Assembly (NCBI GenBank): GCA_041660305.1
Contig: JBAZWO010000001.1
Span: 43,969 to 107,968 of the forward strand
Origin: Patescibacteria group bacterium
GTDB lineage: Bacteria; Patescibacteriota; Patescibacteriia; UBA9570
Direction of reading: 5' to 3'
DNA length: 64,000 nucleotides
Shown here: one piece after another, positions 1-64,000 of the stretch
Layout of the letters: the number at the start of each line of letters is the position of its first letter
Numbering within the stretch: the stretch's first letter is position 1
Position numbers and translations under genes: made by a program
The notes under the pieces: model-generated
The model's database searches: none
Told to the model about the DNA's origin: nothing
Seen by the model: only the letters and a program-made list of their open reading frames with translations

Positions 1-453
1 AATGCTTGTTTCGGCTGGTAATAACTGTTTTATATTATCCAATGCTTCAAGAAATTGTTTATAATTATTAGCTATACGATGTTTGTTGATCACATAACCT
101 TGAGTAATATATTGGCGCAATACTGTACTGGCCCATTGGCGAAAAATAATAGCTTTAGCTGAGTTTGCTCTATAACCAACGGCCAAGATAATATCTAACG
201 AGTAAAATTTTATTGGTTTATCCGAATTTGCAATGTGCAATTTTTGCACATTGCTTTTTTCATTAACTTCACGATTTTTGAAGATATTTTTAATATGTTT
301 AGTAACCACCGAGCGCTCAACATTAAAAATATCAGCAATTTGTGCCTGATTTGCCCAAATGGTATCTTTATCAACATCGCCCCGTAACTGAATAGCCCCG
401 GTTTTGGTTTGATAAATAACCACGTTATTGTTTAACAACTTTTTTTGCTTCAT
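1..453 (-). CDS. RhuM-family protein, N-terminal part (3' end runs off the window start)
   Basis: Not in the ORF track because it is open at the window edge. Reverse translation from ATG at 453 gives MKQKKLLNNNVVIYQTKTGAIQLRGDVDKDTIWANQAQIADIFNVERSVVTKH...YSLDIILAVGYRANS..FRQWA. This is collinear with the full-length RhuM-like ORF at 4880..5926. Confidence 0.6.
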   Translation of the reverse strand, partial: MKQKKLLNNNVVIYQTKTGAIQLRGDVDKDTIWANQAQIADIFNVERSVVTKHIKNIFKNREVNEKSNVQKLHIANSDKPIKFYSLDIILAVGYRANSAKAIIFRQWASTVLRQYITQGYVINKHRIANNYKQFLEALDNIKQLLPAETSI

Positions 454-490
454 ACTTGTTTATTTTACTCCAAAAATAGTGGTTTGGCTA
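281..490. repeat. Copy 1 of a ~210-nt duplicated segment (RhuM 5' coding end plus upstream leader)
   Basis: Near-identical by eye to 1086..1294, including ...gtttagtaaccaccga(g/a)cgctcaacatt...cagcaatttgtgcctgatttgcccaaa...aaaaatagtggtttggcta. Confidence 0.8.
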
Positions 491-717
491 GACGCAACAC
501 ACTATTGTAGCGAATCAGTGTTCGGCTTCAATAAATTATTTTGTTTTAGACTGATTTAATTCTTGCTCTGCCCATTTGGCATAATCTAAAATAAGATTAA
601 TTTCTTCCAAGGTTAGTTGGCAAATGCGTCTTACAAGCTTACTTAGCTTATTTACATAATAAAATAATTTTGCTATATTTTATTGTTACTTTATACATAT
701 AAAATTACCTGTAAAAT

Positions 718-966
718 ATGAAACATTCTGAACAATTAGAAAAACAACTTAAAAAATTAACCCAGCAACTAGATAAAAAGCTTTCGTTTAAACGCAGTTT
801 TTTAATGGCCATTATTAATGGCTTAGGCTATGCCATAGGTGCCGGTATTGTTGCTAGTATTGTTATTGCCGTTTTAAGTTGGACAATTCATTCAGTGCAA
901 GATGTGCCTATTTTAAATAAAATAGTTAATTCTACGCCTTTAGATGAATCTGTTTTAAATAAATAA
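718..966 (+). CDS. small hypothetical membrane protein
   Basis: 82-aa ORF with a coiled N-terminus and one hydrophobic helix (FLMAIINGLGYAIGAGIVASIVIAVLSW). No family assigned. Confidence 0.4.
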   Translation: MKHSEQLEKQLKKLTQQLDKKLSFKRSFLMAIINGLGYAIGAGIVASIVIAVLSWTIHSVQDVPILNKIVNSTPLDESVLNK

Positions 967-1258
967 TTAATAATATTACAAAAATAATATCCAAATTATA
1001 AAATTGCACTTGATAAGTTTTTCCATCATTTCCAGTATGTGCAAAATTTGCACATACTGAACGCTTGTCTAGTTCTTTATCTTTCAAGATATTTCTAACA
1101 TGTTTAGTAACCACCGAACGCTCAACATTAAATATATCAGCAATTTGTGCCTGATTTGCCCAAACGGTATCTTTATCAACATCCCCTCGCAACTGAATAG
1201 CACCCGTTTTGGTTTGATAAATTACTACGTTATTGTTCGGTAGTTTCTTTGGCTTCAT
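932..1258 (-). pseudogene. truncated RhuM paralog (N-terminal ~90 aa only)
   Basis: MKPKKLPNNNVVIYQTKTGAIQLRGDVDKDTVWANQAQIADIFNVERSVVTKH matches the other two RhuM N-termini. Similarity ends after ..YQVQFYNLDII, and an unrelated tail follows to the stop. Confidence 0.5.
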
Positions 1259-1294
1259 GTTACTTATTTTACTACAAAAATAGTGGTTTGGCTA
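1086..1294. repeat. Copy 2 of the ~210-nt duplicated RhuM 5' segment
   Basis: See 281..490. Confidence 0.8.
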
Positions 1295-1333
1295 CTGCAA
1301 AAGAACAGTTAGTGATTAAGGTGGCTCGGCAGG

Positions 1334-1960
1334 TTATTGTTTATCCGCAAATATCACTAGCCGTTTGGAATAACTTTTGGCAATCGCATTCCAGTCACCT
1401 TCACAGGTAATTAGGTTAAGGTGTGATTTGCCGTCGTCTGAGGTAAACACCTCTGGAGCGTCGGCCTGTGGATCATAACTCCGACTGGAGCGCACCACGA
1501 AGGCGATGCGGACTCCGGCGTCATCTTCAACATAAATTACATCACCAGGTTTTAAAGTGTGTAAATCATCAAATACTGATCCTCGTCCATTTTTTTTCCA
1601 TACCCCGTAATGTCCGGCAATCACCGCGCTACCAGTTTCCCCTGGGCGCTGCCCTAACTGATACCAGACCACATCGTCTTGATTTTTTGGTACATCCATG
1701 GCTCCAGTAGCGGTGAGGCCAACATTTTTTATAGCCGCGTCCACTGTAATCGCTGGAATAATAAGACGTACCGGCTGGCCTGGACGATCTGGAACAGGCT
1801 CAACATTTGTACTATGCTCAACAATAACTGATGGCGCAGTGTCGTTGTGACGTAAGCGTAGTTGAAGACAATAGTACAATACTACTACAGACAAAACTAT
1901 CCCTATGAAGATCAGTAGCACTAGGCTTCGACCATAGATGTGATTAGATGGAGCGTACAC
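1334..1960 (-). CDS. sortase-family transpeptidase
   Basis: N-terminal TM anchor. The catalytic-domain pattern reads RLIIPAITVDAAI...VIAGH...LKPGDVIYV...HLNLITCEG (TLxTC-type Cys motif). The gene lies immediately downstream of a protein with a sorting signal. Confidence 0.8.
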   Translation of the reverse strand: MYAPSNHIYGRSLVLLIFIGIVLSVVVLYYCLQLRLRHNDTAPSVIVEHSTNVEPVPDRPGQPVRLIIPAITVDAAIKNVGLTATGAMDVPKNQDDVVWYQLGQRPGETGSAVIAGHYGVWKKNGRGSVFDDLHTLKPGDVIYVEDDAGVRIAFVVRSSRSYDPQADAPEVFTSDDGKSHLNLITCEGDWNAIAKSYSKRLVIFADKQ

Positions 1961-1963
1961 ACT

Positions 1964-3652
1964 CTATGGCGTGCGTTTTCTTATAGCAACGACCACTAAA
2001 GTTGAAATTAATAGGAAGCTGCTAGCAATGATGAAATTCCAAGGGCTATTTTTTTCAGCCGGATCTAATCCTGTATCTGGAAAATCGGGAATTCGGTGAT
2101 TAATATTGGTGGAGTTAGTGCTATTAGTATTAGTTGTAGTATCGGTGTTAGTATTGGTGTTAGTATTAGTTGTAGTATCGGTGTTTGTATCGGTGTTAGT
2201 ATTAGTTGTAGTATCAGTGTTAGTATTGGTGTTAGTATTGGTGTTAGTATCGGCAGTGCCTTCAGCCACCGTTACTACTGCGAAATCGATAACGGTAAAA
2301 CCATTGGCGCTACCTTCGGCCGTAGCGGTATTGGTAGTTATGCCAGTGAGATCTGTTGTACAAGTATATGTCCAGGTTTCTGAAACATTCAGCGTATCAC
2401 TGCCATTAGTATCACCGGAAACATAAGTTACCGGGCTACACTTATTATCAACCACACTCACATTCGTTAAAGCCACTGTGCCAGGATTAGTGACGGTATA
2501 GGTGTAGGTTACTGGTCCGCCGCCATTAGGAATAGTGAATGTGTCGGGCGTTTTAACAACATGGATTAATGGTGGTGTTATAGGTACACCAACCACCACT
2601 GTAGCATTGGCCGTATCAGTGGTACTAAAACCATTAGCTTCACCTGTCGCCGTTACTGTATTGGTAAGAGTTTTTGCGACAGTTCTGGTACAATTATAGT
2701 TCCAAGTTTCCGTCAAATCAAGAATGTCATCACTATTAGCATCACCGGATACAAAGTCTACAGTATCACATTTATTATCAGTTACCATAACATTATTAAT
2801 GGCGACTGTGCCAATATTTGTTACGGTATAATCGTAGGTCACTGAACCAGATCCATCCGGCAAAGCTAGCGGCGTAGGCACTTTTTCAACGCTAATTAAT
2901 GGCGGAACTAGTGTTTCTGTCGGAGTGGGAGTTGTGGTCGTGGGAGGCACTACACAGGTTGCCCTGGTAATAACGTTGGTGTCTAAGGTCACCGCGCCAT
3001 TGCGCGCTAATACTCTACCTTCTACAGCGGCACCAGTCGTGAGTGTAGCAGACGTTAAAGCCAAAATATTACCTTTGAAAGTGGAGTTGGCTCCTAGAGT
3101 CGCGGAACTGCCAACCTGCCAAAACACGTTACAGGCTTGGGCACCATTAGTGAGAACCACAACGCTAGAACCGCCTGTGATAAGCGTGGATGCTGTCTGA
3201 AAGATAAAGACCGCATCGGGGTTACCTTCAGCATCAAGCGTTAGAGTATTTGTTAATCCAAATGTACCGTTCGCTGAATTATAGATACCGGCGGTTTTTG
3301 TTGTTCCGCCAAGCTCCGTAGACACTGTCGACACCGGGGTTTGTCCAACGGCGTCATTGTAGGCTGTGATTAAATCAGTTTTCGCTTGCACAGCCGTTGT
3401 ATCAGCCACATGTTGCGTCCCATTGAGTGTGCCAGGCGGAAAACCAGTGACCGAACTGCCTGGACTTAAACCCAGATCTCCGGTAATCACGCTCGAACCT
3501 GTATTTGTGACTGTAGAGCCCCCTAAAATAGCAAAATTATCAGTTGAACCAAGATCAACTGTCGTAACGGCTTGAACTTGATTCAATCCAATTAAATTAA
3601 ATATAAAAACAGTAGCTAAAATAGCCACTGACAATTTTTTAAGTACTTTCAT
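1964..3652 (-). CDS. cell-surface protein: ice-binding-like (DUF3494-type) beta-solenoid, two repeated Ig-like modules, TN/TD low-complexity stalk and FPDTG sorting signal
   Basis: Signal peptide, then the DUF3494-like block. This block reads LGSTDNFAILGGSTVTNTG.SVITGDLGLSPGSSVTGFPPG...AVFIFQ..STL...CNVFWQVGSSATLG..S.F.GNILA..S.T...A.V.GR.LA.NGAVTL. It is followed by two copies of VTY.YTVTN.GTVA..NV.V.DNKC..V..VSGD...D..L...ETW.Y.CT. The C-terminus is IPDFPDTG plus a hydrophobic helix plus RKRTP. Confidence 0.75.
   Translation of the reverse strand: MKVLKKLSVAILATVFIFNLIGLNQVQAVTTVDLGSTDNFAILGGSTVTNTGSSVITGDLGLSPGSSVTGFPPGTLNGTQHVADTTAVQAKTDLITAYNDAVGQTPVSTVSTELGGTTKTAGIYNSANGTFGLTNTLTLDAEGNPDAVFIFQTASTLITGGSSVVVLTNGAQACNVFWQVGSSATLGANSTFKGNILALTSATLTTGAAVEGRVLARNGAVTLDTNVITRATCVVPPTTTTPTPTETLVPPLISVEKVPTPLALPDGSGSVTYDYTVTNIGTVAINNVMVTDNKCDTVDFVSGDANSDDILDLTETWNYNCTRTVAKTLTNTVTATGEANGFSTTDTANATVVVGVPITPPLIHVVKTPDTFTIPNGGGPVTYTYTVTNPGTVALTNVSVVDNKCSPVTYVSGDTNGSDTLNVSETWTYTCTTDLTGITTNTATAEGSANGFTVIDFAVVTVAEGTADTNTNTNTNTNTDTTTNTNTDTNTDTTTNTNTNTNTDTTTNTNSTNSTNINHRIPDFPDTGLDPAEKNSPWNFIIASSFLLISTLVVVAIRKRTP
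2115..2255. repeat. imperfect tandem repeat encoding the (T-N/T-D)n stalk
   Basis: Reiterated ggtgttagtatt / agttgtagtatc units. These translate on the minus strand as DTNTNTNTNTNTDTTTNTNTDTNTDTTTNTNTNTNTDTTTN. Confidence 0.8.
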
Positions 3653-3887
3653 ATTTTCCTCCTAAATATTATAAATTAAATAAAGTTAATGAACTCAATA
3701 TTACTAGCGTTTAGTTTATCACCTTTATCAGAGCTAAGCTAGTACGAGACAACGCTCTGTTGATAACTGATTCAATATTGAATTTAGCTTATTACAGTTT
3801 ACTACCTAGTATCACTCACGGTATTTTTATTAGTAATTATAGTTATTTTTTTCAGTGGGGAAGATTGTATTTTTACTTTGACTGGAA

Positions 3888-4439
3888 TTATTGATGATCA
3901 ACCGTATTAACGACTTCCGTTGGGTCAGTCGGCTTACCTAACTTGAAAATTTTCATAATACCCCAGGCGATAACGATATAGACGATGGCCGCCACTAAGG
4001 TTGACCACTCGAAAAAGGAAGTGGTTTCCACTCCTAAAGTTGTGGAAGCCTGAAAAATATTCGCAAATGGACTGGCAAACGGCGTGCTTATGATATAGAC
4101 CAGTTGTGTAAATCCCGCATCAGGGTTTGCGCCCAGGAATTTGAGCACAAATCGGAAGCCAAGAATAATTTCAATAAAGCCAAAAATATACCAAATGATT
4201 TGGTAAGCGTGAAAAAGCGTTTTTTTCTGATCGTACTCTTTAGCTGCACTAGGCGTGGCGCCAACAGTGCGTTCAGTTTTCGTGGACTGACTCGTTGGTG
4301 TCGACGTTGATGTTGCAACCGTTTGGGCTAGTTGGGTTGGCCCAACTGCGGTACTCTTTCTTATTGTTTGTTCGGAATTGGCATCCGAAACTTTGGTCAG
4401 CTCATCTTCACTGCGTGATGGGACAAGATTAGAATTCAT
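3888..4439 (-). CDS. YggT-like integral membrane protein with a low-complexity N-terminus
   Basis: The C-terminal half reads YQIIWYIFGFIEIILGFRFVLKFLGANP..FTQLVYIISTPFASPFANIF plus a second helix. This resembles YggT-family repeats from memory. Confidence 0.5.
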   Translation of the reverse strand: MNSNLVPSRSEDELTKVSDANSEQTIRKSTAVGPTQLAQTVATSTSTPTSQSTKTERTVGATPSAAKEYDQKKTLFHAYQIIWYIFGFIEIILGFRFVLKFLGANPDAGFTQLVYIISTPFASPFANIFQASTTLGVETTSFFEWSTLVAAIVYIVIAWGIMKIFKLGKPTDPTEVVNTVDHQ

Positions 4440-4486
4440 ATGGGTTTTTAGGTTAACTTAGAAGCTTAGCTATATACAATAATGCT

Positions 4487-4735
4487 CTAACGTTTGATTA
4501 ATTTTATAATACCCAACAACACTACTGCGCCAAGCAAAGCGACTAAAAAACTATACCAGTTAAAACCAATGGCACTACTTTTACCTAGCCAACTCATTAG
4601 CACCCCGCCAATTATTGCTCCAATAATACCTACTACAATATTTAGTAGTAAGCCCTGTTTAGCGTTCGTACCCATAATCATGGAAGCGATCCAGCCGACC
4701 AGCCCTCCAAAAATGATCCAAAGTAATATACCCAT
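4487..4735 (-). CDS. GlsB/YeaQ/YmgE-family stress membrane protein
   Basis: The 82-aa sequence MGILLWIIFGGLVGWIASMIMG....GLLLNIVVGIIGAIIGGVLMSWLG is the typical transglycosylase-associated (GlsB/YeaQ) pattern. Confidence 0.8.
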   Translation of the reverse strand: MGILLWIIFGGLVGWIASMIMGTNAKQGLLLNIVVGIIGAIIGGVLMSWLGKSSAIGFNWYSFLVALLGAVVLLGIIKLIKR

Positions 4736-4818
4736 AATAATTGTGGTAAATAATTAGTACTTTAAGTGTACTCTGATTAATGTAATAACGCTATAAAATA
4801 CTGCTCCATGCCATTTTC

Positions 4819-4875
4819 ATCTTTGATGGTGATATTGGTTTTGAGAGTTGTTTTCATAGTATTATTTTTAAAATA
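4819..4875 (-). repeat. direct repeat A flanking RhuM (encodes the MKTTLKTNITIKD... remnant)
   Basis: The minus-strand ATG at 4857 opens the 26-codon ORF MKTTLKTNITIKDENGMEQYFIALLH. Its first 39 nt and the A/T-rich leader match 5948..6003. Confidence 0.7.
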
Positions 4876-4879
4876 AAAA

Positions 4880-5926
4880 TTAATTACTCATTTTTTTCTC
4901 TACTTTTTTTTCTAGCAATTTAATATTTTCCAGATAGGCTTTTTCAACGGGAGAGAGCGTTTTAGCTTGAAATTTTTTATATTCATTTTCTGCTTTTTCT
5001 ATGGCTTTTTTATGTGTTATTTTTCCAGCATCAATCAATATCCCTTTGCCGTAATCAGAAAGTAATTTATCTAAAGATGCAATATGATCTGTCATATGCA
5101 TTACTTGCTGATCCATAGCACGCAATTCTGTCAATTCAAAATATGCCGAAACAAGTCTGTTTAACTTTTCCAATTCTTTCGCAGATAAATAATTTTTAGC
5201 AATTCTCACTTCTTCTAACACAGGTAAATCTCCCTCAAAAACCGTCAAACCCATAAATTCTTTATTGCTATCAGCACGGTTGTATATGACTTCCGACGCT
5301 GTTTGTTTATGCGCAGCATAGTGCAATTTGTTTTGCACGATTTTAAAAAACTTAATTGAATGTAGAGATTTTGGATCATAATCCACGCTGGTGGCATAAA
5401 GATCTAAAACTTGTCTATACAACATTTTTTCACTAGAGCGAATATCCCGAATACGAGATAAAAGCTTTTTCCAGTATAAGCCGCCGCCATTGTTTTTCAA
5501 AAATTCATCATTCATGCTGAACCCTTGAATTAAATATTCACGAAGTCTCGCCGTGGCCCATTGGCGAAACTTTGTGCCCTGTATGGATTTCACTCGATAA
5601 CCGACAGAAATAATTGCATCTAGACTATAATGTTTTACTATATTTTCTTGAGTTTTCCCCTGAATTGCTCCATGTTCTGCGGTTCGTCGGAAATCCCGAC
5701 ATACCACTTTTTCATCCAATTCTCTCTCTTTAAAAATATTTTGAATATGTTCAGTGATGGTAGATCTGCCTTTACCGAAAAGTGCCGCCATTTGTGTCTG
5801 CGTAAGCCACACTGTCTCACCCTCAACACGCACCTCAATACCAGGCGCCCCATCCGCACCTTCATAGATAATTATCTCGCCGGAATTATTGTTATTTGTT
5901 GTATTATTTTTATCTTTTTTATTCAT
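4880..5926 (-). CDS. RhuM-family protein (full length)
   Basis: 348 aa. Reads ..VWLTQTQMAALFGKGRSTITEHIQNIFKERELDE..VCRDFR.TA.....K......YSLDAIISVGYRVKS..GT.FRQWATARLREYLIQGF..ND..LKN. Confidence 0.8.
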   Translation of the reverse strand: MNKKDKNNTTNNNNSGEIIIYEGADGAPGIEVRVEGETVWLTQTQMAALFGKGRSTITEHIQNIFKERELDEKVVCRDFRRTAEHGAIQGKTQENIVKHYSLDAIISVGYRVKSIQGTKFRQWATARLREYLIQGFSMNDEFLKNNGGGLYWKKLLSRIRDIRSSEKMLYRQVLDLYATSVDYDPKSLHSIKFFKIVQNKLHYAAHKQTASEVIYNRADSNKEFMGLTVFEGDLPVLEEVRIAKNYLSAKELEKLNRLVSAYFELTELRAMDQQVMHMTDHIASLDKLLSDYGKGILIDAGKITHKKAIEKAENEYKKFQAKTLSPVEKAYLENIKLLEKKVEKKMSN

Positions 5927-5947
5927 ATATTTTTACTTGTCGCAAAT

Positions 5948-6003
5948 ATCTTTGATAGTGATGGTGGTTTTTAGGGTTGTTTTCATATTTTTTAAAATAC
6001 TGT
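5948..6003 (-). repeat. direct repeat B flanking RhuM (encodes the MKTTLKTTITIKDICDK remnant)
   Basis: The minus-strand ATG at 5986 opens a 17-codon ORF that stops at 5933, 6 nt before the RhuM ATG (5926). About 34 of the first 39 nt are identical to copy A. Confidence 0.7.
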
Positions 6004-6292
6004 TTCTTTATTCCCAAATCTTCGTTTTTCGGTAATAATATTCGGTCTTCTTTCAAAATTTCGTAAATTAGCCATTCCAATCAATCCCATTACAAAATTA
6101 TTTTTTGTGTCCTCTATGATCGCATCTGCTATCGCGACATCGTTGCTTATAACATTTAATTTTCCTTTTGGTTTTTCAGTAAGTTTTTCTCTTGTAATTT
6201 TTGCTACGTCTTCATTTTCAATAATAATTTTAAAATAAATTAAGCCGCAGCTTCATTGGTATATTGATGAAAATTTTATTTTGTTTAGACAT
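5992..6292 (-). pseudogene. possible frameshifted small gene (unknown family)
   Basis: ATG at 6292 gives MSKQNKIFINIPMKLRLNLF then a stop. An overlapping frame without a start continues for ~80 codons (..IIIENEDVAKITREKLTEKPKGKLNVISNDVAIADAIIEDTKNNFVMGLIGMANLRNFERR..) to a stop at 5992. Confidence 0.3.
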
Positions 6293-6428
6293 AATCTACC
6301 TAGATAATACCCTAAAAAAGACGTTTCGTCAATCGCTAAATTATTCTGATACCACTGAGTTAGGTGCGCGAAGCTGGCAAAAATTCCTTCCCCCTTTACC
6401 CCCGTGACTCCAGATTTTAAGCATATAT

Positions 6429-7568
6429 TCAAGACAATTTTCCTTTAGAAAAATTTTCAAGATTTTTTGCCAAATCCGTCAAAATGTCCAATAATAAGAC
6501 TACACTATAGACGTCATGTGGTGCAGCCAAAGATCCTACATAGTTATTTTTATAATATAATTTATTTTGTTTTAAAGAAATGTGAACGCCCCTATTATAA
6601 CTAAATAGTTTTTGCTGTAAATAATGTGGTACATTGTCGCTAGTTATTCCTTGAGTGATAAAGCGATCTTGAAAAGTGGTCGGCTTATTTTTATATTCTT
6701 CACGCTCTTGAATGTTGAAATCAGGAAAATTTTTCATATTTTTTAATTCCACATAACATTCTCCCACATTAGCGGCCGTGCTCGGTATAGAAACAGAAAA
6801 GATGCGTGAACTTTTTGTTGTAAAAGAGGCAGTATAATTATATAATACTTTTTTATCATGATATAAACCAGACATCACAAATGAAGAATTAATGATATTA
6901 GCATCAATGAAAAAATTTGAAGCAAATTTTGCAGTAATGCTAAAATCGGTAGTTAAATTAGTTTGCGGCTCACACGCATTCAATTGCTTAAGAATAGGAT
7001 CTATGGATGATTTTATATCTTCATTTACATCATAATTTACCGCCCGGAACATACGTTTTTGTAAATAAAAAGCCAGAGGAATAACAATAGCTGCGGCTAA
7101 ATATCCAAAATTAAAATTACTTAGCAACATTTTCGTTTTAACGGGAAGTAATACAAGAACTCCAATTCCCAAAATCTGTACTAAAAATAGTATATGTGCT
7201 TTTTTAATCTCTTGTTGTACTTTGGATGTTTTAAATTTTTTTTGCGTATCTTCTTGAGCTGGAACAACCACGTGCAGAAACCTTTTTTGAAAAGATATTT
7301 TATCTTGAGCATATAATTTTTGTTCTGGCATTTTGCCTTTTTTATATTTATGCTCAAAAAAAATTTTAACTATAGCGATGATGATAAAAACAATCACTGC
7401 GAAAATAAGCGGCATAAAATAACCTAAATTATTCTCTAGGCTATAAATAGCTGTGTGGCTACTTAAAAATAGAGATAGAGATATAGTTCCTATTACTAAA
7501 ACTAATGCCACAATAATAAAAATAGCCACATATTTATTCATTGGATTTTGAAAACGATTGTCTATCAT
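6429..7568 (-). CDS. hypothetical multi-pass membrane protein
   Basis: 379-aa ORF with four clear hydrophobic helices in the N-terminal half. No recognisable motif. Confidence 0.5.
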   Translation of the reverse strand: MIDNRFQNPMNKYVAIFIIVALVLVIGTISLSLFLSSHTAIYSLENNLGYFMPLIFAVIVFIIIAIVKIFFEHKYKKGKMPEQKLYAQDKISFQKRFLHVVVPAQEDTQKKFKTSKVQQEIKKAHILFLVQILGIGVLVLLPVKTKMLLSNFNFGYLAAAIVIPLAFYLQKRMFRAVNYDVNEDIKSSIDPILKQLNACEPQTNLTTDFSITAKFASNFFIDANIINSSFVMSGLYHDKKVLYNYTASFTTKSSRIFSVSIPSTAANVGECYVELKNMKNFPDFNIQEREEYKNKPTTFQDRFITQGITSDNVPHYLQQKLFSYNRGVHISLKQNKLYYKNNYVGSLAAPHDVYSVVLLLDILTDLAKNLENFSKGKLS

Positions 7569-8071
7569 ATTTTACTTAAATTCATAATTAATGATTTTCC
7601 TTCGTCATACTTACCAATTGATTGTGCTATTAATGGAAACCATAATCTATTCGTCAATAATATCAAACCGAATGTTGGCAATATGAATAAAAACAATCTT
7701 GTTATATCTATTTTTTTCACTTTGATATCTTTATAATCTACTAATCGTATAGCTAATTCAGCTATATATTACAATATTTATTCCAAAAATTCCAATTATG
7801 CTTTTACTGCAGGTTATGAAATATAAAAACCATTATATATTGACGGTTTTGTAAATGGCAGGCATGGTAGCACAGCTTTCGAACTTTCGACTGGAAGAAA
7901 GCGTTGCCTACGCCTGAGTTGGTTATTAAACACGTTAGTGAGTTATGTGCGTTGGTATAGCTAAAAAGCGGTTTAGTAGATAGTTGTATGGATTAAATTT
8001 GACAGAGGCTACCATTCAGCTAAGATTGATCAGCTTTTTTACAATTCACCCTGTTTTTTGAAAGGCAAGCC

Positions 8072-8347
8072 ATGGAATGGCCAATCAAAAGGCTAACTTT
8101 TTCGTTCTATGAAAATTCAGGAACGCCCGATGGTATTGTCGCCTTCGGGACAGTGAAAAAAGTTGAACGAGACAATGTGATTTACTACGCCATACAGGAT
8201 GGTGGTTTGTGGCATCATCCTGAGCTACAGTCTTATGTGGGAACTGTGGTGGGCATAAACCTCAATCTCGAACAACGACGGCTTGAGGTAGTAAGTTGGC
8301 CGCAACAACAATTTCTTCGGGCCTTGGCAGAGGAACTACTCAACTAG
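8072..8347 (+). CDS. hypothetical protein
   Basis: 91-aa ORF in the GC-rich block. No recognisable motif. Confidence 0.4.
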   Translation: MEWPIKRLTFSFYENSGTPDGIVAFGTVKKVERDNVIYYAIQDGGLWHHPELQSYVGTVVGINLNLEQRRLEVVSWPQQQFLRALAEELLN

Positions 8348-8364
8348 ATTTTGATGAGGTGTCC

Positions 8365-8532
8365 ATGGAAGGCTTTGTGCTGCTAGTGATCCTGCTGGTC
8401 ACTGGCTATATCTTGCGCCGTTTCCTCTGGGGAACGGCAAAGGGGTGTTTTTTCCTCTTCGTTTTTTTTCTTTTCTGTATGGCAGCTCTGGGGCTTTTGC
8501 TCCACAACTGTGCCGCCAACTTGGGCCATTAA
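8365..8532 (+). CDS. hypothetical small two-helix membrane protein
   Basis: In-frame ATG at 8365 preceded by tgatGAGGtgtcc. Encodes MEGFVLLVILLVTGYILRRFLWG...FFLFVFFLFCMAALGLLL. Confidence 0.25.
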   Translation: MEGFVLLVILLVTGYILRRFLWGTAKGCFFLFVFFLFCMAALGLLLHNCAANLGH

Positions 8533-8744
8533 TGGCCTGTCGCTCTTGGAGGCCTTAGCTCCGCCCGCCTGAATCCTCTATGTCTACGAGGACACCATTC
8601 AGGCCTTTCCCAGTGTTCATCTTTAAAAATAAAAAGGTGACTAGCGGGATATAAAACAAAGAAGACCCGACGAAGCGCAGACATGTGTCTTCTTCGCGGG
8701 TCTTTGGCCCATCACGGGCGTTGTTCCAGTTCATGGAACCCTCC

Positions 8745-9548
8745 TTATCTTTTTTTGTTCTTCTTGTTTTTTTTGCCAGCTTGATTGCTGGTCACCTTGT
8801 TACGTCTTCCAAAAACGAAAAACCGAAACGACAGTGCTACCATAGTGCTTGGATCGAGCTTGGCCATGGCCGCCACGTCCTGGATCATGTTAAAGCTCTT
8901 GACCGAAAAAACTGACCGAGCAATTTCACCAAGGTCAGGTGTCTCAATCCTGCTCCTCGGATGCTTTAACGTGCAGGACAAAAAAATAGATGCTTGCGGC
9001 TTAGCAATACGACCCGCCTCACGCACCCAACGTCGCCAGTGCTCTGACCAGTGCATAGCGTTGATGCAGAAAACCATATCACCGCAGGAATCAGCCAGAC
9101 CATTCTTTGCTGCATCAGCCACCACAGTTACAACCCGATCAGACAAGTTCAGCTTGTCAGCAATATCTTGCGCTCGCTGCAACATGACAACGCTATGATC
9201 CACGAGCGTGACTCGACCAACTAATCCCCTCGATAACAGCCACAGCTCATACGAAGCAGGACCACAACCAAGTGATACCAGATGAGTAGCTCCCGAAATC
9301 ACACCAGCAGAAAAAATACACTGCCACAATCGCGCCAATGTATCTCTCTGGTGCTGTTCTTCTTCATAGATACCGTAACTGACCGCCACCTTGTTCTGAT
9401 AACCCGACATTTCTGTGTCGGGCTTAGTGGAGTACAAACCCTCACTACGATCGTTGATATCACGCAAGAACTGCTCCCGATTACCTCGTTCGGGAAAATG
9501 AGTCTGCCAGAACTGCACGAAATCTGTCAAAGCTTCTGCTTCGTTCAC
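8745..9548 (-). CDS. class I SAM-dependent methyltransferase
   Basis: Motif I-like LVSLGCGPASYELWLL, then VTLVDHS..ML..A, then DMVFCINAMHW (post-II/III pattern). Lys-rich tail. Confidence 0.7.
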   Translation of the reverse strand: MNEAEALTDFVQFWQTHFPERGNREQFLRDINDRSEGLYSTKPDTEMSGYQNKVAVSYGIYEEEQHQRDTLARLWQCIFSAGVISGATHLVSLGCGPASYELWLLSRGLVGRVTLVDHSVVMLQRAQDIADKLNLSDRVVTVVADAAKNGLADSCGDMVFCINAMHWSEHWRRWVREAGRIAKPQASIFLSCTLKHPRSRIETPDLGEIARSVFSVKSFNMIQDVAAMAKLDPSTMVALSFRFFVFGRRNKVTSNQAGKKNKKNKKR

Positions 9549-9729
9549 GACTGTCTCCTATGACGATAGTTGCATCTCATTACACCAAACTGACTTGCCT
9601 AGTGTTTTCAACACAAAAAAATGAACAAACCTTGAATAAGGTGGTATGAGTTTATTCAAATTTGTTACTCATGTCAACCTTTAAACTTTCATATTTCCCT
9701 TATTTTAGTGGTATTTTTCACTATGCCTC

Positions 9730-9758
9730 TTGACAGATTTTAAAAAATGTATTATGAT
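9730..9758 (+). promoter_or_regulatory. sigma70-type promoter candidate
   Basis: TTGACA (9730-9735), 17-nt spacer, TATGAT (9753-9758). Confidence 0.45.
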
Positions 9759-9764
9759 GTTTTG

Positions 9765-9893
9765 TTATTTAATAAATAACACGTACCTTCCACAAAAAAT
9801 TATGGCCAGGGTCTGCAGCTTCGGCGGCAGATTGAAGAACCCAGTTAGTGAACCACTGGGAGACCACAAGTGTTCGCAGTAATGCGTTTTTTT
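9765..9893 (+). ncRNA. candidate small RNA or structured leader (three hairpins plus U-tract)
   Basis: Hairpin 9812-9831 is TCTGC(a)GC-UUCG-GC(g)GCAGA. Hairpin 9840-9860 is CCCAGT-9nt-ACTGGG. Hairpin 9875-9886 is CGCA-GTAA-TGCG, followed by T7. Confidence 0.3.
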
Positions 9894-10119
9894 ATTGTCT
9901 TCTTCTTGTACCTGAGCCCAATAACCAAACGCATTTTAATTTTCTCCCACAGTAGGCTAACAACTTACTCTATTGTGGGAGACACGGCAGAGAGAAGGTA
10001 AAAAGCCGTAAGGCCAAAACCAACTCACTGATGTGTGCTCAAAGTTTTTTCACCGCCCCATCTTCCAGATGCGGGCACGTCAACAAACCCTCCTCTCGCA
10101 GAGAGGAAAGGAGTATCTC

Positions 10120-10503
10120 ATGATCGCGAAAGTCGTTTTTGTTCTGGAAGTCACCGCTGAGGACGTGGCAAAGGCCGAGGGACGTGACCGCACGCAGGAG
10201 GAAGGGCCATTCCGTACCCAGGCGCCGTATGCGTCGTGGGTCAGAAACGGTCCGGCGTGCCAGGCCATGCAGCGTCTTGGCTTTACTGAGACGAGCTATA
10301 TGCATGGATGGCTTTTCGGAACAACCCCTTATGGGACGAAGCGAAGCTTCGGCGTACCGTTCGACCAGCCCGAGCAGGCTGGAGCGATCGCACTGTCGGA
10401 GAGCTGCTTTTTCCAGCAGGGGGTCAAGGGCGAACGGATCGAGCCGATCGAGGGTGGCCCCCTCACGGCAGAGCGTCCCTCCATCCCGGAGGTGACGTTC
10501 TAG
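10120..10503 (+). CDS. hypothetical protein (GC-rich, foreign codon usage)
   Basis: ATG at 10120 is preceded by GGAAAGGAG. Codon third positions are strongly G/C. The overlapping antisense ORF 10039..10599 lacks an RBS. Confidence 0.45.
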   Translation: MIAKVVFVLEVTAEDVAKAEGRDRTQEEGPFRTQAPYASWVRNGPACQAMQRLGFTETSYMHGWLFGTTPYGTKRSFGVPFDQPEQAGAIALSESCFFQQGVKGERIEPIEGGPLTAERPSIPEVTF

Positions 10504-10906
10504 GCGCGATCGCCCCCTGGCTAGCAGACCTAGGGTAAAAACGTCTGCTCGGTGGCTCTTGTCACCCACCGCAAGCTCACATTTCGTGGGCAGCGACACA
10601 ACGTTCTGGGGTTCGGATCAATGGACTGCTCGCAAGAGACAGCATCCCGAACCCCCACCTACCAAAAACGACAATAAAAAAACTATTATCGTTTTTGACA
10701 GAGTGGTTCACAGTAGATTTCCTAGTAATCATATGCTATATACACAAGCTGTATTGATTACTGCTTGTCAGATACTAGGGGGAATATACTCATCTTTCTT
10801 CATGAGCACTAACCTTCTCCTGACAAGTGGTAATGAGTATGGCTGTACATGAAACTTGATAGAAGAGAACAAAAATCCGCTTGTGTGGCAAATTTTTATT
10901 TTAATC

Positions 10907-11377
10907 TTAATACCATTCAGCTACTCCCCCATGATGTGAACAGGTGCCACTGCGGCTTTGGCTAAAACTATAGGTCCCATCTTTGCATTGAGCCGAAGCA
11001 CCAGATGGAACCGAATCTGCTTCATACGGACTAGGTACTGTGTTTCCATACACATTTTGATAGGTGCCATTAGGAGCATAAGTGCTAGTTGAGGTAGTGG
11101 TCGTTTTTTCAGTGGTATTTGTAGATGTAGGTGCAGAAACAGTGGAGTTGCTATTGCCGTTATTTACATTCGCGTTTACTGATTCATTAGTATTCTTATT
11201 TTCGTTACTAATATTAACGTTAGCAGTGCTGCTGCTATTAGTATTAACATTAGCAACGTTTGTGACAGCAGTATTGGTGTATGAAGTAGGTGTGGTAGTA
11301 GTGCAGCCAATAATGGCTAGACTTAGCACTAACAATACAAAAATCGAACGAAATTTATGTAGCCATTGGTTAAACAT
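10907..11377 (-). CDS. lipoprotein with C-terminal DUF3761-like domain
   Basis: Lipobox LAIIGC, an Asn/Thr-rich linker, and the C-terminus CKDGTYSFSQSRSGTCSHHGGVAEWY. Confidence 0.65.
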   Translation of the reverse strand: MFNQWLHKFRSIFVLLVLSLAIIGCTTTTPTSYTNTAVTNVANVNTNSSSTANVNISNENKNTNESVNANVNNGNSNSTVSAPTSTNTTEKTTTTSTSTYAPNGTYQNVYGNTVPSPYEADSVPSGASAQCKDGTYSFSQSRSGTCSHHGGVAEWY

Positions 11378-11552
11378 ATTTTTTGTGATGGTTGGTTAGA
11401 TAATAATTAAAATATAAAAGAGACCTCCTGTATATACTTTGAATTTAATCAATTAATGTCTATTTCTTATGTTTTCTTTTTTATCCTACTTTTTTTATTT
11501 CGATTTGTCTTTTTTCTTAAGCTATCCCCTTAATAAAATTTGCTTGTTTTGA

Positions 11553-12551
11553 TTAAAAAGGAATATCTTCAACGTTTATTTCGTTATATTTTTCATTATT
11601 TTTAGAATGTGTCCATTCAGCATTTGGATCTACATGATATTTATTTAAATAATTTTTTTTAATATTCATTGCTTTCATTTGACCAAAATATTTTTCAGGA
11701 CACGATAGCAATGTTAATTCAATAATAGCCATATTATTCATGGTTATCATTTTATATATACTTGGACTACCCACAGGAATAGTACTTTTATCCGTATGTC
11801 TAATATCTTCTATTTTACTGTTAAATTTTTTTGCTAATAGGACACTTTCGTTTATCATAACACTTAATTCACTAGCCCTGTTCTTCATTGTCCATTGTTT
11901 TGCTATTAAAGAACAAAGCTGTTCTGCGTAAGCTCTAGTTTTTTTCTGTTTTTCTTCACTACTGAATAATCGTTGGACAAGATCGGCTGATATACGAGAT
12001 AATATTTTATAGTCACTAGTAGTTTCATTAATATTATAAAATTCAATCAATTTATTTTTTAAAATATCGTCATTTATTAATGGTAATAAGGATTTAATAT
12101 TAGATGTTTCTTTTTTTGTGATTTTGTCTTCATAAATAAAAAAAATGCTACTTTCGTCAGAAAAAATATCATTAAATCTCTTAACAATTTTCTCCCTTTG
12201 ATTTTCAACGCTAAAAATAATTAATATTTCTATTAAATCAAATATTTTATAATCATTAATAGCTACTGAGGGATTAATTTCTAACGTTTTACAATTAATA
12301 AATTCTGTTAAATCGTAACCAAGTTCTGCAAGTGAAAAATTTTTTAAATTATCATCGTTAAAATAATATTTATTTGCAGTTGCCGGATAATCCAATACAA
12401 TTATAAAATTTTCTAAAGTTTTTGTTTCAACTATATATCTAATCTCGTATAATAATCTATTTCTCAATTCGTCAGTGATAAAAACATTTGGATTATTTTC
12501 ACCAATACTTCTTATAGATTTATTTGAATACCTTTTAGAAAAACTCTGCAT
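11553..12551 (-). CDS. hypothetical protein with an AbiJ-NTD4-like N-terminus (possible abortive-infection-type protein)
   Basis: The start is reset to ATG 12551 because the ORF-track N-terminus is a translation of tRNA-Trp. MQSFSKRY......I......FITDELRNRLLYEI resembles the FS.R...LRNrLWN signature, from memory. Extremely A/T-rich. Confidence 0.5.
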   Translation of the reverse strand: MQSFSKRYSNKSIRSIGENNPNVFITDELRNRLLYEIRYIVETKTLENFIIVLDYPATANKYYFNDDNLKNFSLAELGYDLTEFINCKTLEINPSVAINDYKIFDLIEILIIFSVENQREKIVKRFNDIFSDESSIFFIYEDKITKKETSNIKSLLPLINDDILKNKLIEFYNINETTSDYKILSRISADLVQRLFSSEEKQKKTRAYAEQLCSLIAKQWTMKNRASELSVMINESVLLAKKFNSKIEDIRHTDKSTIPVGSPSIYKMITMNNMAIIELTLLSCPEKYFGQMKAMNIKKNYLNKYHVDPNAEWTHSKNNEKYNEINVEDIPF

Positions 12552-12553
12552 AC

Positions 12554-12629
12554 TGGCAGGGGCGACAGGACTCGAACCTGCAACACCTCGTTTTGGAGAC
12601 GAGTGCTCTACCAATTGAACTACGCCCCT
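12554..12629 (-). tRNA. tRNA-Trp (CCA anticodon)
   Basis: The reverse complement is AGGGGCGTAGTTCAATTGGTAGAGCACTCGTCTCCAAAACGAGGTGTTGCAGGTTCGAGTCCTGTCGCCCCTGCCA. It folds as a cloverleaf with anticodon loop CTCCAAA, a GTTCGAGTC T-loop and an encoded CCA. Confidence 0.9.
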
Positions 12630-12683
12630 AGAGCCTCAATAATATAACTGTTATTTTTGACAATGTAAAGAGAAAAACAAATA

Positions 12684-12730
12684 CCCCTTCCCTCTTTATA
12701 GGAGGGAAGGGGTTAGGGGTTGGAAGGTAG
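12684..12730. repeat. GC-rich polypyrimidine/polypurine hairpin element (locus 1)
   Basis: CCCCTTCCCTC-tttata-GGAGGGAAGGGG followed by ttaggggttggaaggtag. Confidence 0.8.
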
Positions 12731-12741
12731 AATATGGTTGT

Positions 12742-12903
12742 TTATTTAATCTCTTTATGCGGCGTATGTTTGCCACACTGTGGGCAGTGTTTTTTCAATT
12801 CTAACTTGCCAGCTTGATGAAGTTTTTTCTTATTTTTTTGTGTATAATAATTGGTAGTTTTACACTCTTTGCATTCTAATTTGGTTAACCGCTCTTGAGA
12901 CAT
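12742..12903 (-). CDS. rpmG: 50S ribosomal protein L33
   Basis: Absent from the ORF track (53 aa). Reads [53 protein letters not shown]. It has the CxxC...CxxC zinc ribbon and a typical L33 sequence. Confidence 0.85.
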
Positions 12904-12939
12904 ATTTTTTTAGTATAAATAAAGTAATTAGTAGTTAAT

Positions 12940-13014
12940 TGGAGCCACCTCAGGGATTTGAACCCAGGACCAACAGTTTACAAAACTGCTGCTCTACCAC
13001 TGAGCTAAGGTGGC
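12940..13014 (-). tRNA. tRNA-Thr (UGU anticodon)
   Basis: The reverse complement is GCCACCTTAGCTCAGTGGTAGAGCAGCAGTTTTGTAAACTGTTGGTCCTGGGTTCAAATCCCTGAGGTGGCTCCA. The acceptor and D stems are perfect and the anticodon loop is TTTGTAA. There is one U-U mismatch in the T stem. Confidence 0.85.
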
Positions 13015-13953
13015 TTAAGCCGCCACTATCGTAGAAGTTTTTTCTGATTGTGTCAACTCGGCAAACGCAATGTGCCAAAAATGGAACATAAACGTTTGAT
13101 AAACCCCTTTAATAGCTAGTAATAACACCATTAATATTAATGCGGCCAATATGCCAATAATAATCATTACTGCCCAAGCCGAGGCACTGTAAGTAATAAA
13201 ACCTAAAATAGCTGTAGGAATAATAATAATTAATATGCCTAAAATAGTAGCTAAACCAACTACTAAACCAGCTAACAATGTCATAAGATAACACAACACA
13301 TTATCACTTAACCGCGTTTTTAATAACTGCCAAGCGGATTTTATGCTTTCAATAATGCCTTGTTGTTGAAACACTAAAAATTGCCGAGCCTGCATTAAGA
13401 TAATTTGCACAGCAATACCAAATGGAATAAGTAATATTACTAATACAATTACAGCTGGAATCACTACAATTAAACCAACTATGGTAATGCCTAATAATAT
13501 TAACGGCACGGCAATAATCATAGCACCCAATACGATACTGCCTTTTATTACTATATGTAGGCCTAATACTTTCCAAAAATTAGCTAAACCAAATTTAAAT
13601 AATTCTCCAAATTTTAACGTTTGATTGGTTCTAGCTAACTGCGCACCACGAAACATGCCACCAACCGCAATATTATGTAACACTACACGAACAATAATTA
13701 AAGCAATCACTAATAAACCAAGAATAATTAACATCCACCACAAATTAGAGGTAATGTAATCCAGCGCATAATTAAATTCACTATTTACATCGTTATTCCA
13801 TAATTGCTCATAATTTGTACCTGAACCAATATTACCAGGAATGTTTACATTACAACCACTACTACTACCAGCCACAAACAACCCTAATAGCCACATTATT
13901 TTAGTGCGTTTAGTAGCCGCTAACGCTTGTTTTAATATGTTTGTGTATTCCAT
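13015..13953 (-). CDS. hypothetical polytopic membrane protein
   Basis: 312-aa ORF with about 6 hydrophobic helices. Its stop abuts tRNA-Thr. Confidence 0.5.
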   Translation of the reverse strand: MEYTNILKQALAATKRTKIMWLLGLFVAGSSSGCNVNIPGNIGSGTNYEQLWNNDVNSEFNYALDYITSNLWWMLIILGLLVIALIIVRVVLHNIAVGGMFRGAQLARTNQTLKFGELFKFGLANFWKVLGLHIVIKGSIVLGAMIIAVPLILLGITIVGLIVVIPAVIVLVILLIPFGIAVQIILMQARQFLVFQQQGIIESIKSAWQLLKTRLSDNVLCYLMTLLAGLVVGLATILGILIIIIPTAILGFITYSASAWAVMIIIGILAALILMVLLLAIKGVYQTFMFHFWHIAFAELTQSEKTSTIVAA

Positions 13954-15058
13954 AATTAAAAAAAATTATATTATTTCTTAAATAACTCTCCACGAACCCG
14001 TTTAAATTTCCATCTAATACTTTTTGTGGCTCGGTTTCTTCGTAATCAGTGCGGTGATCTTTTACTAATTTGTATGGATGCAATACATACGACCGAATTT
14101 GATTACCCCATTCGGCCGAAGTGTACTCGCCGCGTAATTTTAATTTTTCTACCTGTTCAGTTTCTAACTGTTTTTTATGTAGCTTGGCTTTTAAAATCTT
14201 CATGGCTGAAGCTTTGTTTTGGTGTTGCGAGCGCTCGTTTTGACAAGTTACCACAATACCGGTAGCTAAATGAGTAATACGCACCGCGGAATCGGTAGTA
14301 TTTACGCCTTGACCACCATGGCCACCGGCGCGATACACATCTATGCGAATATCTTCATCTTTAATAGTAACCGGACTAGCTTCGCCCAAATCGGGCAACA
14401 CTTCAATTAAGGCAAATGAGGTTTGGCGTAAGGCATCGGCGTTAAACGGTGATTGCCGCACCAATCTGTGTACACCATGCTCGCTTTTTAAATAACCATA
14501 AGCGTAACGGCCAGCCACTTCTAACATGGCCGATTTAATACCGGCTTCATTACCACGCGAAACATGTACTGTGCGCACCGAAAAATTTCGTTGTTCACAA
14601 TACCGTAATATCATGCGTAATAACATTTCTGCCCAATCCTGCGCATCTACTCCCCCGGCGCCAGCGTGAATGCCAACTAACGCCGAAACTGTATCGTATT
14701 TACCATTTAATAAAATATGAAACTCTAATTCATTAAATTGACGCTGGGCTTGAGTAAATTTTTCGGTAATTTCGGCGGCAAAGCTAGCATCTTGTTCAGC
14801 GGATGTTTCAGTAGCTAATTCTAATAGCGTAGTTAGTTCTTCTTGTAATTTGTGCCAAATATCTAATTCTTGTTGTAAATCCTTTACCTCTTTACTTACT
14901 GTCTGCGCATGTGGTGGATCCTGCCAAAATTCTGGTAATGTCATTTCCTGTTCCAAGGCCGCTAACCGCGCCCGCATACCGGTAATATTTAGCTGTTGTG
15001 CCACCACGGTCATACGTTCTAACAACGTTTTAGCAGATTGAACAATATCGTGCATCAT
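13910..15058 (-). CDS. prfB: peptide chain release factor 2
   Basis: Carries the SPF tripeptide (RQSPFNA) and the GGQ motif (GGHGGQGVNTTDSAVRITH..TGIVV.CQNERSQHQNK). The reading frame is uninterrupted, with no programmed frameshift. Confidence 0.9.
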   Translation of the reverse strand: MMHDIVQSAKTLLERMTVVAQQLNITGMRARLAALEQEMTLPEFWQDPPHAQTVSKEVKDLQQELDIWHKLQEELTTLLELATETSAEQDASFAAEITEKFTQAQRQFNELEFHILLNGKYDTVSALVGIHAGAGGVDAQDWAEMLLRMILRYCEQRNFSVRTVHVSRGNEAGIKSAMLEVAGRYAYGYLKSEHGVHRLVRQSPFNADALRQTSFALIEVLPDLGEASPVTIKDEDIRIDVYRAGGHGGQGVNTTDSAVRITHLATGIVVTCQNERSQHQNKASAMKILKAKLHKKQLETEQVEKLKLRGEYTSAEWGNQIRSYVLHPYKLVKDHRTDYEETEPQKVLDGNLNGFVESYLRNNIIFFNYGIHKHIKTSVSGY

Positions 15059-15089
15059 ATAAAAAATATGGTATACTACTAACTAGTAT

Positions 15090-17108
15090 ATGTCTAGACA
15101 AACTCGTGTTATTATTGGGCTAATCTGTGCCGTGATTGTATTCGGTGTTATTGGCTTAGCCGGTTATCGTTATTGGCAAAATCGCGCGGCTCAACAAGCT
15201 AAAGAAGCCGAATTAGCCGCCCAACCTACGGCTGCATCATTATTAGCCAGTCCAAATAAAAAAATTCTATTTTTAGCAGAAACTCGGCAAATACCAGTAC
15301 AACGCACCCTCTATTTACACGACGTTATTTCTCTTGAAACTATCCCATTGCTTGAGAATGTTGCTCAACCATGGAGTAATTATTTAGTTGCTAGCAATAC
15401 TTGGTACGGCATAGAAAAAAATCAGTTAATCCAACACAGTTTAAGCGCTACTGGTATAACTACTAACACGTTAGCTACCGTACAACACGCGCCTAATGCT
15501 AGCATAAATATAGCTGCTAATTCTGAAACAAATACTATCGCTTGGGTAAGCGGCACCGCTAAACAACAACATATTATCAGTTACAATATTAATACCGCCA
15601 CCGAAACTGATTTATTCGGCAATGAAACTAGCGAAAGTTTTTTTAATTTAAGCTGGTCGCCAGACGGTCAAAATCTAGCATTCACTAATAGCCTTAATCA
15701 ATTAATTATTGTTACTGCCCAAGGCGCTCAATTAGAAAATCCTACTAAGCTAGATTACACCACGTTTAATTCAGTGCATTGGTTAGATAATAATACACTA
15801 AGCACTGTACTAACTAGCACTAAAGATAATCCTAAACCATTTGTTCCAAAACTAGTGCTAATTAATAAAACTGGTACGATATTAGAAGAACATACTGTCT
15901 TCAACAATATTGGCGTGCCAATTGTATTATGGGATAACACCGCTACTAATTTTATGTTTTATAATCCATGGATTAGTCAATTCGTTACTTATACTCGGTT
16001 TAACGAACTAATTAGCTCTGTGCCGAGTAATAATATTAATAACGTTATTCCATTTGGCTGGATTCCCGGTACCGATCAAATTTATCAAGCTAACACAATC
16101 GCTAATTATTTATATGGCAATACTAACATTACTAACAATCTAAATAATAATGCTAACGTTGCTCCTAATAAGCCTTTTAACGTTACCGCTGAACAATGGG
16201 ATTATTATAATCAAGCTGTCCGAACTATCTTAAATCAGTTTGCTGTGGATTTTTCTACTTATCGTTTTGCCGTTAACGATACTGGTATCGCCATTAGTAT
16301 TGCTGCAAAACCAGAAGAAACTAAACCAGAAAAAATATTAGTGCAAACCACATTGCAGGCTTTGGCGGTATTACCAGATGTACCGGCCGTTTCTTTCCAA
16401 TTAACCAATAATAATGAACCAATTTTGAGTGTAAATAATCTTACCAAAACTTCAGCCGAACAAATCGCACTTGATTTTACTAAACAACCATTAAATAATT
16501 TATTTATTATCACTCCAGAACAGCCTTATGGTGTAGTAGCTCCTAAAACTAATAATCCAACACAAAATTATTTAGGCGATTTATTATACGCTAATACTGG
16601 TGAATATAATCCGGTACCAGTGCTAGCCGCCCTGCAAGCTACCATTCCACAACAACGTTATATTGCTACAACACGTTATGCGTTATCTATACCAACCGAT
16701 TGGGAAACTAGCGATTTAAAAACCCTAGTTGGAGCTCCGTACGAAACCGATGATTTGTTACTAAAAAACGCCGAAACTACCTTTGTCTCCAATTCGGTTT
16801 GGACCGGATTTTCCGTTACCATACGCCAATATTCATTACCAAAAGATATTGGCTTAAACGAATGGCTACAAGTGAACCGCCGTGATAACGAAACCACTGA
16901 TATTGCCGCTACATCATTGCCTGAACCACTCACCGGCCAACAAATTATTACTAATAATCCAAATAATATTGAGTATGTGTTATCAGCCAACAGTATGATT
17001 TTTGTAATTAATTTAGACCGGACTACTGGCGTTACTGAAACCGACGCTAGCACAGCCCAAAAAATAATTAGCTCGTTTTCTGATTTAACCGCTTTTCAGC
17101 CTGAATAA
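15090..17108 (+). CDS. hypothetical membrane-anchored extracytoplasmic protein (PD40/TolB-like repeat hint)
   Basis: N-terminal TM anchor. LSWSPDGQNLAF is a PD40-type repeat signature. Otherwise unassigned. Confidence 0.5.
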   Translation: MSRQTRVIIGLICAVIVFGVIGLAGYRYWQNRAAQQAKEAELAAQPTAASLLASPNKKILFLAETRQIPVQRTLYLHDVISLETIPLLENVAQPWSNYLVASNTWYGIEKNQLIQHSLSATGITTNTLATVQHAPNASINIAANSETNTIAWVSGTAKQQHIISYNINTATETDLFGNETSESFFNLSWSPDGQNLAFTNSLNQLIIVTAQGAQLENPTKLDYTTFNSVHWLDNNTLSTVLTSTKDNPKPFVPKLVLINKTGTILEEHTVFNNIGVPIVLWDNTATNFMFYNPWISQFVTYTRFNELISSVPSNNINNVIPFGWIPGTDQIYQANTIANYLYGNTNITNNLNNNANVAPNKPFNVTAEQWDYYNQAVRTILNQFAVDFSTYRFAVNDTGIAISIAAKPEETKPEKILVQTTLQALAVLPDVPAVSFQLTNNNEPILSVNNLTKTSAEQIALDFTKQPLNNLFIITPEQPYGVVAPKTNNPTQNYLGDLLYANTGEYNPVPVLAALQATIPQQRYIATTRYALSIPTDWETSDLKTLVGAPYETDDLLLKNAETTFVSNSVWTGFSVTIRQYSLPKDIGLNEWLQVNRRDNETTDIAATSLPEPLTGQQIITNNPNNIEYVLSANSMIFVINLDRTTGVTETDASTAQKIISSFSDLTAFQPE

Positions 17109-17134
17109 TTTTTTTAATATTATTTATTATATCT

Positions 17135-17479
17135 ATGCCATTTAATGTTATTAAAGAGTTTGAATTTTCCGCCGCTCATTTTTTAACTAAATATCATGGT
17201 AAATGCGAAAACTTACACGGCCATAATTACAAATTAGCCGTTACTGTAAGTGAAAATTTGCAAGCCGATGATATGGTAGTAGATTTTGTAGACCTAAAAG
17301 ACATTGTTAATAATCATGTTATTAAAGTTTTAGATCACACTAATTTAAACGACCGGTTTCCTAACCCAACGTGCGAACTAATTGCTCAATGGATTTTCCG
17401 CACCTTAATACCTCATTTACCGGTTACTCAAGTACAACTTTGGGAAACGTCTACTTCGTCGGTTATTTACCATGAGTAA
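17135..17479 (+). CDS. 6-pyruvoyl-tetrahydropterin synthase / QueD-family protein
   Basis: Reads EFEFSAAHFL..YHGKCENLHGHNYKLAVTV (the CxxxHGH zinc site). It lies directly upstream of folK-folE-folP. Confidence 0.8.
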   Translation: MPFNVIKEFEFSAAHFLTKYHGKCENLHGHNYKLAVTVSENLQADDMVVDFVDLKDIVNNHVIKVLDHTNLNDRFPNPTCELIAQWIFRTLIPHLPVTQVQLWETSTSSVIYHE

Positions 17480-18026
17480 TATTGTATATATCGCCCTCGG
17501 TAGCAATATTGAGCCACGCTTAGATTATCTTACTAAAGCTAAAACTGCCTTATCCAAGCTTGGAATAATTACCAAATCATCTACTATTTACGAAACCGCG
17601 CCGTTAACCTTACCAAATCAATCATCATTAAATTGGTATCTTAATCAAGTTATTTGTTTTGCAGTAAATCAATCACCGCAACAGTTATTATTTACTTTAA
17701 AAAATATAGAACATCAATTAGGCCGTAATCCTAACCATGAACACTGGGCTGACCGAGAAATCGATTTAGATATCCTCTTGTATAATGATGAAATAATTGA
17801 TACGGTATCGTTGCACATTCCTCATTTAGAACTGGCTAACCGCCGGTTTGTGCTGGAACCCTTAGCTGAAATTGCGCCCGATTTAATTGAGCCGAGATCT
17901 AAGAAAACAATTAAAGGGTTGTTAAACGAACTACCTCTCCCCCTAACCCCCTCTCCTAATAGGAGAAGGGGAAAAATTAATTGCATTACTCCCTTTCCCC
18001 TGTTTAGGGGAAAGGGCTGGGGATAG
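17472..18026 (+). CDS. folK: 2-amino-4-hydroxy-6-hydroxymethyldihydropteridine diphosphokinase (HPPK)
   Basis: Reads VYIALGSNI.PR...L..A...L......S.IYET.P....Q..WYLN......REIDLDILLY........L.IPH..LANRRFVLEPL.EIAP. The last ~25 codons read into repeat locus 2. Confidence 0.85.
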   Translation: MSNIVYIALGSNIEPRLDYLTKAKTALSKLGIITKSSTIYETAPLTLPNQSSLNWYLNQVICFAVNQSPQQLLFTLKNIEHQLGRNPNHEHWADREIDLDILLYNDEIIDTVSLHIPHLELANRRFVLEPLAEIAPDLIEPRSKKTIKGLLNELPLPLTPSPNRRRGKINCITPFPLFRGKGWG

Positions 18027-18050
18027 AGGTAGGAATTTTAGAGGAGGGGG
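17931..18050. repeat. composite GC-rich hairpin element (locus 2)
   Basis: Outer inverted repeat CTACCTCTCCCC...GGGGATAGAGGTAG encloses two hairpins. These are CCCCCTCTCC-taata-GGAGAAGGGG and CCCTTTCCCC-tgttt-AGGGGAAAGGG. The core aattgcattact is shared, in inverted orientation, with locus 4. Confidence 0.85.
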
Positions 18051-18070
18051 AAATTCAACACTTATATAAT

Positions 18071-18619
18071 ATGAACCCAAAAAATATTGAACAATTAATC
18101 CAAAAACTAATTACAGAAATCGATCCGCAACCTCAGCGTGAAGGGTTACAAGATACACCGGCGCGAGTAGCGAGAAGCTATGAGAAATTATTCGGTGGTT
18201 ATGCCATGCAGCCGGAAGATTATTTAACATTTTTTGATAGTGAGCATTACGACGAAATGGTAACATGTTTAAATATCGATTTTTATTCCACCTGCGAACA
18301 TCATTTGCTTCCTTTTCATGGCAAAGCTTCCATTGGCTATATTCCAAAAAATAAAATTATCGGCTTATCTAAGTTACCTAGAATTGTAGAAATTTTTGCC
18401 CGCCGGTTGCAAAACCAAGAACGCTTAACTTCGCAAATTACCGAGTGTTTGGATGCAGCCCTACAAGCCAAAGGCATTGGCGTGATTTTAAAAGCCACTC
18501 ATTTATGCATGCAAGCCCGTGGTGTGGAAAAACAAAACACCGTGGTAACCACCTCCGCCTTTCGCGGTTTATTTAAAAATAATATGAATACTAGGAGTGA
18601 GTTTTTGAAGTTAATCTAG
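18071..18619 (+). CDS. folE: GTP cyclohydrolase I
   Basis: Reads REGL.DTP.RVA..Y..LF.GY, then FYS.CEHHLLPF.GKA.IGYIP, then RRLQ.QERLT.QI. Confidence 0.9.
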   Translation: MNPKNIEQLIQKLITEIDPQPQREGLQDTPARVARSYEKLFGGYAMQPEDYLTFFDSEHYDEMVTCLNIDFYSTCEHHLLPFHGKASIGYIPKNKIIGLSKLPRIVEIFARRLQNQERLTSQITECLDAALQAKGIGVILKATHLCMQARGVEKQNTVVTTSAFRGLFKNNMNTRSEFLKLI

Positions 18620-18702
18620 ACCCCACCCCAACCCTCCCCTGCAAGGGAGGGGGTAATTAATTATTCCCCCTCTTGCAGGAGGGGGTAAGGGGGAGGTCTA
18701 GA
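18615..18702. repeat. composite GC-rich hairpin element (locus 3)
   Basis: Outer repeat TCTAGACCCC...GGGAGGTCTAGA encloses CCCTCCCC-tgca-AGGGAGGG and CCCCCTC-ttgcag-GAGGGGG. Confidence 0.85.
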
Positions 18703-18712
18703 ATGTAACCTT

Positions 18713-19531
18713 ATGAAAAAAAATATTAAATTAATGGGCATATTAAATGTAACCCCAGATTCATTTTCAGACGGCGGTAAATTTTTTGGTAGAGACGCAT
18801 TGCAATGCGTCTCTACCACGGTAAAAAATATGGCAGTTGCTGGCGCGGATATTATTGATATCGGTGGAGAATCTTCCAGGCCAGGTTCAGAACCAGTTTC
18901 TGTAACAGAAGAATTAAACAGAGTAGTGCCTGTGTTAAAAGCTTTACACCGTAAGAACACGATATATCGTGTTCTTACATCTATCGACACCTATAAACCA
19001 GAGGTAGCCGCGGCGGCCATTAATTTATGCGCTAAAATGATTAACGATATTTCTGGCTTACGCAATCCACTCATGCGTAAAATAGCCGCTAAAACCAAAT
19101 GCCAAGTGGTAATTATGCACATGTTAGGCGAACCACATAATATGCAAAAACAGCCACGCTATAAAAACGTAGTGTTAGATATTATCAAGTTTTTTCAGCA
19201 ACAAATTAAATTAGCGGAACAAGCTGGTGTTAAAAGGAAAAATATTATTATTGATCCCGGAATTGGTTTTGGTAAAACCGTTAATCATAATCTGGAAATA
19301 CTACGTAACCTAAATAAATTCAAACAGGCTTTCCCTGATTTGTCATTACTAATTGGCGCTTCCAGAAAATCGTTTATCGGTAAATTAACCGGCGCCGCTG
19401 TAAATAACCGCCTGCCCGGTACCCTAGCCGTTCATTTATACGCCGCTCAACACGGCGCAGATATATTACGCGTGCACGATGTAACAGAACACCGGCAGGC
19501 CTTGTTTATTCTGCAAAAAATTATAGCTTGA
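18713..19531 (+). CDS. folP: dihydropteroate synthase
   Basis: Reads MGILNVTPDSFSDGG, then GADIIDIGGESSRPG, then IS.DT......A, then ND.SG, then IIDPGIGFGK, then SRKSFIG. Confidence 0.9.
   Translation: MKKNIKLMGILNVTPDSFSDGGKFFGRDALQCVSTTVKNMAVAGADIIDIGGESSRPGSEPVSVTEELNRVVPVLKALHRKNTIYRVLTSIDTYKPEVAAAAINLCAKMINDISGLRNPLMRKIAAKTKCQVVIMHMLGEPHNMQKQPRYKNVVLDIIKFFQQQIKLAEQAGVKRKNIIIDPGIGFGKTVNHNLEILRNLNKFKQAFPDLSLLIGASRKSFIGKLTGAAVNNRLPGTLAVHLYAAQHGADILRVHDVTEHRQALFILQKIIA
18789..18816. repeat. 28-nt perfect palindrome, copy inside the folP reading frame
   Basis: gtagagacgcattgcaatgcgtctctac is translated in frame as ..GRDALQCVST... The flanks attttttg / c..g..aaaaaatATG match the copy at 28598. 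Confidence 0.85.
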
Positions 19532-19562
19532 TTGCTTATATTATTGTAATGAGTTAATCAAA

Positions 19563-20651
19563 TTATGATGATACTTGTTCTACTGTTAATAAACCGTTTT
19601 CACATCTTTCAAAAATTATATTAAACGTCATTCGTACCGGCTTTAAATGATGTTCCTCTAAAGCTAGTTGATCCTTAATGTAACCTTCTTTTTGAAACGC
19701 ACGGTGCCAAACGGCTTTAGCACGGCCTATAATTTTATCACCAGCGGTAGCTGGTTGCTGAACCATAATATCAAAACTTACTACTGTATGTCTATCTGAA
19801 GACGATGTAAATTGTCTTAATCTATTAGCAAACAAATCTGAAGGCACCACATTATTTAAATATTTCTCTAACTGCTCTATTATTCCAGGTACTTTTTCAG
19901 AATCATATACAGTATTCTTAATATCACCCAAAGTAGAAGCTCTAAAATATTCTAACAATTTAGGATGAACATGATGTATATATAATTCATCTTTTAAACC
20001 CCTCTCTTTTATATCTACTGTCTGTAAATCTGCTGTATTATCAGGCAATGCAAATGCGGCCGCAGCTGGCGTTGTTGGCTCTTTAATTCCATGTTGTTTT
20101 TTCCATACACATTCATGTTTGACGACTTCAATTAAAGCCGCTCTTAAACCACATTGGGAGGTAATACCCATCCACTTAAAAGCATCATCTAATTTTTTAT
20201 TGTCTAAAGGAAAATTACTAACTGAACTATCATTTGTTAACATTGGCGCTACACTTGCATAAGTGTTGTCCACGGCTTTATCAAGAATTCGTGATACATT
20301 GATTGTAGGTTTGCCGTCCCTAGAACTAGGCTTTTCCTCGCCTTCACCCAATAATTCGTTAAGGGTATAATGATTATTTAAATCTCTTTGTGTAATTGGA
20401 ATACCAAATCCTTGTGCATAAATCTCTCTAATTTTCTCTTTTAATTGGGCTAACGTGATAATGCTACCATTGTCTAACCTATCTCTATATGGCATTCTTG
20501 TAACAGCAGGCACTTCTGGTTGTGCAAGATTGGCACTTTCTGCATTAGGCACAGAACTAGACGTTTGCCCAACTTCTATGTCTTGTCCCGCCGCTGATTC
20601 CGTTACTACTAGTTCTGTTTGTATTAATCTTTCTCGTTTTCCTTCTCCCAT
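19563..20651 (-). CDS. hypothetical protein (orphan-like)
   Basis: 362-aa ORF with normal-looking composition. No recognisable motif. Confidence 0.5.
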   Translation of the reverse strand: MGEGKRERLIQTELVVTESAAGQDIEVGQTSSSVPNAESANLAQPEVPAVTRMPYRDRLDNGSIITLAQLKEKIREIYAQGFGIPITQRDLNNHYTLNELLGEGEEKPSSRDGKPTINVSRILDKAVDNTYASVAPMLTNDSSVSNFPLDNKKLDDAFKWMGITSQCGLRAALIEVVKHECVWKKQHGIKEPTTPAAAAFALPDNTADLQTVDIKERGLKDELYIHHVHPKLLEYFRASTLGDIKNTVYDSEKVPGIIEQLEKYLNNVVPSDLFANRLRQFTSSSDRHTVVSFDIMVQQPATAGDKIIGRAKAVWHRAFQKEGYIKDQLALEEHHLKPVRMTFNIIFERCENGLLTVEQVSS

Positions 20652-20741
20652 AAAATTAAATTAAATTTGTAATATTTTATTATTTTAATTATAGCAGAAA
20701 AATAATTTCTGTCAAGACAGCTTGTCTAATATTAGCTATTT

Positions 20742-20769
20742 TTGACAAAATTATTAATAGTGCTATACT
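20742..20769 (+). promoter_or_regulatory. sigma70-type promoter candidate with extended -10
   Basis: TTGACA (20742-20747), 16-nt spacer ending in TGc, TATACT (20764-20769). Confidence 0.45.
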
Positions 20770-20775
20770 TATTCG

Positions 20776-20911
20776 GTACATACAACATTTAGCAATAGTT
20801 CTAAGCAATTAGAGCTCTAGATTGCGTTTTAACGATACGTGTGTAGCAAAACCAGAAGTATATAGAGATATAAAGACTTTATCCCGAACCACTCGGGATT
20901 GTTTTGTTTTT
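20776..20911 (+). ncRNA. candidate orphan small RNA (~135 nt)
   Basis: It lies between the promoter above and the intrinsic terminator ATCCCGA-accac-TCGGGAT-tgttttgttttt (20881-20911). There is no ATG-initiated ORF and no downstream same-strand gene. Confidence 0.3.
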
Positions 20912-20923
20912 GAGAGACGATTC

Positions 20924-21631
20924 TTAATTTAGTAAAGTATCTAAAAATTCCCGCATCGCTTTACCTACTACCGGCCCCACTTTTGGCCGTGGATGACCAT
21001 CGTAAGGATCGGCTACAAATTTCTTTTTCAAATAGTTATTCTTATTACTTAATAATGTATGCAAACCAAATGGTGCTAAATTATTGCCAGTATAATTATT
21101 TTTGTACTCCCCCAGTAACCACTGTTCGAAACCTAGCGCTCGCCTAGCTTCATCGCTATTAGTCATATCCTTTGGCAATGGCGGCGTGGATAACGGCATA
21201 AATAAAATATTAGGATGTGCCTGGTAAATATCATATAATTCACGGTACCAATCTTTATACTGTTCTAACATATCATCACTGGTTATAGCACTAGCTGGGT
21301 AACAAGATTTAAAAATAATAATATCACTATCACCGAATATATCCCAAGAATTTGCATCGTTAAATAAACCAGGAAAATCCTGTGGATCAGTATTACCGTC
21401 CCACCATGGCGCAGTGCCGGTATAACCATGGTTAGTTAATTCGGCACCTAAACCACCTTTTTTAACTGTACCGTCCCAATAAATTTGGCCGGTAGAATGA
21501 TGTACAAAAAACACCTGCTTATTAGCCCCCGGCTGATTAGCCGCATAAGTAGGCTGACTTAATAAAAAACCAACCAATAAAGCACTAACACTTATTATTA
21601 GCGCTAATCGTCCTCCTTTGTTGTATTGCAT
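20924..21631 (-). CDS. hypothetical secreted protein
   Basis: Has a signal peptide (ALIISVSALLVGFLLSQPTYA). The blocks FFVHHSTG and IIIFKSCYP hint at a hydrolase-like fold, but no family is assigned. Confidence 0.5.
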   Translation of the reverse strand: MQYNKGGRLALIISVSALLVGFLLSQPTYAANQPGANKQVFFVHHSTGQIYWDGTVKKGGLGAELTNHGYTGTAPWWDGNTDPQDFPGLFNDANSWDIFGDSDIIIFKSCYPASAITSDDMLEQYKDWYRELYDIYQAHPNILFMPLSTPPLPKDMTNSDEARRALGFEQWLLGEYKNNYTGNNLAPFGLHTLLSNKNNYLKKKFVADPYDGHPRPKVGPVVGKAMREFLDTLLN

Positions 21632-21686
21632 ATTATTAAATATTATTCTAAGCTACTGTTTACACTATAACACCATTATTTTATTC

Positions 21687-22313
21687 ATGTCTACACAAAC
21701 TATATTTGGAATCATTAGTAGTTTTCTCACAATTAGCGGTGCTATAGTTTATATTATTAATATTTTAAAACGGAAAGACAAACCAGCTAAAGCGGCTTGG
21801 GTAATTTGGACGTTGATTAGTGCGTTGCTATTAGTTAGTTATATAGCCACAAATGTGCCGGCTAGCGCTTGGCAGGCATTTGATATAAAAAAAATACTGG
21901 GTATTTTACCGCCAGTTTATTTTGCTATTAGCGTATTATTAGGTAATGCCGCCGTGATGGTTTTGGCGCTTAAATACGGCCAAGCCGGCTGGAAAAAAAT
22001 AGATAAAATATGTTTAGTGGGTGCACTATTAAGCATGGTTGTTTGGTATTTAAGTGGCTCTGCCTTTATAGCTTTGTTAATGAACTTAACGATGGACGCG
22101 TTTGGTGTGATTAATTTAATCTACTCTTGTTATCATAATTACAGCCAAGAGAATATTATTGCCTGGATATTATTTTCCGTTTCGGCTTTTATTGCTGTCT
22201 TAGCCATACCTAATTTTTCATTTTACACAGCCACTTTGCCTATTTATATACTTTGTGTTGATACTCTCACGTTGGGCACTGTTTTATATAAAACTAAACT
22301 GGTTAAACGTTAA
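21687..22313 (+). CDS. hypothetical polytopic membrane protein
   Basis: The start is moved to ATG 21687 (MSTQTIFGIISSFLTISGAIVY...). About 6 helices. Confidence 0.5.
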   Translation: MSTQTIFGIISSFLTISGAIVYIINILKRKDKPAKAAWVIWTLISALLLVSYIATNVPASAWQAFDIKKILGILPPVYFAISVLLGNAAVMVLALKYGQAGWKKIDKICLVGALLSMVVWYLSGSAFIALLMNLTMDAFGVINLIYSCYHNYSQENIIAWILFSVSAFIAVLAIPNFSFYTATLPIYILCVDTLTLGTVLYKTKLVKR

Positions 22314-25300
22314 ACATTTCGCAATACCTGCATTCTCCGCAATATTCTTCTGGCTTAGCTGATAAAAATTTCAAATTTTGGATATCAGTGTACACTTGTT
22401 TAATTTGTACACCCAATGCTACAACCGCTTCGTTGGTTAATTCATAACGCCGATGCGGATAGGTGTCGGTTTTTTTACTGCGCTGAATAAAATGAATTTC
22501 ACCGGATGCTACGTTAGGCTTAAACGATTTAGTTTTTTCACATAATAATTTATAAAATAAAAGCTGTCGCTCGTAATCCCCGCCTTTAGCTAGTTTACCG
22601 CTTTTATTATCGGGATTGCCGGTTTTGTAATCAATTACATGCGCGCTGTTACCATCTTCTGTTAACTCAATTTTATCTATTTTACCATTAATTGGCACGC
22701 CATTTATTTCAGCCGTAAAGCGATTTTCTACTAAAGATTTTCTACTAAACCGTTCTCGATTGGCTTCGTAATACTGCGTTAATTCGGCCAAGCCAAAATC
22801 TAAGCTTTCTTGATAATCTTTTTTGGATAAGTTTTGCCGTTGTAAATGAAAAGTAAACCGGTCTAATAATAAAGTTAGTTTAGGTGCTTGTTGTTCTCGC
22901 AAAAAATACGCCACCGCTTCTTCCAAAGTACTGTGCATAGCAATGCCGTAACCCACGGCGCGCCCGGTTTGTTGAGGCACCCGTAATACATCTTGATAAT
23001 AAAATAATAGCGGGCAGGTTAAATAATCATTCAAGTGGCTGGGACTAAGACTGTAATTTTTTAATTTGGCAGTTAGATAATCGCGCTCAGCTTGAGCGTG
23101 ATTCAAAGCTGGCTGTTTTAATAATATAGTTTCTAAGCGTTCTAAAGCTTGCTCTTCAAATATTGTAGTATCAATCTGCTTAATATGTTTAGCATTTAAT
23201 TCGGCAACAAACAGTGCCGGCGTTAAAGCTTTTGAATTATTATTTTTAGCGGCATAAGTTAAATATAGCTGCTGTTTAGCCCGGGTCATGGCCACGTAAA
23301 ATAAACGGCGCTCATCTTCGTTGTTATCCTCGCCGCTGGTTACATCGTGTTTAATAATACCGGCCGGTAATGCCAGTGGCCGCCGTGAAATAACATTGCC
23401 CCAATGTTGATCCACGCAATGCATAATAAACACGTGCGCAAATTCTAGCCCTTTGGCTTTGTGTGCCGTTAATAAATGTACGGCGGTATTACGTGTCGGC
23501 AACGCTTCTTCGGTAATCGTTAAACCGTGTTCACGCAACAAAGCTAGATGATCAAAAAATTCACTTAAGTTAAAATCGTGTTGCATTTGCTGCAAGCGCC
23601 TACCTTCATTTAATAACGTATTAATGCGATTTAATTGTTCTAGTTTATCAGGTTGAGCTAACACATGTTTTAGTAATCCAGATTCATCTAACACTACTTC
23701 TAGCAGCCGAGCAAAAGAATTGTTCAGGCTATATTGACGCCAGCGTAATAAATTCTGACCGAATTTTTCAAGTTTCTTAAATTGTTCCAGTTGTAATTCT
23801 TTTAATAATTCTGGTTGAGTTACTAATTCTAACAATTTATGTTCTTTGTCAGATAACATTTTTATGATATCGAGCGGTAAAAAATCTAGCCAAGTAAAAT
23901 GTAAAATGTTAAATAACATTTCATTGTGAGCTGGCGCCGCAATATAACGCAACAATAAAATTATCTGCTGAATTAATAAATCATGTAAAATATCCACGCC
24001 AGCTTCTAGTTGATAAGGCACGTTACAAGCCGTTAACATATCCATTAATTCATTCGCATCGCGATTATTGCGATAAATAACCGCGATATCAGCCGGCGCA
24101 ATTTGCTCTTCTGTAATTAATTTTTGAATCTGTTTGGCAATCCAATAACGTTCGGTGTGCGCTGAACTAAACATACCTAATTGTACCGGTGCCGCTGGGT
24201 GTTTAGTAGCGGCTATTAAGCGCTGCTCGATATTAGGAATGCTGTGTTGAATAGAATGCTGATTATGATTAATCACATCGTAAGCGGCATCTAAAATAGT
24301 TTGTTGGCTACGATAATTTTGTTTTAAACTAATTACCTCCGCTTGCGGATAACGCTCTAAAAAGGATAAAATATTTTCTAACGAAGCCCCCTGAAACCGA
24401 TAAATGGATTGCCGATCATCCCCAACCGAAAATACATTCGGTTGCTCAAAAAAACTGCCTAATAATTCCACAATTCGGTTTTGCGCACCATTGGTATCTT
24501 GGTATTCATCCACTAATATATATTGGTACCGCTCTTGATATTCGGCTAATAAATCATCGTGTTCCTCGAAGGCTTTCACTACAAATAACAACATGTCTTC
24601 GTAATCATACCAGCCGGTAGTTTTTAATTGTTCTTGATAGCGTTTATAAACCTCGATCACCGCCCGCTGACGAGGCAGTTGATGTTGCTGTTGTTCCAGC
24701 CAGCGCTTCACCCCTTGTTTAAATTTGGCAATTTGTGGTTCATCACCAGAACAATAACGCTGAAATAATTTAGAAATAACCGGCTGATTAATACGCTCCT
24801 GAATAGCTAAACAATTTGATAAAGATAATTTGCGAGCATTTAAATTTATAAAATCTGTTACTTCAGCTTGCATTTCAGAAAAATTATTTTCTTGTTTCTG
24901 AATAATCTGCTCATAGCGCTCCACGGTAATATTTTCCCGTTTCAATGTTTGAATTACACTTAACAACGGGTGTAAATAAAAATACGGCGCCCCAAATGGT
25001 TTAAGCGGATTATTAACCTCTAAGGTATCTAGTACATCGCACATTACCGTTACCCGTTCCACATCCGTTAACGGTTCTAATTCATGCGTAAACAAAAAGT
25101 GTTCAGCATGAGATTGAATTACGTTATTACAAAAACCATGAAACGTACTAATGCTAACATAATAAGCCGCTTCGCCGATCATGCTAATTAACCGCTGGCG
25201 CATAGCGGCCGCACCGGTTTCCGTAAACGTTAAACACAAAATATTCTGCGGATCTAACTGCGTTTCTAATAATAACTTGGCAATGCGCAACGCAATAATC

Positions 25301-25407
25301 TGGGTTTTGCCAGTACCGGCTCCAGCCAACACCAACATTGGGCCATCAATATGATCAACGGCTTTTTTTTGTTCGGAGTTTAGTTTTAAATAGTCTTCGT
25401 TGAACAT
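22303..25407 (-). CDS. UvrD/PcrA-type ATP-dependent DNA helicase fused to a C-terminal PD-(D/E)XK (AddB/Cas4-like, Cys-cluster) nuclease domain
   Basis: Walker A motif LAGAGTGKT. Motif II is ILVDEYQDTN, and RSQQTIL..A and TAHKAKGLEF are present. The C-terminus has GKIDKIE..VIDYKTG...YERQLLFYKLL and CGECRYCEMF. Confidence 0.85.
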   Translation of the reverse strand: MFNEDYLKLNSEQKKAVDHIDGPMLVLAGAGTGKTQIIALRIAKLLLETQLDPQNILCLTFTETGAAAMRQRLISMIGEAAYYVSISTFHGFCNNVIQSHAEHFLFTHELEPLTDVERVTVMCDVLDTLEVNNPLKPFGAPYFYLHPLLSVIQTLKRENITVERYEQIIQKQENNFSEMQAEVTDFINLNARKLSLSNCLAIQERINQPVISKLFQRYCSGDEPQIAKFKQGVKRWLEQQQHQLPRQRAVIEVYKRYQEQLKTTGWYDYEDMLLFVVKAFEEHDDLLAEYQERYQYILVDEYQDTNGAQNRIVELLGSFFEQPNVFSVGDDRQSIYRFQGASLENILSFLERYPQAEVISLKQNYRSQQTILDAAYDVINHNQHSIQHSIPNIEQRLIAATKHPAAPVQLGMFSSAHTERYWIAKQIQKLITEEQIAPADIAVIYRNNRDANELMDMLTACNVPYQLEAGVDILHDLLIQQIILLLRYIAAPAHNEMLFNILHFTWLDFLPLDIIKMLSDKEHKLLELVTQPELLKELQLEQFKKLEKFGQNLLRWRQYSLNNSFARLLEVVLDESGLLKHVLAQPDKLEQLNRINTLLNEGRRLQQMQHDFNLSEFFDHLALLREHGLTITEEALPTRNTAVHLLTAHKAKGLEFAHVFIMHCVDQHWGNVISRRPLALPAGIIKHDVTSGEDNNEDERRLFYVAMTRAKQQLYLTYAAKNNNSKALTPALFVAELNAKHIKQIDTTIFEEQALERLETILLKQPALNHAQAERDYLTAKLKNYSLSPSHLNDYLTCPLLFYYQDVLRVPQQTGRAVGYGIAMHSTLEEAVAYFLREQQAPKLTLLLDRFTFHLQRQNLSKKDYQESLDFGLAELTQYYEANRERFSRKSLVENRFTAEINGVPINGKIDKIELTEDGNSAHVIDYKTGNPDNKSGKLAKGGDYERQLLFYKLLCEKTKSFKPNVASGEIHFIQRSKKTDTYPHRRYELTNEAVVALGVQIKQVYTDIQNLKFLSAKPEEYCGECRYCEMFNV

Positions 25408-25415
25408 AAATAATG

Positions 25416-25569
25416 CCTACCTCACCTCCCGACCTCCTAATTCTACCTCTATCCCCAACCCTTTCCCCTAACCAGGGGAAAGGGAGTAATGCAATTTGAT
25501 TCTTCCCCCTCTCTCCTTAGAGGAGAGAGGGGGTTAGGGGGAGTGAGGTAGGAATTGGGGCGGGAGGTC
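25416..25569. repeat. composite GC-rich hairpin element (locus 4, inverse orientation of locus 2)
   Basis: The outer repeat is CCTACCTCAC..(several)..GTGAGGTAGG. The inner hairpins are CCCTTTCCCC-taacc-AGGGGAAAGGG and CCCCCTCTCTCC-ttaga-GGAGAGAGGGGG. The core agtaatgcaatt is the reverse complement of the locus 2 core. Confidence 0.85.
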
Positions 25570-25931
25570 TATTTCGGCTCTTGAAACGTAACCGTGACCG
25601 TATAAAAACTTTCGTCTTTAGGATAGGTAATATCCACTACCGGATGATAATGTTTAAACGCACTTTGCACTTTTTTACCAAGCGTCGCGGCTAATTTTTT
25701 ATTAACGATCCAATAAGTAATCACTGTAGCAGTAGCTTGCATTTTAACTAATACTGATTTTTCTGTAGAAAACTTTTTTAGGGCATTGGCTACCAAATGC
25801 AATAAATCAGCTTGATGTTCTACTAACTGCACGTTCACTAGTTTTAACGTACTGGCTGTAATATCATGATTTTTTGGATTTCTAAATAAAATCCCCTTAG
25901 GAACATTGCCTCGAAATTGTCTGGTTGACAT
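25569..25931 (-). CDS. hypothetical protein
   Basis: 120-aa ORF directly upstream of the helicase-nuclease on the same strand. No recognisable motif. Confidence 0.45.
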   Translation of the reverse strand: MSTRQFRGNVPKGILFRNPKNHDITASTLKLVNVQLVEHQADLLHLVANALKKFSTEKSVLVKMQATATVITYWIVNKKLAATLGKKVQSAFKHYHPVVDITYPKDESFYTVTVTFQEPK

Positions 25932-25992
25932 ATAAAAATATAATCAATAATTAATAAATAATATCAACATTATAGCACATAAAATATAAGTA

Positions 25993-26059
25993 AGTAACCC
26001 CCGGGTTCCCGCCTACCTCCTTAGACGGAGTACGGCGGGCAGGTACCCCGGTGGGTTAC
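25993..26059. repeat. GC-rich rod-like hairpin (variant of the hairpin family?)
   Basis: GTAACCC-CCGGG-tt-CCCGCC-tac-CTCC-ttagac-GGAG-tac-GGCGGG-caggta-CCCGG-t-GGGTTAC, about 22 bp paired. Confidence 0.6.
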
Positions 26060-26079
26060 GAACGTGTTATAATAAATTC

Positions 26080-26940
26080 ATGCCAGAATTACCAGAAGTA
26101 GAAACATTAGCCACCGGCTTACGCCAACATATTCAAGGCAAAACTATTAAAACAGTAATTGTTTTAGAGCCTAAAAAATTTAAAGGTACTTTAAAACAGC
26201 TAAAACAATCTGTGTTTAGTAAGAAAGTTACTGACATTGAACGCCATGGTAAATGGTTGGTGCTAAAAATTTCATCTGGCTACGGCTTTGTGATTCATTT
26301 AAAAATGACTGGACAGTTATTATATGATGATATTTTTTTAGGGGGTCATACAATGACTTATGAAAAAATTAATAAATTACCAAATAATCACACTCGTGTA
26401 ATTTTTGAATTTACCGATAAATCAAGGTTATATTTTCAAGACATGCGCAAATTTGGTTATGTAGAGTTATATAGTGCTGAAGAATTAAAAAATTATTTTG
26501 TGAAGAAAAAATTAGGTGTTGATCCATTAACTAAATATTTTACTTTTAAATATTTTGCAGAAAAATTAAAACACAAACCAAACACTACTATTAAAGCAGT
26601 GCTGTTAGATCAAACGGTTATTGCCGGGATTGGAAATATTTATGCCGATGATAGCTGCTTTGTAGCCAAAATAAAACCCATGCGCCGAGTAAAAACTTTA
26701 ACTAAACCAGAACAACAAGCTTTATATAAAGCTATTAAACAAATTTTAAAACAAGCCATAAAATTAGGCGGCACTTCATTTAGTGATTATTATCAAATAG
26801 ACGGTAAGTTGGGTCAGTATTGGAAAAAGCGCCAAGTCTATGGTCGCACTGGAGAACCATGTTCACGCTGTGGCACGCCTATTAAAAAAACCAGGTGCGC
26901 CGGAAGAGGAACACACTACTGTACAAAATGCCAGGTTTGA
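26080..26940 (+). CDS. mutM: formamidopyrimidine-DNA glycosylase
   Basis: N-terminus MPELPEVE. Also has H2TH-region GIGNIYADD and the C-terminal zinc finger CSRCGTPIKKTRCAGRGTHYCTKCQ. Confidence 0.9.
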   Translation: MPELPEVETLATGLRQHIQGKTIKTVIVLEPKKFKGTLKQLKQSVFSKKVTDIERHGKWLVLKISSGYGFVIHLKMTGQLLYDDIFLGGHTMTYEKINKLPNNHTRVIFEFTDKSRLYFQDMRKFGYVELYSAEELKNYFVKKKLGVDPLTKYFTFKYFAEKLKHKPNTTIKAVLLDQTVIAGIGNIYADDSCFVAKIKPMRRVKTLTKPEQQALYKAIKQILKQAIKLGGTSFSDYYQIDGKLGQYWKKRQVYGRTGEPCSRCGTPIKKTRCAGRGTHYCTKCQV

Positions 26941-27052
26941 AACACTGATGTCACTGATATAATGCCTGCCTAAATCGGCAGGCTGATTACACAGATAATG
27001 CAAATCTAATTAATTTGTATTTATCAGTGTTATCAGGATTTCATCTGTGTAA

Positions 27053-27373
27053 TCAGTGTTTCAATTTCTTTAAAATAAGCTTATACCCACCCTTCCCGTT
27101 TTGCAACCAATGAGCTATGCGAGTAATGGTAGCTGTGCTAGAGCCGGTACGCACGCTGATTTCACGATATGGCACACCAGCTTCAATTAATTTTGCTACT
27201 TGCCAGCGTTCCGTCATGGCCGATAGTTCATTTAGTGTGCATAAATCACGAAAAAACTTTTTACATTCATTAACGTTTTTTAACTGCAAAATCGCCTGAT
27301 AAAGCTCAGCGAGCTGTTTGGAAGAAATGTGAGTTGTTTTCATGGATTTATCATACAACATTATATGATTCAT
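27053..27373 (-). CDS. TrpR-like YerC/YecD-family DNA-binding protein
   Basis: Reads FFRDLCT.NEL.AM.ERWQVAKL...G..YREI...TG.S.ATITR....L..G.GGY. Confidence 0.8.
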   Translation of the reverse strand: MNHIMLYDKSMKTTHISSKQLAELYQAILQLKNVNECKKFFRDLCTLNELSAMTERWQVAKLIEAGVPYREISVRTGSSTATITRIAHWLQNGKGGYKLILKKLKH

Positions 27374-27402
27374 TCACAAGCCGATAAAATTTGACCAAAT
27401 TA

Positions 27403-27737
27403 TTAAACATTGCTATAGTAATAATACTTTTGGCTTCGGCCTCCGAGGCTCTCGCTTTCCGCGAGAGCCGTTTTATATATCAAGGCTATCAATGCCTGCC
27501 AAATTTTTATAAACTCATCATTTGGTAAAGTTCTTATTTTACGTAACAACCTTTTATTGCTTATGGCTCTAATCTGTGTTAATAACACATAGTAATTTCT
27601 ATTTTTATAATTTAAAGGATAAAACCAGGTACCAAAGAACACCACCAAACTTCTCGTTCATGAAAAAAAGGCTTAATGGAGAAATTATTTAGTTGTTTCT
27701 TTAAAACATTCCAATTATCAAATTCTTTTATATACAT
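27403..27737 (-). pseudogene. frameshifted or internally deleted MazF/PemK-like toxin gene
   Basis: ATG at 27737 gives MYIKEFDNWNVLKKQLNNFSIKPFFHEREVWWCSLVPGFIL then a stop. A second frame carries the C-terminal part ..LLTQIRAISNKRLLRKIRTLPNDEFIKIWQALIAL. The GxNxGxEqdGk..RP middle block is missing. Confidence 0.5.
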
Positions 27738-27772
27738 AAAAACGCTCAATTATAAAAAGTGAGCGCTCAATT
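27738..27772 (-). promoter_or_regulatory. shared ~35-nt upstream motif containing the palindrome TGAGCGCTCA (copy 1)
   Basis: The minus strand reads ttgagcgctcactttttataattgagcgttttt directly before the MazF-like ATG. Compare 56580..56614. Confidence 0.6.
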
Positions 27773-28049
27773 AATTTGTAGTATAGCATATACCTGAGTT
27801 ATCCACAAGCTGGTTTGACAAGAATATTTTATTGTTTTAGTGTATTAATACGTTAATACAAATCTTATAATGATTATGAACTTACTAAATCCTGCTCAAC
27901 AACATCACCACACACTACCTTCTAGCTCGTGTCAGCAGATAGTGAGTTGATAATTTTTATTTTTTAAATGAACCCACTCCCCGCTCACATGAGCGGGGTT
28001 TTTGTATTCGCGACAAATGTGTCGCCAAACCCAAACTTGGAGGAAAAAA

Positions 28050-28208
28050 ATGAAAAATGAAAAGTTAGACGCAAAAACTGAAGAAAAAAAAGAAGAAAAA
28101 GAGAAAAAAATTGTTCCTTTTGAAGAAATGCGTGAAGGCGAACATCCTTTCACGCAGCAGCCTACTCCTCAAACACCATACCTAGGTGGTTGGGGCGCTG
28201 TAGGCTAA
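28050..28208 (+). CDS. hypothetical small charged protein (52 aa)
   Basis: GGAGG lies 7 nt upstream of ATG 28050. Encodes MKNEKLDAKTEEKKEEKEKKIVPFEEMREGEHPFTQQPTPQTPYLGGWGAVG. No family assigned. Confidence 0.3.
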   Translation: MKNEKLDAKTEEKKEEKEKKIVPFEEMREGEHPFTQQPTPQTPYLGGWGAVG

Positions 28209-28441
28209 TCATGCGCCGGCGGACGCTTTTCTCTCCTTCCTTCCGCCACTTCCCTATTTGGTTCAGTTAATAGCTGGAACAAAGAGGCAAGAATTTTTTA
28301 TTTTTTCCTTCAAAATGAATAAAAACAAAAAGACCTTCGACCAATTTGTGGTGTATAAACCACGGCCAAAAGCCTTTTCTAGATGAATCATAGCACAATT
28401 TTATTTGACGTCAAGAGCTATATCTATATATACTAACCCTG

Positions 28442-28526
28442 GCTGTATAGGAGTGTCCCGAGTACTCGGGACTGAGAAAACATCCTAACAACTTGATCTG
28501 GGTAATGCCAGCGCAGGGAATATAGC
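28442..28526 (+). promoter_or_regulatory. TPP (THI-box) riboswitch aptamer
   Basis: P1 pairs gctgtat with atatagc. The conserved CTGAGA and ..TTGATCTGGGTAATGCCAGCGcAGGGA elements are present. It lies upstream of the thiamine ABC transporter. Confidence 0.85.
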
Positions 28527-28557
28527 TTAATGGCTTTTTAAATAAACCGTTGGCTAA

Positions 28558-28582
28558 TTCCCTATCTAATTAGGGATTTTTT
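28558..28582 (+). terminator. riboswitch expression-platform terminator
   Basis: TCCCTA-tctaat-TAGGGA followed by TTTTTT. Confidence 0.6.
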
Positions 28583-28597
28583 AATTAATTATTTTTT

Positions 28598-28625
28598 GTA
28601 GAGACGCAGTGCACTGCGTCTCTAC
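28598..28625. repeat. 28-nt perfect palindrome, copy in the thiB 5' leader
   Basis: gtagagacgcagtgcactgcgtctctac differs from the folP copy at two symmetric positions, so the palindrome is preserved. Confidence 0.85.
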
Positions 28626-28636
28626 GCCAAAAAAAT

Positions 28637-29629
28637 ATGAAAAAACTATTTTTTATTCCAATTATGTTACTCCTAGCGCTCGGCGCTGGTTGTAGCAAAA
28701 CAGCAACTTCAACTAACACGCCTGCTCAACCGCCAGAGCTAACGATATATACCTACGATAGCCTGGCGGCTGATTACGGCTTATTGCCAAAAATCATCCC
28801 ACAGTTTGAGCAAGCTAATAACGTCAAAGTAAATGTTGTTACTTTCCCCGATACCGGCACCATGCTTAATCAGTTGTTTTTAGAAAAAAATGATCCTCAA
28901 GCTGATGTGGTGCTGGGTTTAGACAATGTCAACCTAGAAAAAGCCAGCTCTGAACAATTGTTTACTGCTGAATTAACCCCGTTCGATTACGGTTATGTAG
29001 GTTTTGTATATGATTCTGAAGCTATCCAATTTTCTGAGCCTATTAGCTTAATGGATTTAACGAATGAACAATATAAAAATAAAATAATTATTGAACAGCC
29101 CGGTTTGTCTTCACCTGGCACACAGTTATTAATTTGGTCTTATCAAGCTCTCGGCGAAACACAGGCTAAAATATTCTGGGATAAAATGAAAGATAATGTA
29201 TTAACAGTAACACCAGATTGGAACACAGCTTATTACACTATGTTTATGGAAGGCGAAGCGCCTATTGTGCTAAGCTATTTAACCAGTCCGGCTTATCATA
29301 TCGATCAGGAAAATACTGAACGTTATAAAGCTATTCCCATAAAAGAAGGCTATTTAAAACAAACTGAATATGTCGCTATTATTAATAATTCTACCAAACC
29401 AGCCTTAGCTCAACAATGGATAAATTATATGATCTCCAATTCAGTACAAAAAGAAATACCTACCACTCAATGGATGTGGCCAATAGATGCCACCGTGTCA
29501 TTACCTGCCGCTTACAGTAAAATTATTACGCCAATGCCTGAACAAATTATGGCTTTACCGGCTGATAAAATTGCTAAAAATTATGCTACCTGGCTAAATG
29601 ATTGGAATACTACTTTTAACATTAAGTAA
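28637..29629 (+). CDS. thiB: thiamine ABC transporter substrate-binding lipoprotein
   Basis: Lipobox LALGAGC. Has a TbpA/ThiB-like periplasmic binding pattern (LTIYTYDS...VVLGLDN...). Lies downstream of the TPP riboswitch. Confidence 0.8.
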   Translation: MKKLFFIPIMLLLALGAGCSKTATSTNTPAQPPELTIYTYDSLAADYGLLPKIIPQFEQANNVKVNVVTFPDTGTMLNQLFLEKNDPQADVVLGLDNVNLEKASSEQLFTAELTPFDYGYVGFVYDSEAIQFSEPISLMDLTNEQYKNKIIIEQPGLSSPGTQLLIWSYQALGETQAKIFWDKMKDNVLTVTPDWNTAYYTMFMEGEAPIVLSYLTSPAYHIDQENTERYKAIPIKEGYLKQTEYVAIINNSTKPALAQQWINYMISNSVQKEIPTTQWMWPIDATVSLPAAYSKIITPMPEQIMALPADKIAKNYATWLNDWNTTFNIK

Positions 29630-29638
29630 CCCTTAAAA

Positions 29639-29713
29639 GCCCCCTAGCCCCCTAAAGGGGGAATTAACTATTTTTCCCCCTGCCCTTTAGGGAAGGGGGC
29701 TAGGGGGAAAGGC
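29639..29713. repeat. GC-rich hairpin element (locus 5)
   Basis: CCCCCTAGCCCCCT...AGGGGGCTAGGGGG is a 14-bp perfect inverted repeat with inner G/C-tract arms. It sits between thiB and thiP. Confidence 0.85.
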
Positions 29714-29725
29714 CTGTGATTTTAT

Positions 29726-31120
29726 ATGGCTACGGTAATTTTATCAAAACTCTGGTTTAGCACTTGGGAAAGTGCTCTTACTGTAGTGTTGTCTTTACTT
29801 ATCGGCGGCGGATTGGCCTTATTAGAGCACGCTTGGAAACAATCTCCGCCAAGATATTTTACATTATTCATGGTATTGCCGATTTTTATGCCCACTGCCA
29901 TTGTCGCTATCGGTTTTGTAGCCTTATGGGGTAATGCCGGATATGTTAACACATTACTAAGCTGGTTTAATTTACCGGCCGTTCACTTACTGTATACGCC
30001 TTACATTATTATTATCGGCCACTTATTTTACAACGTCCCACTCGCCTATTTAGCCATTCATCTGCGCTTACGACTATTACATAGTTATCTAACGGAAGCG
30101 GCCGTAAGTTTAGGATCCTCAACTTGGCAAACTTTTTGCGTGGCGGTTTGGCCACGCTTGCGTTCAACTGTGTTAGGCATAAGTGTGATGATTTTTTTAT
30201 ATTCATTTATGAGCTTTGCTTTGCCCTTGATTTTAGGCGGTATTCGTTACCAAACTTTAGAAGTATACATTTATACTTTGGTTACTCAACAATTTAATTT
30301 GACCAGCGCTTTACAATTATCTGCCGGGCAATGGTTGGGCTTAACTTTATTAATATTAATTGGCTGGAGAAATAACGCAACAACATCTGAATCACGTTTA
30401 CATTTAGCCGAACCAACGGTTTCTTATAAAATTTGGTGCTTAAGATTAATGCGCTTTAGCTTAATATTTTTTATTATCACGCCTTTAATAGCCTTATTCA
30501 TTAATGGTTTTGGACAAAATCATTATGCCGCCTTAGCTCGTACGCAATTCTGGTCTGCCTGGTTTAGAACATTATCTATAACACTGTTAGTAATGGCAAT
30601 AACTATACTAACAAGTTTAAGTGTGTTGTTATTGAAAAAAACCAAATTAACAAAAATAATAGTCATGTTACTAGCTGTGTCACCGGTTATGTTTGGTGCT
30701 TTAGCTTTATGGCTAATTGGCAAATCTATTTTAGCTTTAACTATGGCTTATATTTTATTACTTTTACCTTTAGTGAGTTATTTGTTGCTTACCAGCTGGC
30801 AGGCGCGTCCACCGCATTTTATAGAAACTCTGCAAATATTAGGAGCCAGCCAATGGCAACGTATCTTAGCTACTTTACGCCTATTAGCACCAGCCATTTT
30901 TAAATCATTTGCCCTTGGTTTGGCGTTTGTGTTTGGTGATATTGCTTTAGCCACATTATTGGCGCCCTATCGCGAGCCATTAGTTATGAGCTTAAGTTAT
31001 GGCTTAAGCGGCTCTTATCGGTTTCATGCGGCCAGTACCGGCATGAGCCTGGTTTTGCTTACTATTATTTTCGGCATTTTAATAATCATGCTGTTAGGCA
31101 AACGTTATGAACACTCTTAG
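29726..31120 (+). CDS. thiP: thiamine ABC transporter permease (duplicated 6+6 TM)
   Basis: 464-aa polytopic protein with two ABC-permease halves. Assigned from operon context with thiB and thiQ. Confidence 0.75.
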   Translation: MATVILSKLWFSTWESALTVVLSLLIGGGLALLEHAWKQSPPRYFTLFMVLPIFMPTAIVAIGFVALWGNAGYVNTLLSWFNLPAVHLLYTPYIIIIGHLFYNVPLAYLAIHLRLRLLHSYLTEAAVSLGSSTWQTFCVAVWPRLRSTVLGISVMIFLYSFMSFALPLILGGIRYQTLEVYIYTLVTQQFNLTSALQLSAGQWLGLTLLILIGWRNNATTSESRLHLAEPTVSYKIWCLRLMRFSLIFFIITPLIALFINGFGQNHYAALARTQFWSAWFRTLSITLLVMAITILTSLSVLLLKKTKLTKIIVMLLAVSPVMFGALALWLIGKSILALTMAYILLLLPLVSYLLLTSWQARPPHFIETLQILGASQWQRILATLRLLAPAIFKSFALGLAFVFGDIALATLLAPYREPLVMSLSYGLSGSYRFHAASTGMSLVLLTIIFGILIIMLLGKRYEHS

Positions 31121-31787
31121 TGTACAACATTGTTCTGTAACTATTAACCATAAATCTATACTCCAAGATGTATCTTTTGATTTATTCACTCCGGAAATTA
31201 TTAGCATTATTGGTCCGTCTGGCTCCGGCAAAAGCACTTTATTGCGCAGTATAGCGAGCTGGCAAAAATATTCCGGCAATATTATTTTGTCTAGCAAAAT
31301 TATTGGTTGGGTAGAGCAACAATCTACTCTATTTCCCCACTTAACAGTTTTTGAAAATATCGCCTATCCATTAAAAATTAGGCACATTTCAAAAAACGAC
31401 TTACAAAAAAAAGTAACTGCTTTATTAGAACGGTTTGGTATAACAGATTTAGCCAAACGTTTACCACAACAATTAAGCGGCGGTGAACAACAGCGTGTAT
31501 CAATTGCTCGAGCGTTAATTTATGAACCAAATTTATTATTGTTAGACGAGCCGTTTGGCTCGCTGGATGCTTTATGGAAATATGATATGTTAAACTGGTT
31601 AAAAAATGTTTTACACGAGCGCCCCATTCCCACGTTATTTGTTACTCACGATCAACGTGAAGCCAGATTTATCAGCAATCGGGTTATTTGTTTAGCTAAC
31701 GGTAATATTGCTTATGACGGCGCTTGGGCTGATATTCAAGCTTGCACTAATCCGACCGTACAACAACTCTTGGCAAAAGCGCTGTAA
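31107..31787 (+). CDS. thiQ: thiamine ABC transporter ATP-binding protein
   Basis: Walker A GPSGSGKST, signature LSGGEQQRV and Walker B LLLLDEP. Confidence 0.8.
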   Translation: MNTLSVQHCSVTINHKSILQDVSFDLFTPEIISIIGPSGSGKSTLLRSIASWQKYSGNIILSSKIIGWVEQQSTLFPHLTVFENIAYPLKIRHISKNDLQKKVTALLERFGITDLAKRLPQQLSGGEQQRVSIARALIYEPNLLLLDEPFGSLDALWKYDMLNWLKNVLHERPIPTLFVTHDQREARFISNRVICLANGNIAYDGAWADIQACTNPTVQQLLAKAL

Positions 31788-31796
31788 TTGTATACT

Positions 31797-32528
31797 ATGT
31801 ACGATATTAATATGCCTAAAGATACTAGCGCCGCTTTGCAAAAAAAACTCAAACAACGCGATAACGAAGTCTGTTTATTGCAACAAATCACCAATACTAT
31901 CAGCTATAATTTAAACTTAGATGAAGTGTTGCGTGAAATTGTAAACTTAGTTTCCACTACTATATGCACCGAATCTTGTTTAATTTATTTAGTACAAGAT
32001 AATACATTAATACTTAAAGCCTATAAAATTCCCGGCCAAACAACCGTGCAGAATGTTATTATCAAGTTCGGCGAGGGTATTACCGGTCGCGTAGCCAAAC
32101 AACGTCAACCAATTTTATTAACTAAACGCGCTTACGCGGATAAACGATTTATTACTATTCCTAATGTTGACATAGAACGTTTAGAAACTTTTCTCTCGGT
32201 GCCGATTATTTGGCAAAATAATATTGTTGGAGTGATTAACATTCAAAATCGTTATGTGAGACATTATAATAAAAACGAACTACAGCTTTTAAACACTATC
32301 GCTACACAAGTAGGCGGCGCTATTTCTAACGCTAAATTACTATCTGAAACAAATATTTTGAAACAAACTATCGCCGCCAGAAAAATTATTGAAAAAGCCA
32401 AAGGCTTGTTAATGAAACAGCGCAACCTATCTGAAAATGAAGCCTATAAACTAATGCGAAAAAAATCTATGGATTCAAAAAAAAGTTTACAGGAAGTGGC
32501 CGAAGCAATTTTATTAACCTTGGTTTAA
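31797..32528 (+). CDS. GAF-ANTAR RNA-binding regulator (paralog 1)
   Basis: GAF block ...FGEGITGRVA...FLSVPI..QNN.VGVINIQN. The C-terminal ANTAR helix pattern is RKIIEKAKGLLMKQ..LSE.EAY.L.RK.SM.S.K...EVAEAIL. The ORF-track start at 31788 is a TTG; the first ATG is at 31797. Confidence 0.8.
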   Translation: MYDINMPKDTSAALQKKLKQRDNEVCLLQQITNTISYNLNLDEVLREIVNLVSTTICTESCLIYLVQDNTLILKAYKIPGQTTVQNVIIKFGEGITGRVAKQRQPILLTKRAYADKRFITIPNVDIERLETFLSVPIIWQNNIVGVINIQNRYVRHYNKNELQLLNTIATQVGGAISNAKLLSETNILKQTIAARKIIEKAKGLLMKQRNLSENEAYKLMRKKSMDSKKSLQEVAEAILLTLV

Positions 32529-32539
32529 CTATATTAAAC

Positions 32540-33226
32540 ATGGCATCCTGTCGACATCAAAAAGAACTAATACTATTGCAACATATTACAACTACTATTA
32601 GTTATAACTTAAATCTTGATGAAGTATTACACGAAATAGTACATTTAGTTTCCAAAACTATGCGCGCTGATTCCTGTTTAATTTATTTAACCCAAGAGCA
32701 CTCCCTAATTTTAAAAGCTTCTAAAATTCCACATCCAAAAATGATTAATAAAGTAGCTATGCAGTTTGGCGAAGGTATTACCGGCTGGGTAGCACAACAG
32801 CGTGAAATAACCGTTATATCCAAGCAGGCTTATCAAGATAAGCGCTTCAAAATTGTCCCCCATTTAGATGAAGATCGTTTCGAAGCGTTTATTTCTGTAC
32901 CAATTATTTTTCAAAATAATGTTGTTGGGGTAATTAATGTTCAAAATAGAAAAAAAAGAATTTATACTCCTAAAGAACTTAAATTAATACAAACTATCGC
33001 CGCCCAAGTTGGTGGCGCCATTTCCAACGCCAAACTTTTATCGGAAACTGTCAATTTAAAACAAGCTCTGGCGGCTAGAAAAATTATCGAAAAAGCCAAA
33101 GGCTTGTTAATGAAACAACAACACTTGTCTGAAGAATCTGCCTACAATCTTATTAGAAAAAAGGCTATGAATAGCAAAAAAACTAGACAAGAGGTAGCTG
33201 AAGCCATCCTCTTGGCATTTAATTAA
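32540..33226 (+). CDS. GAF-ANTAR RNA-binding regulator (paralog 2)
   Basis: Collinear with paralog 1 over its full length and highly similar by eye. Confidence 0.8.
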   Translation: MASCRHQKELILLQHITTTISYNLNLDEVLHEIVHLVSKTMRADSCLIYLTQEHSLILKASKIPHPKMINKVAMQFGEGITGWVAQQREITVISKQAYQDKRFKIVPHLDEDRFEAFISVPIIFQNNVVGVINVQNRKKRIYTPKELKLIQTIAAQVGGAISNAKLLSETVNLKQALAARKIIEKAKGLLMKQQHLSEESAYNLIRKKAMNSKKTRQEVAEAILLAFN

Positions 33227-33247
33227 AGCTGTGTTATTATATGTTTG

Positions 33248-33320
33248 ATTAGCACAATGTCGTGCTGATGCAAATAGACAATGTAGTCTTCTACTCCTAT
33301 GTTAGAGTCGAAGATTTTTT
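33248..33320 (+). promoter_or_regulatory. ANTAR-type dual hexaloop hairpin overlapping an intrinsic terminator (glnA leader)
   Basis: Hairpin 1 (33248-33269) is ATTAGCAC-AATGTC-GTGCTGAT. Hairpin 2 (33276-33289) is AGAC-AATGTA-GTCT. The terminator (33287-33320) is TCTTCTACTC-8nt-GAGTCGAAGA plus T6. The 3' arm of hairpin 2 forms part of the terminator 5' arm. Confidence 0.65.
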
Positions 33321-33339
33321 ATTAAACAAAATTTATTAT

Positions 33340-34656
33340 ATGACCAAAACAGACATCTTAAAAAAAGTGCGAGCCGAAAACGTTACTATTATTGGTTTTT
33401 GGTTTACGGATATATTAGGTCAATTAAAAGGCATTACGTGTCCGGTGCAACGCTTGGCGCAGTATTTGGATGAAGGAATTTTTTTTGACGGATCATCTAT
33501 TGATGGTTATGCCCGTATTGAAGAAAGCGATCTAATTTTAAAACCAGTGCTTGAATCATTCGCTATTATTCCACTGGATGCCGATTCACATAAAATCGCT
33601 CGATTCATGTGCCTGGTTGATAATGCCAAAAATGAACCGTATCATAGCGATCCGCGCAATATTCTGGCTCAAAATGTGACCTATGCAAAAAAACTGGGTT
33701 TTACTTATTTTGTTGGACCAGAATTAGAGTATTATTATTTTAAAAATGATAAAAGTACTGCTTTATTAGATAATGGTGGCTATTTCGACCAATTAACCAC
33801 TCATCAAGGCACTTTTTTACGTGAACGTTCAGTAGAAGCTTTGGAAAAACTTGGCTACACCGTAGAACGTGGCCATCATGAAGTAGGTCCGTCACAACAA
33901 GAAATCAACATGAAATATGCCGATTCTTTAACGATGGGTGATATAGTGATGACGCAAAAATTCATTATTAAAGAAATCGCCCGCCAAAATGATTTATATG
34001 CCACGTTTATGCCCAAGCCGATGTTTGGCCAAGCCGGCAGTGCTATGCATATTCATCAGAGTTTATGGAAAAATGGTAAAAACTCTTTTTACGATGCTAA
34101 AGATAAATATGGTTTATCAACTATCGCCAAATCATTTATCGCCGGTATCATTAAACACGTTAACGAAATTGCTTTAGTAACCAACCAATACGTGAATTCT
34201 TATAAGCGCTTAGTGCCAGGTTACGAAGCCCCGGTTTATTTGGCTTGGGGGCGCCAAAATCGTTCGGCTTTGGTACGCGTACCGTTAACACGTGGTAATC
34301 CAAGCGCCGCACGCATTGAGTTTCGCTGTCCAGATCCAGCGGCTAATCCTTATTTGGCTTTTGCCGTAGCGTTACGCGCCGGCCTAAAAGGTATTGCGGA
34401 AAATTATCAACTGCAACCGCCCACCGAAAATAATATTTATGAAATGCAACCAAGTGAAATGAAAAAACGTGGCATTAAAGCCGTGCCGGCCACTTTAGGC
34501 GAAGCTATCCATTATGCTGAAACCAGCGAATTATTGCGCGAAACATTAGGTCAAGAAACATTTACTAAATTAATTGCCAATAAAAAAATTGAATGGCACA
34601 ATTACCGCCGCCAAGTGCATCAATACGAGGTTGATAATTACTTGCCAATATTATAA
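33340..34656 (+). CDS. glnA: glutamine synthetase, type I
   Basis: The start is moved to ATG 33340 (MTKTDILKKVRAENV...F.F.D..G) because the ORF-track N-terminus translates the leader. Also has GPE.EYY.F, HHEVGPSQ.EI, MHIHQSLW and NSYKRLVPGYEAP....W...NRSA.VR.P. Confidence 0.9.
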   Translation: MTKTDILKKVRAENVTIIGFWFTDILGQLKGITCPVQRLAQYLDEGIFFDGSSIDGYARIEESDLILKPVLESFAIIPLDADSHKIARFMCLVDNAKNEPYHSDPRNILAQNVTYAKKLGFTYFVGPELEYYYFKNDKSTALLDNGGYFDQLTTHQGTFLRERSVEALEKLGYTVERGHHEVGPSQQEINMKYADSLTMGDIVMTQKFIIKEIARQNDLYATFMPKPMFGQAGSAMHIHQSLWKNGKNSFYDAKDKYGLSTIAKSFIAGIIKHVNEIALVTNQYVNSYKRLVPGYEAPVYLAWGRQNRSALVRVPLTRGNPSAARIEFRCPDPAANPYLAFAVALRAGLKGIAENYQLQPPTENNIYEMQPSEMKKRGIKAVPATLGEAIHYAETSELLRETLGQETFTKLIANKKIEWHNYRRQVHQYEVDNYLPIL

Positions 34657-34665
34657 AATATAAGC

Positions 34666-36021
34666 ATGTGGTATCAAAAGCGATTTTATTGCTTAGTAGT
34701 TAGTTGTATTTTAATTTGGCCGATTGCTCTGCAAGCCATGAGCGTAACGGTAGATACCGATGATAACACGCTTGAATTTACCAATGATACTACCGTAGAA
34801 CTAACCTTTCCAGCGGCAGTTAATGATATCCAAGCGCTACCAATAAAACGTAATAATTTACCTTATTTAGTGGTAGCTACTTGGCAAGATAAAACCATTA
34901 CTCTTAGTTTATACAACAGCGCTGGCCAAATTATTTCTACTGAAACAATAGCCGCCTTAAAGGAAGACCGGCAGTTTACCGTAATGCGTTTGGAATATAA
35001 ATTGGTAAACGATGTTTCAACTATTCAATTACGGGCCGTAAAAACTAATAACGAAAGGAAACCGAAAAAGTATTTAAAAAAACAATATATAATTGATTTA
35101 AATAATGCTGATGTAATTCAACTTTACACTAGTAATACAGAAAAAATTGCTTACTCTGAACATTATTTTAGCGACAATAATGATGAAGCCGGCATGGATT
35201 ATTTTAATTGGGAACGTTTATCCGCTGGCTTATTATCTATTAATCGTAAAACTTCTATTGATAAACGCTGTGCTCTGCACACCGAATACATGCGCCTGAA
35301 TGATGAAATTACTCATTACGAAAAACCTTTTAAAAAAGGTTATACCAAAGATGGTTATCAAGCTGGTACTCAAAGTGATTTAACTGGCCAATTTAATACC
35401 AGCTTAACTAATGGCGTTGATATTTTAACCACCGCCATTTATCATCGTATTCCCATGTTGCGCAACAATTTATACGCTACGGGCTGGGCGGTATCTGATT
35501 TTTCAAAACAAGGTTATCGTTACGGTTGTTTAACAGTATATGCTCCGGAAGGTTGGTATACTACCAGCACTATGTTAACTAGTAACAAATATAATACTCC
35601 AGCGTTTAATCCAGATAACCATGAACCAATCCTCTATCCAGGCATTAAGCAAACTCATGTACCAGTTGATTTTATTACCGGTGAAACTCCCGATCCCTTG
35701 GCTAACGTAAACGGTACATACCCGGCTGGTTATCCAATATCTTTAATTTTTGCCTGGTATGACATAGTTACCGATTCTAACCTAAAACTTTTTCTAGCTA
35801 ACGGAGAAAAAGTAACTGGTTATTTTCAAGCACCTAATGATTCTAATGATCCTAATTCTGCCAGCCAACAAAACAGCTTGATATTTATTCCAGAAAAACC
35901 ACTAGCTTATGATACTACTTACACCGTAAAAGCTTCCGGCAAACGTAATGGTGTTACTTTTAGTAAACAATGGCAATTCACTACCGAACCGTACGACGAA
36001 AACTATCCCTACGCTGAATAG
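34666..36021 (+). CDS. hypothetical secreted protein
   Basis: 451-aa ORF with a signal peptide (LVVSCILIWPIALQA). No family assigned. Confidence 0.5.
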   Translation: MWYQKRFYCLVVSCILIWPIALQAMSVTVDTDDNTLEFTNDTTVELTFPAAVNDIQALPIKRNNLPYLVVATWQDKTITLSLYNSAGQIISTETIAALKEDRQFTVMRLEYKLVNDVSTIQLRAVKTNNERKPKKYLKKQYIIDLNNADVIQLYTSNTEKIAYSEHYFSDNNDEAGMDYFNWERLSAGLLSINRKTSIDKRCALHTEYMRLNDEITHYEKPFKKGYTKDGYQAGTQSDLTGQFNTSLTNGVDILTTAIYHRIPMLRNNLYATGWAVSDFSKQGYRYGCLTVYAPEGWYTTSTMLTSNKYNTPAFNPDNHEPILYPGIKQTHVPVDFITGETPDPLANVNGTYPAGYPISLIFAWYDIVTDSNLKLFLANGEKVTGYFQAPNDSNDPNSASQQNSLIFIPEKPLAYDTTYTVKASGKRNGVTFSKQWQFTTEPYDENYPYAE

Positions 36022-36026
36022 CTAAA

Positions 36027-36545
36027 TTACGGGTGATAAACCGGCGGTGTAACTACTTTAAAACCAGTAGCGGTTTTTTCTACAATAGCGGTAAATTCTG
36101 TTTGTGTAGGTAACATTTTGCCTTTATCATCACAACAAGTTGTAACGGCTACATCTTTAAATTGCACGGTAAAATGAAATTTATTGGTGCCAATTTGTTT
36201 TTTGCTTAATACTGTAGTTGGCACACAAGTATCAATTACCGTTGTGCAATAACCGGCTAATATTTTAGCCTGGTCTGAACGCTGTTCCTCTGGTACATAT
36301 TGCTCTAATTGTTCCCAGCCAACACTATTGTCTAAATCTGGATCGAACATAGTTACTGCTTCAGCATACTGTTGCTTGCTCAATAAATCATAAAATTTAA
36401 TAAATGTTTGTTCCGCTAAATCAAGATCCGTAACACTAACATTAGTATTATTATTATTTGTATTAACCGTATTGTTATTTATAGCACAACCAGCTAACAA
36501 AATTGCGCTAAATAATAAACTATATTTTATTTGTTTTAATAACAT
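36027..36545 (-). CDS. hypothetical lipoprotein
   Basis: Lipobox LLAGC followed by an Asn-rich linker. No family assigned. Confidence 0.5.
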   Translation of the reverse strand: MLLKQIKYSLLFSAILLAGCAINNNTVNTNNNNTNVSVTDLDLAEQTFIKFYDLLSKQQYAEAVTMFDPDLDNSVGWEQLEQYVPEEQRSDQAKILAGYCTTVIDTCVPTTVLSKKQIGTNKFHFTVQFKDVAVTTCCDDKGKMLPTQTEFTAIVEKTATGFKVVTPPVYHP

Positions 36546-36567
36546 ATTTTTTTGTATTATTTTTATA

Positions 36568-36804
36568 TTATTTATTTTTTTTAACTAGCTCGTTCATATC
36601 TTTTAGCATGGCATTAATAGTAGCTTCGTCTACCCCATGTAATTCGGCAATCATGCCAAAAGAATCAAACGATTGCCCAGGACAAAAAACACAAGCCACT
36701 TCGTCGCCAAAATACTTCAGCATAATTTCCTGTGCCTCGGGATATTCCCACAATACCTCACCAATTAATGTATCTTTGGTAATGTTTTTTTTCTTAGCTG
36801 CCAT
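36568..36804 (-). CDS. DUF1858-like small protein (redox disulfide-type CxxC)
   Basis: The start is moved to ATG 36804. Reads MAAKKKNITKDTLIGEVLWEYPEAQEIMLKYFGDEVACVFCPGQSFDSFGMIAELHGVD... Confidence 0.55.
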   Translation of the reverse strand: MAAKKKNITKDTLIGEVLWEYPEAQEIMLKYFGDEVACVFCPGQSFDSFGMIAELHGVDEATINAMLKDMNELVKKNK

Positions 36805-37343
36805 ATATTTTTTAATACTTCCGGCAAATAACGATAGGTTATTATTCCTACCGTAACCACCACCGGCAGTGTAATTAAATTTCCCACTAATTGATTTCTC
36901 AAAAATGGTAAAGCCGCTACATAACACTGCATTAAGCCGCTAAACGTATAGGAATACCAACCCATTTGCCACACGCCAAAATTAGTCCATAAATAAAAGA
37001 ATATTACACTTATGATGCCGCTACCTGTTAAGATTGCACTGTTTTTCCAAATAGCTGTTTTTACCACTTTTTTCGACCATAACGCATTACTTAATCCAAT
37101 CACTGCCCAAGCACTCCAAGTATAAGCAAAAATCATGCTATTCCCAATAAACATATCGGTGCCAATTACCGAGCCTAACCCTACTAATAATCCTAAATAT
37201 GGCCCTAATAAGGCTCCGGCTAATACCGTAGTGGCCGTTAATGTTTCATAGTTTTGCCCATGCATAACCATGCGGCTAATTACCGCAAAAACAATTAAAA
37301 TAACCGCCGTAATAATGTTTTTTTTGTTGAATGATTTCATCAT
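36765..37343 (-). CDS. hypothetical 5-6 TM membrane protein (candidate vitamin/cofactor transporter by context)
   Basis: The start is moved to ATG 37343 (MMKSFNKKNIITAVILIVFAV...). The ORF-track N-terminus translates repeat locus 6. It lies immediately downstream of nrdJ. Confidence 0.55.
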   Translation of the reverse strand: MMKSFNKKNIITAVILIVFAVISRMVMHGQNYETLTATTVLAGALLGPYLGLLVGLGSVIGTDMFIGNSMIFAYTWSAWAVIGLSNALWSKKVVKTAIWKNSAILTGSGIISVIFFYLWTNFGVWQMGWYSYTFSGLMQCYVAALPFLRNQLVGNLITLPVVVTVGIITYRYLPEVLKNIWQLRKKTLPKIH

Positions 37344-37361
37344 ATAATTAATTGAATTATA

Positions 37362-37405
37362 CCCCCTTCTCCTGGATAGGAGAAGGGGGCTAGGGGGATG
37401 AGGTC
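37362..37405. repeat. GC-rich hairpin element (locus 6)
   Basis: CCCCCTTCTCC-tggat-AGGAGAAGGGGG followed by ctagggggatgaggtc. Confidence 0.85.
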
Positions 37406-37407
37406 TG

Positions 37408-39657
37408 TTAAGCACATTTTGAATAGCCGCACCCAAAGCACGCTAAACAACCTTCCTGCATGGCTAACACGCTATGACATTCCGGGCACTCTGGAGAAAT
37501 GCCCAAATTCGCAATCGAAGCAGACGCTTCAATCGTTTTGTATTTTGATTCTGCTTTCACAACAATTTCTTGGTCTTGTTTTAATTCATCCGGTGCTTTT
37601 TTCTTATCTAATTGTTCAAGATGTTGAATAAACACTTGGGCAATCGCATCGGGAATTGATAAAATCATGCCGCGTTTGCCGAACGATGGCATTGGTCCAC
37701 GAATACCTTTTATTTGCTCAATAATAGCCGTTACTGGAATACCAGCGCGTAATGATAATGAGACTAAGCGGCAAATCGCTTCCGCTTCTTCGGCAAACAC
37801 GCCACCAGCTTTGCCAATAGTAGCAAATACTTCAAACGGCTGGTTTTGATCATCATGATTAATAGTAACAAACATAGTACCGTAACCAGTTTTAATTTTG
37901 TAAGTCATACCTGGTACACACTCTGGCCTAGAACGTGGTGAAATAATTTCCCGAGGTTGTATTTTAGTTTCTGGTTTTTTCGCATCTAAACTACTTAAAA
38001 CCGCTTCACTGCGTGAACCATCACGAAAATACGTAACCCCTTTACAGCCTAAATCGTAGGCTTTCATATATAAATCTTTCACCGCCGCCATGGTATGTTC
38101 ATTTGGTGCGTTCACGGTTTTGCTAATACTGGAATCAACGTAAGACTGAATTAACGCCTGCATTGTAACGTGCTCATCGGGCGTTAAGGCTTTAGCGTTA
38201 ATAAAGTAATCCGGTATATCTTTAGCCTCTGGGTTACTGTCTTTCCAAGCTTTATATAATGGATGATATACCGTATGCAAACCTAAGCGATCTTTGCGTT
38301 GATAAGCAAAATCATAGACCGGCTCGATACCAGAACTTACTCCGGCCAAAATACTAGTGGTACCGGTTGGCGCTTGGGTTAATAATACCGCATTACGAAT
38401 CCCATAACGACCAATCATTTCCTGTATATGATTTGGTAAATTCTTAATAAATTTACCTTGCGCGTATTTAGTGCGATCAAACATGGGAAAAGCGCCTTTT
38501 TCACGCGCTAATTCTACACTAGCTAGATACGCCTCATCACGAATTACTTGGTGCATTTTCTTTACCACTTCCAATGACTCTGAACTACCATAACGCACTT
38601 TCATTTTTATTAAGGCATCAGCTAAGCCCATGGTACCTAAACCGGTGCGCCGAATATTATGCTGCACTTCTCGATTTTCCGGAAAAAAATACTCTGTAGT
38701 ATCAATTACGTTATCTAAAAATCTTATCGCAATACGCACTACTTCTGCTAAGCGATCATAATTAAACGTACCAGCCTCATTTACAAAATTAGCTACATTA
38801 ATTGAACCAAGATTACACACCGACCAAGCGCCTAACCCTTGTTCACCGCACGGATTAGTAGCAATGATTTTTTCAAAATACCAGGTATTCGATTCTTTAT
38901 TATAGCGCTCTTTAAACATAATGCCTGGTTCCCCCGCCGCCCAAGCTGATTCACAAATTAAATCCCATAATTGGCGTGCTGGAATAGTGCGATACACTTT
39001 ACCACTCCATTGCAAATCCCATAGTTTATCTTGCTTTACTGCTGCCATGAAGGCATCGGAAATACATACTGATAAATTAGCATTGGTAACCTGACCCATG
39101 GTACGTTTCACGGTAATAAACTCCTCAATATCTGGATGATCAATATCCAACATAAGCATTAACGCACCCCGGCGTGAACCGCCTTGAATTATTAACCCAG
39201 TAGCAAACGAATACATACCGCCAAATGATACTGCACCAGAAGCGGTGCCGTGCACGCCTTTTACATAAGCTCCCCGTGGGCGAATAGAAGATAAATTAAC
39301 CCCTACTCCACCGCCTCGGCTCATAATTTCCATCATTAATTTAATATTATCCACAATCCCACCGCGCGTATCATCGGGCGATGGAATTACAAAACAATTA
39401 TAAAACGTTAATGGCACGCCCGAGCCGGCTCCGGCCAAAATTCTCCCCCCCGGCACATAATCAAACCCCTGCAAAATAGAATAAAACTGCCGCTCCCATT
39501 CTGTCCGCAACACCTCGGTATGTTCGGCTTTAGCAATAGCTTTAGCTACTCGTTTCCACACTTCCTCTGGGGTTTGTTCAATGCTATTACCTTTTTCGTC
39601 CTTTAAGGTATAGCGATCAAAAAACACTTGTTTGGCTAAGCCAGTTAACTCGTACAT
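37408..39657 (-). CDS. nrdJ: adenosylcobalamin-dependent (class II) ribonucleotide reductase
   Basis: 749 aa. Reads ...ATNPCGEQ.L....CNLGSIN..., and TQAPTGT.S, and has the C-terminal Cys cluster CPECHSVLAMQEGCLACFGCGYSKC. Confidence 0.9.
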   Translation of the reverse strand: MYELTGLAKQVFFDRYTLKDEKGNSIEQTPEEVWKRVAKAIAKAEHTEVLRTEWERQFYSILQGFDYVPGGRILAGAGSGVPLTFYNCFVIPSPDDTRGGIVDNIKLMMEIMSRGGGVGVNLSSIRPRGAYVKGVHGTASGAVSFGGMYSFATGLIIQGGSRRGALMLMLDIDHPDIEEFITVKRTMGQVTNANLSVCISDAFMAAVKQDKLWDLQWSGKVYRTIPARQLWDLICESAWAAGEPGIMFKERYNKESNTWYFEKIIATNPCGEQGLGAWSVCNLGSINVANFVNEAGTFNYDRLAEVVRIAIRFLDNVIDTTEYFFPENREVQHNIRRTGLGTMGLADALIKMKVRYGSSESLEVVKKMHQVIRDEAYLASVELAREKGAFPMFDRTKYAQGKFIKNLPNHIQEMIGRYGIRNAVLLTQAPTGTTSILAGVSSGIEPVYDFAYQRKDRLGLHTVYHPLYKAWKDSNPEAKDIPDYFINAKALTPDEHVTMQALIQSYVDSSISKTVNAPNEHTMAAVKDLYMKAYDLGCKGVTYFRDGSRSEAVLSSLDAKKPETKIQPREIISPRSRPECVPGMTYKIKTGYGTMFVTINHDDQNQPFEVFATIGKAGGVFAEEAEAICRLVSLSLRAGIPVTAIIEQIKGIRGPMPSFGKRGMILSIPDAIAQVFIQHLEQLDKKKAPDELKQDQEIVVKAESKYKTIEASASIANLGISPECPECHSVLAMQEGCLACFGCGYSKCA

Positions 39658-39701
39658 ATAAAATAAGGGGTTAAATTATTAAAACCTATATATACTATTA
39701 T

Positions 39702-39750
39702 TTACTATATATAGTGTTGCTAGATACCAATATACCACAATATGTTGTGG
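39702..39750. promoter_or_regulatory. two NrdR-box-like palindromes upstream of nrdJ
   Basis: ttACTATATATAGTgt (39702-39717) and CCACAATATGTTGTGG (39735-39750). Their centres are 33 bp apart, about 3 helical turns. Confidence 0.6.
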
Positions 39751-39782
39751 TTGTTAACTGTGGATAAGTGGCTAGAGATTCT

Positions 39783-40352
39783 TTAATATTCAATCCCTAA
39801 TCTTGGGGAAAAATCGGGATGATTAAAATAATGTTTAGTTGGCTGCATCACTGTTACTAAATCAGCCATGTTTAATAATACTGGATGAGCCGTGCTACCG
39901 GTTAAAATAACTTCGGTGTTGCGATGACGATTATCCAAAAAATCCACTACGTCTTCTAAGTTTAATAATTCATGCTGAATGGCTGGCAAAATTTCATCTA
40001 AGATTAATACATCGGGTCGGCGTTGTTGCATGGCTTCACGAGCATATTGCAAGCCTTGCGCGGCTAAATAGGCATCAATGGCATGGATTTCTTGCCAAGA
40101 GGCTAATTCTGGCCGACCAAACTGTAATATTTCTACTAATGGTTTTAACTTTTGCGCCGCTAATAATTCACCGGTATCTTTATGCCCTTTAATAAATTGG
40201 ATCATTAACACGGTGTAGCCTTGGCCAGCCGCACGTAACAACGTGCCTAAAGCGGCAGAAGTTTTGCCTTTACCAGTGCCTGTGTAAATATGTAATTTTC
40301 CCAAATGCTTCTTATGATGATACTCTGGTTTTGGTTTTTTATGAAGATTCAT
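39783..40352 (-). CDS. cobO: cob(I)yrinic acid a,c-diamide / cob(I)alamin adenosyltransferase (CobO/BtuR type)
   Basis: Reads G.LHIYTGTGKGKTSAALG..LRAAG.G..VLMIQFIKG, and later LDE. Confidence 0.85.
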   Translation of the reverse strand: MNLHKKPKPEYHHKKHLGKLHIYTGTGKGKTSAALGTLLRAAGQGYTVLMIQFIKGHKDTGELLAAQKLKPLVEILQFGRPELASWQEIHAIDAYLAAQGLQYAREAMQQRRPDVLILDEILPAIQHELLNLEDVVDFLDNRHRNTEVILTGSTAHPVLLNMADLVTVMQPTKHYFNHPDFSPRLGIEY

Positions 40353-40373
40353 ATACTATAATTATTTGCTGAT

Positions 40374-40850
40374 TTATTTTTTCCGTCGTTTAGAAATTAA
40401 GCGTTCTACTTCTTCTTGGAACTCTACTAAATCCTCAAATTCTTGGTACACGGAAGCAAACCGAATGTAAGCAATTTTATCTAAGCGTTTTAAATGCTTC
40501 ATCACAATATCACCAATAGTGCGTGAATCTATTGTATCAGTTTTGGCGGCTAATTGCACATCTCGTTCTACGGCCGCTAATAATTTTTGAAATTTTTCTT
40601 CATCATTCAAGCGTTTTTCTAAAGCAATGTGCAAACCGCGAGCGATTTTTTCCGTGGAATACGGCTCACTAGCACCATTCCGTTTTTGCACCTTCAAATT
40701 CAAAATCTCCACCTGTTCTTTGGTAGAAAAACGAAAACTACATTTCGGACATTCTCGCCGCCGCCTAATTACCATGCCCTCATCGAGCACGCGAGAATCC
40801 ACTACTTTGGTATCATCATGTAAACACCCTGGACAACGCATATATTGCAA
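40374..40850 (-). CDS. nrdR: transcriptional repressor NrdR
   Basis: Zinc ribbon MRCPGC....KVVDSR......IRRRRECPKC..RF.T.E, followed by the ATP-cone. The likely true start is the MRCPGC Met at 40841. Confidence 0.9.
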   Translation of the reverse strand: MQYMRCPGCLHDDTKVVDSRVLDEGMVIRRRRECPKCSFRFSTKEQVEILNLKVQKRNGASEPYSTEKIARGLHIALEKRLNDEEKFQKLLAAVERDVQLAAKTDTIDSRTIGDIVMKHLKRLDKIAYIRFASVYQEFEDLVEFQEEVERLISKRRKK

Positions 40851-40917
40851 TTTTACTATTTAATATTATTTTAAGCAACCTGTTATTTTTTTTAAACACA
40901 GTTATGCACAGTTTTGC

Positions 40918-40946
40918 TTGACGATATAACAGACTAAGTTCATAAT
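40918..40946 (+). promoter_or_regulatory. sigma70-type promoter candidate for the T-box leader
   Basis: TTGACG (40918-40923), 17-nt spacer, CATAAT (40941-40946). Confidence 0.45.
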
Positions 40947-40959
40947 TCTAATAATTTAA

Positions 40960-41202
40960 TAACTTAACTATTTCAACCACAGACGGAGAAATGCGCGCTC
41001 CCGAGGTTGCTACCGAAGAAAGTTCCGAATACTTGGAACAAGTAGGATTAGCTGGGTGGCCCCCAGAAACAAAATAGCTCAATGAGTGTCCTGAGGCTTG
41101 CACCGGCAAGATCGAAGGAAATCGGGGTGGTACCACGGGGCTTAATAAATCCTCGTCCCTTACTAGAAACCAAGTGTTTCTAGTTGGAGACGAGGGTTTT
41201 TT
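40960..41202 (+). promoter_or_regulatory. T-box leader (tRNA-sensing riboswitch) with antiterminator/terminator
   Basis: The T-box core is GGAAATCGGGGTGGTACCACGGGG (41117-41140). The antiterminator pairs GGG/CCC and ACGGGG/CCUCGU around the 7-nt bulge UGGUACC. The competing terminator spans 41151-41202 (CCTCGTC...GACGAGG plus T6). Confidence 0.75.
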
Positions 41203-41230
41203 ATATAATAAAAAATAACTATTAACATAT

Positions 41231-42304
41231 ATGATCAAACATTTATTACCAACTAACCTGTCATTTAATGACCATTTTGCAAATATAGTAAACATTACTC
41301 AAACAGCTCACCAAGCTGTGCTTAAACACTACACTCAGGCTGGCTTAACTTATGTAGATGTACCAGCCATTGTTGGTATTACAGGCGCTTGTGAAAATGT
41401 AGACACATTATTCAAAATACAATCACATCAGCCTGGCTTGAATCTGTTTTTTACCCAAACCGGTCAATTATCTTTAGAACAAGCTCTGCAGGTTTTTCCT
41501 GGCGCATGTACAATTATCCACTCTGGTCGAGACGAAGAGATTGAAGATGAGCGTCATTTACGCCAATTTCGCTTAATTGAAGAAGAATTTGATTGTACTA
41601 TGATTGGCATGACCCGCGAAACTTACAACGAACAAGCTATGTTCGAAAATCTCCTGCAACATATTCAACAAGCCGTGCAAGCCATGTTCAGTGCGATAAT
41701 AAAAGATCATAGCGATATTCTTGCACAAGCTTACCAACACAATGTACAGAACATTAAGTTAGCCAGCACTCAGCCGTTCTTACGCATTCGTTATGAAGAT
41801 ACCATACAATTACTCAACCATAACGGTTTTACAGATCTCCGATTTGGCGATGATTTGCACAGCAAACATGAAGCAAAAATAGTACAACTACTGAATACAT
41901 CCGGCACAGAATTACCTGTATTTATTACGCACTATCCTAAAGAAATTAAATTTTTCAACATGAAAGTATCAAGCATTGATGCACGAGTATGTTTGTCGGC
42001 CGATTTGATTCTGCCATACTCTGGCGAGGCTACCGGCTCGGCTGTCCGTGAACATGATTTTACTAAACTAAACGAACGTCTGCTTGCTTCAACTATGTAT
42101 AAATTACATCGGGAACGAGGTGGCACCTATGAAGATTTTAAATGGTACTTAACTATTATGGAACAAAAACTTACCAATCCACACGCCGGTTATGGTATTG
42201 GTAACGACCGGATTATGCAATATATTTTAGGTCTAACAGACATTCGCCAAGCTTCGATATTTACATTGCTCAATCAACAAACCGGGGATTGGCTAAGAAA
42301 ATAA
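41231..42304 (+). CDS. AsnRS-like class II aaRS catalytic-core paralog lacking an anticodon-binding domain (archaeal-type asparagine synthetase A-like)
   Basis: Motif 2-like ERHLRQFRLIEEEF. Also has GEATGSAVREHD and motif 3-like YEDFKWYL......PHAGYGIGNDRIMQYILGLTDIRQ. At 357 aa it has no N-terminal OB-fold. Confidence 0.65.
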   Translation: MIKHLLPTNLSFNDHFANIVNITQTAHQAVLKHYTQAGLTYVDVPAIVGITGACENVDTLFKIQSHQPGLNLFFTQTGQLSLEQALQVFPGACTIIHSGRDEEIEDERHLRQFRLIEEEFDCTMIGMTRETYNEQAMFENLLQHIQQAVQAMFSAIIKDHSDILAQAYQHNVQNIKLASTQPFLRIRYEDTIQLLNHNGFTDLRFGDDLHSKHEAKIVQLLNTSGTELPVFITHYPKEIKFFNMKVSSIDARVCLSADLILPYSGEATGSAVREHDFTKLNERLLASTMYKLHRERGGTYEDFKWYLTIMEQKLTNPHAGYGIGNDRIMQYILGLTDIRQASIFTLLNQQTGDWLRK

Positions 42305-42412
42305 CAGCTTATTTATGCATCAATTCTACTTATCATTAACATTACGTCGTCGTACTCAATCACACTTGAGGTTATTTGTTAGTGTTTGAGTATTAACTAA
42401 AATATTATCACG

Positions 42413-42442
42413 CAACCTCAAGAATTTCCTTGAGGTTGTTTT
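42413..42442 (+). terminator. intrinsic terminator after the AsnRS-like gene
   Basis: CAACCTCAAG-aatttc-CTTGAGGTTG followed by TTTT. Confidence 0.7.
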
Positions 42443-42937
42443 GTGCAAATTTGTATCATGGAGAACCAAATGAGAGAGGTAGATCGTCAGGTAATCACGG
42501 TAGATTTTTCCCAAAAACTGATCGGCCTACAGTCCAATCGTAACGGGACTTGGGAACATGATCACACGCCAGAATACCCAGTAGAGCAAGATATGTTCTT
42601 TGCTGGTGAAACGCACGCTCAATTCACTGTGGCTCTGTTTGAGCGAGTAGAAAGTACGCCACAGGAATTTCTGGATGATGAGCTAGTTAAATATAACGCT
42701 CGTCATACCAATGAAGTACTCGTAGCAGCTTCTCCACGAATTCTCTACGCATATGGGCTATGTAGTGCCCAACAAGTGGAATATTGTTCCAGCATCGACG
42801 CCCACGGGCAAACCCACCAGGGTAAAAATCTGCCGAAAATGTATTGCGTGTGCTACATCAAAGATAGCACACTCTATTTCACACATTGGCAGTTCGAAAA
42901 GCAACAGGCTCATAAAGTGCTGCTGGTCGTGAAATAA
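42443..42937 (+). CDS. hypothetical protein
   Basis: 164-aa ORF with a GTG start in the track. The alternative ATG at 42470 (MREVDRQ...) lies 8 nt after GGAGA. GC-richer than its surroundings. No family assigned. Confidence 0.45.
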   Translation: MQICIMENQMREVDRQVITVDFSQKLIGLQSNRNGTWEHDHTPEYPVEQDMFFAGETHAQFTVALFERVESTPQEFLDDELVKYNARHTNEVLVAASPRILYAYGLCSAQQVEYCSSIDAHGQTHQGKNLPKMYCVCYIKDSTLYFTHWQFEKQQAHKVLLVVK

Positions 42938-43005
42938 ATTTGCTCTTTCCTATCTATAGTGCCGCCGGTCACTTTATCCCACCAACCGGCACTCTTTTTA
43001 TTATG

Positions 43006-44190
43006 CTACATCATCTTCCGGCGAATAAACGCCGGTACTTCTAAATCTTCATCTTCGGAATTATCTACCGGGGGTTCTTGAAGAATACTTTTATTACGAA
43101 AAGCTGGCATGTTGTTAGCTGATTTATCATCGGATTTGGAACTAATAACAGAACGTGCCGTAGTTGTGGCGGCTGAAAACGGACTAGGTCGAACCGTTTG
43201 AATTTTTTTAGTAGCCTTACCAGGATGCCCAAAACCAGTGGCTACCACGGTAATTTTAATTTCATCACCCATGGCCTCATCGATATTGGCACCAAAAATA
43301 ATTTTAGCGTTTGGATCGGCTGATTCGGTAATTACTCGCGCCGCTTCGTTTACTTCATACATACCTAAATTGGAACCGCCAGTAATAGTGAACAAAATAC
43401 CACGGGCTCCGTTTACATCTAGTTCTAATAACGGGCTGTCTACAGCCGCTTTAGCAGCTTCTACTGCACGATTTTCACCGGTAGCCTTGCCAATACCCAT
43501 TAAAGCAGAGCCGGCATTGGACATAACCGATTTCACATCCGCAAAATCCACATTAATTAAGCCAGGCACAGTAATTAAATCGGAAATACCTTGCACACCT
43601 TGAAATAACACATCATCTACGGTTTTAAACGCATCTAACAATGAGGTTTTTTTATCAATAATTTGTAATAAACGATCATTTGGAATAGTGATAATAGTAT
43701 CCACTTGTTCAGCCATTTCATTTAAAGCCACTTCGGCAATTTGTTTGCGTTGTTCTCCTTCAAAAGCAAACGGTTTGGTAACAACAGCTACAGTTAACGC
43801 CCCGGCATCATGAGCCATACCTGCTATTAATGGACCAGCTCCTGAACCAGTCCCGCCACCTAAACCACAGGTAATAAATACCATGTCCGCCCCTTTTACC
43901 AGTTGAGTTAAATCTTCCTGTGATTCTTCAGCGGCTTTGGCTCCAACAGATGGATCCATACCAGCACCTAAACCACGCGTAGTACTTTTGCCAATGTGAA
44001 TTTTATATTTAGCTGGATTATGATGCAACGCTTGAGCATCGGTATTAACTGCTACAAATTCCACTCCTTTTAAACCGCTTTGAATCATGCGCGCTACGGC
44101 TGAACCGCCTGAACCACCTACGCCAACCACTAATATCTTAGCAAATGTTTCTATATCTGGTTTAACTTCCATGTATTTTCCATTGGCCAT
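43006..44190 (-). CDS. ftsZ: cell division protein FtsZ
   Basis: Has GVGGSGGSAV, NTDAQAL, the tubulin signature GLGGGTGSGAGP and the C-terminal DLEVPAFIRR. Confidence 0.95.
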   Translation of the reverse strand: MANGKYMEVKPDIETFAKILVVGVGGSGGSAVARMIQSGLKGVEFVAVNTDAQALHHNPAKYKIHIGKSTTRGLGAGMDPSVGAKAAEESQEDLTQLVKGADMVFITCGLGGGTGSGAGPLIAGMAHDAGALTVAVVTKPFAFEGEQRKQIAEVALNEMAEQVDTIITIPNDRLLQIIDKKTSLLDAFKTVDDVLFQGVQGISDLITVPGLINVDFADVKSVMSNAGSALMGIGKATGENRAVEAAKAAVDSPLLELDVNGARGILFTITGGSNLGMYEVNEAARVITESADPNAKIIFGANIDEAMGDEIKITVVATGFGHPGKATKKIQTVRPSPFSAATTTARSVISSKSDDKSANNMPAFRNKSILQEPPVDNSEDEDLEVPAFIRRKMM

Positions 44191-44302
44191 ATAATATTTT
44201 TATTTAAAATTAATATAGTGTTAATTATAACAAATAGTTACTAATACGTATAGTACTAGTAACTGAATAGATAGTCAATATTATTGAACAAAAAAAGTGT
44301 TC

Positions 44303-45553
44303 TTAGGGCAACAAACTCTTAAACCACTTTTTCATCTTTACGGTAGCATCACCAACCGTAGAAAACTTAGCAAATGAAGAAAAATGCTTAGTTGCGTTAG
44401 TAGCAGCTAAACTTTGACCCCATAATACTAAGCCAAGCGCTGTAGCAAATACTGGATCGTGTATTTTATCAATAGCAGTTTTAAATTGCCGTGGTACTCC
44501 TACTGAAGCTGGTAAATAAAATTGTTTCTTGGCTACATCCACTATACTGTTTAATTTAGCCCCGCCACCGGTTAATACTATACCGGCCGGTAACATGCCG
44601 TGCCGATTAATTAATTTTAATTCTTTATTAACCATGGTAAAAATTTCTTCTAAGCGCGCTTGAATAATTTCAGCTACTTCCCGCCGAGCCACTCGACTAT
44701 TTTCTTTTTCATCAATCATGCTTAAATCAATTTCCTCGTGCTTTCTTACTTCTTCTGGTAACGCTATGCCATATTCCATTTTTATTTGTTCGGCTACTTC
44801 TACCGACGTGCGTAAACCAATAGCAATATCGTTGGTAATATGGCCAGAACCAACTGGAAATATTTTTGTATGAATTACATCGCCATCTTCAAATACCATT
44901 AAGCTGGTGGTTAAACCACCTAAGTTAACTAATGCCACGCCTAATTCTTTTTGACGTTTACTTAACACCGCTTCACTAGCCGCTAATACTCCTAACACTA
45001 AATCTTGAATGTCTGTACCGGTACGATAAACACATTTAGTGAGATTTTTAATTTGTGAAACTAGCCCTAAAATAATTTGCGCTTGTACTTCTAGTTTTAT
45101 TCCGGTCATACCTACTGGATCTTTGATGCCAGCTTGATTATCTACCGTAAATTGCCGCGGGATAACATGTAAAATTTCATAATTCGGTGGCGTAGCCACG
45201 GTTTGAGCAGCTTCAATGACACGATTAACATCTTCCTCTCGAACTTCACCGTCGGCTTTAGATACAGCTACTACACCACGACTATCTTGAGAAATAATAT
45301 GACTACCATTTACACTTACTAAAGCTCGTTCAGTTGGTATACCAGTCATGCGCTCTACCTTATCTAAGGCTCCAGAAATACTAGACACAGCATCTTCAAT
45401 ACTAGTGATTACTCCTTTATTAATACCCTCGGCCGGATGTTCAGCTGCTCCAATAATATGTAGATTATTATCATGGACATTAATTTGACCAACGGCGACA
45501 CGAATACTGGTTGAACCTATATCTAATCCGGTAATCGTATTCATTTTGGCCAT
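44303..45553 (-). CDS. ftsA: cell division protein FtsA
   Basis: Actin-fold blocks GLDIGSTSIRVAV, V.NLGG.TT and LTGGGAKL. Lies upstream of ftsZ. Confidence 0.9.
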   Translation of the reverse strand: MAKMNTITGLDIGSTSIRVAVGQINVHDNNLHIIGAAEHPAEGINKGVITSIEDAVSSISGALDKVERMTGIPTERALVSVNGSHIISQDSRGVVAVSKADGEVREEDVNRVIEAAQTVATPPNYEILHVIPRQFTVDNQAGIKDPVGMTGIKLEVQAQIILGLVSQIKNLTKCVYRTGTDIQDLVLGVLAASEAVLSKRQKELGVALVNLGGLTTSLMVFEDGDVIHTKIFPVGSGHITNDIAIGLRTSVEVAEQIKMEYGIALPEEVRKHEEIDLSMIDEKENSRVARREVAEIIQARLEEIFTMVNKELKLINRHGMLPAGIVLTGGGAKLNSIVDVAKKQFYLPASVGVPRQFKTAIDKIHDPVFATALGLVLWGQSLAATNATKHFSSFAKFSTVGDATVKMKKWFKSLLP

Positions 45554-45631
45554 ATTAATGTTATTGTAGCAAGTAATTATTATTCTGCCTAGCTGTACAC
45601 AGTTAACGTACTTAGTGTTATTATAAAATAA

Positions 45632-46000
45632 CTACGAAAATAAAGCTACTAGGTAAGGTACAAAAATAATTAAAGCAACAATAGCTGAACCTATAGCTGC
45701 TAATAACACCGCTGCCGCCATCATATCTTTGATAATTTCTACATAAGAATGCAAGCGTGGCTTTAAAATATCCACAAATCGTTCCACAATAGTATTGGCT
45801 GTTTCTAATACTAACACAAACATAATTAACATAATTAACACTACTGCCTGCTCTATACTCACCCGAAAAATAATCATGGCTAATATTACCAACCAAGCTA
45901 TCAATACTTGCACTCGAAAACTTTGCTCATTACACCAAATATACCTTAAACCATGCAGCGCATAACGAAAACTTTTAAAAAAATTACCCACTTTAAACAT
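45632..46000 (-). CDS. dgkA: diacylglycerol/undecaprenol kinase (DgkA family)
   Basis: 122 aa with 3 TM helices. Reads F.YA..GL.......SFR.......V, and later E..NT.IE...D. Confidence 0.8.
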   Translation of the reverse strand: MFKVGNFFKSFRYALHGLRYIWCNEQSFRVQVLIAWLVILAMIIFRVSIEQAVVLIMLIMFVLVLETANTIVERFVDILKPRLHSYVEIIKDMMAAAVLLAAIGSAIVALIIFVPYLVALFS

Positions 46001-46397
46001 AAGCTATAATATTTTGTTCTAAACTACGCATCCGTTTAGCCGTTACCGCTGTTTGATGATCAAAACCAAGTAAATGCAAAATACCATGGATAATTAACCA
46101 GGCCACCTCCTGTTTTACAGGCACTTGCTTGTCTTGTGCTTGAACCACGGCTTGTGGATAACATAATATAATGTCTCCATAATTTAGTGCATAAGCAAAA
46201 GATAACACATCAGTAACTGCTGCTTGTTGACGATAAATTGTATTAAGTTTTTTAATCATCGCTTGATTAACCGTTACCACATTAACTAAAAATTCTTTTG
46301 GATAGCGTACTTGTTTACCAACTTGTTGAAAGATCCTGTTAACAAACTTTTGATTTAGCTGGTTAGCTTTTACTTGTTTAATTAGTTGTATTGGCAT
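45993..46397 (-). CDS. ybeY: rRNA maturation RNase YbeY
   Basis: Has TDVLSF and the zinc motif HGILHLLGFDH. Confidence 0.85.
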   Translation of the reverse strand: MPIQLIKQVKANQLNQKFVNRIFQQVGKQVRYPKEFLVNVVTVNQAMIKKLNTIYRQQAAVTDVLSFAYALNYGDIILCYPQAVVQAQDKQVPVKQEVAWLIIHGILHLLGFDHQTAVTAKRMRSLEQNIIAYV

Positions 46398-47541
46398 TAC
46401 TAGCTTGGTTAGTATTGGTTTTGTTAGTGTTTAGATTACTATTAGTAGAACCAGCCATGTTTTTAGTAAATTTTAAACTTTTAGCCATCATAGTAAAAGT
46501 AGTTGGAAAAAACACCTCTGTACTATTACCAAAACGATAGCTAACTACATAAGCATTGTTACTAGTAGTAAAGTAGGCCGTGTAACCATCGGTACTTAAA
46601 ACTCCTTCTACCCCATCAAATGTAACGATTTTACTAAGATTAGTTGCGGCAGTACCAGTTTGATGAGTATACCAATCGGCCGCGTTATAACCAGTAGGAT
46701 TTTTTTCTACTAAAATTTCAATAAATTGCCCAGCAGTATTTTGCGATTTGGAGGTAAATAATATTTCATTAGGTGTTTCTTCCGATAACGCTTCAGCCAT
46801 CCAAGTACTGGGATACCACATGCTAAAACCATAAACCTCACTTTGGTAAGTTGTTACCAGCGTACCAGCGTTAACGCGGCCAGAACTAACTGCATTGGTA
46901 GGATCGTATCCAGCAATAATTTCAGCGCCATCCAAATAGCCGTCGCTATCGGAATCTGGTTTATCCGCCTTGGTTTTATATAAATCCTCTTCTTCATTGG
47001 TTAAATTATCTTTATCAGTGTCTTTACTTGGCACTACAACCACTGCTACACCAGCGTTAGTATTAGCATTAATATTTATATTACTATTAACGTTGTTATT
47101 GCTATTAACATTACTATTGGCATTATTCACTAAACCATTAACGTTACCGTTTATATTGCCGTTAGTATTTAAGTTGCTATTAGTATTTAAATTCCTGTTA
47201 GCATTACTATTGCTATTTAAATTAGTTGTGGCATTGGTAGTTGCCGTTACATTATTATTATTTACTATCACAGCATCTGCCGCTGGTTGATTTATCACAC
47301 TAGTTAACACGTAATACACTGCTCCACTAATAATAGCAATGGCTGAAACCACAATTACAATAATCAATATCCAAGTTTTGCCTCGACCACTCTTTTTTGC
47401 TGCCGGCTCAGCAGTAGAGCTAGTTTGAATAAATTTATCCGGCATCGTATAAATAGTGTCGTTGGCAGTTGGCGGATTAGTATTAGCCGACACGTTATCT
47501 GGCGTATTAATTGAAGTTTGAGCTGTTTTTGGAAAATCCAT
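46378..47541 (-). CDS. membrane-anchored Asn-rich protein with a thrombospondin-type-3-like Asp motif
   Basis: Single TM helix (WILIIVIVVSAIAIISGAVYYVL). A long N-rich tract follows, then DTDKDNLTNEEE..K.DKPDSDSDGYLDGAEI..GYDPTN, then a C-terminal globular domain. Confidence 0.55.
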   Translation of the reverse strand: MDFPKTAQTSINTPDNVSANTNPPTANDTIYTMPDKFIQTSSTAEPAAKKSGRGKTWILIIVIVVSAIAIISGAVYYVLTSVINQPAADAVIVNNNNVTATTNATTNLNSNSNANRNLNTNSNLNTNGNINGNVNGLVNNANSNVNSNNNVNSNININANTNAGVAVVVVPSKDTDKDNLTNEEEDLYKTKADKPDSDSDGYLDGAEIIAGYDPTNAVSSGRVNAGTLVTTYQSEVYGFSMWYPSTWMAEALSEETPNEILFTSKSQNTAGQFIEILVEKNPTGYNAADWYTHQTGTAATNLSKIVTFDGVEGVLSTDGYTAYFTTSNNAYVVSYRFGNSTEVFFPTTFTMMAKSLKFTKNMAGSTNSNLNTNKTNTNQASNANTTN

Positions 47542-47571
47542 ATACTAGTTACAAATAAAAATTAGTTAAAA

Positions 47572-48192
47572 TTATTGTTTAGGAATAGTAAATAAACGCT
47601 TGTTTGGATCTGTATTATTCGGATCATAAAAATGTTTTACTTCATTACCATCCGTGTAACTATCTTTATCAGTATCTGGATTTCTAGGATCGGTACCATA
47701 CACGCGCACTTCCTCTCGATCGGACAAACCATCTTCATCGGTATCTGTTTTCTTTGGATTTGTATTATACACTATTTCTTCCCCATCCGTTAAACCGTCA
47801 AAATCGCTATCAATTGAATTATTTTGATTAGTGTTGCTAAGTGGTGGTGTAATATTAGCACTATTGGTTAATGGTGTAACAATATTATCATTAACTGTAT
47901 TTGTAGTTGCTTTATTAGTTACTGAAGTTGCTGTTAGACCGCGTTGTTTCAACCAAAATAGCACTCCTCCTGTTATTACGCTCAATAATATAATAATTAA
48001 CAAAATTAAAAAAAATTTTCGCCACCGCCAAAAAAAATATTTTATATTTGAACTAAATACCGATAAACTAGTTTGTTTAGGAATAATTACGGCTGGTGTA
48101 TTAACAGTAGGTTCTGTAGCTGTATTATCTACCACAGCAAACACATCTTCCACTACTGGCTCTGCGTTAACATTATTGGCCAACGGTTCCAT
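47572..48192 (-). CDS. membrane-anchored protein with thrombospondin type 3 (calcium-binding) repeats
   Basis: TM helix FFLILLIIILLSVITGGVLFWL. The repeats read DSDFDGLTDGEEIVYNTNPKKTDTDEDGLSDREEVRVYGTDPRNPDTDKDSYTDGNEV. Confidence 0.6.
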   Translation of the reverse strand: MEPLANNVNAEPVVEDVFAVVDNTATEPTVNTPAVIIPKQTSLSVFSSNIKYFFWRWRKFFLILLIIILLSVITGGVLFWLKQRGLTATSVTNKATTNTVNDNIVTPLTNSANITPPLSNTNQNNSIDSDFDGLTDGEEIVYNTNPKKTDTDEDGLSDREEVRVYGTDPRNPDTDKDSYTDGNEVKHFYDPNNTDPNKRLFTIPKQ

Positions 48193-51100
48193 AATCAGCG
48201 CTGGTAGTTAATGATTTATCAACGTGATAATTAAAGGTCTTACAGCCTGATTTAGAATAACTTTGCGCCCAAGGTGCACAAGGATCATTGAGTTCTTCTT
48301 TCCAACTACCAATATTTGTATATTCTAAATTAGCATATAAATTAAAATTACGCTGCGTAGTATCGTAAATATATTGATAAACATGCGATTCAGCCGGACC
48401 TTTGTAATCTTTAAATACCGGATCCCAACATGTACCACTTTCGTCGTAATAAGAATAAATATAATCACCGGTGGTTGGATCGGTGGCGTTTGGATTCACA
48501 GTTGAATCGGATAAATCTGGTGGCTTATAAAGACATTCTTTAGCTGCGTTATTAAAAGTATTTACTGAATCAACTGGTAATGTTTGTCCAAGCGCATTAC
48601 CTAAATTAGCCGCCCAGGATGGCCAAACTGAAGTAGTTAAATTAGTAATATATGAACCAGACTCTAATTGAGGATAATCATTATTTGTTTCATAATACTG
48701 GTGTAATAAATAAGCCATGGAACCAAAATCATTTATTCTAGCTGTATCACGTATTAATTTTTGCTTTTCTACCTGACACTCTAAAGATAAACTAGTATTA
48801 GTGTTAAAGTCTAAACCATCTAGTATAGCTTGTACCGCCGCCGTAGTAGCGTTATTAGCATTGCTACTATAAGACAATACATAGATATATGGCGTAATAA
48901 CACCGGCCGTACCATTTTCTACTAAATTAGTGGCCGCAATATAGTAAGTATTATTCACTTGTACCGCCCGATAACCATCAATTGGATTAATGCTACGCGG
49001 AGTTTCTGTAGTATTAGCAAATAAGCTGTACCATAAATCTGGGTTAACACTATCTTTATAATTAGAGGCATTAGTTAAACTATTTGGATAAACCCGCAAA
49101 GCAATAATATTGTTGTTTGCATTCGGATCATTATCAGATTTAAGCGCGGTAGCATCTTTAAACGCTGCTTCGTATAGAAAGGGCACGGTTTCCTGGTACT
49201 GTGTGGCAGCTTGATCTTGTGTAGCACGAGAAAAAACTTCTATAAAATCTGGTAAATCACCATCGCGACAATATGACCAGCGGAAATTATAATCATTATT
49301 TTCATAAATAGTTAGTTGATCCGTGCTGGAACAAAACTTAACCCACAACATTGGACTAGTAGCAGTTAATGATCCTGTCCAACCATCGTCATTAGCTGCA
49401 TCGGCATTAATAGTTACGCTTACAGTATCACTGCCACCATCTTTTTTGCCAGCTGTAACAGTTTGTTGGGCTTGATTTTCATTAAAATTTCCTCCCTCGA
49501 TAATACCAAGCGCCGGACATTCATTTTCATCCAAATTTTCTAATGTAGCATATTTTTCTTTCCAACTATATGTCCAATTATATACTCCTGTAATTGGTGT
49601 AACTAGTTGATCATCTGTTGTGGAAGCTTTATCGGCTCCAGCACTATATACTACAGCTTTCATGGCTTCTTTTTGTCCGGCCTTAGTAAAGGTATAACCG
49701 GCATCAATGAATTTGCTATTTTTTGCTTCTAACGTAACTCGACTTGGCGCACAATTATTAGTGAACGCAGTTTGATCTGGTACCGTGGTAAAAGTATAGG
49801 TTAGCTTATCACCGGTACAAGTAACACCTTCAGCGCCACAACCAATTGCTACTCCGTCGGCTAAACTAACAACACCGCCTTGATGATTGGTGCCTGGTTC
49901 AACCTTACCACTAGCTAGTAGTGTTAACTGGTATTGCGTATTAAATTCTAATAAACTTTTTTGCAACACAGTAATGCTGGTACCGTCTTCTGATAACGTA
50001 ACTGCATTAGTAAAATCTTCACCGGTAGCTACTTTTGTTAACGTTACATAATTTTTTAAATCTGGTGTATTAGCCGCTTCTGTACCAAACGCGGCACTAG
50101 TGGTAACTGGTAAATTAAATTTAATTGAGATATTGGCATTTGAACAAACATTGGTAGTTTGTGGCACCGGCATAGATGCACTACTTAGTATCTGTGGTTG
50201 CAAAGCACAAGTGCCGACATCATAATTATTTAGTTCTTTAGTGGTGGCGTCATCATATACACAACTAGTGTGATTGCAACAAGAATTATACCCAGCCGTA
50301 AGTGTTTCCCTACAAAAACCTGTAGTAGTGGTAGTACAAGCGCCAAACGTAGGATTATTAGGATCGCTAGCGTTTCCAGGATGATACGTAAAATTACAAT
50401 TCATACTGGTATTCTCACCACAATCAGCACAAGTATTACACGCTACCGCAAAATCTAAGCCATTACTGGTACATTGTTGATTCGCTGTAGTAGTAGATAC
50501 GGCCACTACATTACCACTTTCAGCTGATGAGGGAATATTAGTATTATAAGCCGGCATTACACCTGGAATATAATCATTAATCACTGCCTGAATGTTGTTA
50601 TTAAATACCACCGAACCAGATAGTTTTACATAATTTGGCGTAGTAGCCTGACAAGCCGGATCTATTGTACAACTAGTAATGGCATCGGCTGGCATACAAG
50701 CCGAAGCACCTTCTGGAATGCTACAAAGCACTGTGCCTGAGCCATCACCAGCGTAATAATCACATACACCAGTACTGGCATTATAAACTGCGTTAGAATC
50801 GTTACTGTCTACTGTTTGTGGTGAACATGGTTCTGGTATGGTATAAGTATCTGGTGTAACAGCACAGTTAGTTTGCCCCTCTGCTATATTGCAAGATTTT
50901 TTATCACTAGTAGTACAAGGACAATAACCACCTTTTTCTCCATAAAAATAATAGCCTGTTAACGTAGTGTTACTAGCAGTGTTGTTACTGGTATAAGCGC
51001 CGTATTCTGGATTAATATCACATAAAATAGGCATGCTAACTTCTGAACAACTGTTGTCTTTGGTAAACACTGCTGCTTCAACAATATCCGATACTTGTGT

Positions 51101-54100
51101 AACCACCTGACCAGAACTATTCGTTGAAGCTTGAGTAACTAATAAATCAGCTTTTGTGTCATTATCATCAGTAAAGGTTTTGTCTGGAATATTAATAATA
51201 ATTCGCTCATTATTCCAAGCTTGTTCTGCACAAGCTAAATCAGCAATTATATCATCCACCCCTTCAACTTCACTATAAACTGTAACCTGGCTAGCAGAAT
51301 CATAATACGAACCAAAATAACAACCCTGTACCGTAACCGGTTGCCCAATAGCGCCTTGAGTTGGACTTAGCTTAGTAACTACTGGCTTACAAAAACCGTT
51401 ATTGCAAGTAGATTTACACGCACCGTTATTACAATCAGCGTCGCTGGCACAAATATTACATTGTTCTGTAGGCACACATTGTCCACCTAAACAACATTTA
51501 CTAGCACAATCATTTTTATAACCACACGATACAGCAAAGGCTAAGGCATTACTTGTGGCTGTGCTTTGACCGCTTTGATTATTTTCCACTCGTACACCAA
51601 AACTACTATCACCCGTACTATAAGCCGGGATTTTTACCGCTTGAATTAATGTATCTGTCCATTTAAAAATTTGTTTGCCATCATTCACACTACTGTTTCG
51701 ACTAGTTACTTTACCACTAGCATCTTTTACTGCAAACGTAACCGCTTCTTGCTCATTATTTTTTAACAAATTAAAATTTTCCCCAGCCAAATCGGTAGTG
51801 GAACCTTCTTGGGTAGTGCTAGGTTTAGCTGAACACAAACAAGCGGTTTTTTCGTTGCCAATTTCACAATTTGTATCACTCGAACCAGTTAAATTATTAC
51901 CGTTCATGTCTTGATAATAGCTGTTTACCGTAATGCCATAACTACCGGCTGAAAAATCATTACTTTCTGGCACTTTTACTACAATTTGATTATTATCCCA
52001 AACATCCTGACAGCTATCTGGATTAGGATATTCTGCTTCAGTAGTAACACTATTACTATTAAATGTTACTGAACCTACTGCTGGCGCCACATAATTAGTA
52101 TTTTTATCATCACACTTTTGTTGTCCAGGAATAATACAACTAGTTTCTCCGGCTGATACTGAACATGTTTGATTAGCTAGTGTACAAGTACAACCAGTTA
52201 TCACTCCACTATACTGTTCACTATCACTATATTGCACTGTAGCTGAATTACTAGAACAAGTTTCTTTGTTTGGTAATACACACAGCTGCTCATCTAAACT
52301 GCAATAAGTAGAATGATCATTTAACAAACATTTGGTACCACCAACTGATACTGAACAAGTTTTATCCGGTTTGCTCTGACTAGCACAAGAACAATATGGT
52401 TCAGCACTACGATCTGGGCCAAAATAACAGCCGTTAACTGTTAAACAACCACCCTTACCAGCAGTATCCGGACTAAAACCAGTAATATCTGGGGTGCAAT
52501 GATGACTGGCTGGATCACATGTAGTCTGCTGACAACTTTGGGTATAACAATCGGTATCATTGGTACAATAGCCATAATCTACATCTACAACAGCGGTATC
52601 GGTAACTGTGCTATTTTTTTGTACTAAATCAGTAGTAACTGTGCGCATGCCCATATTACTAGAATTCTGGCCTTGTAAACAAACTGTATTGTAACCAATA
52701 TCAGTGGTAGACGAACTGGTCTGATTAGCAGAAAAAGCAATCACATTAGTATCAGCTACTCCATCACTATTAGCAATATTCCAATTATACTTCCAACTTG
52801 AATTACTACTAGTGTTGTTTAATAGTGAACAATCACTGGTTAATGGCGATGCTTCAAAGGTATATTGGCTGCTATCAACGCTATAGTTTAATAAACAAGT
52901 GTGTAGCGGATCGTATTTAGTTACTTTTTCATAATCAGGTTCTAATAATAAATCACTCGCTTCACAAGCTTCGGCATTATCTTTTACTTGAAACTTCCAG
53001 CTATAATCTGCCGCCATAGGCTGGCCAGCTAAATTAGTAACTGTAGCCGGAATTACTACTTTATAATAAGTATTAGCAGCTAAATTGCTAGCTGGCTTAA
53101 ACTTGTAAGCACTGTAACTTGTGCCAGTATTAGTTGTTTCATGATAATTTGGATAAGTTGTGCTTAATGTACCAATACTATAATTACCACCCACTACATC
53201 TTTACAACTATCATCATCAAATGATTTTTCACTATTAGCACCAGCGTTATTACATTTATATATTTTAGTATTACTGGTAACCAAATTATCATTCATGCGC
53301 GCATTAAACGCAAAATACACTACTGCGTTTACACATACACTAGTTTGATTACTACGTGGATTCGGTAAATATACCGTACTATCATTACAAGCATAATATT
53401 CATATACTTCCGGCGGTGGATTACAACTAATTTTAAAATCCAAGCCATTACTAGATATTTTATTAGCATCCATAGCCACCACATCGTAAGTATCTGGATT
53501 GACCACCGGCGTACCAGTGGTTTTAAACTGCGTATTAGCCCATTGCTGCACCAGTGCCGATACGTAATTATCCATGGTATTAATTCCTTGGAACCAAACG
53601 CTACCTTTGCTGCTACCAAAATTTTCACCTGTGCCCACTACATCATCTTTGCCGGTATCTGAACAAGCTGGCTCTAACTTACATAAGCCTGGGCCAGGTT
53701 TTTTGGTATTAACCGTAAACATTTGCGGATTACTGTATTTAGTGGCTTTGGTAACCACTTGAATATTAGGCGTAGTAATAGCCAGTCCCTCTGGCACTTG
53801 CACGATAATTTGCCTATCTGTCCAACTGTTATCACACACTACCGCTGCTTCTACATCATCAAAGTAAACTTTGCCAACCTCATCGCCGAATTGTTTTCCT
53901 TTAATAGTAACGTATTGTCCCACTGGGCCTTCACTAGGTGAGGTGTACCTGATATATGGCGACAATATTTCAATTGGCGTTGAGGTATCTTCCCCATTAG
54001 CATTTTGTACTGTAACGCCTTCTGTTTGACTAGCTACAGCCGTACGAATAAAAATTTGTTCACTACCTTGATGGTCTACATAACATTTTTCCTCTACATC

Positions 54101-55711
54101 ATGGGCATCATTAAAACAATTTATGCCACTACCAGCTAACACATTTCTATAAAACACTACGTCTACAAACGGATATAAATATTCACCGGTAATAGTAACT
54201 ACATCACTACTGATATTTTCACTATAATAGTTTTTTTCTGCCGGAGAAATACCGGTTATTTTCGGCATACAATACGGCTCAGTACCTGTTGTCCACGTCC
54301 AGGGATAATTATACGCCACGTAATCTGGGCTAGCGGCCGAACAACTAGCATTACATGGATTGCCTGCTTTAGTAGTACAACTATTTTCACCGTCTTTTAC
54401 ATGGCAAGATTCCCCACTAGGTAAATTGCAATAACAAAACGCTTGCTTATTGGCCGCGCTAGTTGGAGAATCTACGAAATCATCAGCAACCGATCCCTGC
54501 GCTGTGCCATTATAATTTCCATCTAACGGATTACCACACATATCCGTAATAGCGTCGTTATTTTTATTACCATCTTTACCACCATACAAACTAATCCCAT
54601 AAGTTGTTTTTGGCTCTAATTGATTTTGTACGCCAGTAACTACAGTATCGTCGGCAAATCCACCGATACTAGATGATTTAATATTACTAATATCCAACTG
54701 ATCAGTTGGTGTAACGCCTTCAGCGGCTTGATACAACCAAATATTAGCATCGCTAGGTGTAGTGGGATCTAAACTTTCTGAAAACGATACTTGGATAGTA
54801 GGATTTAAACAAATTTCTACCGCATCATCTTCTGGATAAGGATTCACATCTACCACATCTACCACGGGCGGTATTTTATCGGTCTCTGTACCAGTATGAA
54901 ACGTAAAGTTAGTATGATTAGAACTATTAGCTAAGTAAATCTGTAATTGCTGATCATTCACACCGGCTACGCCAGTAGTGCCGGTTTTTATTTCCACATG
55001 ATAATCCGTATTTGGTAAATAATCCTCATTTGGCCGGAACACTACAACAGCTGGATTATCTACAGAAAAACTAAACTTACCTGGTAGCGGATCACCCGAT
55101 CCACCTACTACCGTTACTTTTATATTATCGTCACTCACAACATCTGGCGTATCGTTATTAATAGTTTTAGTAATAACTTGATCGCTAAATGTAATAGCTA
55201 CACCATAACATAACGGCACGTTTTGATTAGCTGGATCATTAATATTTCCTGATGGATTAGTGTGATCAATTTTTAATTGTGCACCAGCTCCGGTACTAGT
55301 ACCTGGCCCTGTACCACTAGTATCTTGTGTAGAAGTGGCATCGGTAACATCTAGTAATTTATTAATAATATATGTAACAATACCCCAAGAAGCTAATATT
55401 ATTACTAAGCCAATTACCCCATTTTTAATAATGGCTTTGGCTTTTTCAACTTTTTCTTCTGCACCATTAGACAATAACCAAGTAAACCCGCCCCACAAAA
55501 TAATCAATACAGCAATTAAAGCTAATATGCCTAATGCCCAGTTAATAACACTAATAACAATATCAATTGGCGAACTGTTACCTAATATTATTTGATCGCC
55601 ATAAGCCATGTTAACCGTACTGGCTGTATCAGCTGCGATGACAAACCATGGTGCTATAAACGCACTACTACTGACAAATAAAAATTGTAGCAGTTGTTTT
55701 GGTTTAATCAC
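48173..55711 (-). CDS. giant (2512 aa) Cys-rich surface protein: T4SS-pilin-like N-terminal anchor, Ig-like (SbsA/Big_5-type) and IPT/TIG-like modules, CxC cysteine modules
   Basis: One uninterrupted ORF. The N-terminus is a signal peptide plus INWALGILALIAVLIILWGGFTWLLSNGAEEKVEKAKAIIKNGVIGLVIILASWGIV. IPT-like units include PKITGISP..., YTSPSEGPVGQYVTIKGKQFG, PDITGFSPDTAG and PVVTKLSPTQGAIGQPVTVQGCYFG. Confidence 0.85.
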   Translation of the reverse strand: MIKPKQLLQFLFVSSSAFIAPWFVIAADTASTVNMAYGDQIILGNSSPIDIVISVINWALGILALIAVLIILWGGFTWLLSNGAEEKVEKAKAIIKNGVIGLVIILASWGIVTYIINKLLDVTDATSTQDTSGTGPGTSTGAGAQLKIDHTNPSGNINDPANQNVPLCYGVAITFSDQVITKTINNDTPDVVSDDNIKVTVVGGSGDPLPGKFSFSVDNPAVVVFRPNEDYLPNTDYHVEIKTGTTGVAGVNDQQLQIYLANSSNHTNFTFHTGTETDKIPPVVDVVDVNPYPEDDAVEICLNPTIQVSFSESLDPTTPSDANIWLYQAAEGVTPTDQLDISNIKSSSIGGFADDTVVTGVQNQLEPKTTYGISLYGGKDGNKNNDAITDMCGNPLDGNYNGTAQGSVADDFVDSPTSAANKQAFCYCNLPSGESCHVKDGENSCTTKAGNPCNASCSAASPDYVAYNYPWTWTTGTEPYCMPKITGISPAEKNYYSENISSDVVTITGEYLYPFVDVVFYRNVLAGSGINCFNDAHDVEEKCYVDHQGSEQIFIRTAVASQTEGVTVQNANGEDTSTPIEILSPYIRYTSPSEGPVGQYVTIKGKQFGDEVGKVYFDDVEAAVVCDNSWTDRQIIVQVPEGLAITTPNIQVVTKATKYSNPQMFTVNTKKPGPGLCKLEPACSDTGKDDVVGTGENFGSSKGSVWFQGINTMDNYVSALVQQWANTQFKTTGTPVVNPDTYDVVAMDANKISSNGLDFKISCNPPPEVYEYYACNDSTVYLPNPRSNQTSVCVNAVVYFAFNARMNDNLVTSNTKIYKCNNAGANSEKSFDDDSCKDVVGGNYSIGTLSTTYPNYHETTNTGTSYSAYKFKPASNLAANTYYKVVIPATVTNLAGQPMAADYSWKFQVKDNAEACEASDLLLEPDYEKVTKYDPLHTCLLNYSVDSSQYTFEASPLTSDCSLLNNTSSNSSWKYNWNIANSDGVADTNVIAFSANQTSSSTTDIGYNTVCLQGQNSSNMGMRTVTTDLVQKNSTVTDTAVVDVDYGYCTNDTDCYTQSCQQTTCDPASHHCTPDITGFSPDTAGKGGCLTVNGCYFGPDRSAEPYCSCASQSKPDKTCSVSVGGTKCLLNDHSTYCSLDEQLCVLPNKETCSSNSATVQYSDSEQYSGVITGCTCTLANQTCSVSAGETSCIIPGQQKCDDKNTNYVAPAVGSVTFNSNSVTTEAEYPNPDSCQDVWDNNQIVVKVPESNDFSAGSYGITVNSYYQDMNGNNLTGSSDTNCEIGNEKTACLCSAKPSTTQEGSTTDLAGENFNLLKNNEQEAVTFAVKDASGKVTSRNSSVNDGKQIFKWTDTLIQAVKIPAYSTGDSSFGVRVENNQSGQSTATSNALAFAVSCGYKNDCASKCCLGGQCVPTEQCNICASDADCNNGACKSTCNNGFCKPVVTKLSPTQGAIGQPVTVQGCYFGSYYDSASQVTVYSEVEGVDDIIADLACAEQAWNNERIIINIPDKTFTDDNDTKADLLVTQASTNSSGQVVTQVSDIVEAAVFTKDNSCSEVSMPILCDINPEYGAYTSNNTASNTTLTGYYFYGEKGGYCPCTTSDKKSCNIAEGQTNCAVTPDTYTIPEPCSPQTVDSNDSNAVYNASTGVCDYYAGDGSGTVLCSIPEGASACMPADAITSCTIDPACQATTPNYVKLSGSVVFNNNIQAVINDYIPGVMPAYNTNIPSSAESGNVVAVSTTTANQQCTSNGLDFAVACNTCADCGENTSMNCNFTYHPGNASDPNNPTFGACTTTTTGFCRETLTAGYNSCCNHTSCVYDDATTKELNNYDVGTCALQPQILSSASMPVPQTTNVCSNANISIKFNLPVTTSAAFGTEAANTPDLKNYVTLTKVATGEDFTNAVTLSEDGTSITVLQKSLLEFNTQYQLTLLASGKVEPGTNHQGGVVSLADGVAIGCGAEGVTCTGDKLTYTFTTVPDQTAFTNNCAPSRVTLEAKNSKFIDAGYTFTKAGQKEAMKAVVYSAGADKASTTDDQLVTPITGVYNWTYSWKEKYATLENLDENECPALGIIEGGNFNENQAQQTVTAGKKDGGSDTVSVTINADAANDDGWTGSLTATSPMLWVKFCSSTDQLTIYENNDYNFRWSYCRDGDLPDFIEVFSRATQDQAATQYQETVPFLYEAAFKDATALKSDNDPNANNNIIALRVYPNSLTNASNYKDSVNPDLWYSLFANTTETPRSINPIDGYRAVQVNNTYYIAATNLVENGTAGVITPYIYVLSYSSNANNATTAAVQAILDGLDFNTNTSLSLECQVEKQKLIRDTARINDFGSMAYLLHQYYETNNDYPQLESGSYITNLTTSVWPSWAANLGNALGQTLPVDSVNTFNNAAKECLYKPPDLSDSTVNPNATDPTTGDYIYSYYDESGTCWDPVFKDYKGPAESHVYQYIYDTTQRNFNLYANLEYTNIGSWKEELNDPCAPWAQSYSKSGCKTFNYHVDKSLTTSADYGTVGQ

Positions 55712-56151
55712 ATGGGCTGAGCTAATATTTGTTTTAGTATTGTTTGTACTTGTTTACCATCGGCCTGACCATGCACTGCTGCCATACTTTGTTTCATCAG
55801 CGAACCAAAACCAGCCTGTGGTTGTTGAGCTACTAGTTTTTTAATCAGTGCCGTTAATTCTGCTGTGGATAATTGAGCTGGTTGATAATGTTGTAAAATT
55901 TTCAACTCGTTTTGTTCTTGACTAGCCAAATCAGCTCGGCCACCAGCATTATAAGCCGTGCTAGAATCTTGTCGTTGTTTTATTTCAGTACGTAACACCG
56001 CTAACTCTTTTTCAGCTGTTAAATTACCCAGCGCGGCAATACTAGCTTTTTGCAAAGCGGCTTTTAAACCACGTAAAGCTAAAACTGCGTCAACATCTTT
56101 TTGTTTTAGCGCCTGTATTAAATCTTGTTGTACCTGACTGGTTAACGACAT
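55708..56151 (-). CDS. yqeY: GatB/YqeY domain protein
   Basis: Reads L...I..DL..A.K.KD......LR.LK.A.......(L)T...E..VL..E.KQR.DS...Y..GGR.DLA..E..E...L..Y.P.QLS..EL. Confidence 0.85.
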   Translation of the reverse strand: MSLTSQVQQDLIQALKQKDVDAVLALRGLKAALQKASIAALGNLTAEKELAVLRTEIKQRQDSSTAYNAGGRADLASQEQNELKILQHYQPAQLSTAELTALIKKLVAQQPQAGFGSLMKQSMAAVHGQADGKQVQTILKQILAQPM

Positions 56152-56163
56152 GATTTTTATTTT

Positions 56164-56415
56164 TTAGTGTTTTGTTTTATGATCTTTTGGTTCGTCTACT
56201 TTTTTTCCTAATTTTCGCAATAATTCATTAGTCTGCTTAACCTTGGCTCGTAAAATAGCGCTGCGCCGACGCAAACGTCTGCTTTTAATTGGTTGGCGAT
56301 ATTGTTTTTGCTTAACAGCAATCAGTTTGCGACTAGATTGCACTTTACGCGTAAAACGACGAATTAAACTTTCGTTTGATTCGCTATCATTTTTCTGAAC
56401 ATTAATAGTACTCAT
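56164..56415 (-). CDS. rpsU: 30S ribosomal protein S21
   Basis: Reads V.V.KNDS...SLIRRFTRKVQ.S..L...K...Y..P.K.RR, a basic 83-aa protein. A strong AAGGAGGTGA lies upstream. Confidence 0.8.
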   Translation of the reverse strand: MSTINVQKNDSESNESLIRRFTRKVQSSRKLIAVKQKQYRQPIKSRRLRRRSAILRAKVKQTNELLRKLGKKVDEPKDHKTKH

Positions 56416-56459
56416 AGTTTCGCTGTCACCTCCTTAAAAAGATTACAATTCATAAAAAA

Positions 56460-56488
56460 AATATACCATTTCACTTATAACTTGTCAA
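56460..56488 (-). promoter_or_regulatory. sigma70-type promoter candidate for the rpsU...dgkA transcription unit
   Basis: On the minus strand: TTGACA (56488-56483), 17-nt spacer, TATATT (56465-56460). Confidence 0.4.
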
Positions 56489-56500
56489 ATTTTTACACAA

Positions 56501-56562
56501 CCCCTTCTTCTACTCCTAACAACCTACCTCATCCCCAGCCCTTCTCCTCTCAGGAGAAGGGA
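56501..56562. repeat. GC-rich hairpin element (locus 7)
   Basis: ...CCTACCTCATCCCCAGCCCTTCTCC-tctc-AGGAGAAGGG. It is the inverted partner of locus 8. Confidence 0.85.
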
Positions 56563-56579
56563 GTTATACTACTATTATA

Positions 56580-56614
56580 TTGAGCGCTCACGTTTTTTTT
56601 AATTGAGCGTTTTT
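56580..56614 (+). promoter_or_regulatory. shared ~35-nt upstream motif containing the palindrome TGAGCGCTCA (copy 2)
   Basis: ttgagcgctcacgttttttttaattgagcgttttt ends 13 nt before the DUF559 ATG. Confidence 0.6.
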
Positions 56615-56627
56615 ATATTTATTTTTT

Positions 56628-57005
56628 ATGTTTATTCGTCCGCAACAATCTAACACTATTGAATTACAACGCCATTTACAATATATCGCTAAACAATTTC
56701 GTAAAAAACCAACCGTAGCTGAACAAAAATTATGGCAATATTTACGAAATCGTAAACTAAATGGTTTAAAATTTAATCGACAATATCCTATTTATCAATA
56801 CATTGCTGATTTTTATTGCCATGAATACAAACTAATCATTGAGGTTGATGGAGATATTCATAAATTACAACAACAACGTGATGAGAGTCGAGATTTAATG
56901 TTAAAAAAATACGGCTATACCGTATTACGTTTTAATAATGAACAAGTGATAAATAATATTGATTATGTGTTAAAACAAATTAAATCTACTCCCCCTTCTC
57001 CTTAG
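56628..57005 (+). CDS. DUF559 (Vsr-like) endonuclease-domain protein
   Basis: Reads T.AE..LW..LRNRKL.G.KF.RQ.PI..YI.DFYC.E.KLIIEVDG..H........D..R...L...GY.VLRF.N..V. The last codons read into repeat locus 8. Confidence 0.8.
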   Translation: MFIRPQQSNTIELQRHLQYIAKQFRKKPTVAEQKLWQYLRNRKLNGLKFNRQYPIYQYIADFYCHEYKLIIEVDGDIHKLQQQRDESRDLMLKKYGYTVLRFNNEQVINNIDYVLKQIKSTPPSP

Positions 57006-57073
57006 AGGAGAAGGGGGTTGGGGGGATGAGGTAGGATGTTTAGATGGGAAAAGTGGGCTAGGGGGAGAGGTAG
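56991..57073. repeat. GC-rich hairpin element (locus 8)
   Basis: CCCCCTTCTCC-ttaga-GGAGAAGGGGG-ttggggggatgaggtagg, followed by a second half-element gggctagggggagaggtag. Confidence 0.85.
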
Positions 57074-57075
57074 TT

Positions 57076-57414
57076 TTATGTCACGCCCCTAATTGCTTCC
57101 CCGCCTAACACATGAAAGTGTAAATGCGGAATCACTTGGCCACCATCTTGGCCATTATTACAAATTACTTTGTAGCCGGTTTTGGCAATATTTAATTGGG
57201 CAGTAACAGCTTTAATAGCTAAACCAATATCTTGCATGATACTGACATTAGCTTCAGTTAATTCATTTAAGTTAGCGATATGCCGTTTGGGAATCACTAA
57301 CACATGCACTTTTGCTTTGGGATACAAATCATTAACTACAAACACACTAGCGGTTTCGTATAAAAAATTAGCTGGAATAGTTTTATTGACAATATTGCAA
57401 AAAACGCAATCCAT
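57076..57414 (-). CDS. HIT-family (histidine triad) nucleotide hydrolase
   Basis: Reads MDCVFCNI........Y.......ND..P.A..H.L.IPK.H, and has the triad HLHFHVLGG. Confidence 0.85.
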   Translation of the reverse strand: MDCVFCNIVNKTIPANFLYETASVFVVNDLYPKAKVHVLVIPKRHIANLNELTEANVSIMQDIGLAIKAVTAQLNIAKTGYKVICNNGQDGGQVIPHLHFHVLGGEAIRGVT

Positions 57415-57433
57415 ATGGCTGTGGCTTAATTTT

Positions 57434-58915
57434 TTATTCTAAGCCTTCTTCGGTAACCGGATTAGGATCTGGTTTTATTTTATCAGCTGGCGCCACGCCG
57501 GTAGATTGCTCGGATTCCAAACCTTCTAGTTCAATTGGCCTGATATATTTTGGAGCATTATTTAATAACGATTGTGGTAAGCGTTTGCTTAATTCTTTTT
57601 CTAATTTTTTAATATTAACAATTTCTTGAGAACCACTTTCCATGTCTCGAATAATAATAGTGCCATCAATGACTTCTTTTTGACCTAAAATAAGAGTAAA
57701 TTTGGCTCCAATTTTATTAGCTAATTTTAACTGACTAGATAAGCTATTTTTTACTAAGTTGCCCCAAATACGAAAACCGGCTTGCCGTAAACGTTCCATT
57801 AAGGCAATGGATCGTTTTTGTGCGCTTTCGCCTAACTGTGCTAAATACACGTCTGTGGTATATAAACCAGGCAATAAAATATTATTATTGCGCATAGTTA
57901 AAATAATACGTTCAATACCAATAGCAAAACCAGAAGCTGGTGTAGGCTGATTAGCTCCTAATTGTTGGGCCAAGCCATCATAGCGCCCACCACCAGCTAA
58001 AGCTGATTGACTAAGTTGTTGCTCTTCGCCAGCTATCACTGGGAAAATTTCCCAGGCGGTTCTAGTGTAATAATCCAAGCCACGTACTATTTTTGGATTT
58101 AAGGTATAAGGAATTTCCGTTTCATCTAAAAATTCTAGCACTTTTACAAAATGATCACGACACGGCACACATAAATAATCCACCATTTGTGGAGCATCAG
58201 CACTAATTTCTTGACAAGCCGGTTCTTTACAATCTAATAAGCGCAGGGTATTTTTGGCAAACCGATTTTTACAGTTTTCACATAAATTCTTCCGCTTGGC
58301 TTTATAGTAATCTTGCAATACTTGAATATATTGTGGCCGACATTGCTCATCACCCACACTATTAATATGCACGTACGAATTTAAACCTAAATCACGTAAT
58401 AAAAAATATCCTATAGCAATCAATTCCGCATCAATTACTGGCTGTCCTTCACCAATAATTTCTAAATCTAACTGATGAAATTGTCGATATCTACCAGCTT
58501 GTGGCCGATCGTGCCGAAATAACCCTCCGGCTGTGTATAATTTAACCGGTTGTGGACGATTCATCATACCGTGTTCAATATAAGCTCGTACAATAGAAGC
58601 CGTAAATTCTGGACGGAGCGCTACTAAATCATCAGACTTATCACGAAATACGTACATTTCTTTACCAACTACATCCGTGCCTTCACCAATAGAACGAATA
58701 AATAAATTGGCTTGCTCCAAAATTGGAGTATCAATCCGTTGGTAACCATAGGATACCGCAATTTCCTCTAATTTTTTCAGCACTGCCAAACGATATTGCT
58801 GCTCTTCCGGTAAAATATCTTTCATGCCTTTTAATAATTGTGGTGGTTCTTTATATCGACTAGTTTTTTTTATAACCACTGGATTAGCTTTAACCACGGT
58901 TTTCTTTTTTAACAT
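57434..58915 (-). CDS. hisS: histidine--tRNA ligase
   Basis: Has GMKD.LP, LRPE.T....R, the motif 2-like block FRHDRPQAGRYRQFHQ, GGGRYD.L and GFAIGIER. Confidence 0.9.
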   Translation of the reverse strand: MLKKKTVVKANPVVIKKTSRYKEPPQLLKGMKDILPEEQQYRLAVLKKLEEIAVSYGYQRIDTPILEQANLFIRSIGEGTDVVGKEMYVFRDKSDDLVALRPEFTASIVRAYIEHGMMNRPQPVKLYTAGGLFRHDRPQAGRYRQFHQLDLEIIGEGQPVIDAELIAIGYFLLRDLGLNSYVHINSVGDEQCRPQYIQVLQDYYKAKRKNLCENCKNRFAKNTLRLLDCKEPACQEISADAPQMVDYLCVPCRDHFVKVLEFLDETEIPYTLNPKIVRGLDYYTRTAWEIFPVIAGEEQQLSQSALAGGGRYDGLAQQLGANQPTPASGFAIGIERIILTMRNNNILLPGLYTTDVYLAQLGESAQKRSIALMERLRQAGFRIWGNLVKNSLSSQLKLANKIGAKFTLILGQKEVIDGTIIIRDMESGSQEIVNIKKLEKELSKRLPQSLLNNAPKYIRPIELEGLESEQSTGVAPADKIKPDPNPVTEEGLE

Positions 58916-58924
58916 AATGAATAA

Positions 58925-59464
58925 TTATTTTTTATAAATAGTAAATTGCGTAAAAGGCCAAACTCGAATCCAAACTCGGCCAATAATACTAGCTTGTTTA
59001 ATTGGACCAAATCGTCTGGAATCCTGGCTATGTTCACGATTATCCCCTACTACAAAATATTCATCACTGCCTAATTTTATATTCCGATAACCAACAAAAC
59101 TAGTGGTAACCACTTGGGCTGATAAATAAACTGTTTCATCTAATAATTGATCATTAATGTATATTTTACCATCATTAATTTTTACTGTTTCCCCTGGTAA
59201 ACCTATTAACCGTTTAATAAAAAACTCACTCGGTTTTTGTGGATTACGCAACACAATTACTTCACCTCGTTGCGGTGGATTAAACCGATAACTCAACTCA
59301 TCAATAATCAAATAATTATAATCAGCAAAATTTGGCTCCATGGAAGCACCAATTACATAAAACGGCTGAATTAAAAAATAGCGTACCGGAATGATAATCG
59401 CCAGAGAGATAACTACGATTTTCACTACCTCTAAAATAAAGCTGGTGGTTTGTTTAGAAAACAT
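58925..59464 (-). CDS. lepB: signal peptidase I
   Basis: Has GASMEPNF (catalytic Ser box), IKR.IGLPGE.V and GDNREHSQDSR. The start is moved to MFSKQ... (59464); the ORF track begins at 59530. Confidence 0.85.
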   Translation of the reverse strand: MFSKQTTSFILEVVKIVVISLAIIIPVRYFLIQPFYVIGASMEPNFADYNYLIIDELSYRFNPPQRGEVIVLRNPQKPSEFFIKRLIGLPGETVKINDGKIYINDQLLDETVYLSAQVVTTSFVGYRNIKLGSDEYFVVGDNREHSQDSRRFGPIKQASIIGRVWIRVWPFTQFTIYKK

Positions 59465-59524
59465 AACTAGTTCAGCATACAATACGCGGTTGAAAAAATC
59501 AACTATTACCGCTATACTGGCCAT

Positions 59525-61072
59525 ATGCAAAAAACTGATCCGCCAGAACAGTCCATTTCAACGCCATCTCTTACCTCACTCACCCGCTGGCAGCTAATTC
59601 GCCAGTTCTTTACCTGGAAAAAAATAGCCTTATTGTTAACCCTATTATTAATATGCGGCGTAACGGGTATATATGTTTTATTAAACCATACGGCCAAACA
59701 AATTATTCAAACTAACCAACCAGTATCGCTTTGGCAACAAATTGGGCAGCTGTTTGGCAATAACAATACTCCATTACAAGGTGAAGCTGAAGATAGGATT
59801 AATGTATTATTATTAGGTATTGCCGGTAGCGGCCATGATGGCAGTCAGTTAACCGATACTATTATTGTTGCTAGCATTAAACCATCTACCAAACAAATCG
59901 CGCTATTATCACTCCCGCGTGATTTACAAGTTAAATACTACAACGACAAAAACCCAAAATGGTACGAATACCACAAAATAAATAGCGCCTATGCTTTTGG
60001 TGGAATCGATTTAACTGAAGAAAAAATCACTGATGTAACTGGTTTACCAATACATTATTATATAGTGCTAGATTTTTCTGGCTTTAAAAAAATTATCGAT
60101 GACATTGGCGGTTTAGATGTTACTATTGAACGAACATTCACTGGGATGTATGGCACAAAAGATTTAGCCACCCCCTGCCCCACAGCCCAGTTACGCCACC
60201 TAAACGATGGTGAATACTGTGCTATTACGTTTCAAGCCGGCCAACAACATTTAGCTGGAGAAGCCGCTTTGATGTTCGCTCGCATTCGTAAATCCGATCC
60301 ACGAGCTAATAATAACCCTTTAGACATGGATGATTTCGGTCGTTCCCAACGTCAACAACAAGTACTGGAAAGTTTTCGAGCGCACGTGCTATCAGCCAAT
60401 ACATTACTACGTCCTGATCGTGTTGCCGCTATATTAAATGATTTAGGTGATAATTTAAAAACTAATTTACAAATTTGGGAAATGGGCAGATTAGCGCAAT
60501 GGACATTAAGTGTTCCTAAAGAACAAATTACATCTAAGGTGATTGATGACAAAACTACTAATTTAGTAGAAACGGTTAATGAACACAGCGCTTCTTATGT
60601 GGTGCCCCGAGCTGGTAATGGTGATTTTTCCGAAATTCAAAAATTAGCAGCTAACATTTTTATTACTCCTGTAGAAACTACTAATACCAACTCAATAGCT
60701 GCTACTAACACTAATGTTATTACTGAATCTACCGAACCAGCTAAAGTGCAAATATTAAATGGCACTAATAAAACTGGTTTAGCGGCTAAAACAGCTGAAA
60801 CGTTACGACCATTGGATATTGTGATAATTAATGTAAATAACGCACCAGAACCGCGGCCTGTTAGTACTACTTTAATTTATGATTTAACCACTGGTCAACG
60901 ACCAGCTGCTCTAACCGCTTTAACCACAGCCACTCAACTTACCGTAGCCACCACGACACAACTGGCTGATTTTAAAGCCTTAAATGATCCGGATCAACTT
61001 ATTAATAATACCGTTGATTTTATTATCGTCTTAGGTAGTGACGTCATTAACCAACCAGTAACTATTCAATAA
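59525..61072 (+). CDS. LytR-CpsA-Psr (LCP) family cell-envelope phosphotransferase
   Basis: TM anchor, then RINVLLLG.......G.QLTDTIIVASI.P......LLS.PRDL, then a C-terminal LytR_C-like region (VQILNGTNKTGLA). Confidence 0.8.
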   Translation: MQKTDPPEQSISTPSLTSLTRWQLIRQFFTWKKIALLLTLLLICGVTGIYVLLNHTAKQIIQTNQPVSLWQQIGQLFGNNNTPLQGEAEDRINVLLLGIAGSGHDGSQLTDTIIVASIKPSTKQIALLSLPRDLQVKYYNDKNPKWYEYHKINSAYAFGGIDLTEEKITDVTGLPIHYYIVLDFSGFKKIIDDIGGLDVTIERTFTGMYGTKDLATPCPTAQLRHLNDGEYCAITFQAGQQHLAGEAALMFARIRKSDPRANNNPLDMDDFGRSQRQQQVLESFRAHVLSANTLLRPDRVAAILNDLGDNLKTNLQIWEMGRLAQWTLSVPKEQITSKVIDDKTTNLVETVNEHSASYVVPRAGNGDFSEIQKLAANIFITPVETTNTNSIAATNTNVITESTEPAKVQILNGTNKTGLAAKTAETLRPLDIVIINVNNAPEPRPVSTTLIYDLTTGQRPAALTALTTATQLTVATTTQLADFKALNDPDQLINNTVDFIIVLGSDVINQPVTIQ

Positions 61073-61077
61073 AATAT

Positions 61078-62433
61078 ATGTCTAACTCCAGCACAACCCC
61101 AATCGTAGCCATTGTTGGCCGCACTAATGTTGGTAAATCCACTTTATTTAACCGCCTAACGGAAACTGACAAAGCGATTATTTCCCCTATCGAAAATACT
61201 ACGCGTGATCAAAATCGCGGCAAAATTCATTGGAAAGGCTACATGTGCGAAGTAATTGATACTGGTGGTTTAGACACCGCCACGCAAGATTCGCTTGGCG
61301 CCGCTATTAAAGATCAAGTCCAAAAAGCTATACAAGTAGCTGATGTAATTTTATTTGTAGTAGATGGTAAAACTGATTTAATGCCACAAGATAAACAAAT
61401 CAGCCAATTGCTACGCAACACTAAGAAACCAATTGTATTGTGCATTAATAAAATTGAACGACATAATACTAGTGCTGTAGCGTTAGCTAATTACGCTAAA
61501 CTGCCTTACTCAGGAATTACTTGCTCAGCTAAAAACGGTTCTGGCACCGCTGAATTATTAGACACTTTATTTGAACTTTTACCAAAAATAGCTAGTATCA
61601 CTAGCCAGACTAATTCTATTTTGTTAACCCTGGTAGGCCGGCCGAATGTTGGAAAATCATCGTTATTTAACGCGTTAATCGGCGAAGATCGAGTAATTGT
61701 TAACGAACAAGCTCATACCACGCGCGATATTAACGACACGGAGATTATTTATAAAGATCAACCGTTTACTATTTTGGATACGGCCGGAATTCGTAAACAC
61801 AGTAATATGGGCAAAGCGACAGATTTTGTAATTGAAAAACGCAGTGTCCGAGCCGCGTTGGATTCCATCACCAAAGCTGATATAGTAATTTTACTATTAG
61901 AAGCCCAGTTACGCGTTAGCGCTCAAGACAAAACTCTGGTAGATTATGCCAACCGTAAAGGTAAAAGTGTAATTATCGCCATAAATAAATGGGATTTAGT
62001 GCCAGATAAAACGCCTAGCACGATTAATGCTTACCGAAAATATTTTGCGCACAATATTAACTTTGCCGATCATCTACCAATTATTTTTATTTCCGCTCAA
62101 CAAAAACAACGCATTACGCAAATATTAGACGAAGCTATTAATGTATATAAAAATCGTTTTCGAACTATTCCACAAGATACTTTAAATGATATTTTATTTC
62201 GTATTCAAGAACGTGGTCCAAAACAAAAACAAGTAATCACGTTTGGTCAAACGAAAAAACCGTTGTTATTAAAATCGCTCGATCAAAGTAATGTAAACCC
62301 ACCCACGTTTCGTTTAGTAACTACTAACCCAAAAAATGTTGCCCCCGCTATTATTAATCAACTCGAGCGTGATTTACGTTACACTTGCAATTTTGAAGGT
62401 GTGCCAATTATGATAAACGTGAGAAATTCGTAG
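61078..62433 (+). CDS. der: ribosome-associated GTPase Der/EngA
   Basis: Two G domains (GRTNVGKSTLFN...DTGG...NK.E and GRPNVGKSSLFN...DTAG...NKWD) plus a KH-like C-terminus. Confidence 0.9.
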   Translation: MSNSSTTPIVAIVGRTNVGKSTLFNRLTETDKAIISPIENTTRDQNRGKIHWKGYMCEVIDTGGLDTATQDSLGAAIKDQVQKAIQVADVILFVVDGKTDLMPQDKQISQLLRNTKKPIVLCINKIERHNTSAVALANYAKLPYSGITCSAKNGSGTAELLDTLFELLPKIASITSQTNSILLTLVGRPNVGKSSLFNALIGEDRVIVNEQAHTTRDINDTEIIYKDQPFTILDTAGIRKHSNMGKATDFVIEKRSVRAALDSITKADIVILLLEAQLRVSAQDKTLVDYANRKGKSVIIAINKWDLVPDKTPSTINAYRKYFAHNINFADHLPIIFISAQQKQRITQILDEAINVYKNRFRTIPQDTLNDILFRIQERGPKQKQVITFGQTKKPLLLKSLDQSNVNPPTFRLVTTNPKNVAPAIINQLERDLRYTCNFEGVPIMINVRNS

Positions 62434-62553
62434 ACCTCTATCCCCCCAACCCCTCCCTCCTCTAAATAACCTACCTCACCCCCTAACCCCCTCTCCTCAA
62501 TGAACATCCTACCTCTCTCCCCCAACCCCTCCCTCCTCTCAGGAGGGAGGGGA
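62433..62553. repeat. composite GC-rich hairpin element (locus 9)
   Basis: Three CTACCTC-type ends precede CCCCTCCCTCC-tctc-AGGAGGGAGGGG. The spurious ORF 62379..62570 is its translation. Confidence 0.85.
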
Positions 62554-62583
62554 GAAATAAAATAAATCATTTAAAAAATTTTT

Positions 62584-63096
62584 ATGAAATTAATCGTTGG
62601 CCTGGGTAACCCGGGCAAACAATATGAAAAAACTAGACACAATATTGGATTTAGGGTATTAGATGAGATTTGTGATAACTGGACGTTACAAAAATCATGT
62701 CAGGCATTGATTTGTAAAAATGATACGATAATATACGCCAAACCACAAACATTTATGAATTTGTCTGGCTTAGCCGTAAAAAAATTGTGGCAGTTTTATA
62801 AAATTGAAATTAAAGATATTTTAGTGGTATACGATGATAAAGATTTACCATTTGGTAAATTACGTTTTCGCACTAAAGGCTCTTCCGGCGGTCATAATGG
62901 CATGAATTCTATCATTGCCGAATTAGGCACTAGTGAATTCCCAAGATTACGCATTGGCATTGCTCCCACAGATTCACAAACAATTATTCATGACACAGCT
63001 GATTATGTGTTGGCTAAATTTAGTAAAGAAGAAGAAAAATTATTACCGGAAATAATTAATACTCATATCATTGCGTCATTACTAGAAAATTCTTAG
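62584..63096 (+). CDS. pth: peptidyl-tRNA hydrolase
   Basis: Has MKLIVGLGNPG..Y..TRHNIGF, DD.DLPFGK.R....GS.GGHNG and R.RIGI. Confidence 0.9.
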   Translation: MKLIVGLGNPGKQYEKTRHNIGFRVLDEICDNWTLQKSCQALICKNDTIIYAKPQTFMNLSGLAVKKLWQFYKIEIKDILVVYDDKDLPFGKLRFRTKGSSGGHNGMNSIIAELGTSEFPRLRIGIAPTDSQTIIHDTADYVLAKFSKEEEKLLPEIINTHIIASLLENS

Positions 63097-63435
63097 GTTT
63101 AATAATAATTATATTAGAAATATTTTTTAAATCTAATAAATCTTTATCACCACTAATAATATATTGAGCTTTTCCAGCTAACGCACAATGAATAAACATA
63201 TCATCAAAAGAATCCCGACAAAATCTTTTAGTATGTTTAGATAAAATATTTTCCATTTATTTACAATGGCATTAGTTGGATCCATGCGCTCTAGTAATAA
63301 AAAATATTCATGCAATATTTTATCTGTTACTAAAACCTCTATTTTTTTGTTAGCCCATAATTCTAATATTTGAGCAGGAGCACCCTTCCAAAATATTCCA
63401 GAAATAATAACATTAGTATCAAGTACTACTCGCAT
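63068..63435 (-). pseudogene. PIN-domain toxin gene split by one frameshift
   Basis: 63178..63435 encodes MRVVLDTNVIISGIFWKG.P..IL.... 63068..63256, in another frame, encodes the C-terminal ..DSFDDMFIHCALAGKAQYIISGDKDLLDL... Together they give a full PIN (TIGR00305-like) layout. Confidence 0.6.
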
Positions 63436-63697
63436 AACGCGTTTGTTTAATTAACTTGGAAACATGTTTAGCCTGTAAAAAATGTTGCTTAGCAAATTTT
63501 TGACTCGCTTGAATTAAATTTTTAAATTCTGTTAAACGTTCATTGGGTAAAGGTTTTAATAACACATTATTACCATCCGTAAATACAAACATTTTAGTGC
63601 CAGTATTTACTCCTAACACTTTTCTAATTGCTTCTGGAATAACTACTTGTCCTCTAGAGGATACGCTAGTAATGTCCATGCGATTAATATTGGCCAT
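63419..63697 (-). CDS. AbrB/MazE/SpoVT-family antitoxin
   Basis: Reads VSSRGQVVIPEAIRKVLGV..GTKM.VFTDGN.VLLKP. It overlaps the PIN gene start by 17 nt. Confidence 0.75.
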   Translation of the reverse strand: MANINRMDITSVSSRGQVVIPEAIRKVLGVNTGTKMFVFTDGNNVLLKPLPNERLTEFKNLIQASQKFAKQHFLQAKHVSKLIKQTRYASST

Positions 63698-64000
63698 AAT
63701 ATTAATTTTTAATAGTAAGATAATCTTACTTTATATTACTCTCAATTTATATTATTGTCAATTCAAAACTAAAAAACACCTATTTAACTAACTGTATAGG
63801 TGAAACCAAAAGGCTTACTTAACTACCCTAGAACAACTAAGGAGGAGTCGTTGTTTTAGAGTAAACCCATACAGCTAGATAGCTAGGTGCTTTTTGCGCG
63901 ACCATACTATCAAATACCAAAAACCTTGTCAAGCCCATAATAATCTGCTAATTTTAGGCCTGTGCCATACTTTCGCACACTCACTGAAATTAGCTATGAA

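What the first reader, a model, noticed from the sequence alone, without database searches (positions are those of the whole stretch)
7860..10700. About 2.8 kb of GC-rich foreign DNA embedded in the AT-rich chromosome, carrying a methyltransferase and three orphan ORFs
Composition jumps abruptly. For example, line 10381-10440 counts 37/60 G+C, while the gene 1.5 kb further on has 8/60 at 12001-12060.

The block holds four ORFs:
- a 91-aa ORF
- a 56-aa two-helix membrane peptide
- a convergent class I SAM-methyltransferase with a Lys-rich tail
- a 128-aa ORF with a strong GGAAAGGAG RBS and G/C-ending codons

It also carries consensus sigma70-like promoters. None of the small proteins resembles anything I recognise. 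No integrase, transposase or flanking direct repeat is visible, so how the block arrived is unexplained. If the organism is an episymbiont, transfer from a GC-rich host is an attractive source. Within this window, this is the best place for a small uncharacterised accessory system.
Basis: partly seen in the sequence, partly recalled or inferred. Interest (0 to 1): 0.65.

Follow-up and report, generated by a model that had tools for sequence, protein, structure and literature searches.

The report
Small mosaic foreign-DNA islet in Patescibacteria
A 2.8 kb GC-rich stretch in an AT-rich Patescibacteria chromosome is real, correctly assembled, horizontally acquired DNA made of about three unrelated gene modules, which is an ordinary kind of small genomic islet and not a new system.

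Summary
Window 7860-10700 is 48.2% GC against 37.0% for the rest, holds the six most deviant 1 kb tetranucleotide windows of the 64 kb, and its four ORFs use codons less typically than all 41 background ORFs. It is not a mis-join: four other assemblies, including two contigs from an independent run (SRR6484324), are 100% identical across both boundaries. The block is a mosaic of three self-contained transcription units. (1) ORF91 plus a 55-aa two-helix peptide (46-50% GC). (2) A class I SAM methyltransferase (48% GC). (3) ORF127 (61% GC) with a highly structured leader. The methyltransferase belongs to a tiny family (11 hits in 5.8 billion proteins). The two members with a source name are Patescibacteria, and all nine other contigs carrying it are 44-56% GC. 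So it most likely came from a moderate-GC Patescibacterium, not a GC-rich host. In its closest relative (76% nucleotide identity) homology covers only the methyltransferase unit, and no neighbour is shared in any locus, so there is no four-gene system. ORF91 and ORF127 are true ORFans. No integrase, transposase, terminal repeat, phage or plasmid match, or Rfam RNA was found. Islands of this kind are already documented as common in Patescibacteria. Interest is low.

The parts
7858..10700 (.). Compositionally foreign islet as a whole (48.2% GC against 37.0% background)
   Evidence: GC profiles. Tetranucleotide z = 4-6. Codon-usage z = -3.7 to -7.2. Identical in 4 other assemblies, including a second run.
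7999..8026 (+). Promoter-like site P1 (TTGACA-16-TAAGAT) in front of ORF91-ORF55
   Evidence: 10 of 12 consensus matches. Function is inferred.
8072..8347 (+). ORF91, a 91-aa ORFan (46% GC)
   Evidence: The only hit in 5.8 billion proteins is itself. No match in Pfam, NCBIfam, PHROGs or PADLOC. AF2 pLDDT 56, no fold match.
8365..8532 (+). ORF55, a 55-aa peptide with two hydrophobic helices (50% GC, GC3 0.63), 17 nt after the ORF91 stop
   Evidence: hydropathy peaks at residues 1-19 and 25-47. No family match.
8661..8705 (.). Long GC-rich hairpin between the convergent units. On the minus strand it is followed by a T-run, making it the intrinsic terminator of the methyltransferase.
   Evidence: Fold of 8530-8750, z = -4.3. 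Sliding z = -4.4 and -5.3 on the two strands. Conserved in L013.
8707..8719 (-). Small hairpin GCCC-GTGAT-GGGC just 3' of the methyltransferase stop. It is shared with L013 and with Kerfeldbacteria L004, with a compensatory stem change.
   Evidence: Present in only 3 of 9 family loci examined.
8745..9548 (-). Class I SAM-dependent methyltransferase, 267 aa, with a Lys/Arg-rich C-terminal tail (48% GC)
   Evidence: Pfam Methyltransf_11, E = 7.9e-13. Family alignment A1 has invariant VSLGCGP.SYEL and N.MHWS. 11 hits in 5.8 billion proteins.
9649..9677 (-). Promoter-like site P2 (TTGACA-17-TAAACT) for the methyltransferase. The -35 box and the ~100-nt 5'UTR are conserved in L013.
   Evidence: The L013 alignment reaches window 9659, and TTGACA is readable in the first bases of L013.
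9600..9780 (.). AT-rich (~26-31% GC) divergent promoter spacer that separates the 48% GC and 59% GC parts
9730..9758 (+). Promoter-like site P3 (TTGACA-17-TATGAT, 11 of 12 matches) for the ORF127 unit
9895..10119 (+). Highly structured leader upstream of ORF127, with several long hairpins including one next to the RBS
   Evidence: Fold z = -4.6, 0 of 200 shuffles as good. Fold of 9764-10125 gives z = -4.4. No Rfam family.
10120..10503 (+). ORF127, a 127-aa ORFan (61% GC, GC3 0.71) with RBS GGAAAGGAG
   Evidence: GC3 > GC1 > GC2, and no excess RNA structure in its body, so it is probably coding. The only database hit is itself. The exhaustive HMMER hits are repeat-summation artefacts.
10504..10697 (+). 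Structured 3' region of the ORF127 unit, ending in an intrinsic terminator at 10663-10697
   Evidence: Fold z = -5.0. Inverted repeat I21, 14 nt, 93% complementary.

Best explanation
The segment is a genuine, stably carried mosaic of horizontally acquired DNA in the chromosome of a ~37% GC Patescibacteria bacterium.

It is made of about three independent, self-contained transcription units, each with its own sigma70-like promoter:
1. ORF91 plus the two-helix peptide ORF55.
2. A class I SAM-dependent methyltransferase with a basic tail. It runs from its promoter through a 5'UTR and the CDS to two 3' hairpins.
3. ORF127, with a long structured leader and its own terminator.

Origin of the methyltransferase unit (inferred): another Patescibacterium of moderate GC (about 45-55%), probably Kerfeldbacteria-like, and not a GC-rich host.

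Origin of the ORF127 unit (inferred): a different, GC-richer, unidentified source.

Route of arrival (inferred, not shown): uptake of DNA followed by illegitimate or short-homology recombination into an already variable, accessory-gene-rich stretch downstream of tRNA-Trp. No integrase, transposase, terminal repeat or phage signature remains.

Function: the methyltransferase is most like small-molecule O/N-methyltransferases. It is not a DNA methyltransferase, and its substrate is unknown. The conserved Lys/Arg tail hints at a nucleic-acid or membrane partner. The other ORFs have no assignable function, and the genes do not act as one system.
For: Shown:
- Composition, k-mer and codon-usage outlier.
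- Two compositional halves.
- Both boundaries are reproduced at 100% identity in NCBI, ENA and Logan assemblies. An independent run, SRR6484324, gives two contigs that cover window 9198-14916 and 5837-8888.
- The methyltransferase family is tiny. The two members that carry a source name are Patescibacteria.
- All nine other contigs carrying it are 44-56% GC, and the genes checked are 50-52% GC, matching their hosts.
- The closest relative, L013 (75% aa, 76% nt identity), is homologous only over window 8653-9659. That span is the promoter, 5'UTR, CDS and hairpins.
- The 3' GTGAT hairpin is shared with Kerfeldbacteria L004.
- No neighbour is conserved in any methyltransferase locus.
- ORF91 and ORF127 have no homologue.
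- There are no mobility genes within about 8 kb, and no tRNA-derived or boundary repeats.
- The neighbourhood itself is accessory and mosaic. It holds three RhuM copies. The left-flank gene p379 is 94% identical to Kerfeldbacteria proteins, while the housekeeping neighbours have no relatives at 90% or above. The p332 gene is ultra-AT-rich.

Literature: more than 100 genomic islands were found in 125 Patescibacteria MAGs, most detected transfers were within the phylum, and competence is one proposed route (PMC12455944).
Against: - No empty site could be shown. The only GTDB relative of the flanking DUF7544 gene is 39% identical, and its contig ends at tRNA-Trp. The metagenome scan returned only distant prfB loci of 58% identity or less, with no shared neighbours.
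- The donor is inferred from composition and from 11 family members, not from a phylogeny.
- The closest methyltransferase relative sits on an unclassified 1.25 kb contig.
- The mechanism of insertion is an argument from the absence of signatures.
- In SRR6484324 the two contigs do not overlap, and window 8889-9197 (inside the methyltransferase gene) is unassembled there.
- The datasets apart from SRR6484324 may derive from the same sample.
Confidence: 0.7

Rival explanations
1. The whole block was acquired from a GC-rich host or neighbour organism.
For: ORF127 and its flanks are 59-61% GC with GC3 of 0.71. That is well above every methyltransferase-family contig except two at 56%. ORF127 has no homologue, so a GC-rich donor cannot be excluded for that roughly 0.9 kb module.
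Against: The methyltransferase half is 48% GC. The two family members with a source name are Patescibacteria, and all other family contigs are 44-56% GC. The block is compositionally split by an AT-rich spacer. No protein in the block has a credible hit to a GC-rich taxon. The Streptomyces plasmid hits to the methyltransferase are 31-36% identical over the Rossmann core only. The adhesin hits to ORF127 are repeat-summation artefacts, with a best single domain of 14 bits.
Confidence: 0.12
2. The four ORFs form one uncharacterised accessory or defence system, for example a methyltransferase-associated one.
For: The ORFs are tightly packed, each with its own promoter. PADLOC mad2 (a MADS methyltransferase) matches the methyltransferase at E = 2.4e-10. 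A small two-helix peptide next to an ORFan could be toxin-like.
Against: The mad2 match covers only the generic methyltransferase core (profile positions 280-449 of 492), and no other MADS component is present. None of nine other methyltransferase loci carries a relative of ORF91, ORF55 or ORF127. The closest relative diverges right after the methyltransferase terminator. The modules differ in GC by 13 points. The methyltransferase lacks DNA-methyltransferase motifs.
Confidence: 0.05
3. The junctions are an assembly chimera.
For: The composition switches abruptly at both ends, and the source is a metagenome-assembled genome.
Against: An NCBI MAG contig, an ENA megahit contig and a Logan contig are 100% identical across the whole block. 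Two contigs from a different run, SRR6484324, each cross one boundary at 100% identity. Cluster records show the block proteins under accessions from two NCBI MAGs and on a 491,640-bp contig.
Confidence: 0.02
4. The block is the decayed remnant of a prophage or of an integrative or mobilisable element that inserted next to tRNA-Trp.
For: It lies 1.9 kb from the 3' end of tRNA-Trp in a stretch full of accessory genes: RhuM copies, ORFans and an exchanged p379 gene. One methyltransferase homologue (L006) sits among Rad52 and many small ORFs, which looks phage-like. In a distant relative the same tRNA pair brackets a 4.9 kb copper-resistance insert.
Against: There is no integrase, no tRNA-derived direct repeat and no boundary repeat. 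There are no PHROG matches of note. IMG/VR, INPHARED and PLSDB give no match for any block protein or for the DNA.
Confidence: 0.12
5. The GC-rich DNA is native, and is GC-rich because it encodes structured RNA or is under unusual selection.
For: The ORF127 leader (z = -4.6), its 3' region (z = -5.0) and the convergent intergenic region (z = -4.3) fold far better than shuffled sequence.
Against: No Rfam family matches, even at E <= 5; the best hits are 19-22 bits against gathering scores of 60-143. The ORF bodies show coding-type GC1/2/3 patterns and no excess structure. The excess structure is confined to UTRs and terminators. The methyltransferase is clearly a protein gene with homologues.
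Confidence: 0.05

Closest known systems
Small genomic islands or islets in Patescibacteria/CPR genomes (Gios et al. 2025, mSystems, PMC12455944)
   Same: It has atypical composition relative to the host genome, carries accessory or ORFan cargo including methyltransferases, and most likely has a donor within the phylum. It sits in a variable region near tRNA genes.
   Different: It is only 2.8 kb, has no integrase or repeats, and is a mosaic of about three separately sourced single-gene modules rather than one island.
Class I SAM-dependent small-molecule methyltransferases of the Methyltransf_11/25 type (closest solved: PDB 3bus, 3dlc, 6uv6 D-glucose O-methyltransferase, MitM 8zc8)
   Same: The Rossmann core has the GxGxG SAM-binding motif (VSLGCGPASYEL). 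Profile-to-PDB E-values are 8e-9 to 8e-6 over residues ~83-198.
   Different: The ~85-residue N-terminal region (FW..FFPE motif), the C-terminal third and the Lys/Arg-rich tail are specific to this family. It scores far below every NCBIfam equivalog cutoff; for BioC it gets 38.6 bits against 185. The substrate is unknown.
Orphan DNA methyltransferases and restriction-modification remnants on islands
   Same: It is a lone methyltransferase on foreign DNA.
   Different: It has no (D/N/S)PP(Y/F/W) or PCQ/ENV catalytic motifs, no DNA-methyltransferase Pfam family, and no restriction gene nearby.

Membership tests
Class I SAM-dependent methyltransferase (Pfam Methyltransf_11/25) | Pfam score above the gathering threshold | tested here: met
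   Methyltransf_11 scores 49.3 bits against 21.2. Methyltransf_25 scores 46.0 against 27.
Class I SAM-dependent methyltransferase (Pfam Methyltransf_11/25) | Motif I glycine-rich SAM-binding loop (hh[DE]hGxGxG-like) | tested here: met
   LVSLGCGPASYE is invariant across all 10 aligned family members.
DNA methyltransferase (N6A/N4C or C5) or orphan R-M methylase | Catalytic motif IV (D/N/S)PP(Y/F/W), or PCQ plus ENV | tested here: not met
   None of these motifs is present in the 267-aa sequence. No DNA-methylase Pfam family is hit.
BioC / UbiE / MenG / TehB equivalogs (NCBIfam) | Score at or above the curated equivalog cutoff | tested here: not met
   The best is BioC TIGR02072 at 38.6 bits against a cutoff of 184.95. 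All others are lower.
MADS defence system (PADLOC mad2) | A full-length mad2 match together with the other mad genes | tested here: not met
   37.9 bits over profile positions 280-449 of 492 only. No other PADLOC hit among the neighbouring ORFs.
Classical tRNA-associated genomic island or integrative element | Atypical composition | tested here: met
Classical tRNA-associated genomic island or integrative element | An integrase or recombinase gene | tested here: not met
   No such Pfam family in any ORF from 718 to about 19.5 kb.
Classical tRNA-associated genomic island or integrative element | A direct repeat derived from the tRNA 3' end, or flanking direct or inverted repeats | tested here: not met
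   The tRNA-Trp 3' 22-mer occurs once, even allowing up to 3 mismatches. No exact repeat of 8 nt or more is shared by the two boundary zones. The only candidate inverted repeat (9886-9904 and 10665-10683) is A/T-rich, and its right arm overlaps the 10663-10697 terminator.
Known structured RNA families (Rfam 15) | A covariance-model score at the gathering threshold | tested here: not met
   There are no hits in the block at gathering score. At E <= 5 the only hits are RT-11 at 19.3 bits against 143.5, and OrzO-P at 22 bits against 60, which lies outside the block.
Cadherin-like / Big_9 adhesin repeat (for ORF127) | A significant match of a single repeat unit | tested here: not met
   The best single-domain score is 14.3 bits, with an independent E-value of about 3.5e3. 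The whole-protein E-values of 1e-11 to 1e-3 arise from summing 5-13 near-identical repeats.
Prophage or phage-derived cargo | Homologues in viral collections or in PHROGs | tested here: not met
   No IMG/VR relatives for the methyltransferase family, ORF127 or ORF91. No INPHARED DNA match. The PHROG hits all have E >= 0.02.

The most novel reading that the evidence does not exclude
The ORF127 module (9730-10697) is DNA captured from a GC-rich host or partner organism. Its ~350-nt, unusually well-folded leader (z about -4.5) and structured 3' region would then be a new cis-regulatory RNA controlling an ORFan. That would make it a rare traceable host-to-episymbiont transfer in Patescibacteria.
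Probability: 0.08. Interest if true: 0.45.

Novelty: new member of a known kind. Interest (0 to 1): 0.2.

Why it matters
It adds one well-verified example of piecemeal horizontal acquisition into a streamlined Patescibacteria genome. The evidence points to an intra-phylum donor for the one gene that can be traced. It also flags a very small, uncharacterised methyltransferase family with a conserved basic tail, whose named members are all Patescibacteria. Neither point changes current understanding, because genomic islands and intra-phylum transfer are already documented as common in this group. The main practical value is negative. The region is not an assembly artefact, not a hidden RNA gene and not a new multi-gene system, so it need not be prioritised.

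Tried and rejected
1. Hidden structured RNA gene as the cause of the high GC. Rfam gave nothing at gathering score, and nothing credible at E <= 5. The excess folding is limited to UTRs and terminators.

2. ORF127 as a fragment of a GC-rich adhesin gene. The exhaustive HMMER search hit giant cadherin/Big_9 proteins at E = 1e-11. No single repeat scores above 14 bits, and a different repeat family matches a different part of the query. This was rejected as a repeat-summation artefact.

3. A conserved small protein 'ORF59' (8555-8734, minus strand) downstream of the methyltransferase, with a strong RBS. It has no start codon in L013 and only 10 codons in L004. What is conserved is a hairpin, not a protein.

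4. The GTGAT-loop hairpin as a family-wide RNA motif. It is present in only 3 of 9 loci.

5. Empty-site test. The GTDB scan with the DUF7544 flank gene gave one relative at 39% identity, whose contig ends at tRNA-Trp. The metagenome scan with prfB gave only distant, non-syntenic loci. Inferring gene order from NCBI locus tags failed because only p379 has close relatives.

6. tRNA-Trp integration. No att-like repeat was found.

7. A terminal inverted repeat around the ORF127 module (9886-9904 and 10665-10683). It is A/T-rich, its right arm overlaps the 10663-10697 terminator, and no copy occurs elsewhere. It was judged a chance match.

8. Structure-based annotation. The single-sequence AF2 models were poor (pLDDT 35 and 56). 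Foldseek against the PDB gave no hit with E <= 0.001.

9. Integron cassette with an attC site. This was considered by eye only. The R''/R' core sites are not apparent around the 3' hairpin, and it was not formally tested.


Full report
**1. Observation**

The window averages 37.5% GC, with an SD of 4.8% for 500-nt windows. Between about 7858 and 10700 the GC rises to 45-63%.

- The block is 48.2% GC and the rest of the window is 37.0%.
- At 50-nt resolution the left edge jumps from 0.20-0.28 to 0.46 at 7850. The right edge falls from 0.56-0.62 to 0.34 at 10650.
- Strand-symmetric tetranucleotide distance to the rest of the window puts the six most deviant 1 kb windows of the whole 64 kb inside the block, with z = 4.3 to 6.2.
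- The four ORFs exist as described: ORF91 at 8072-8347 (+), a 55-aa peptide with two hydrophobic segments at 8365-8532 (+), a convergent 267-aa methyltransferase at 8745-9548 (-) with 10 K/R in its last 20 residues, and ORF127 at 10120-10503 (+) with GGAAAGGAG 6 nt before the ATG.
- Their GC3 is 0.45-0.71, against 0.30 +/- 0.056 for 41 background ORFs. Their synonymous-codon log-likelihood under the background usage (z = -3.7 to -7.2) is lower than that of every background ORF.

The block is not uniform: 7860-9560 is 47.6% GC and 9991-10660 is 58.7% GC, and an AT-rich spacer at 9600-9780 separates them.

**2. Not an assembly artefact**

- The methyltransferase protein is encoded on an NCBI MAG contig (GCA_041664685.1, 27 kb), an ENA megahit contig and a Logan contig of SRR18595301. 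All three are 100% identical to the window over 12-14.6 kb that span the whole block.
- A different run, SRR6484324, gives two Logan contigs that match window 9198-14916 and 5837-8888 at 100% identity. Each boundary is therefore crossed independently.
- Cluster records list the block proteins under accessions from two NCBI MAGs and on a 491,640-bp contig.
- Caveats: the two SRR6484324 contigs leave 8889-9197 unassembled, and some of the datasets may come from one sample.

**3. Not a hidden RNA gene**

- Rfam finds only two tRNAs and a TPP riboswitch in the window.
- A permissive scan of 7600-11000 gives only two sub-threshold hits: RT-11 at 19 bits against a gathering score of 143.5, and OrzO-P at 22 bits against 60.
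- A sliding z-score scan shows that the bodies of ORF127 and the methyltransferase fold no better than shuffles.
- Excess structure is confined to three places: the ORF127 leader (9895-10125, z = -4.6), its 3' region with a terminator at 10663-10697 (z = -5.0), and the convergent intergenic region (z = -4.3).
- ORF127 shows GC3 > GC1 > GC2 (0.71, 0.63, 0.49), as expected for a real coding frame from a GC-rich source. The antisense 186-codon ORF does not.

**4. Anatomy**

Three transcription units can be read from the sequence. The promoters and terminators are consensus matches, so function is inferred.

1. P1 (TTGACA-16-TAAGAT, 7999-8026), then ORF91, then ORF55.
2. P2 on the minus strand (TTGACA-17-TAAACT, 9677-9649), then a ~100-nt 5'UTR, then the methyltransferase. 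This is followed by a small GCCC-GTGAT-GGGC hairpin (8707-8719) and a long hairpin plus T-run (8661-8705).
3. P3 (TTGACA-17-TATGAT, 9730-9758, 11 of 12 matches), then a ~350-nt leader, then ORF127, then the terminator.

**5. The methyltransferase**

- It is a class I SAM enzyme: Methyltransf_11 at E = 7.9e-13, with the invariant VSLGCGP.SYEL motif.
- It lacks DNA-methyltransferase motifs.
- It scores far below every NCBIfam equivalog cutoff; BioC gives 38.6 bits against 185.
- It matches PADLOC mad2 only over the generic core.
- Its family profile matches small-molecule O/N-methyltransferase structures (3bus, 3dlc, 6uv6, MitM) only over the Rossmann core.
- The family is tiny, with 11 proteins at E <= 1e-3 among 5.8 billion. 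It has a specific N-terminal region and usually a Lys/Arg-rich tail.
- The two family members that carry a source name are Patescibacteria: the query's own cluster and a Kerfeldbacteria protein.
- I obtained DNA for nine other loci. All are 44-56% GC, and the genes checked are 50-52% GC, matching their hosts. The window's 37% GC genome is the compositional odd one out for this family.
- The closest relative, L013 (75% aa, 76% nt identity, 47.5% GC), aligns only to window 8653-9659. That is the methyltransferase unit from promoter region to terminator, and the sequence is unrelated beyond it.
- The 3' GTGAT hairpin is shared with L013 and with a 47% GC Kerfeldbacteria locus (L004), with a compensatory stem change. 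It is absent from the other six loci.
- No methyltransferase locus has a neighbour resembling ORF91, ORF55 or ORF127.
- L005 and L099 show that in another lineage the gene is stably syntenic, between toxin-antitoxin genes and relA/spoT.

**6. The ORFans**

- ORF91 and ORF127 find only themselves in the 5.8-billion-protein search.
- They find nothing in Pfam, NCBIfam, PHROGs or PADLOC, nothing in IMG/VR and nothing on plasmids.
- The exhaustive HMMER search with ORF127 returned giant cadherin/Big_9 adhesins at E down to 1e-11. The best single repeat scores 14.3 bits, with an independent E-value of about 3,500. The totals are sums over 5-13 near-identical repeats, and an unrelated repeat protein matches a different query segment. 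I treat these hits as artefacts.
- The single-sequence AF2 models were poor (pLDDT 35 and 56), and the Foldseek search was empty.

**7. How it arrived**

- No integrase or transposase lies between 718 and about 19.5 kb.
- There is no copy of the tRNA-Trp 3' end, even with 3 mismatches.
- No repeat of 8 nt or more is shared by the two boundary zones.
- No block sequence recurs in the window.
- There is no phage or plasmid DNA match.
- The block sits 1.9 kb from tRNA-Trp in a stretch that is itself accessory and mosaic. It holds three RhuM-like copies at 28-432, 974-1237 and 4883-5926, and an ultra-AT-rich ORFan, p332 (26% GC, tetranucleotide z = 4.1).
- The left-flank gene p379 is 94% identical to proteins of Kerfeldbacteria MAGs, while prfB, DUF7544, p672, p332 and RhuM have no relatives at 90% or above.
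- Those p379-bearing genomes contributed no methyltransferase, ORF91 or ORF127 homologue to the protein database. This is indirect evidence that the block is not widely shared.
- In a distant relative, the same tRNA-Thr/tRNA-Trp pair brackets a 4.9 kb copper-resistance insert.
- My inference is piecemeal insertion of short DNA segments by uptake and illegitimate recombination into a recombination-tolerant accessory region. This fits published data that Patescibacteria carry many islands, mostly exchange genes within the phylum, and widely encode competence functions (PMC12455944). The mechanism is inferred, not shown.

**8. What could not be done**

A true empty-site comparison was not possible. 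The GTDB and metagenome scans found no close relative of the locus, and the contig look-ups were exhausted before the p379 relatives were discovered.

**9. Verdict**

The finding is real and correctly described. Its interpretation needs three corrections:
- It is a mosaic, not one insert.
- Its traceable gene points to a moderate-GC Patescibacteria donor, not a GC-rich host.
- There is no evidence for a coherent four-gene system.

It is a new example of a known kind of feature, and the interest is low (0.2). The least ordinary element is the strongly structured leader of the ORF127 module, which cannot be evaluated without homologues.

Noticed in passing
window 6429-7568 (-): The left-flank gene p379 (30% GC, membrane ORFan, named DUF3137-like by UniRef) is 94% identical to proteins from three Candidatus Kerfeldbacteria MAG entries (OGY86400.1, OGY86657.1, OGY88543.1) and to a protein seen on 7 other contigs. 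The adjacent housekeeping genes (prfB, DUF7544, p672) have no relatives at 90% or above. The gene therefore looks recently exchanged. The relatives end in SSQPTIFGVK, whereas the window copy ends in SKGKLS.
   Followed up: partly
window 28-432, 974-1237, 4883-5926 (all -); repeats 274-453/1079-1258 and 460-490/1264-1294: There are three RhuM-family copies: one full-length, one N-terminal fragment and one partial copy near the window start. The two fragments at the window start are preceded by near-identical repeats. These repeats encode 'SQTTIFGVK*' (460-490) and 'SQTTIFVVK*' (1264-1294), which resemble the C-terminus of the p379 relatives. This suggests a duplicated or recombined p379-RhuM module.
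   Followed up: partly
window 11553-12551 (-): A 332-aa ORFan directly downstream of tRNA-Trp is extremely AT-rich (26% GC, GC3 0.18, tetranucleotide z = 4.1), so it is anomalous in the opposite direction to the block. The 353-aa ORF listed for it is an artefact that reads through the tRNA-Trp gene.
   Followed up: no
window 8707-8719 and 8661-8705; L013 ~955-1025; L004 8815-8905: Immediately 3' of the methyltransferase stop lies a conserved AAGGAGG-ATG box, a small hairpin with a constant GTGAT loop (stem GCCC/GGGC here, GGCC/GGCC in L004, GGCCC/GGGCC in L013) and a terminator. This arrangement is conserved even where the proteins are only 43% identical, but it occurs in only 3 of 9 family loci.
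   Followed up: yes
window 10747-10844 (+): A ~100-nt imperfect hairpin with 25-nt arms (76% complementary) and inner stems lies just outside the right boundary, between the ORF127 terminator and the 3' end of the DUF3761 gene. The 10725-10874 window gives z = -5.3. No copy occurs elsewhere in the window.
   Followed up: partly
L007 5986-11061: In the only GTDB relative of the DUF7544 flank gene (39% identity), tRNA-Thr and tRNA-Trp are separated by a 4.9 kb insert. It encodes heavy-metal-associated proteins and a copper-type P-type ATPase, where the window has rpmG. This tRNA neighbourhood is therefore a variable site in the lineage.
   Followed up: partly
L009 and L012 (run SRR6484324), corresponding to window 8889-9197: In the independent run the assembly breaks inside the methyltransferase gene, and about 310 bp is missing between the two contigs. 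This could reflect low coverage or strain-level variation in that gene.
   Followed up: no
window 1334-3652 (-), tandem repeats 2101-2268: A class F sortase gene lies next to a 562-aa ice-binding-like/DUF7507 surface protein. That protein has a 12-nt tandem repeat array encoding a (T/N/D)-rich stalk. At 43-50% GC this is the second most GC-rich stretch of the window.
   Followed up: no
window 28439-28536 (+): A TPP riboswitch (Rfam RF00059) scores 63.6 bits against a gathering score of 54.3.
   Followed up: no
L005 7273-11598 and L099 153-3603: Two methyltransferase orthologues (40-42% identical to the window's) share synteny in another lineage. A toxin-antitoxin pair lies upstream, a 141-142-aa ORF (hydrophobic N-terminus in the sequence read) lies downstream, and then comes relA/spoT. 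There the gene is vertically stable inside a toxin-antitoxin-rich region.
   Followed up: partly

Follow-up and report, generated by a model that had tools for sequence, protein, structure and literature searches.

Nine loci in the 64,000-nt window (the whole stretch of DNA analysed) are genuine copies of a known bacterial repeat, the BoxC / PIT intrastrand triplex motifs (Bergler 1992; Hoyne & Maher 2000; Holder et al. 2015, PMC4666352), in a bacterium of the candidate phyla radiation. The repeat has a three-domain symmetry, is spread across phyla, is physically associated with DUF559 endonuclease genes and varies in presence between genomes by insertion; in the window, the composite copy at 56501-57073 encloses an intact DUF559 gene. 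A first-pass annotation had described a single dispersed family at nine loci, mostly in short intergenic gaps. Hairpin and motif counts against chance confirmed the nine loci, and both the single family and the intergenic placement were supported; the BoxC/PIT identity had not been recognised.

Structure of the repeat unit

The window contains at least 13 hairpin units and ∼4 hairpin-less modules at the nine loci, far above chance. Each unit is composed, in order, of a pyrimidine arm, a loop, a matching purine arm, a 3-nt turn (YTR) and a G-rich tail. The tail, a third strand of G, A and T, is the mirror image of the purine arm. This G-rich stretch after each hairpin, a third and mirror-symmetric domain, was missed in the first-pass annotation. 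Ten hairpins of a C/T arm and a G/A arm are perfect over 7–13 bp (12683, 17991, 18632, 18666, 25459, 25505, 37362, 56539, 56991 and 62526), and imperfect ones lie at 17947, 29639 and 29676. The motif GGGGYTRGGGG occurs 10 times in the window (0.04 expected), the tail pattern GGGGYTRGGGG-N0-6-GAGGT seven times (none by chance) and GAGGTAG 17 times (2.6 by chance). Across the 13 units the arms measure 5–13 bp, the second loops 3 nt and the first loops 3–7 nt, a wider range than the 4–6 nt given earlier, and 68 of 73 third-strand positions are compatible with the mirror. The window units show the three-domain arrangement of a class II motif (Y-R-RH, stems of at least 6–8 nt, short loops).

The same symmetry was found in a wider set of 184 distinct units, in which 96% of tail positions agree with the purine arm read in reverse, compared with 75 ± 1.1% in 2000 permutations. 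Arm and tail types covary (AGAG with T/AGAG, AAGA with ATGA, AGGG with T/AGGG, AAGG with TTAG, AAAG with ATAG). A hairpin abuts the tail exactly in 59 of 135 tail-only matches versus 0.4% of shuffles; these hairpins have 33 distinct arms, and nearly all their pairs are C:G or T:A with the pyrimidine on the 5′ arm. From its sequence, a single DNA strand of the unit is predicted to form a hairpin whose major groove takes up the folded-back tail; the result would be a class II intrastrand triplex of the purine motif, built from G*G.C, A*A.T and T*A.T triplets. The earlier suggestion of triplex formation proved to be the key to the family, given the covarying mirror tail and the intrastrand triplex formed in vitro by E. 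coli BoxC/TMECO (CD, NMR, Mg2+; PMC4666352).

The likeness to BoxC/PIT/TMECO extends to the order of parts (C-rich arm, 3–6 nt loop, G-rich arm, 3-nt loop, mirror G-rich arm), to second loops of TTA, CCG, CTA and TTG, and to an AGAG core with TGAG in the third strand. It also includes solo copies and close inverted pairs of two unit types (A+B) that are intergenic and follow no strand rule, show no terminator behaviour and vary in copy number between close relatives. Window stems are longer than those of TMECO, up to 13 bp, and differ in sequence and register (e.g. CCCCCTTCTCC/GGAGAAGGGGG/GGGGGATGAGG). Stems such as CCCCCTTCTCC and CCCTTTCCCC depart from the strict consensus CCCTCNCCC...GGGNGAGGG, and no window unit fits its full form, CCCTCNCCC-N3-6-GGGNGAGGG-N3-GGGNGAGGG; the window units are members of the wider GC-rich TM class and not of the E. 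coli subtype. The host here is one of the Patescibacteria with 37% GC, whereas the published cases cite Proteobacteria and Cyanobacteria. BoxC-type units nearly identical over 40 nt were found in at least nine phyla, in AT-rich as well as GC-rich genomes; the GTAG ending is particular to the window genome, with GAGGTC or GAGGTT in other phyla.

Copies in the window

Two copies are solo units on the + strand. That at 12684-12730, between rpmG (12742-12903, − strand) and tRNA-Trp, has the Y arm CCCCTTCCCTC, a loop, the R arm GAGGGAAGGGG, the turn TTA and the third strand GGGGTTGGAAGGTAG (mirror 6/7). The other, at 37362-37405 between nrdJ and a DUF6580 gene (mirror 7/7), produces a false N-terminus in the ORF 36765-37436, whose DUF6580 match begins at residue 38. 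Such running of ORFs into the elements had been noted before and holds for folK as well, where the HPPK domain reaches only to residue 136 of a 184-residue product and element sequence makes up the final 32 codons.

The composites at 17931, 18615, 25443 and 29639 each combine two different hairpins. Folded as single-stranded DNA, composites form an outer stem with two inner hairpins (−26 to −36 kcal/mol, z −3.8 to −6.8). The copy at 17931-18032 consists of a reverse unit (17931-17971), the spacer AAAAATTAATTGCATTACT and a forward unit (17991-18032), followed by a partial R-arm remnant to ∼18050; it folds at −27.4 kcal/mol (z −5.1) and has replaced the last ∼10 codons of folK. Between folE and folP, 18615-18702 is an 88-nt palindrome with ends TCTAGACC...GGTCTAGA (−29.3 kcal/mol, z −5.9). 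At 25416-25570, a core (25443-25551) that is indeed the reverse complement of the 17931 copy is flanked by extra partial tails (25416-25442 and 25552-25570; −36.3 kcal/mol, z −6.8; mirror 6/7 and 7/7). The 65-nt arms 17968-18032 and 25443-25507 are 89% complementary; these arms and the 88-nt palindrome bear out the MITE- or BIME-like pairing with CTACCTC...GAGGTAG ends that had been proposed. The short-stem composite at 29639-29712, between thiB and thiP, is of the GCCCCCTAG...CTAGGGGGC type (−26.5 kcal/mol, z −3.8) and resembles a cyanobacterial subtype (cf. L326, L327).

The remaining gene-less locus, 62433-62552 between der and pth, is an array of three reverse modules (− strand), with a full hairpin only in the last (62509-62552). 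An independent assembly contig, L002, breaks inside two elements, at 57017 and at 62499. Unit orientation relative to transcription is unbiased (6 against 4), and position relative to genes follows no rule. The elements are GC-rich, as stated earlier (∼0.62–0.63 in 60-nt windows), but they are not the most GC-rich sequence, since 10458, 10174 and 25998 are higher. The hairpin at 25993, suggested as a tenth copy, was dropped: it lacks a tail, its arms mix purines and pyrimidines, and its z is only −2.5.

The gene-bearing composite has its left end at 56501-56561 (− strand; hairpin 56539-56561, third strand 56524-56535, mirror 7/7), where a further 23 nt pair with 57035-57057 (inverted repeat of 36 nt, 75% complementary). 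A promoter-like leader follows at 56565-56622 (+ strand; TATACTAC...ATTGAGCGCTCAC...TAATTGAGCGTTTTTAT), which may serve as the promoter of the DUF559 gene, and a second, inverted copy of it is found at 27730-27785. The right end, 56991-57073 on the + strand, is made of a forward unit (56991-57034, mirror 7/7) and a hairpin-less R-arm/turn/third-strand module up to 57073.

DUF559 genes beside units and at filled or empty sites

The enclosed gene (56628-57005, + strand) encodes a 125-aa YcjD-like protein, a Vsr-fold endonuclease, and its TAG stop codon falls in the loop of the right-end hairpin. The first-pass annotation had seen this ORF run into an element and had placed it beside two separate elements, missing that it lies within one composite. 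The protein matches PF04480 over nearly the full profile (positions 4-105 of 109; E = 3e-39; 133.6 bits against a Pfam gathering cut-off of 20.6) and PDB 3hrl (E = 1.5e-20); the acidic/histidine motif is kept, with E72, D74 and H78 invariant in alignment A1. DUF559 and Vsr-related folds fall in one PD-(D/E)XK clade (PMC3424549).

DUF559 genes bracketed by units also occur in Bacteroidota (L055, L056, L020, L084), in cultured genomes (Pseudanabaena, Picosynechococcus PCC 7002, Synechocystis B12, Azospirillum, Deinococcus, N. gonorrhoeae), in E. coli K-12 and at metagenome loci. Around 80 metagenome DUF559 loci, unit density was 2.39/kb adjoining the gene and 0.12/kb farther off, and units were held by 44 of 107 gaps adjacent to DUF559 versus 2 of 22 other gaps (p = 0.003). 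DUF559 was the only ORF family recurring beside units apart from class I tRNA-synthetases, which are host genes, mainly leuS, in the same cluster. The ycjD gene of E. coli K-12 has its stop codon inside a unit that is degenerate, with the classic fabI BoxC ∼150 nt downstream. The gene is present in 3378 of 5426 E. coli genomes; TMECO copies number 19–30 in the ycjD-carrying phylogroups A and B1 and 1–2 in ycjD-less B2 strains, a suggestive correspondence of ycjD presence with copy number that is confounded by shared ancestry.

Comparisons of filled with empty sites show insertion. In a Bacteroidota leuS gene (L056), a unit-DUF559-unit block was inserted in frame as a single piece that ends exactly at the unit termini; the site is empty in L020, which is 67% identical there, a presence/absence polymorphism at a conserved site as is characteristic of homing genes. 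At folK|folE, three related genomes lack the element and the genes overlap or lie 3 nt apart. At der|pth, the relative L205 has a 4-nt overlap and no element, and L204 has a different composite; the slot of the window's DUF559 gene is held by another gene in L204. The presence/absence variation that the first-pass annotation had proposed to look for was thus found at folK|folE and der|pth, but not the target-site duplications: none was consistent at the leuS, folK or window junctions, and no defined cleavage site could be derived.

Rickettsia palindromic elements invite comparison with the leuS inserts of L056 and L020 and with the folK tail of the window, although their sequence is unrelated to the window units and lacks the triplex symmetry; no nuclease gene is known to be associated with them. 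A MITE of a DDE-transposase IS was also considered and set aside: the inverted ends agree, but there is neither a consistent target-site duplication nor a transposase, and the parent-like copy carries DUF559.

How the elements may spread

Our preferred explanation, to which we give about even odds, is that the loci are a DNA-level selfish element of the BoxC/PIT/TM kind; its ends would form triplexes, a DUF559 nuclease would be its partner, and some of its derivatives would lack the gene. Two inverted units would be the ends of a small element whose complete form is 56501-57073, and the gene-less pairs (17931, 18615, 25443, 29639), the solos (12684, 37362) and the array (62433) would be derivatives or conversion products. 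We infer that DUF559 is the responsible enzyme: it would nick or cut at or near units, recognised by sequence or by structure, and the break would be repaired by copying another unit-bearing copy. The outcome would be homing-like gene conversion with no target-site duplication, spreading units and sometimes the gene and leaving local rearrangements behind.

The EDxHD/Vsr-like homing endonuclease I-Bth0305I (Taylor et al. 2011, PMC3239194) is a precedent, with its Vsr-related fold and a small selfish gene that shows presence/absence polymorphism and inserts without target duplication. It differs in having NUMOD/HTH DNA-binding domains, a group I intron or intein and a unique target, whereas the DUF559 protein is a free-standing predicted nuclease bracketed by multicopy repeats with apparent triplex symmetry. 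Counting against spread driven by DUF559 are its bare nuclease domain with no separate DNA-binding domain, the 12 of 13 window units with no adjacent DUF559 gene, the ∼40–50% of DUF559 loci at which a strict detector found no unit, the 11 TMECO copies of ycjD-less E. coli O157, and the failure to derive a target-site duplication or a defined cleavage site. The literature searched reports no biochemical activity of short DUF559 proteins, and the E. coli triplex was not detected in vivo by DMS footprinting (Holder et al., PMC4666352).

A real but minor possibility is that the units are fragile sites or landing pads, whose non-B DNA (hairpin or triplex) stalls replication and whose gain and loss need no enzyme of their own, only slippage, template switching and illegitimate recombination; DUF559 would then be a small selfish or accessory gene that lands and persists at recombinogenic sites. 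TMECO loci are tied to raised local variability, and no mobility genes were found near the E. coli copies (Holder 2015, PMC4666352), which also counts against our preferred explanation. The folE|folP composite stands alone where relatives keep pabB/pabC and so marks a deletion site, ycjD and BoxC in E. coli stand in place of eefRABCD, and tandem hairpin-less arrays (62433; L010, L094) look like slippage products. Recombination at fragile sites would also fit the flanks of DUF559, which differ between loci (inverted units, direct repeats of the whole core, upstream only). Local slippage alone is insufficient, however, for near-identical 40-nt units in so many phyla of differing base composition. 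The recurrence of DUF559 alone beside units, the leuS block and the bracketed arrangement in Deinococcus and Synechocystis also speak against this model. It is unlikely that the units are instead kept because they serve as pause sites for replication, as binding sites for nucleoid proteins or as hot spots of recombination on the chromosome, with DUF559 as a Vsr-like repair or processing nuclease acting on their structures and retained beside some. The conserved single locus of ycjD in E. coli phylogroups A, B1 and C, the repair nickase Vsr as founding relative and the three-way covariation, which points to a maintained fold or symmetry, would agree with this. Yet close relatives vary (the Patescibacteria loci lacking units, the sparse B2 strains), and insertions have truncated or extended host genes (folK tail, leuS in-frame insert); these features, with the lack of any positional rule, are signs of selfish DNA and not of a housekeeping signal.

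The REPIN-RAYT system (Bertels & Rainey 2011, PMC3116915) shares with the window short palindromes whose inverted doublets fold as long hairpins in single-stranded DNA, intergenic placement, many gene-less copies with one repeat-flanked nuclease gene, and no target-site duplication; the window ends GAGGTAG even contain GTAG. We nevertheless consider it very unlikely that these are REP-like palindromes whose mobility depends on an HUH tyrosine transposase from another part of the genome. The Y1/RAYT domain (PF01797), a partner proposed in the first-pass annotation, was found by Pfam in none of 43 ORFs of the 64-kb window, and the flanked gene, the hallmark of RAYT, is DUF559 in all lineages examined, a protein of Vsr fold (PD-(D/E)XK-like) and no relative of the HUH Y1 type. 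Each REP family is confined to its lineage, whereas the BoxC-type unit, with its additional, putatively triplex-forming third domain, is common to many phyla, and the GTAG ending is confined to one genome. A role in RNA, as intrinsic terminators or 3′-end mRNA stabilisers between co-oriented genes, had been raised earlier; strong GC-rich hairpins in short intergenic gaps would agree with it, but it is scarcely tenable. A T-run follows only one of ∼13 hairpins, at 12683-12713 (− strand), the sole copy that also scores as terminator-like; orientation is unbiased, several copies lie within operons whose genes overlap in relatives, and others are in frame within leuS. PIT elements are reported to act neither as promoters nor as terminators in E. 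coli, and RNA is reported not to form purine-motif triplexes (PMC4666352).

A selfish element with a DUF559 partner thus remains our preferred explanation. Published BoxC work describes no associated gene; new here are a composite copy that encloses a DUF559 gene and the association of the two across phyla. That DUF559 recurs, in many phyla, at a position bracketed by these repeats hints at the agent that may spread them.

The repeat family and the symmetry of its unit

The window derives from a genome of uncultured Patescibacteria (candidate phyla radiation) and has a GC content of 37.5%; the nearest named relatives are Kerfeldbacteria. Three independent assemblies were 100% identical across the part in common, and one of them, L002 (built from short reads of the same strain), ends at 57017 and 62499, in both cases within an element, as is expected of a multicopy repeat. 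Scanning the window for hairpins with perfect pairing and an arm that was ≥90% pyrimidine (or purine) and ≥60% G+C recovered ten perfect Y/R hairpins, every one at a previously reported locus, and three further hairpins were imperfect. The motif GGGGYTRGGGG occurs 10 times in the window (0.04 expected), a longer tail pattern 7 times (0 expected) and GAGGTAG 17 times (2.6 expected). Together, the hairpin scan and motif counts bear out the claim of the first-pass annotation that one kind of element occupies nine loci (12684, 17931, 18615, 25416, 29639, 37362, 56501, 56991 and 62433). The fourth locus is indeed the reverse complement of the second (65 nt, 89%), and the proposed paired architecture of the composites was recovered when they were folded as single-stranded DNA, with an outer stem formed from both ends and two inner hairpins (z −3.8 to −6.8). 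The gene context also agreed (PTPS-folK-folE-folP, thiB-thiP preceded by a TPP riboswitch, nrdJ, der-pth and rpmG-tRNA-Trp). The finding is thus real and its first interpretation largely right, with the corrections that the hairpin at 25993, suggested as a tenth copy, is of another kind and not a member, and that the elements, described as the most GC-rich sequence, are GC-rich but are surpassed by other stretches of the window.

Read in one orientation, each unit consists of a pyrimidine arm, a 3–7 nt loop, a purine arm, a 3-nt turn (TTA, TTG, CTA, CTG or TAA) and a G-rich tail that terminates in GAGGT(A/C). Read in reverse, the tail is the purine arm again, with T or A facing each A (e.g. 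purine arm AGGAGAAGGGGG, tail GGGGGATGAGGT). This mirror rule holds at 68 of 73 positions outside G-runs in 13 window units; across 184 distinct units from all collected loci the fit was 96%, vs 75 ± 1.1% when tails were shuffled among units. Arm and tail covary (AGAG with T/AGAG, AAGA with ATGA, AGGG with T/AGGG, AAGG with TTAG/TTGG, and AAAG with ATAG), as do the two arms, whose 33 distinct sequences pair almost exclusively as C:G or T:A with the pyrimidine on the 5′ arm. Covariation was computed by explicit structure-anchored scripts and not from the MAFFT alignment, in which the differing lengths of arms and loops put the left arms out of register. The hairpin abuts the tail exactly in 59 of 135 matches found by tail only, vs 0.4% of shuffles. 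Given the mirror fit and both sets of covariation, the three domains constrain one another (Y-R-R(mirror)), and the unit is structurally constrained as a whole. Judged from sequence, its layout is that of a class II purine-motif intrastrand triplex; the earlier suggestion that strand asymmetry would permit a triplex therefore gains a symmetry that fits, in a tail that mirrors the purine arm and covaries with it.

The window repeat belongs to a known kind, the BoxC/PIT/TM repeats, in a phylum new to them and with stem sequences of its own. Their record in E. coli goes back to 1992. BoxC repeats were renamed PIT elements and later, by Holder et al. 2015, TMECO "triplex motifs", with the consensus CCCTCNCCC-N3-6-GGGNGAGGG-N3-GGGNGAGGG, second loops TTA or CCG, and copies either solo or in inverted A+B pairs (PMC4666352). 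That study counted 23 intergenic copies in K-12 and 3610 across 262 proteobacterial genomes, together with abundant GC-rich triplex motifs in Microcystis, Anabaena, Nostoc and Neisseria (PMC4666352). The isolated TMECO strand formed a triplex by CD and NMR, none was detected in vivo, and the repeats lacked promoter or terminator activity; they were associated with local genomic variability, and the study states explicitly that it found no link to a transposase, an integrase or a mobile element (PMC4666352). Window units share the TMECO layout and the AGAG/TGAG core, but do not match the strict E. coli consensus. Rfam, searched at the gathering threshold and at E≤5, had no family for the units and returned just sub-threshold matches to generic hairpins (miRNA precursors).

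Several other features of the window were recorded. A second palindromic repeat family, GTAGAGACGCAnTGCAnTGCGTCTCTAC, is present at 18783-18829 and 28592-28638 (also in the collected locus L091, 1514-1539); one window copy lies in frame within folP (...GGKF-FGRDALQCVSTT-VKNM...), where it replaces part of a conserved helix, and the other, bordered by a T-run and an A-run, separates thiB from the TPP riboswitch. A GC-rich island at ∼8700-10650 (0.5–0.63 vs 0.37 for the window) looks like foreign DNA; it has no Rfam match and contains a methyltransferase gene, a high-GC ORF (∼10121-10503) preceded by a strong GGAGG site, and overlapping ORFs on both strands. A T-box leader match below threshold (40971-41163; 37.8 bits vs a gathering threshold of 93, E=8e-5) precedes a class II aminoacyl-tRNA synthetase-like gene (41231-42304). 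Near the window start is a 180-nt direct repeat (274-453 and 1079-1258; 88% identity, 805 nt apart), and a gene for an ice-binding-like/DUF7507 surface protein contains 12-nt tandem repeats (2101-2268).

A gene-bearing composite and evidence for insertion

The loci at 56501 and 56991, first listed as separate elements, lie on either side of a DUF559 gene and form the inverted ends of a single 573-bp element (56501-57073). It comprises a reverse unit at the left end (56501-56561), a promoter-like leader (56565-56622, motifs TATACTAC..ATTGAGCGCTCAC..TAATTGAGCGTTTTTAT), an intact DUF559 ORF of 125 aa (56628-57005, +) whose stop codon falls within the loop of the right hairpin, and a forward unit with one further module at the right end (56991-57034 plus the module); the inverted repeat reaches ∼22 nt past the units. 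The protein is a full-length match to PF04480 (E=3e-39), and its closest solved relative is 3hrl of N. gonorrhoeae. DUF559 has been grouped with Vsr and the homing endonuclease I-Bth0305I (PMC3424549, PMC3239194). Membership in a defence system was considered and set aside, as PADLOC and PHROG matches were just weak. The window spacer between paired units resembles the leader of the Bacteroidota locus L055 and some other spacers; the spacers of 17 composites were too variable, however, for a conserved spacer to serve as a sign of deletion-derivative origin.

The ∼58-nt promoter-like block has an inverted second copy at 27730-27785, upstream of a frameshifted ORF remnant (27403-27749, −) that appears PemK/MazF-like, judged by eye from its motif. 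Elsewhere, a 120-aa ORF (25569-25931, −) sits between the composite at 25416-25570 and the 68-nt imperfect, non-Y/R hairpin at 25993-26060; it had no match in Pfam, PADLOC or PHROGs and a far sub-threshold one in NCBIfam, and may represent either a further small cargo gene or an orphan.

The element's boundaries can be seen in leuS of Bacteroidota. In locus L056 (6922-7410), unit-DUF559-unit lies in frame between ...KEWV and KRETSTMP, while the leuS of L020, 67% identical around that site, is uninterrupted there and carries its own in-frame unit-DUF559-unit copy at a different position (∼6640-7085). Because one site is filled and the other uninterrupted, the gene and both units came as one block ending at the unit termini, with the inverted units as its ends; because both elements are in frame, translation of LeuRS includes the nuclease domain. 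The L056 LeuRS also bears a solo unit footprint (..ADPSPSEKGRGAV..).

Presence/absence polymorphism among relatives, proposed as a check in the first-pass annotation, was found in Patescibacteria at folK-folE and der-pth. Three relatives (FolE 77–81% identical) have folK overlapping folE or separated from it by 3 nt, where the window has a 102-nt composite in place of the final ∼10 folK codons. The folE-folP interval holds pabB/pabC in these same three relatives and an 88-nt composite alone in the window. At der/pth, the genes overlap by 4 nt in the relative L205, are separated by a differently built composite in L204, and flank a three-module array in the window; the slot of the window DUF559 element is occupied in L204 by an FG-GAP gene. 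No units were found in the related loci L334, L336 and L205. The proposed search for target-site duplications yielded none that was convincing or consistent at the insertion junctions examined.

DUF559 and the repeats across bacteria

A tail-pattern scan of species-representative genomes returned at least 120 loci, with a hairpin exactly in front of the tail in about half of those listed. Hosts among the matches listed span Anaerolineae and other Chloroflexota, Bacteroidota, Cyanobacteria, Planctomycetota, Alpha-, Gamma- and Deltaproteobacteria, Armatimonadota and Patescibacteria (Nomurabacteria, Amesbacteria), with genome GC contents from 30% to 72%, and inverted pairs without a gene occur in several phyla. 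Predicted viral contigs also carry units (29 of 126 tail matches), with no DUF559 on them in the sequence stretches examined. The range of the family now takes in the candidate phyla radiation, Bacteroidota, Deinococcota and others. In other phyla, regular tandem unit arrays were observed with periods of ∼78 or 33–36 nt, or as TTAGGGG heptamer runs similar to cyanobacterial STRR-type repeats (collected loci L010, 1-260; L094, 4480-4660; L011; L063, 7930-7975).

The presence of DUF559 within a composite is no coincidence. Among loci collected by tail pattern alone, four from Bacteroidota contain a DUF559 homologue directly bracketed by units, and this Vsr-fold nuclease gene was the only ORF family recurrent, as cargo or neighbour, beside units in the collected loci; class I tRNA-synthetase host genes (mainly leuS), interrupted or adjoined by DUF559, share its ORF cluster. 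In the reverse test, a metagenome scan with a DUF559 alignment gave 80 loci (41–59% identity, GC 0.30–0.70), in which unit density was 2.39/kb within 250/200 nt of the gene vs 0.12/kb farther away. Units occupied 44 of 107 DUF559-adjacent gaps vs 2 of 22 other gaps of the same loci (p=0.003). Cultured organisms whose complete genomes also have the arrangement are Pseudanabaena ABRG5-3, Picosynechococcus PCC 7002 (plasmid pAQ6), Synechocystis B12 (within a DUF1156 gene), Deinococcus psychrotolerans (in the paaD-paaZ interval), Azospirillum brasilense and N. gonorrhoeae. No paper linking DUF559/YcjD to these repeats was found in the literature searched, and both the gene-bearing composite and the cross-phylum association appear to be unreported.

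The YcjD protein of E. coli K-12 terminates in ...RRSPSP*, and the ycjD stop codon falls within the loop of a degenerate unit; downstream, part of the ycjD 3′ end is duplicated and, ∼150 nt away, a full TMECO lies in front of fabI (envM), the site where BoxC was first described. In K-12 (L329, 1351040-1351830) and UPEC129 (L333), the position of the eefRABCD efflux operon is taken by ycjD and BoxC. Just upstream of ycjD lies a palindrome whose ends read ACCTCA...TGAGGT (TCACCTCATTCTGACAA..TTGTCAGAATGAGGTGA). Overall, ycjD is carried by 3378 of 5426 complete genomes. For the TMECO counts of Holder and colleagues, the phylogroup labels used here are our own assignment. Strains of phylogroups A, B1 and C, along with ST69 and ST182, have ycjD in the sapF-fabI slot, and those of B2, E, and D except ST69 and ST182 retain eefRABCD there (PMC12817139). 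TMECO copies number 19–24 in A, 27–30 in B1, 1–2 in B2, 11 in O157 (E), 12–15 in D and 6 in IAI39 (F) (PMC4666352 supplement). This fits ycjD as a driver, with the counts confounded by shared ancestry. Since O157 has units, ycjD at this locus is not needed for units to exist.

Mechanism and significance

We tentatively propose, at somewhat less than even confidence, that short DUF559/YcjD proteins are the missing mobilising enzyme of the BoxC/PIT/TM repeats, in a minimal mobile element spanning at least eight to nine phyla. Such an element would consist of a bare Vsr-fold nuclease gene between ends that fold into intrastrand triplexes, and would spread by nick- or break-induced copying. The nuclease would nick or cut at units, and repair would use another unit-bearing copy as template, so that units, and at times the gene, spread; pairs that lack the gene, solo units and tandem modules would be derived forms. 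Many such pairs and solo units would be left behind, and the element could enter essential genes such as leuS in frame. Action at the level of DNA rather than RNA is favoured because RNA is reported not to adopt purine-motif triplexes (PMC4666352), units in the window have no orientation bias relative to transcription, and just one window copy is terminator-like, which also speaks against a terminator role. More speculatively, the second-loop variants CCR, CTR and TTR could form a C-to-T deamination series in a Vsr-like C(T/C)WGG context, and this loop could be the site on which the nuclease acts.

The main rival explanation is that units are fragile, recombinogenic non-B DNA at which small genes accumulate. 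A composite at a deletion site, the eef/ycjD replacement and the variable flank arrangements all favour fragility; sequence identity across phyla, the exclusivity of DUF559 as the recurrent gene and the block insertion in leuS argue against it.

For annotation, units create spurious ORFs, false N- and C-termini and in-frame inserts in essential genes, and they fragment metagenome assemblies through contig breaks. The origin, spread and function of BoxC/PIT/TM repeats, which form triplexes in vitro and have been counted in hundreds of genomes, have long been open questions, as has the function of the widespread YcjD/DUF559 family. Once the two are linked, both questions can be put to the test in E. 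coli K-12 by simple biochemical and genetic means and, if the proposal is true, this would be the first mobile element whose ends are set by triple-helix symmetry, and YcjD would gain its first function.

Follow-up and report, generated by a model that had tools for sequence, protein, structure and literature searches.

The window, that is the whole 64-kb stretch of DNA from a Patescibacteria group bacterium that was analysed, carries on its plus strand a folP gene for dihydropteroate synthase (DHPS; 18713-19531; Pfam Pterin_bind, 278 bits; TIGR01496, 325 bits) and, also on the plus strand, a gene for a thiB-like thiamine ABC transporter substrate-binding protein (28637-29629; TIGR01254, 253 bits). 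The thiB leader presents, in this order, a promoter-like site (28405-28434), a TPP riboswitch aptamer (28439-28536, plus strand; RF00059, 63.6 bits, above the gathering score), a terminator-like hairpin with a run of six T (28559-28582, plus strand), which is likely the expression platform of the riboswitch, a palindrome and the ATG. The aptamer lies outside the repeat and is mentioned here as context.

Two perfect 28-nt palindromes, to which no strand is assigned, are found in these genes. Copy 1 (GTAGAGACGCATTGCAATGCGTCTCTAC, centre ATTGCAAT; 18789-18816) is located inside folP, at a position referred to as site 1, and its pairing extends to 32 nt (18787-18818). Copy 2 (GTAGAGACGCAGTGCACTGCGTCTCTAC, centre AGTGCACT; 28598-28625) is located in the thiB 5' UTR and ends 11 nt upstream of the thiB ATG, so that the ATG following the leader copy is indeed the thiB start codon, as had been claimed. 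The sole difference between the two palindromes is at the mirror positions 12 and 17 (T/A in one, G/C in the other). A search of the 64 kb allowing up to 3 mismatches retrieved only these two 28-mers, with 0 matches in 100 shuffles; the original prediction, which described two perfect palindromes differing at mirror positions only, was exact on this point, coordinates included.

A survey of all perfect hairpins gave a third loop-less perfect 28-nt palindrome in folP, GTAAGAACACGATATATCGTGTTCTTAC (18951-18978, no strand assigned; site 2). This third palindrome is absent from the original prediction. The copies starting at 18789 and 28598 have the feet GTAG...CTAC, whereas the variant at 18951 has GTAA...TTAC. 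Relative to the canonical arms it has four changed pairs, all of them mirror-symmetric, a pattern for which we estimate a chance of approximately 1e-5, and its inner 16 nt are those of a palindrome on the viral contig L247. In a mismatch-tolerant arm scan compared with shuffles, no further copy above the shuffle level was detected in the 64-kb window. The window total is then two canonical copies and one variant, and 2-8 copies per 8 kb are found elsewhere, in other genomes. Calculated for RNA, the hairpins have energies of -23.2 kcal/mol (copy 1), -15.6 kcal/mol (site 2) and -20.2 kcal/mol (copy 2 alone). The stems of the double-foot REPs, the type to which the canonical copies are assigned below, are 12-14 bp long; their energies lie between -20 and -23 kcal/mol, at z-scores from -6 to -8.

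Both folP palindromes are read in frame, the site-1 palindrome as G26-T35 (GRDALQCVST, codons 18788-18817) and the site-2 palindrome as R80-T89 (RKNTIYRVLT, codons 18950-18979). The larger unit first proposed at site 1 is translated as KFFGRDALQCVSTTVKNM, as stated at the time, and the element proper encodes G26-T35. The folP gene is full length, and its reading frame and all the conserved DHPS motifs are intact across both inserts, from which we conclude that the inserts are translated. The two conserved DHPS blocks are separated by 21 aa, compared to 18 aa in the orthologues and in solved DHPS structures, which bears out the near-normal spacing noted earlier, and on alignment the solved structures show a 3-residue gap at both sites. 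In the AlphaFold (AF2) model of FolP (mean pLDDT 88), site 1 is predicted to follow directly on the flexible loop 1 and to open helix alpha1 (H27-43), and site 2 is predicted to run from the end of alpha2 through a turn of the non-catalytic face into the beginning of beta3. In the comparison of the window with its relative L001, synonymous sites were conserved at 11/13 positions in the site-1 element versus 105/184 (57%) in the rest of folP, a difference that hints at a higher synonymous conservation in the element but comes from numbers too small to be given weight.

Filled, empty and decayed states of both sites were found by comparison of FolP with 23 homologues. At site 1, the segment, 3 aa longer and unrelated in sequence, is present only in the window and in its closest relative P0002 (GRDAINRVST). 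The element itself is not lineage-specific, being spread over many phyla. At the DNA level, the locus of P0002 (L001) has window-like flanks around GGTAGAGATGCAATTAATCGCGTCTCTACC, with two uncompensated transitions, and that of P0003 (L245) is empty, with 12 native codons. Since the filled alleles have 15 codons in place of 12 unrelated codons in L245, native sequence was lost as well, and the earlier proposal that the element replaced native sequence holds at site 1.

At site 2, the peptides RRDARSHVST of P0004, RRNAESQISR of P0010 and RRDAINRVST of P0013 fall where the window carries its third palindrome. The corresponding loci contain, at the same codon position, canonical or decaying GTAGAGACGC-type REPs: a perfect CGTAGAGACGCGATTAATCGCGTCTCTACG in L002 (P0013), a copy with one mismatch in L003 (P0004) and a decayed one in L004 (P0010). 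The locus of P0006 (L246), 84% identical to L003, is empty and is without exactly the 30-nt unit. When the insert columns are masked to build a FolP tree, the distribution of the site-2 insert on it is patchy, P0004 and P0010 being filled and the sisters P0006/P0008 and P0005 empty. As P0004 and P0010 have an unusual GAGATCTC-type centre in common, the sequences favour one gain followed by exact losses, repeated insertion being the alternative. The copies decay in FolP orthologues without loss of the gene.

The element is not confined to this lineage. The sequence GTAGAGACGC-N8-GCGTCTCTAC was found in many phyla, on more than 240 contigs of genomes and metagenomes, and also on 93 IMG/VR viral contigs. 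The genome set comes from a scan with exact arms (GTAGAGACGC-N4-12-GCGTCTCTAC, one genome per species; at least 120 contigs) and the metagenome set from a scan for the window-type centre ANTGCANT (at least 120 contigs). The genome matches listed include Bacteroidota, Cyanobacteria (isolates and a complete Calothrix genome), Chloroflexota, Acidobacteriota, Planctomycetota, Desulfobacterota, Gammaproteobacteria, Spirochaetes and three CPR bins, and none of the metagenome copies listed with the window-type centre is from the organism of the window. For 133 copies of the genome set, the flanks are unrelated between copies and the centres are mostly common within a genome, as expected of within-genome copying. 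The element is stop-free in two of three frames on either strand, and its third phase opens with TAG. In agreement with this reading capacity, 37 of these 133 copies are located in long open frames and use the two stop-free phases only (VET..ASL in 21, RDA..VST in 16).

The original prediction had also included the flanks in a unit of about 50 nt. A T-run and an A-run do match around both window copies, for a background of 0.35% per position, but such flanks accompany only 5 of 266 copies of the element, and the 5' T-run of the folP copy consists largely of native codons. The flanks were therefore rejected as a family trait and the 50-nt unit is weakly supported. These shared T6/A6 flanks, unusual for the family, are one point against reading the window copies as ordinary double-foot REPs.

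We then considered the symmetry of the element. The 8-nt centres are fully self-complementary in 77 of 110 cases in the genome set, where the innermost four bases are symmetric in 82/110, compared to 1 in 16 by chance. Among the metagenome matches listed, the ANTGCANT centres, in which both N positions are free, form mirror pairs in 133/134. As for the arms, copies chosen by exact arms carry no information on their covariation; the same loci contain other perfect 28-nt palindromes with GTAG/CTAC feet and mirror-symmetric arms (GTAGAGACGG.., GTAGAGACGT.., GTAGGGGCG.., GTAGGGACGG..), one of which has the inner 16 nt of the site-2 palindrome of the window. The compensatory changes, taken earlier as a sign of selection on the hairpin or of a mechanism working through it, are real, and the loop bases are symmetric too, which points to a dyad symmetry kept at the DNA level rather than to stem stability alone.

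All the ORFs of 120 genome loci were clustered without prior assumptions. Beyond ABC ATPases and similar common domains, the sole family found across taxa is a protein of approximately 180-250 aa. It matches NCBIfam NF047646, 'REP-associated tyrosine transposase', with E = 1e-18 and 67 bits, under the 80-bit equivalog cutoff, and, at threshold, Pfam Y1_Tnp; in the PDB it matches only 4ER8, the E. coli TnpA_REP. The family exhibits the motifs PNH[LFIV]H, WQ and YIxNNP, which are those of TnpA_REP subclass 2.4, equivalent to RAYT group 4 (Quentin et al. 2018, PMC6006769). At least 7,983 homologues are retrieved at E <= 1e-10, several of them named 'REP element-mobilizing transposase RayT' by JGI. 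In a profile search of the loci listed, all picked by the palindrome only, a RAYT was present in 10/120 genome loci and in 15/120 metagenome loci. At least 7 of these 10 genome loci carry the palindrome in frame, downstream of the HUH motif, and 14 of the 15 metagenome loci carry it inside the ORF. As RAYTs are typically present in 1-2 copies per genome (Bertels et al. 2017, PMC5581495; Quentin et al. 2018, PMC6006769), their occurrence in about 10% of loci of 6-8 kb would represent a large enrichment, which we estimate at more than 30-fold. An RAYT of the subclass 2.4 type is thus associated with the element.

Taken together, these data indicate, with a probability of about 0.78, that the palindromes are copies of a double-foot REP, thought to be mobilised by the HUH/Y1 TnpA_REP of subclass 2.4 (RAYT group 4). 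Subclass 2.4 is described with 'double foot' REPs, 5' GT[AG]G and 3' C[TC]AC, found in frame within tnpA_REP (Quentin et al. 2018, PMC6006769). Group 4 RAYTs occur in 17 bacterial classes and their flanking repeat in approximately 14 copies per replicon (Bertels et al. 2017, PMC5581495); the 2-3 copies in 64 kb fit this low copy number.

The mechanism that we propose is drawn from better known relatives. The TnpA_REP of groups 2 and 3 bind the folded single-stranded REP with GTAG as a guide and cut and rejoin it at CT or CA on either the 5' or the 3' side of the hairpin; they do not use the complementary strand as a substrate, and for the TnpA_REP group of perfect palindromes particular loop bases are essential (Corneloup et al. 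2021). By analogy with these two groups, the element would form a hairpin in single-stranded DNA, its GTAG foot and stem-loop would be the features read by the transposase, and cleavage and rejoining would take place at CT or CA dinucleotides close by. A unit of 28-30 nt could in this way be copied into, or removed from, single-stranded sites with no target duplication. Both strands of a perfect palindrome being identical, either might serve as substrate, and if the loop bases are read by the enzyme, selection for symmetry through the axis would be expected. With one flanking base on each side, the unit would measure 30 nt, i.e. 10 codons, and a copy that inserts where a gene tolerates it would be translated as xRDAxxxVST or VETxxxASL, simply because its frames are stop-free and its length is a whole number of codons. 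Two landings would have survived in folP, one within the first turns of helix alpha1, at the cost of native codons, and one in the alpha2-beta3 turn; a third would have occurred in the thiB 5' UTR, between the terminator of the TPP riboswitch and the start codon. By the same analogy, we infer that a RAYT of this genome may have mobilised the copies; they might in turn have some effect on FolP or on thiB expression.

Further points stand against the REP assignment. The window has only two canonical copies and, like the CPR loci named below, gave no RAYT-like ORF. The symmetry of the loop bases and the constant length of 28 nt fall outside the known behaviour of TnpA_REP, and the site-2 copy is without a GT[AG]G foot and yet is a perfect palindrome.

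According to a first alternative, the palindromes are genuine REPs but immobile relics, with no resident RAYT, that came by recombination or on phage-borne DNA, and whose symmetry results from intrastrand template switching ('quasipalindrome correction'). By tblastn and profile search, no RAYT-like ORF was detected in the 64-kb window nor in the small CPR loci L001-L004, L043, L060 and L081, and the 93 viral contigs bearing the element gave no RAYT either (0/93). Genomes with REPs and no tnpA_REP are also on record (Quentin et al. 2018, PMC6006769). The almost invariable symmetry of the ANTGCANT centres among the metagenome matches listed (133/134) would follow from such a correction, as would the fact that the site-2 feet are non-canonical while all four differences from the canonical arms are mirror-symmetric pairs. 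Nevertheless, the arms of copy 1 equal the cross-phylum consensus, though folP is only 77% identical in amino acids to that of L001, two centre variants coexist within 10 kb, and the exact presence or absence of 30 nt in close relatives is explained at least as easily by enzyme-mediated gain and loss. We consider it unlikely, on balance, that the copies are such relics.

Template switching from arm to arm may be separated from the question of mobility, as an alternative or additional source of symmetry beside enzyme-driven selection that would also fit the site-2 copy. If exact 28-nt palindromes were kept by copying one arm onto the other through the axis at the DNA level, even within essential coding sequence, one would expect symmetric loop bases, arm variants that are always mirror-symmetric at constant length and a drift of site 2 by four paired changes. 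That such copying maintains the palindromes is a proposition to which we give little weight at present.

The hairpins could also be RNA or DNA structures selected locally, for translational control of thiB, mRNA stabilisation or as a protein operator, their likeness resulting from a common function. They are strong (-20 to -23 kcal/mol) and their stem changes are compensated, and in the riboswitch-controlled thiB leader the U-run and A-run flanks of copy 2 can continue the pairing until only 3 nt separate the stem from the AUG (-23.3 kcal/mol). However, the same 28-mer is present in hundreds of unrelated contexts and phyla, coding and non-coding, its symmetry covers loop nucleotides that a hairpin does not need, and copies decay in orthologues that keep the gene. 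No Rfam family matches at either palindrome site, and the palindromes do not resemble intrinsic terminators, since a T-run precedes and an A-run follows them on both strands; terminator scans called neither palindrome on either strand and gave only the separate hairpin at 28559-28576. A purely local function is therefore very improbable. A minimal MITE, made of two abutted terminal inverted repeats of a DDE-type IS and moved in trans, would give a perfect inverted repeat in dispersed copies but is hardly credible and was rejected, since 133 copies of the genome set show no target-site duplication (direct repeats of 2-9 nt are at chance level), the only enriched neighbouring gene family is the HUH/Y1 RAYT and no DDE transposase, and the element has only 28 nt.

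Assignment of the palindromes to double-foot REPs has several consequences. It extends the REPs of the RAYT group 4 type to Patescibacteria, and the location of two of the three copies in coding sequence may be due to the little intergenic room left in dense, reduced genomes. If arm copying is true, the encoded peptide would have to evolve under antisense symmetry, as one unit (R/S, D/V and A/C codon pairs). Taken with exact gains and losses that recur at the two folP codons in different Patescibacteria, arm copying would then amount to a site-specific, reversible 10-codon editing of an enzyme, carried out by a REP system whose reduced host genomes may have no RAYT of their own. The FolP series, with its empty, perfect, one-mismatch and decayed states at two sites, is a natural experiment on how a TIM-barrel accommodates a 10-codon palindromic insert, and the strict symmetry through the axis is a testable clue to the way in which subclass 2.4 enzymes recognise or generate their substrate. 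The xRDAxxxVST and VETxxxASL peptides of many hypothetical or oddly extended proteins are REP read-through, silently translated by gene callers, and for annotation such REP-derived segments should be masked in alignments and phylogenies. The interest of the case rests on the new host group, the filled, empty and decayed series at two folP sites and the strict dyad symmetry.

Comparison with known systems places the element as follows. Rickettsia palindromic elements (RPEs), reportedly described by Ogata and co-workers in 2000, are said to be palindromic repeats in frame in protein-coding genes, where they give extra peptide segments in tolerant regions. RPE-1 measures roughly 100-150 nt, compared to 28-30 nt for the window element, and we know of no transposase family for RPEs. 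The RPE-like element of the original prediction stands in so far as a dispersed palindromic repeat is translated in frame in a coding gene. Going by the descriptions of RPEs, however, it is not a member of that family: its sequence and tag are unrelated (GTAG/CTAC feet), it is spread across many phyla instead of being restricted to Rickettsia, and a HUH transposase family, the RAYT, is associated with it. It is a GTAG double-foot REP, and not a lineage-specific one.

GTAG- and CGTC-tagged REPs have been catalogued, including REPs in frame within genes, sometimes two per gene; RPE-4 and RPE-6 were equated with the CGTC REPs, which have no associated transposase (Di Nocera et al. 2013, PMC3733652). 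As in that catalogue, the window element is a short tagged palindrome of a kind that is mostly intergenic, with a minority in frame in ORFs and sometimes twice in a gene, and whose sub-families differ by complementary stem changes (PMC3733652). The intragenic REPs of the catalogue are over-represented among genes for replication and repair of DNA in Proteobacteria, Opitutus and Rickettsia, and its REPs have an unpaired tag at one end, whereas the window element has two paired feet; the window sequence is absent from its text and supplements, and the window peptides are absent from the supplements (PMC3733652). More widely, no paper giving this sequence was found in the literature, a search with GTAGAGACGC returning unrelated primer lists only, nor was anything found that places RAYT/REP systems or such palindromes in Patescibacteria/CPR.

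The element shares with the REPIN-RAYT systems of Pseudomonas and Enterobacteria non-autonomous GTAG palindromes, a usually single-copy RAYT and within-genome families (Bertels and Rainey 2011, PMC3116915). REPINs are inverted REP dimers with a spacer, extragenic, vertically inherited and present in hundreds of copies (PMC3116915), while the window element is a single spacer-less 28-mer, of low copy number, with the same arms across phyla. With the IS200/IS605 family (IS608, ISDra2) it has in common a related HUH/Y1 fold, single-stranded hairpin recognition, a guide tetranucleotide and the lack of target duplication; IS608 and ISDra2 are ISs that move autonomously, their transposase gene standing between subterminal hairpins that differ on the left and on the right, whereas here the hairpin is the only mobile unit seen.

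The closest relatives are the double-foot REPs of subclass 2.4 (RAYT group 4), which share the GTAG/CTAC feet, the long perfect stem, an apparently low copy number and the dispersed occurrence in Cyanobacteria, Bacteroidota and other phyla. The differences from those described are the Patescibacteria (CPR) host, a cognate RAYT not seen within the 64 kb, the two window copies in frame in the gene of a metabolic enzyme and the variant without canonical feet. The phenomenon is therefore a described one, the double-foot REP, and what is new is its host, Patescibacteria, and its target gene, folP.

The comparison of the folate gene cluster of the window (17135-19531), which runs in the order PTPS-like gene, folK, folE and folP, with the corresponding loci of two relatives, L001 (516-3780) and L002 (6705-10801), showed a different content between folE and folP. 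In the window this interval holds a hairpin dimer only, while pabC (Aminotran_4) lies there in L001, L002 and a third relative, L246, with pabB in addition in the latter two. The presence of these genes in the relatives points to a gene loss or rearrangement at the place now taken by the repeats between folE and folP in the window.

Separately, a second repeat family, commoner than the double-foot REP, was observed in the window, with about 13 copies in 64 kb (12683-12713, 17947-18016, 18615-18702, 25459-25533 and 29640-29707, and further sites at 37362-37389, 56539-56561, 56991-57017 and 62526-62552). The unit presents a pyrimidine-rich arm, a loop of 3-5 nt and a purine-rich arm, followed by a YTRGGGG tail, as in CCCCCTTCTCCT-TAG-AGGAGAAGGGGG. 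Most copies lie between genes, among them two inverted dimers that fill the spacers folE-folP and thiB-thiP; the folK ORF is overlapped at its 3' end by one pair of copies. This family, which is devoid of the GTAG tag, looks like another REP/REPIN-like family. Near the start of the window, two perfect hairpins separated by some 800 nt, GCAATGTGCAATTTTTGCACATTGC (230-254) and CAGTATGTGCAAAATTTGCACATACTG (1033-1059), share the core ATGTGCAAA/TTTGCACAT and look like paired operator sites.

In L246, a close relative of the lineages with the FolP insert, the sequence AAAAAAAGAGACGCATTTAACCGCGTCTCTTTTTTT (11330-11365) corresponds to the REP core (AGAGACGC...GCGTCTCT), from which the GTAG/CTAC feet are missing. 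With A7 and T7 as its flanks, it is shaped like a bidirectional intrinsic terminator, perhaps one derived from a REP. Some REP copies occupy the tips of longer perfect hairpins (L075 524-573, L119 212-255 and L124 6981-7040), of which that of L124 is terminator-like because 16 further bases are paired and an A-run and a T-run flank it. Perfect pairing extending at least 4 nt into the flanks was found for 9% of the REP copies compared to 0.4% expected, which suggests either that REPs inserted into the loops of hairpins or that the flanks were duplicated along with them.

The REP is also present on 93 IMG/VR viral contigs (L247-L339), many of which bear several copies, and no RAYT was found on any of the 93. 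Asymmetric centres, such as AAAATCTT and AAAATATT, are commoner on these contigs. Phages or prophages could carry REP copies from host to host.

In RAYT ORFs of two loci, long tandem peptide repeats immediately adjoin an internal REP, with DDGRGLHG repeated about 20 times plus PHET repeats in the L082 locus (4587-5768), and HDS and SNEQ repeats in the L042 locus (863-1600). A sister palindrome, GTAGAGACGGTGTGCACACCGTCTCTAC, occurs nine times between 1958 and 6754 of the single 8-kb locus L104, in and around at least two RAYT-homologous ORFs, one RAYT gene containing two in-frame copies whose positions differ (CRDGVHTVST). REPs and peptide repeats share an insertion hot spot in the RAYT, the linker that follows the HUH motif; short DNA repeats in this post-HUH linker have been mentioned by Quentin et al. 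(PMC6006769).
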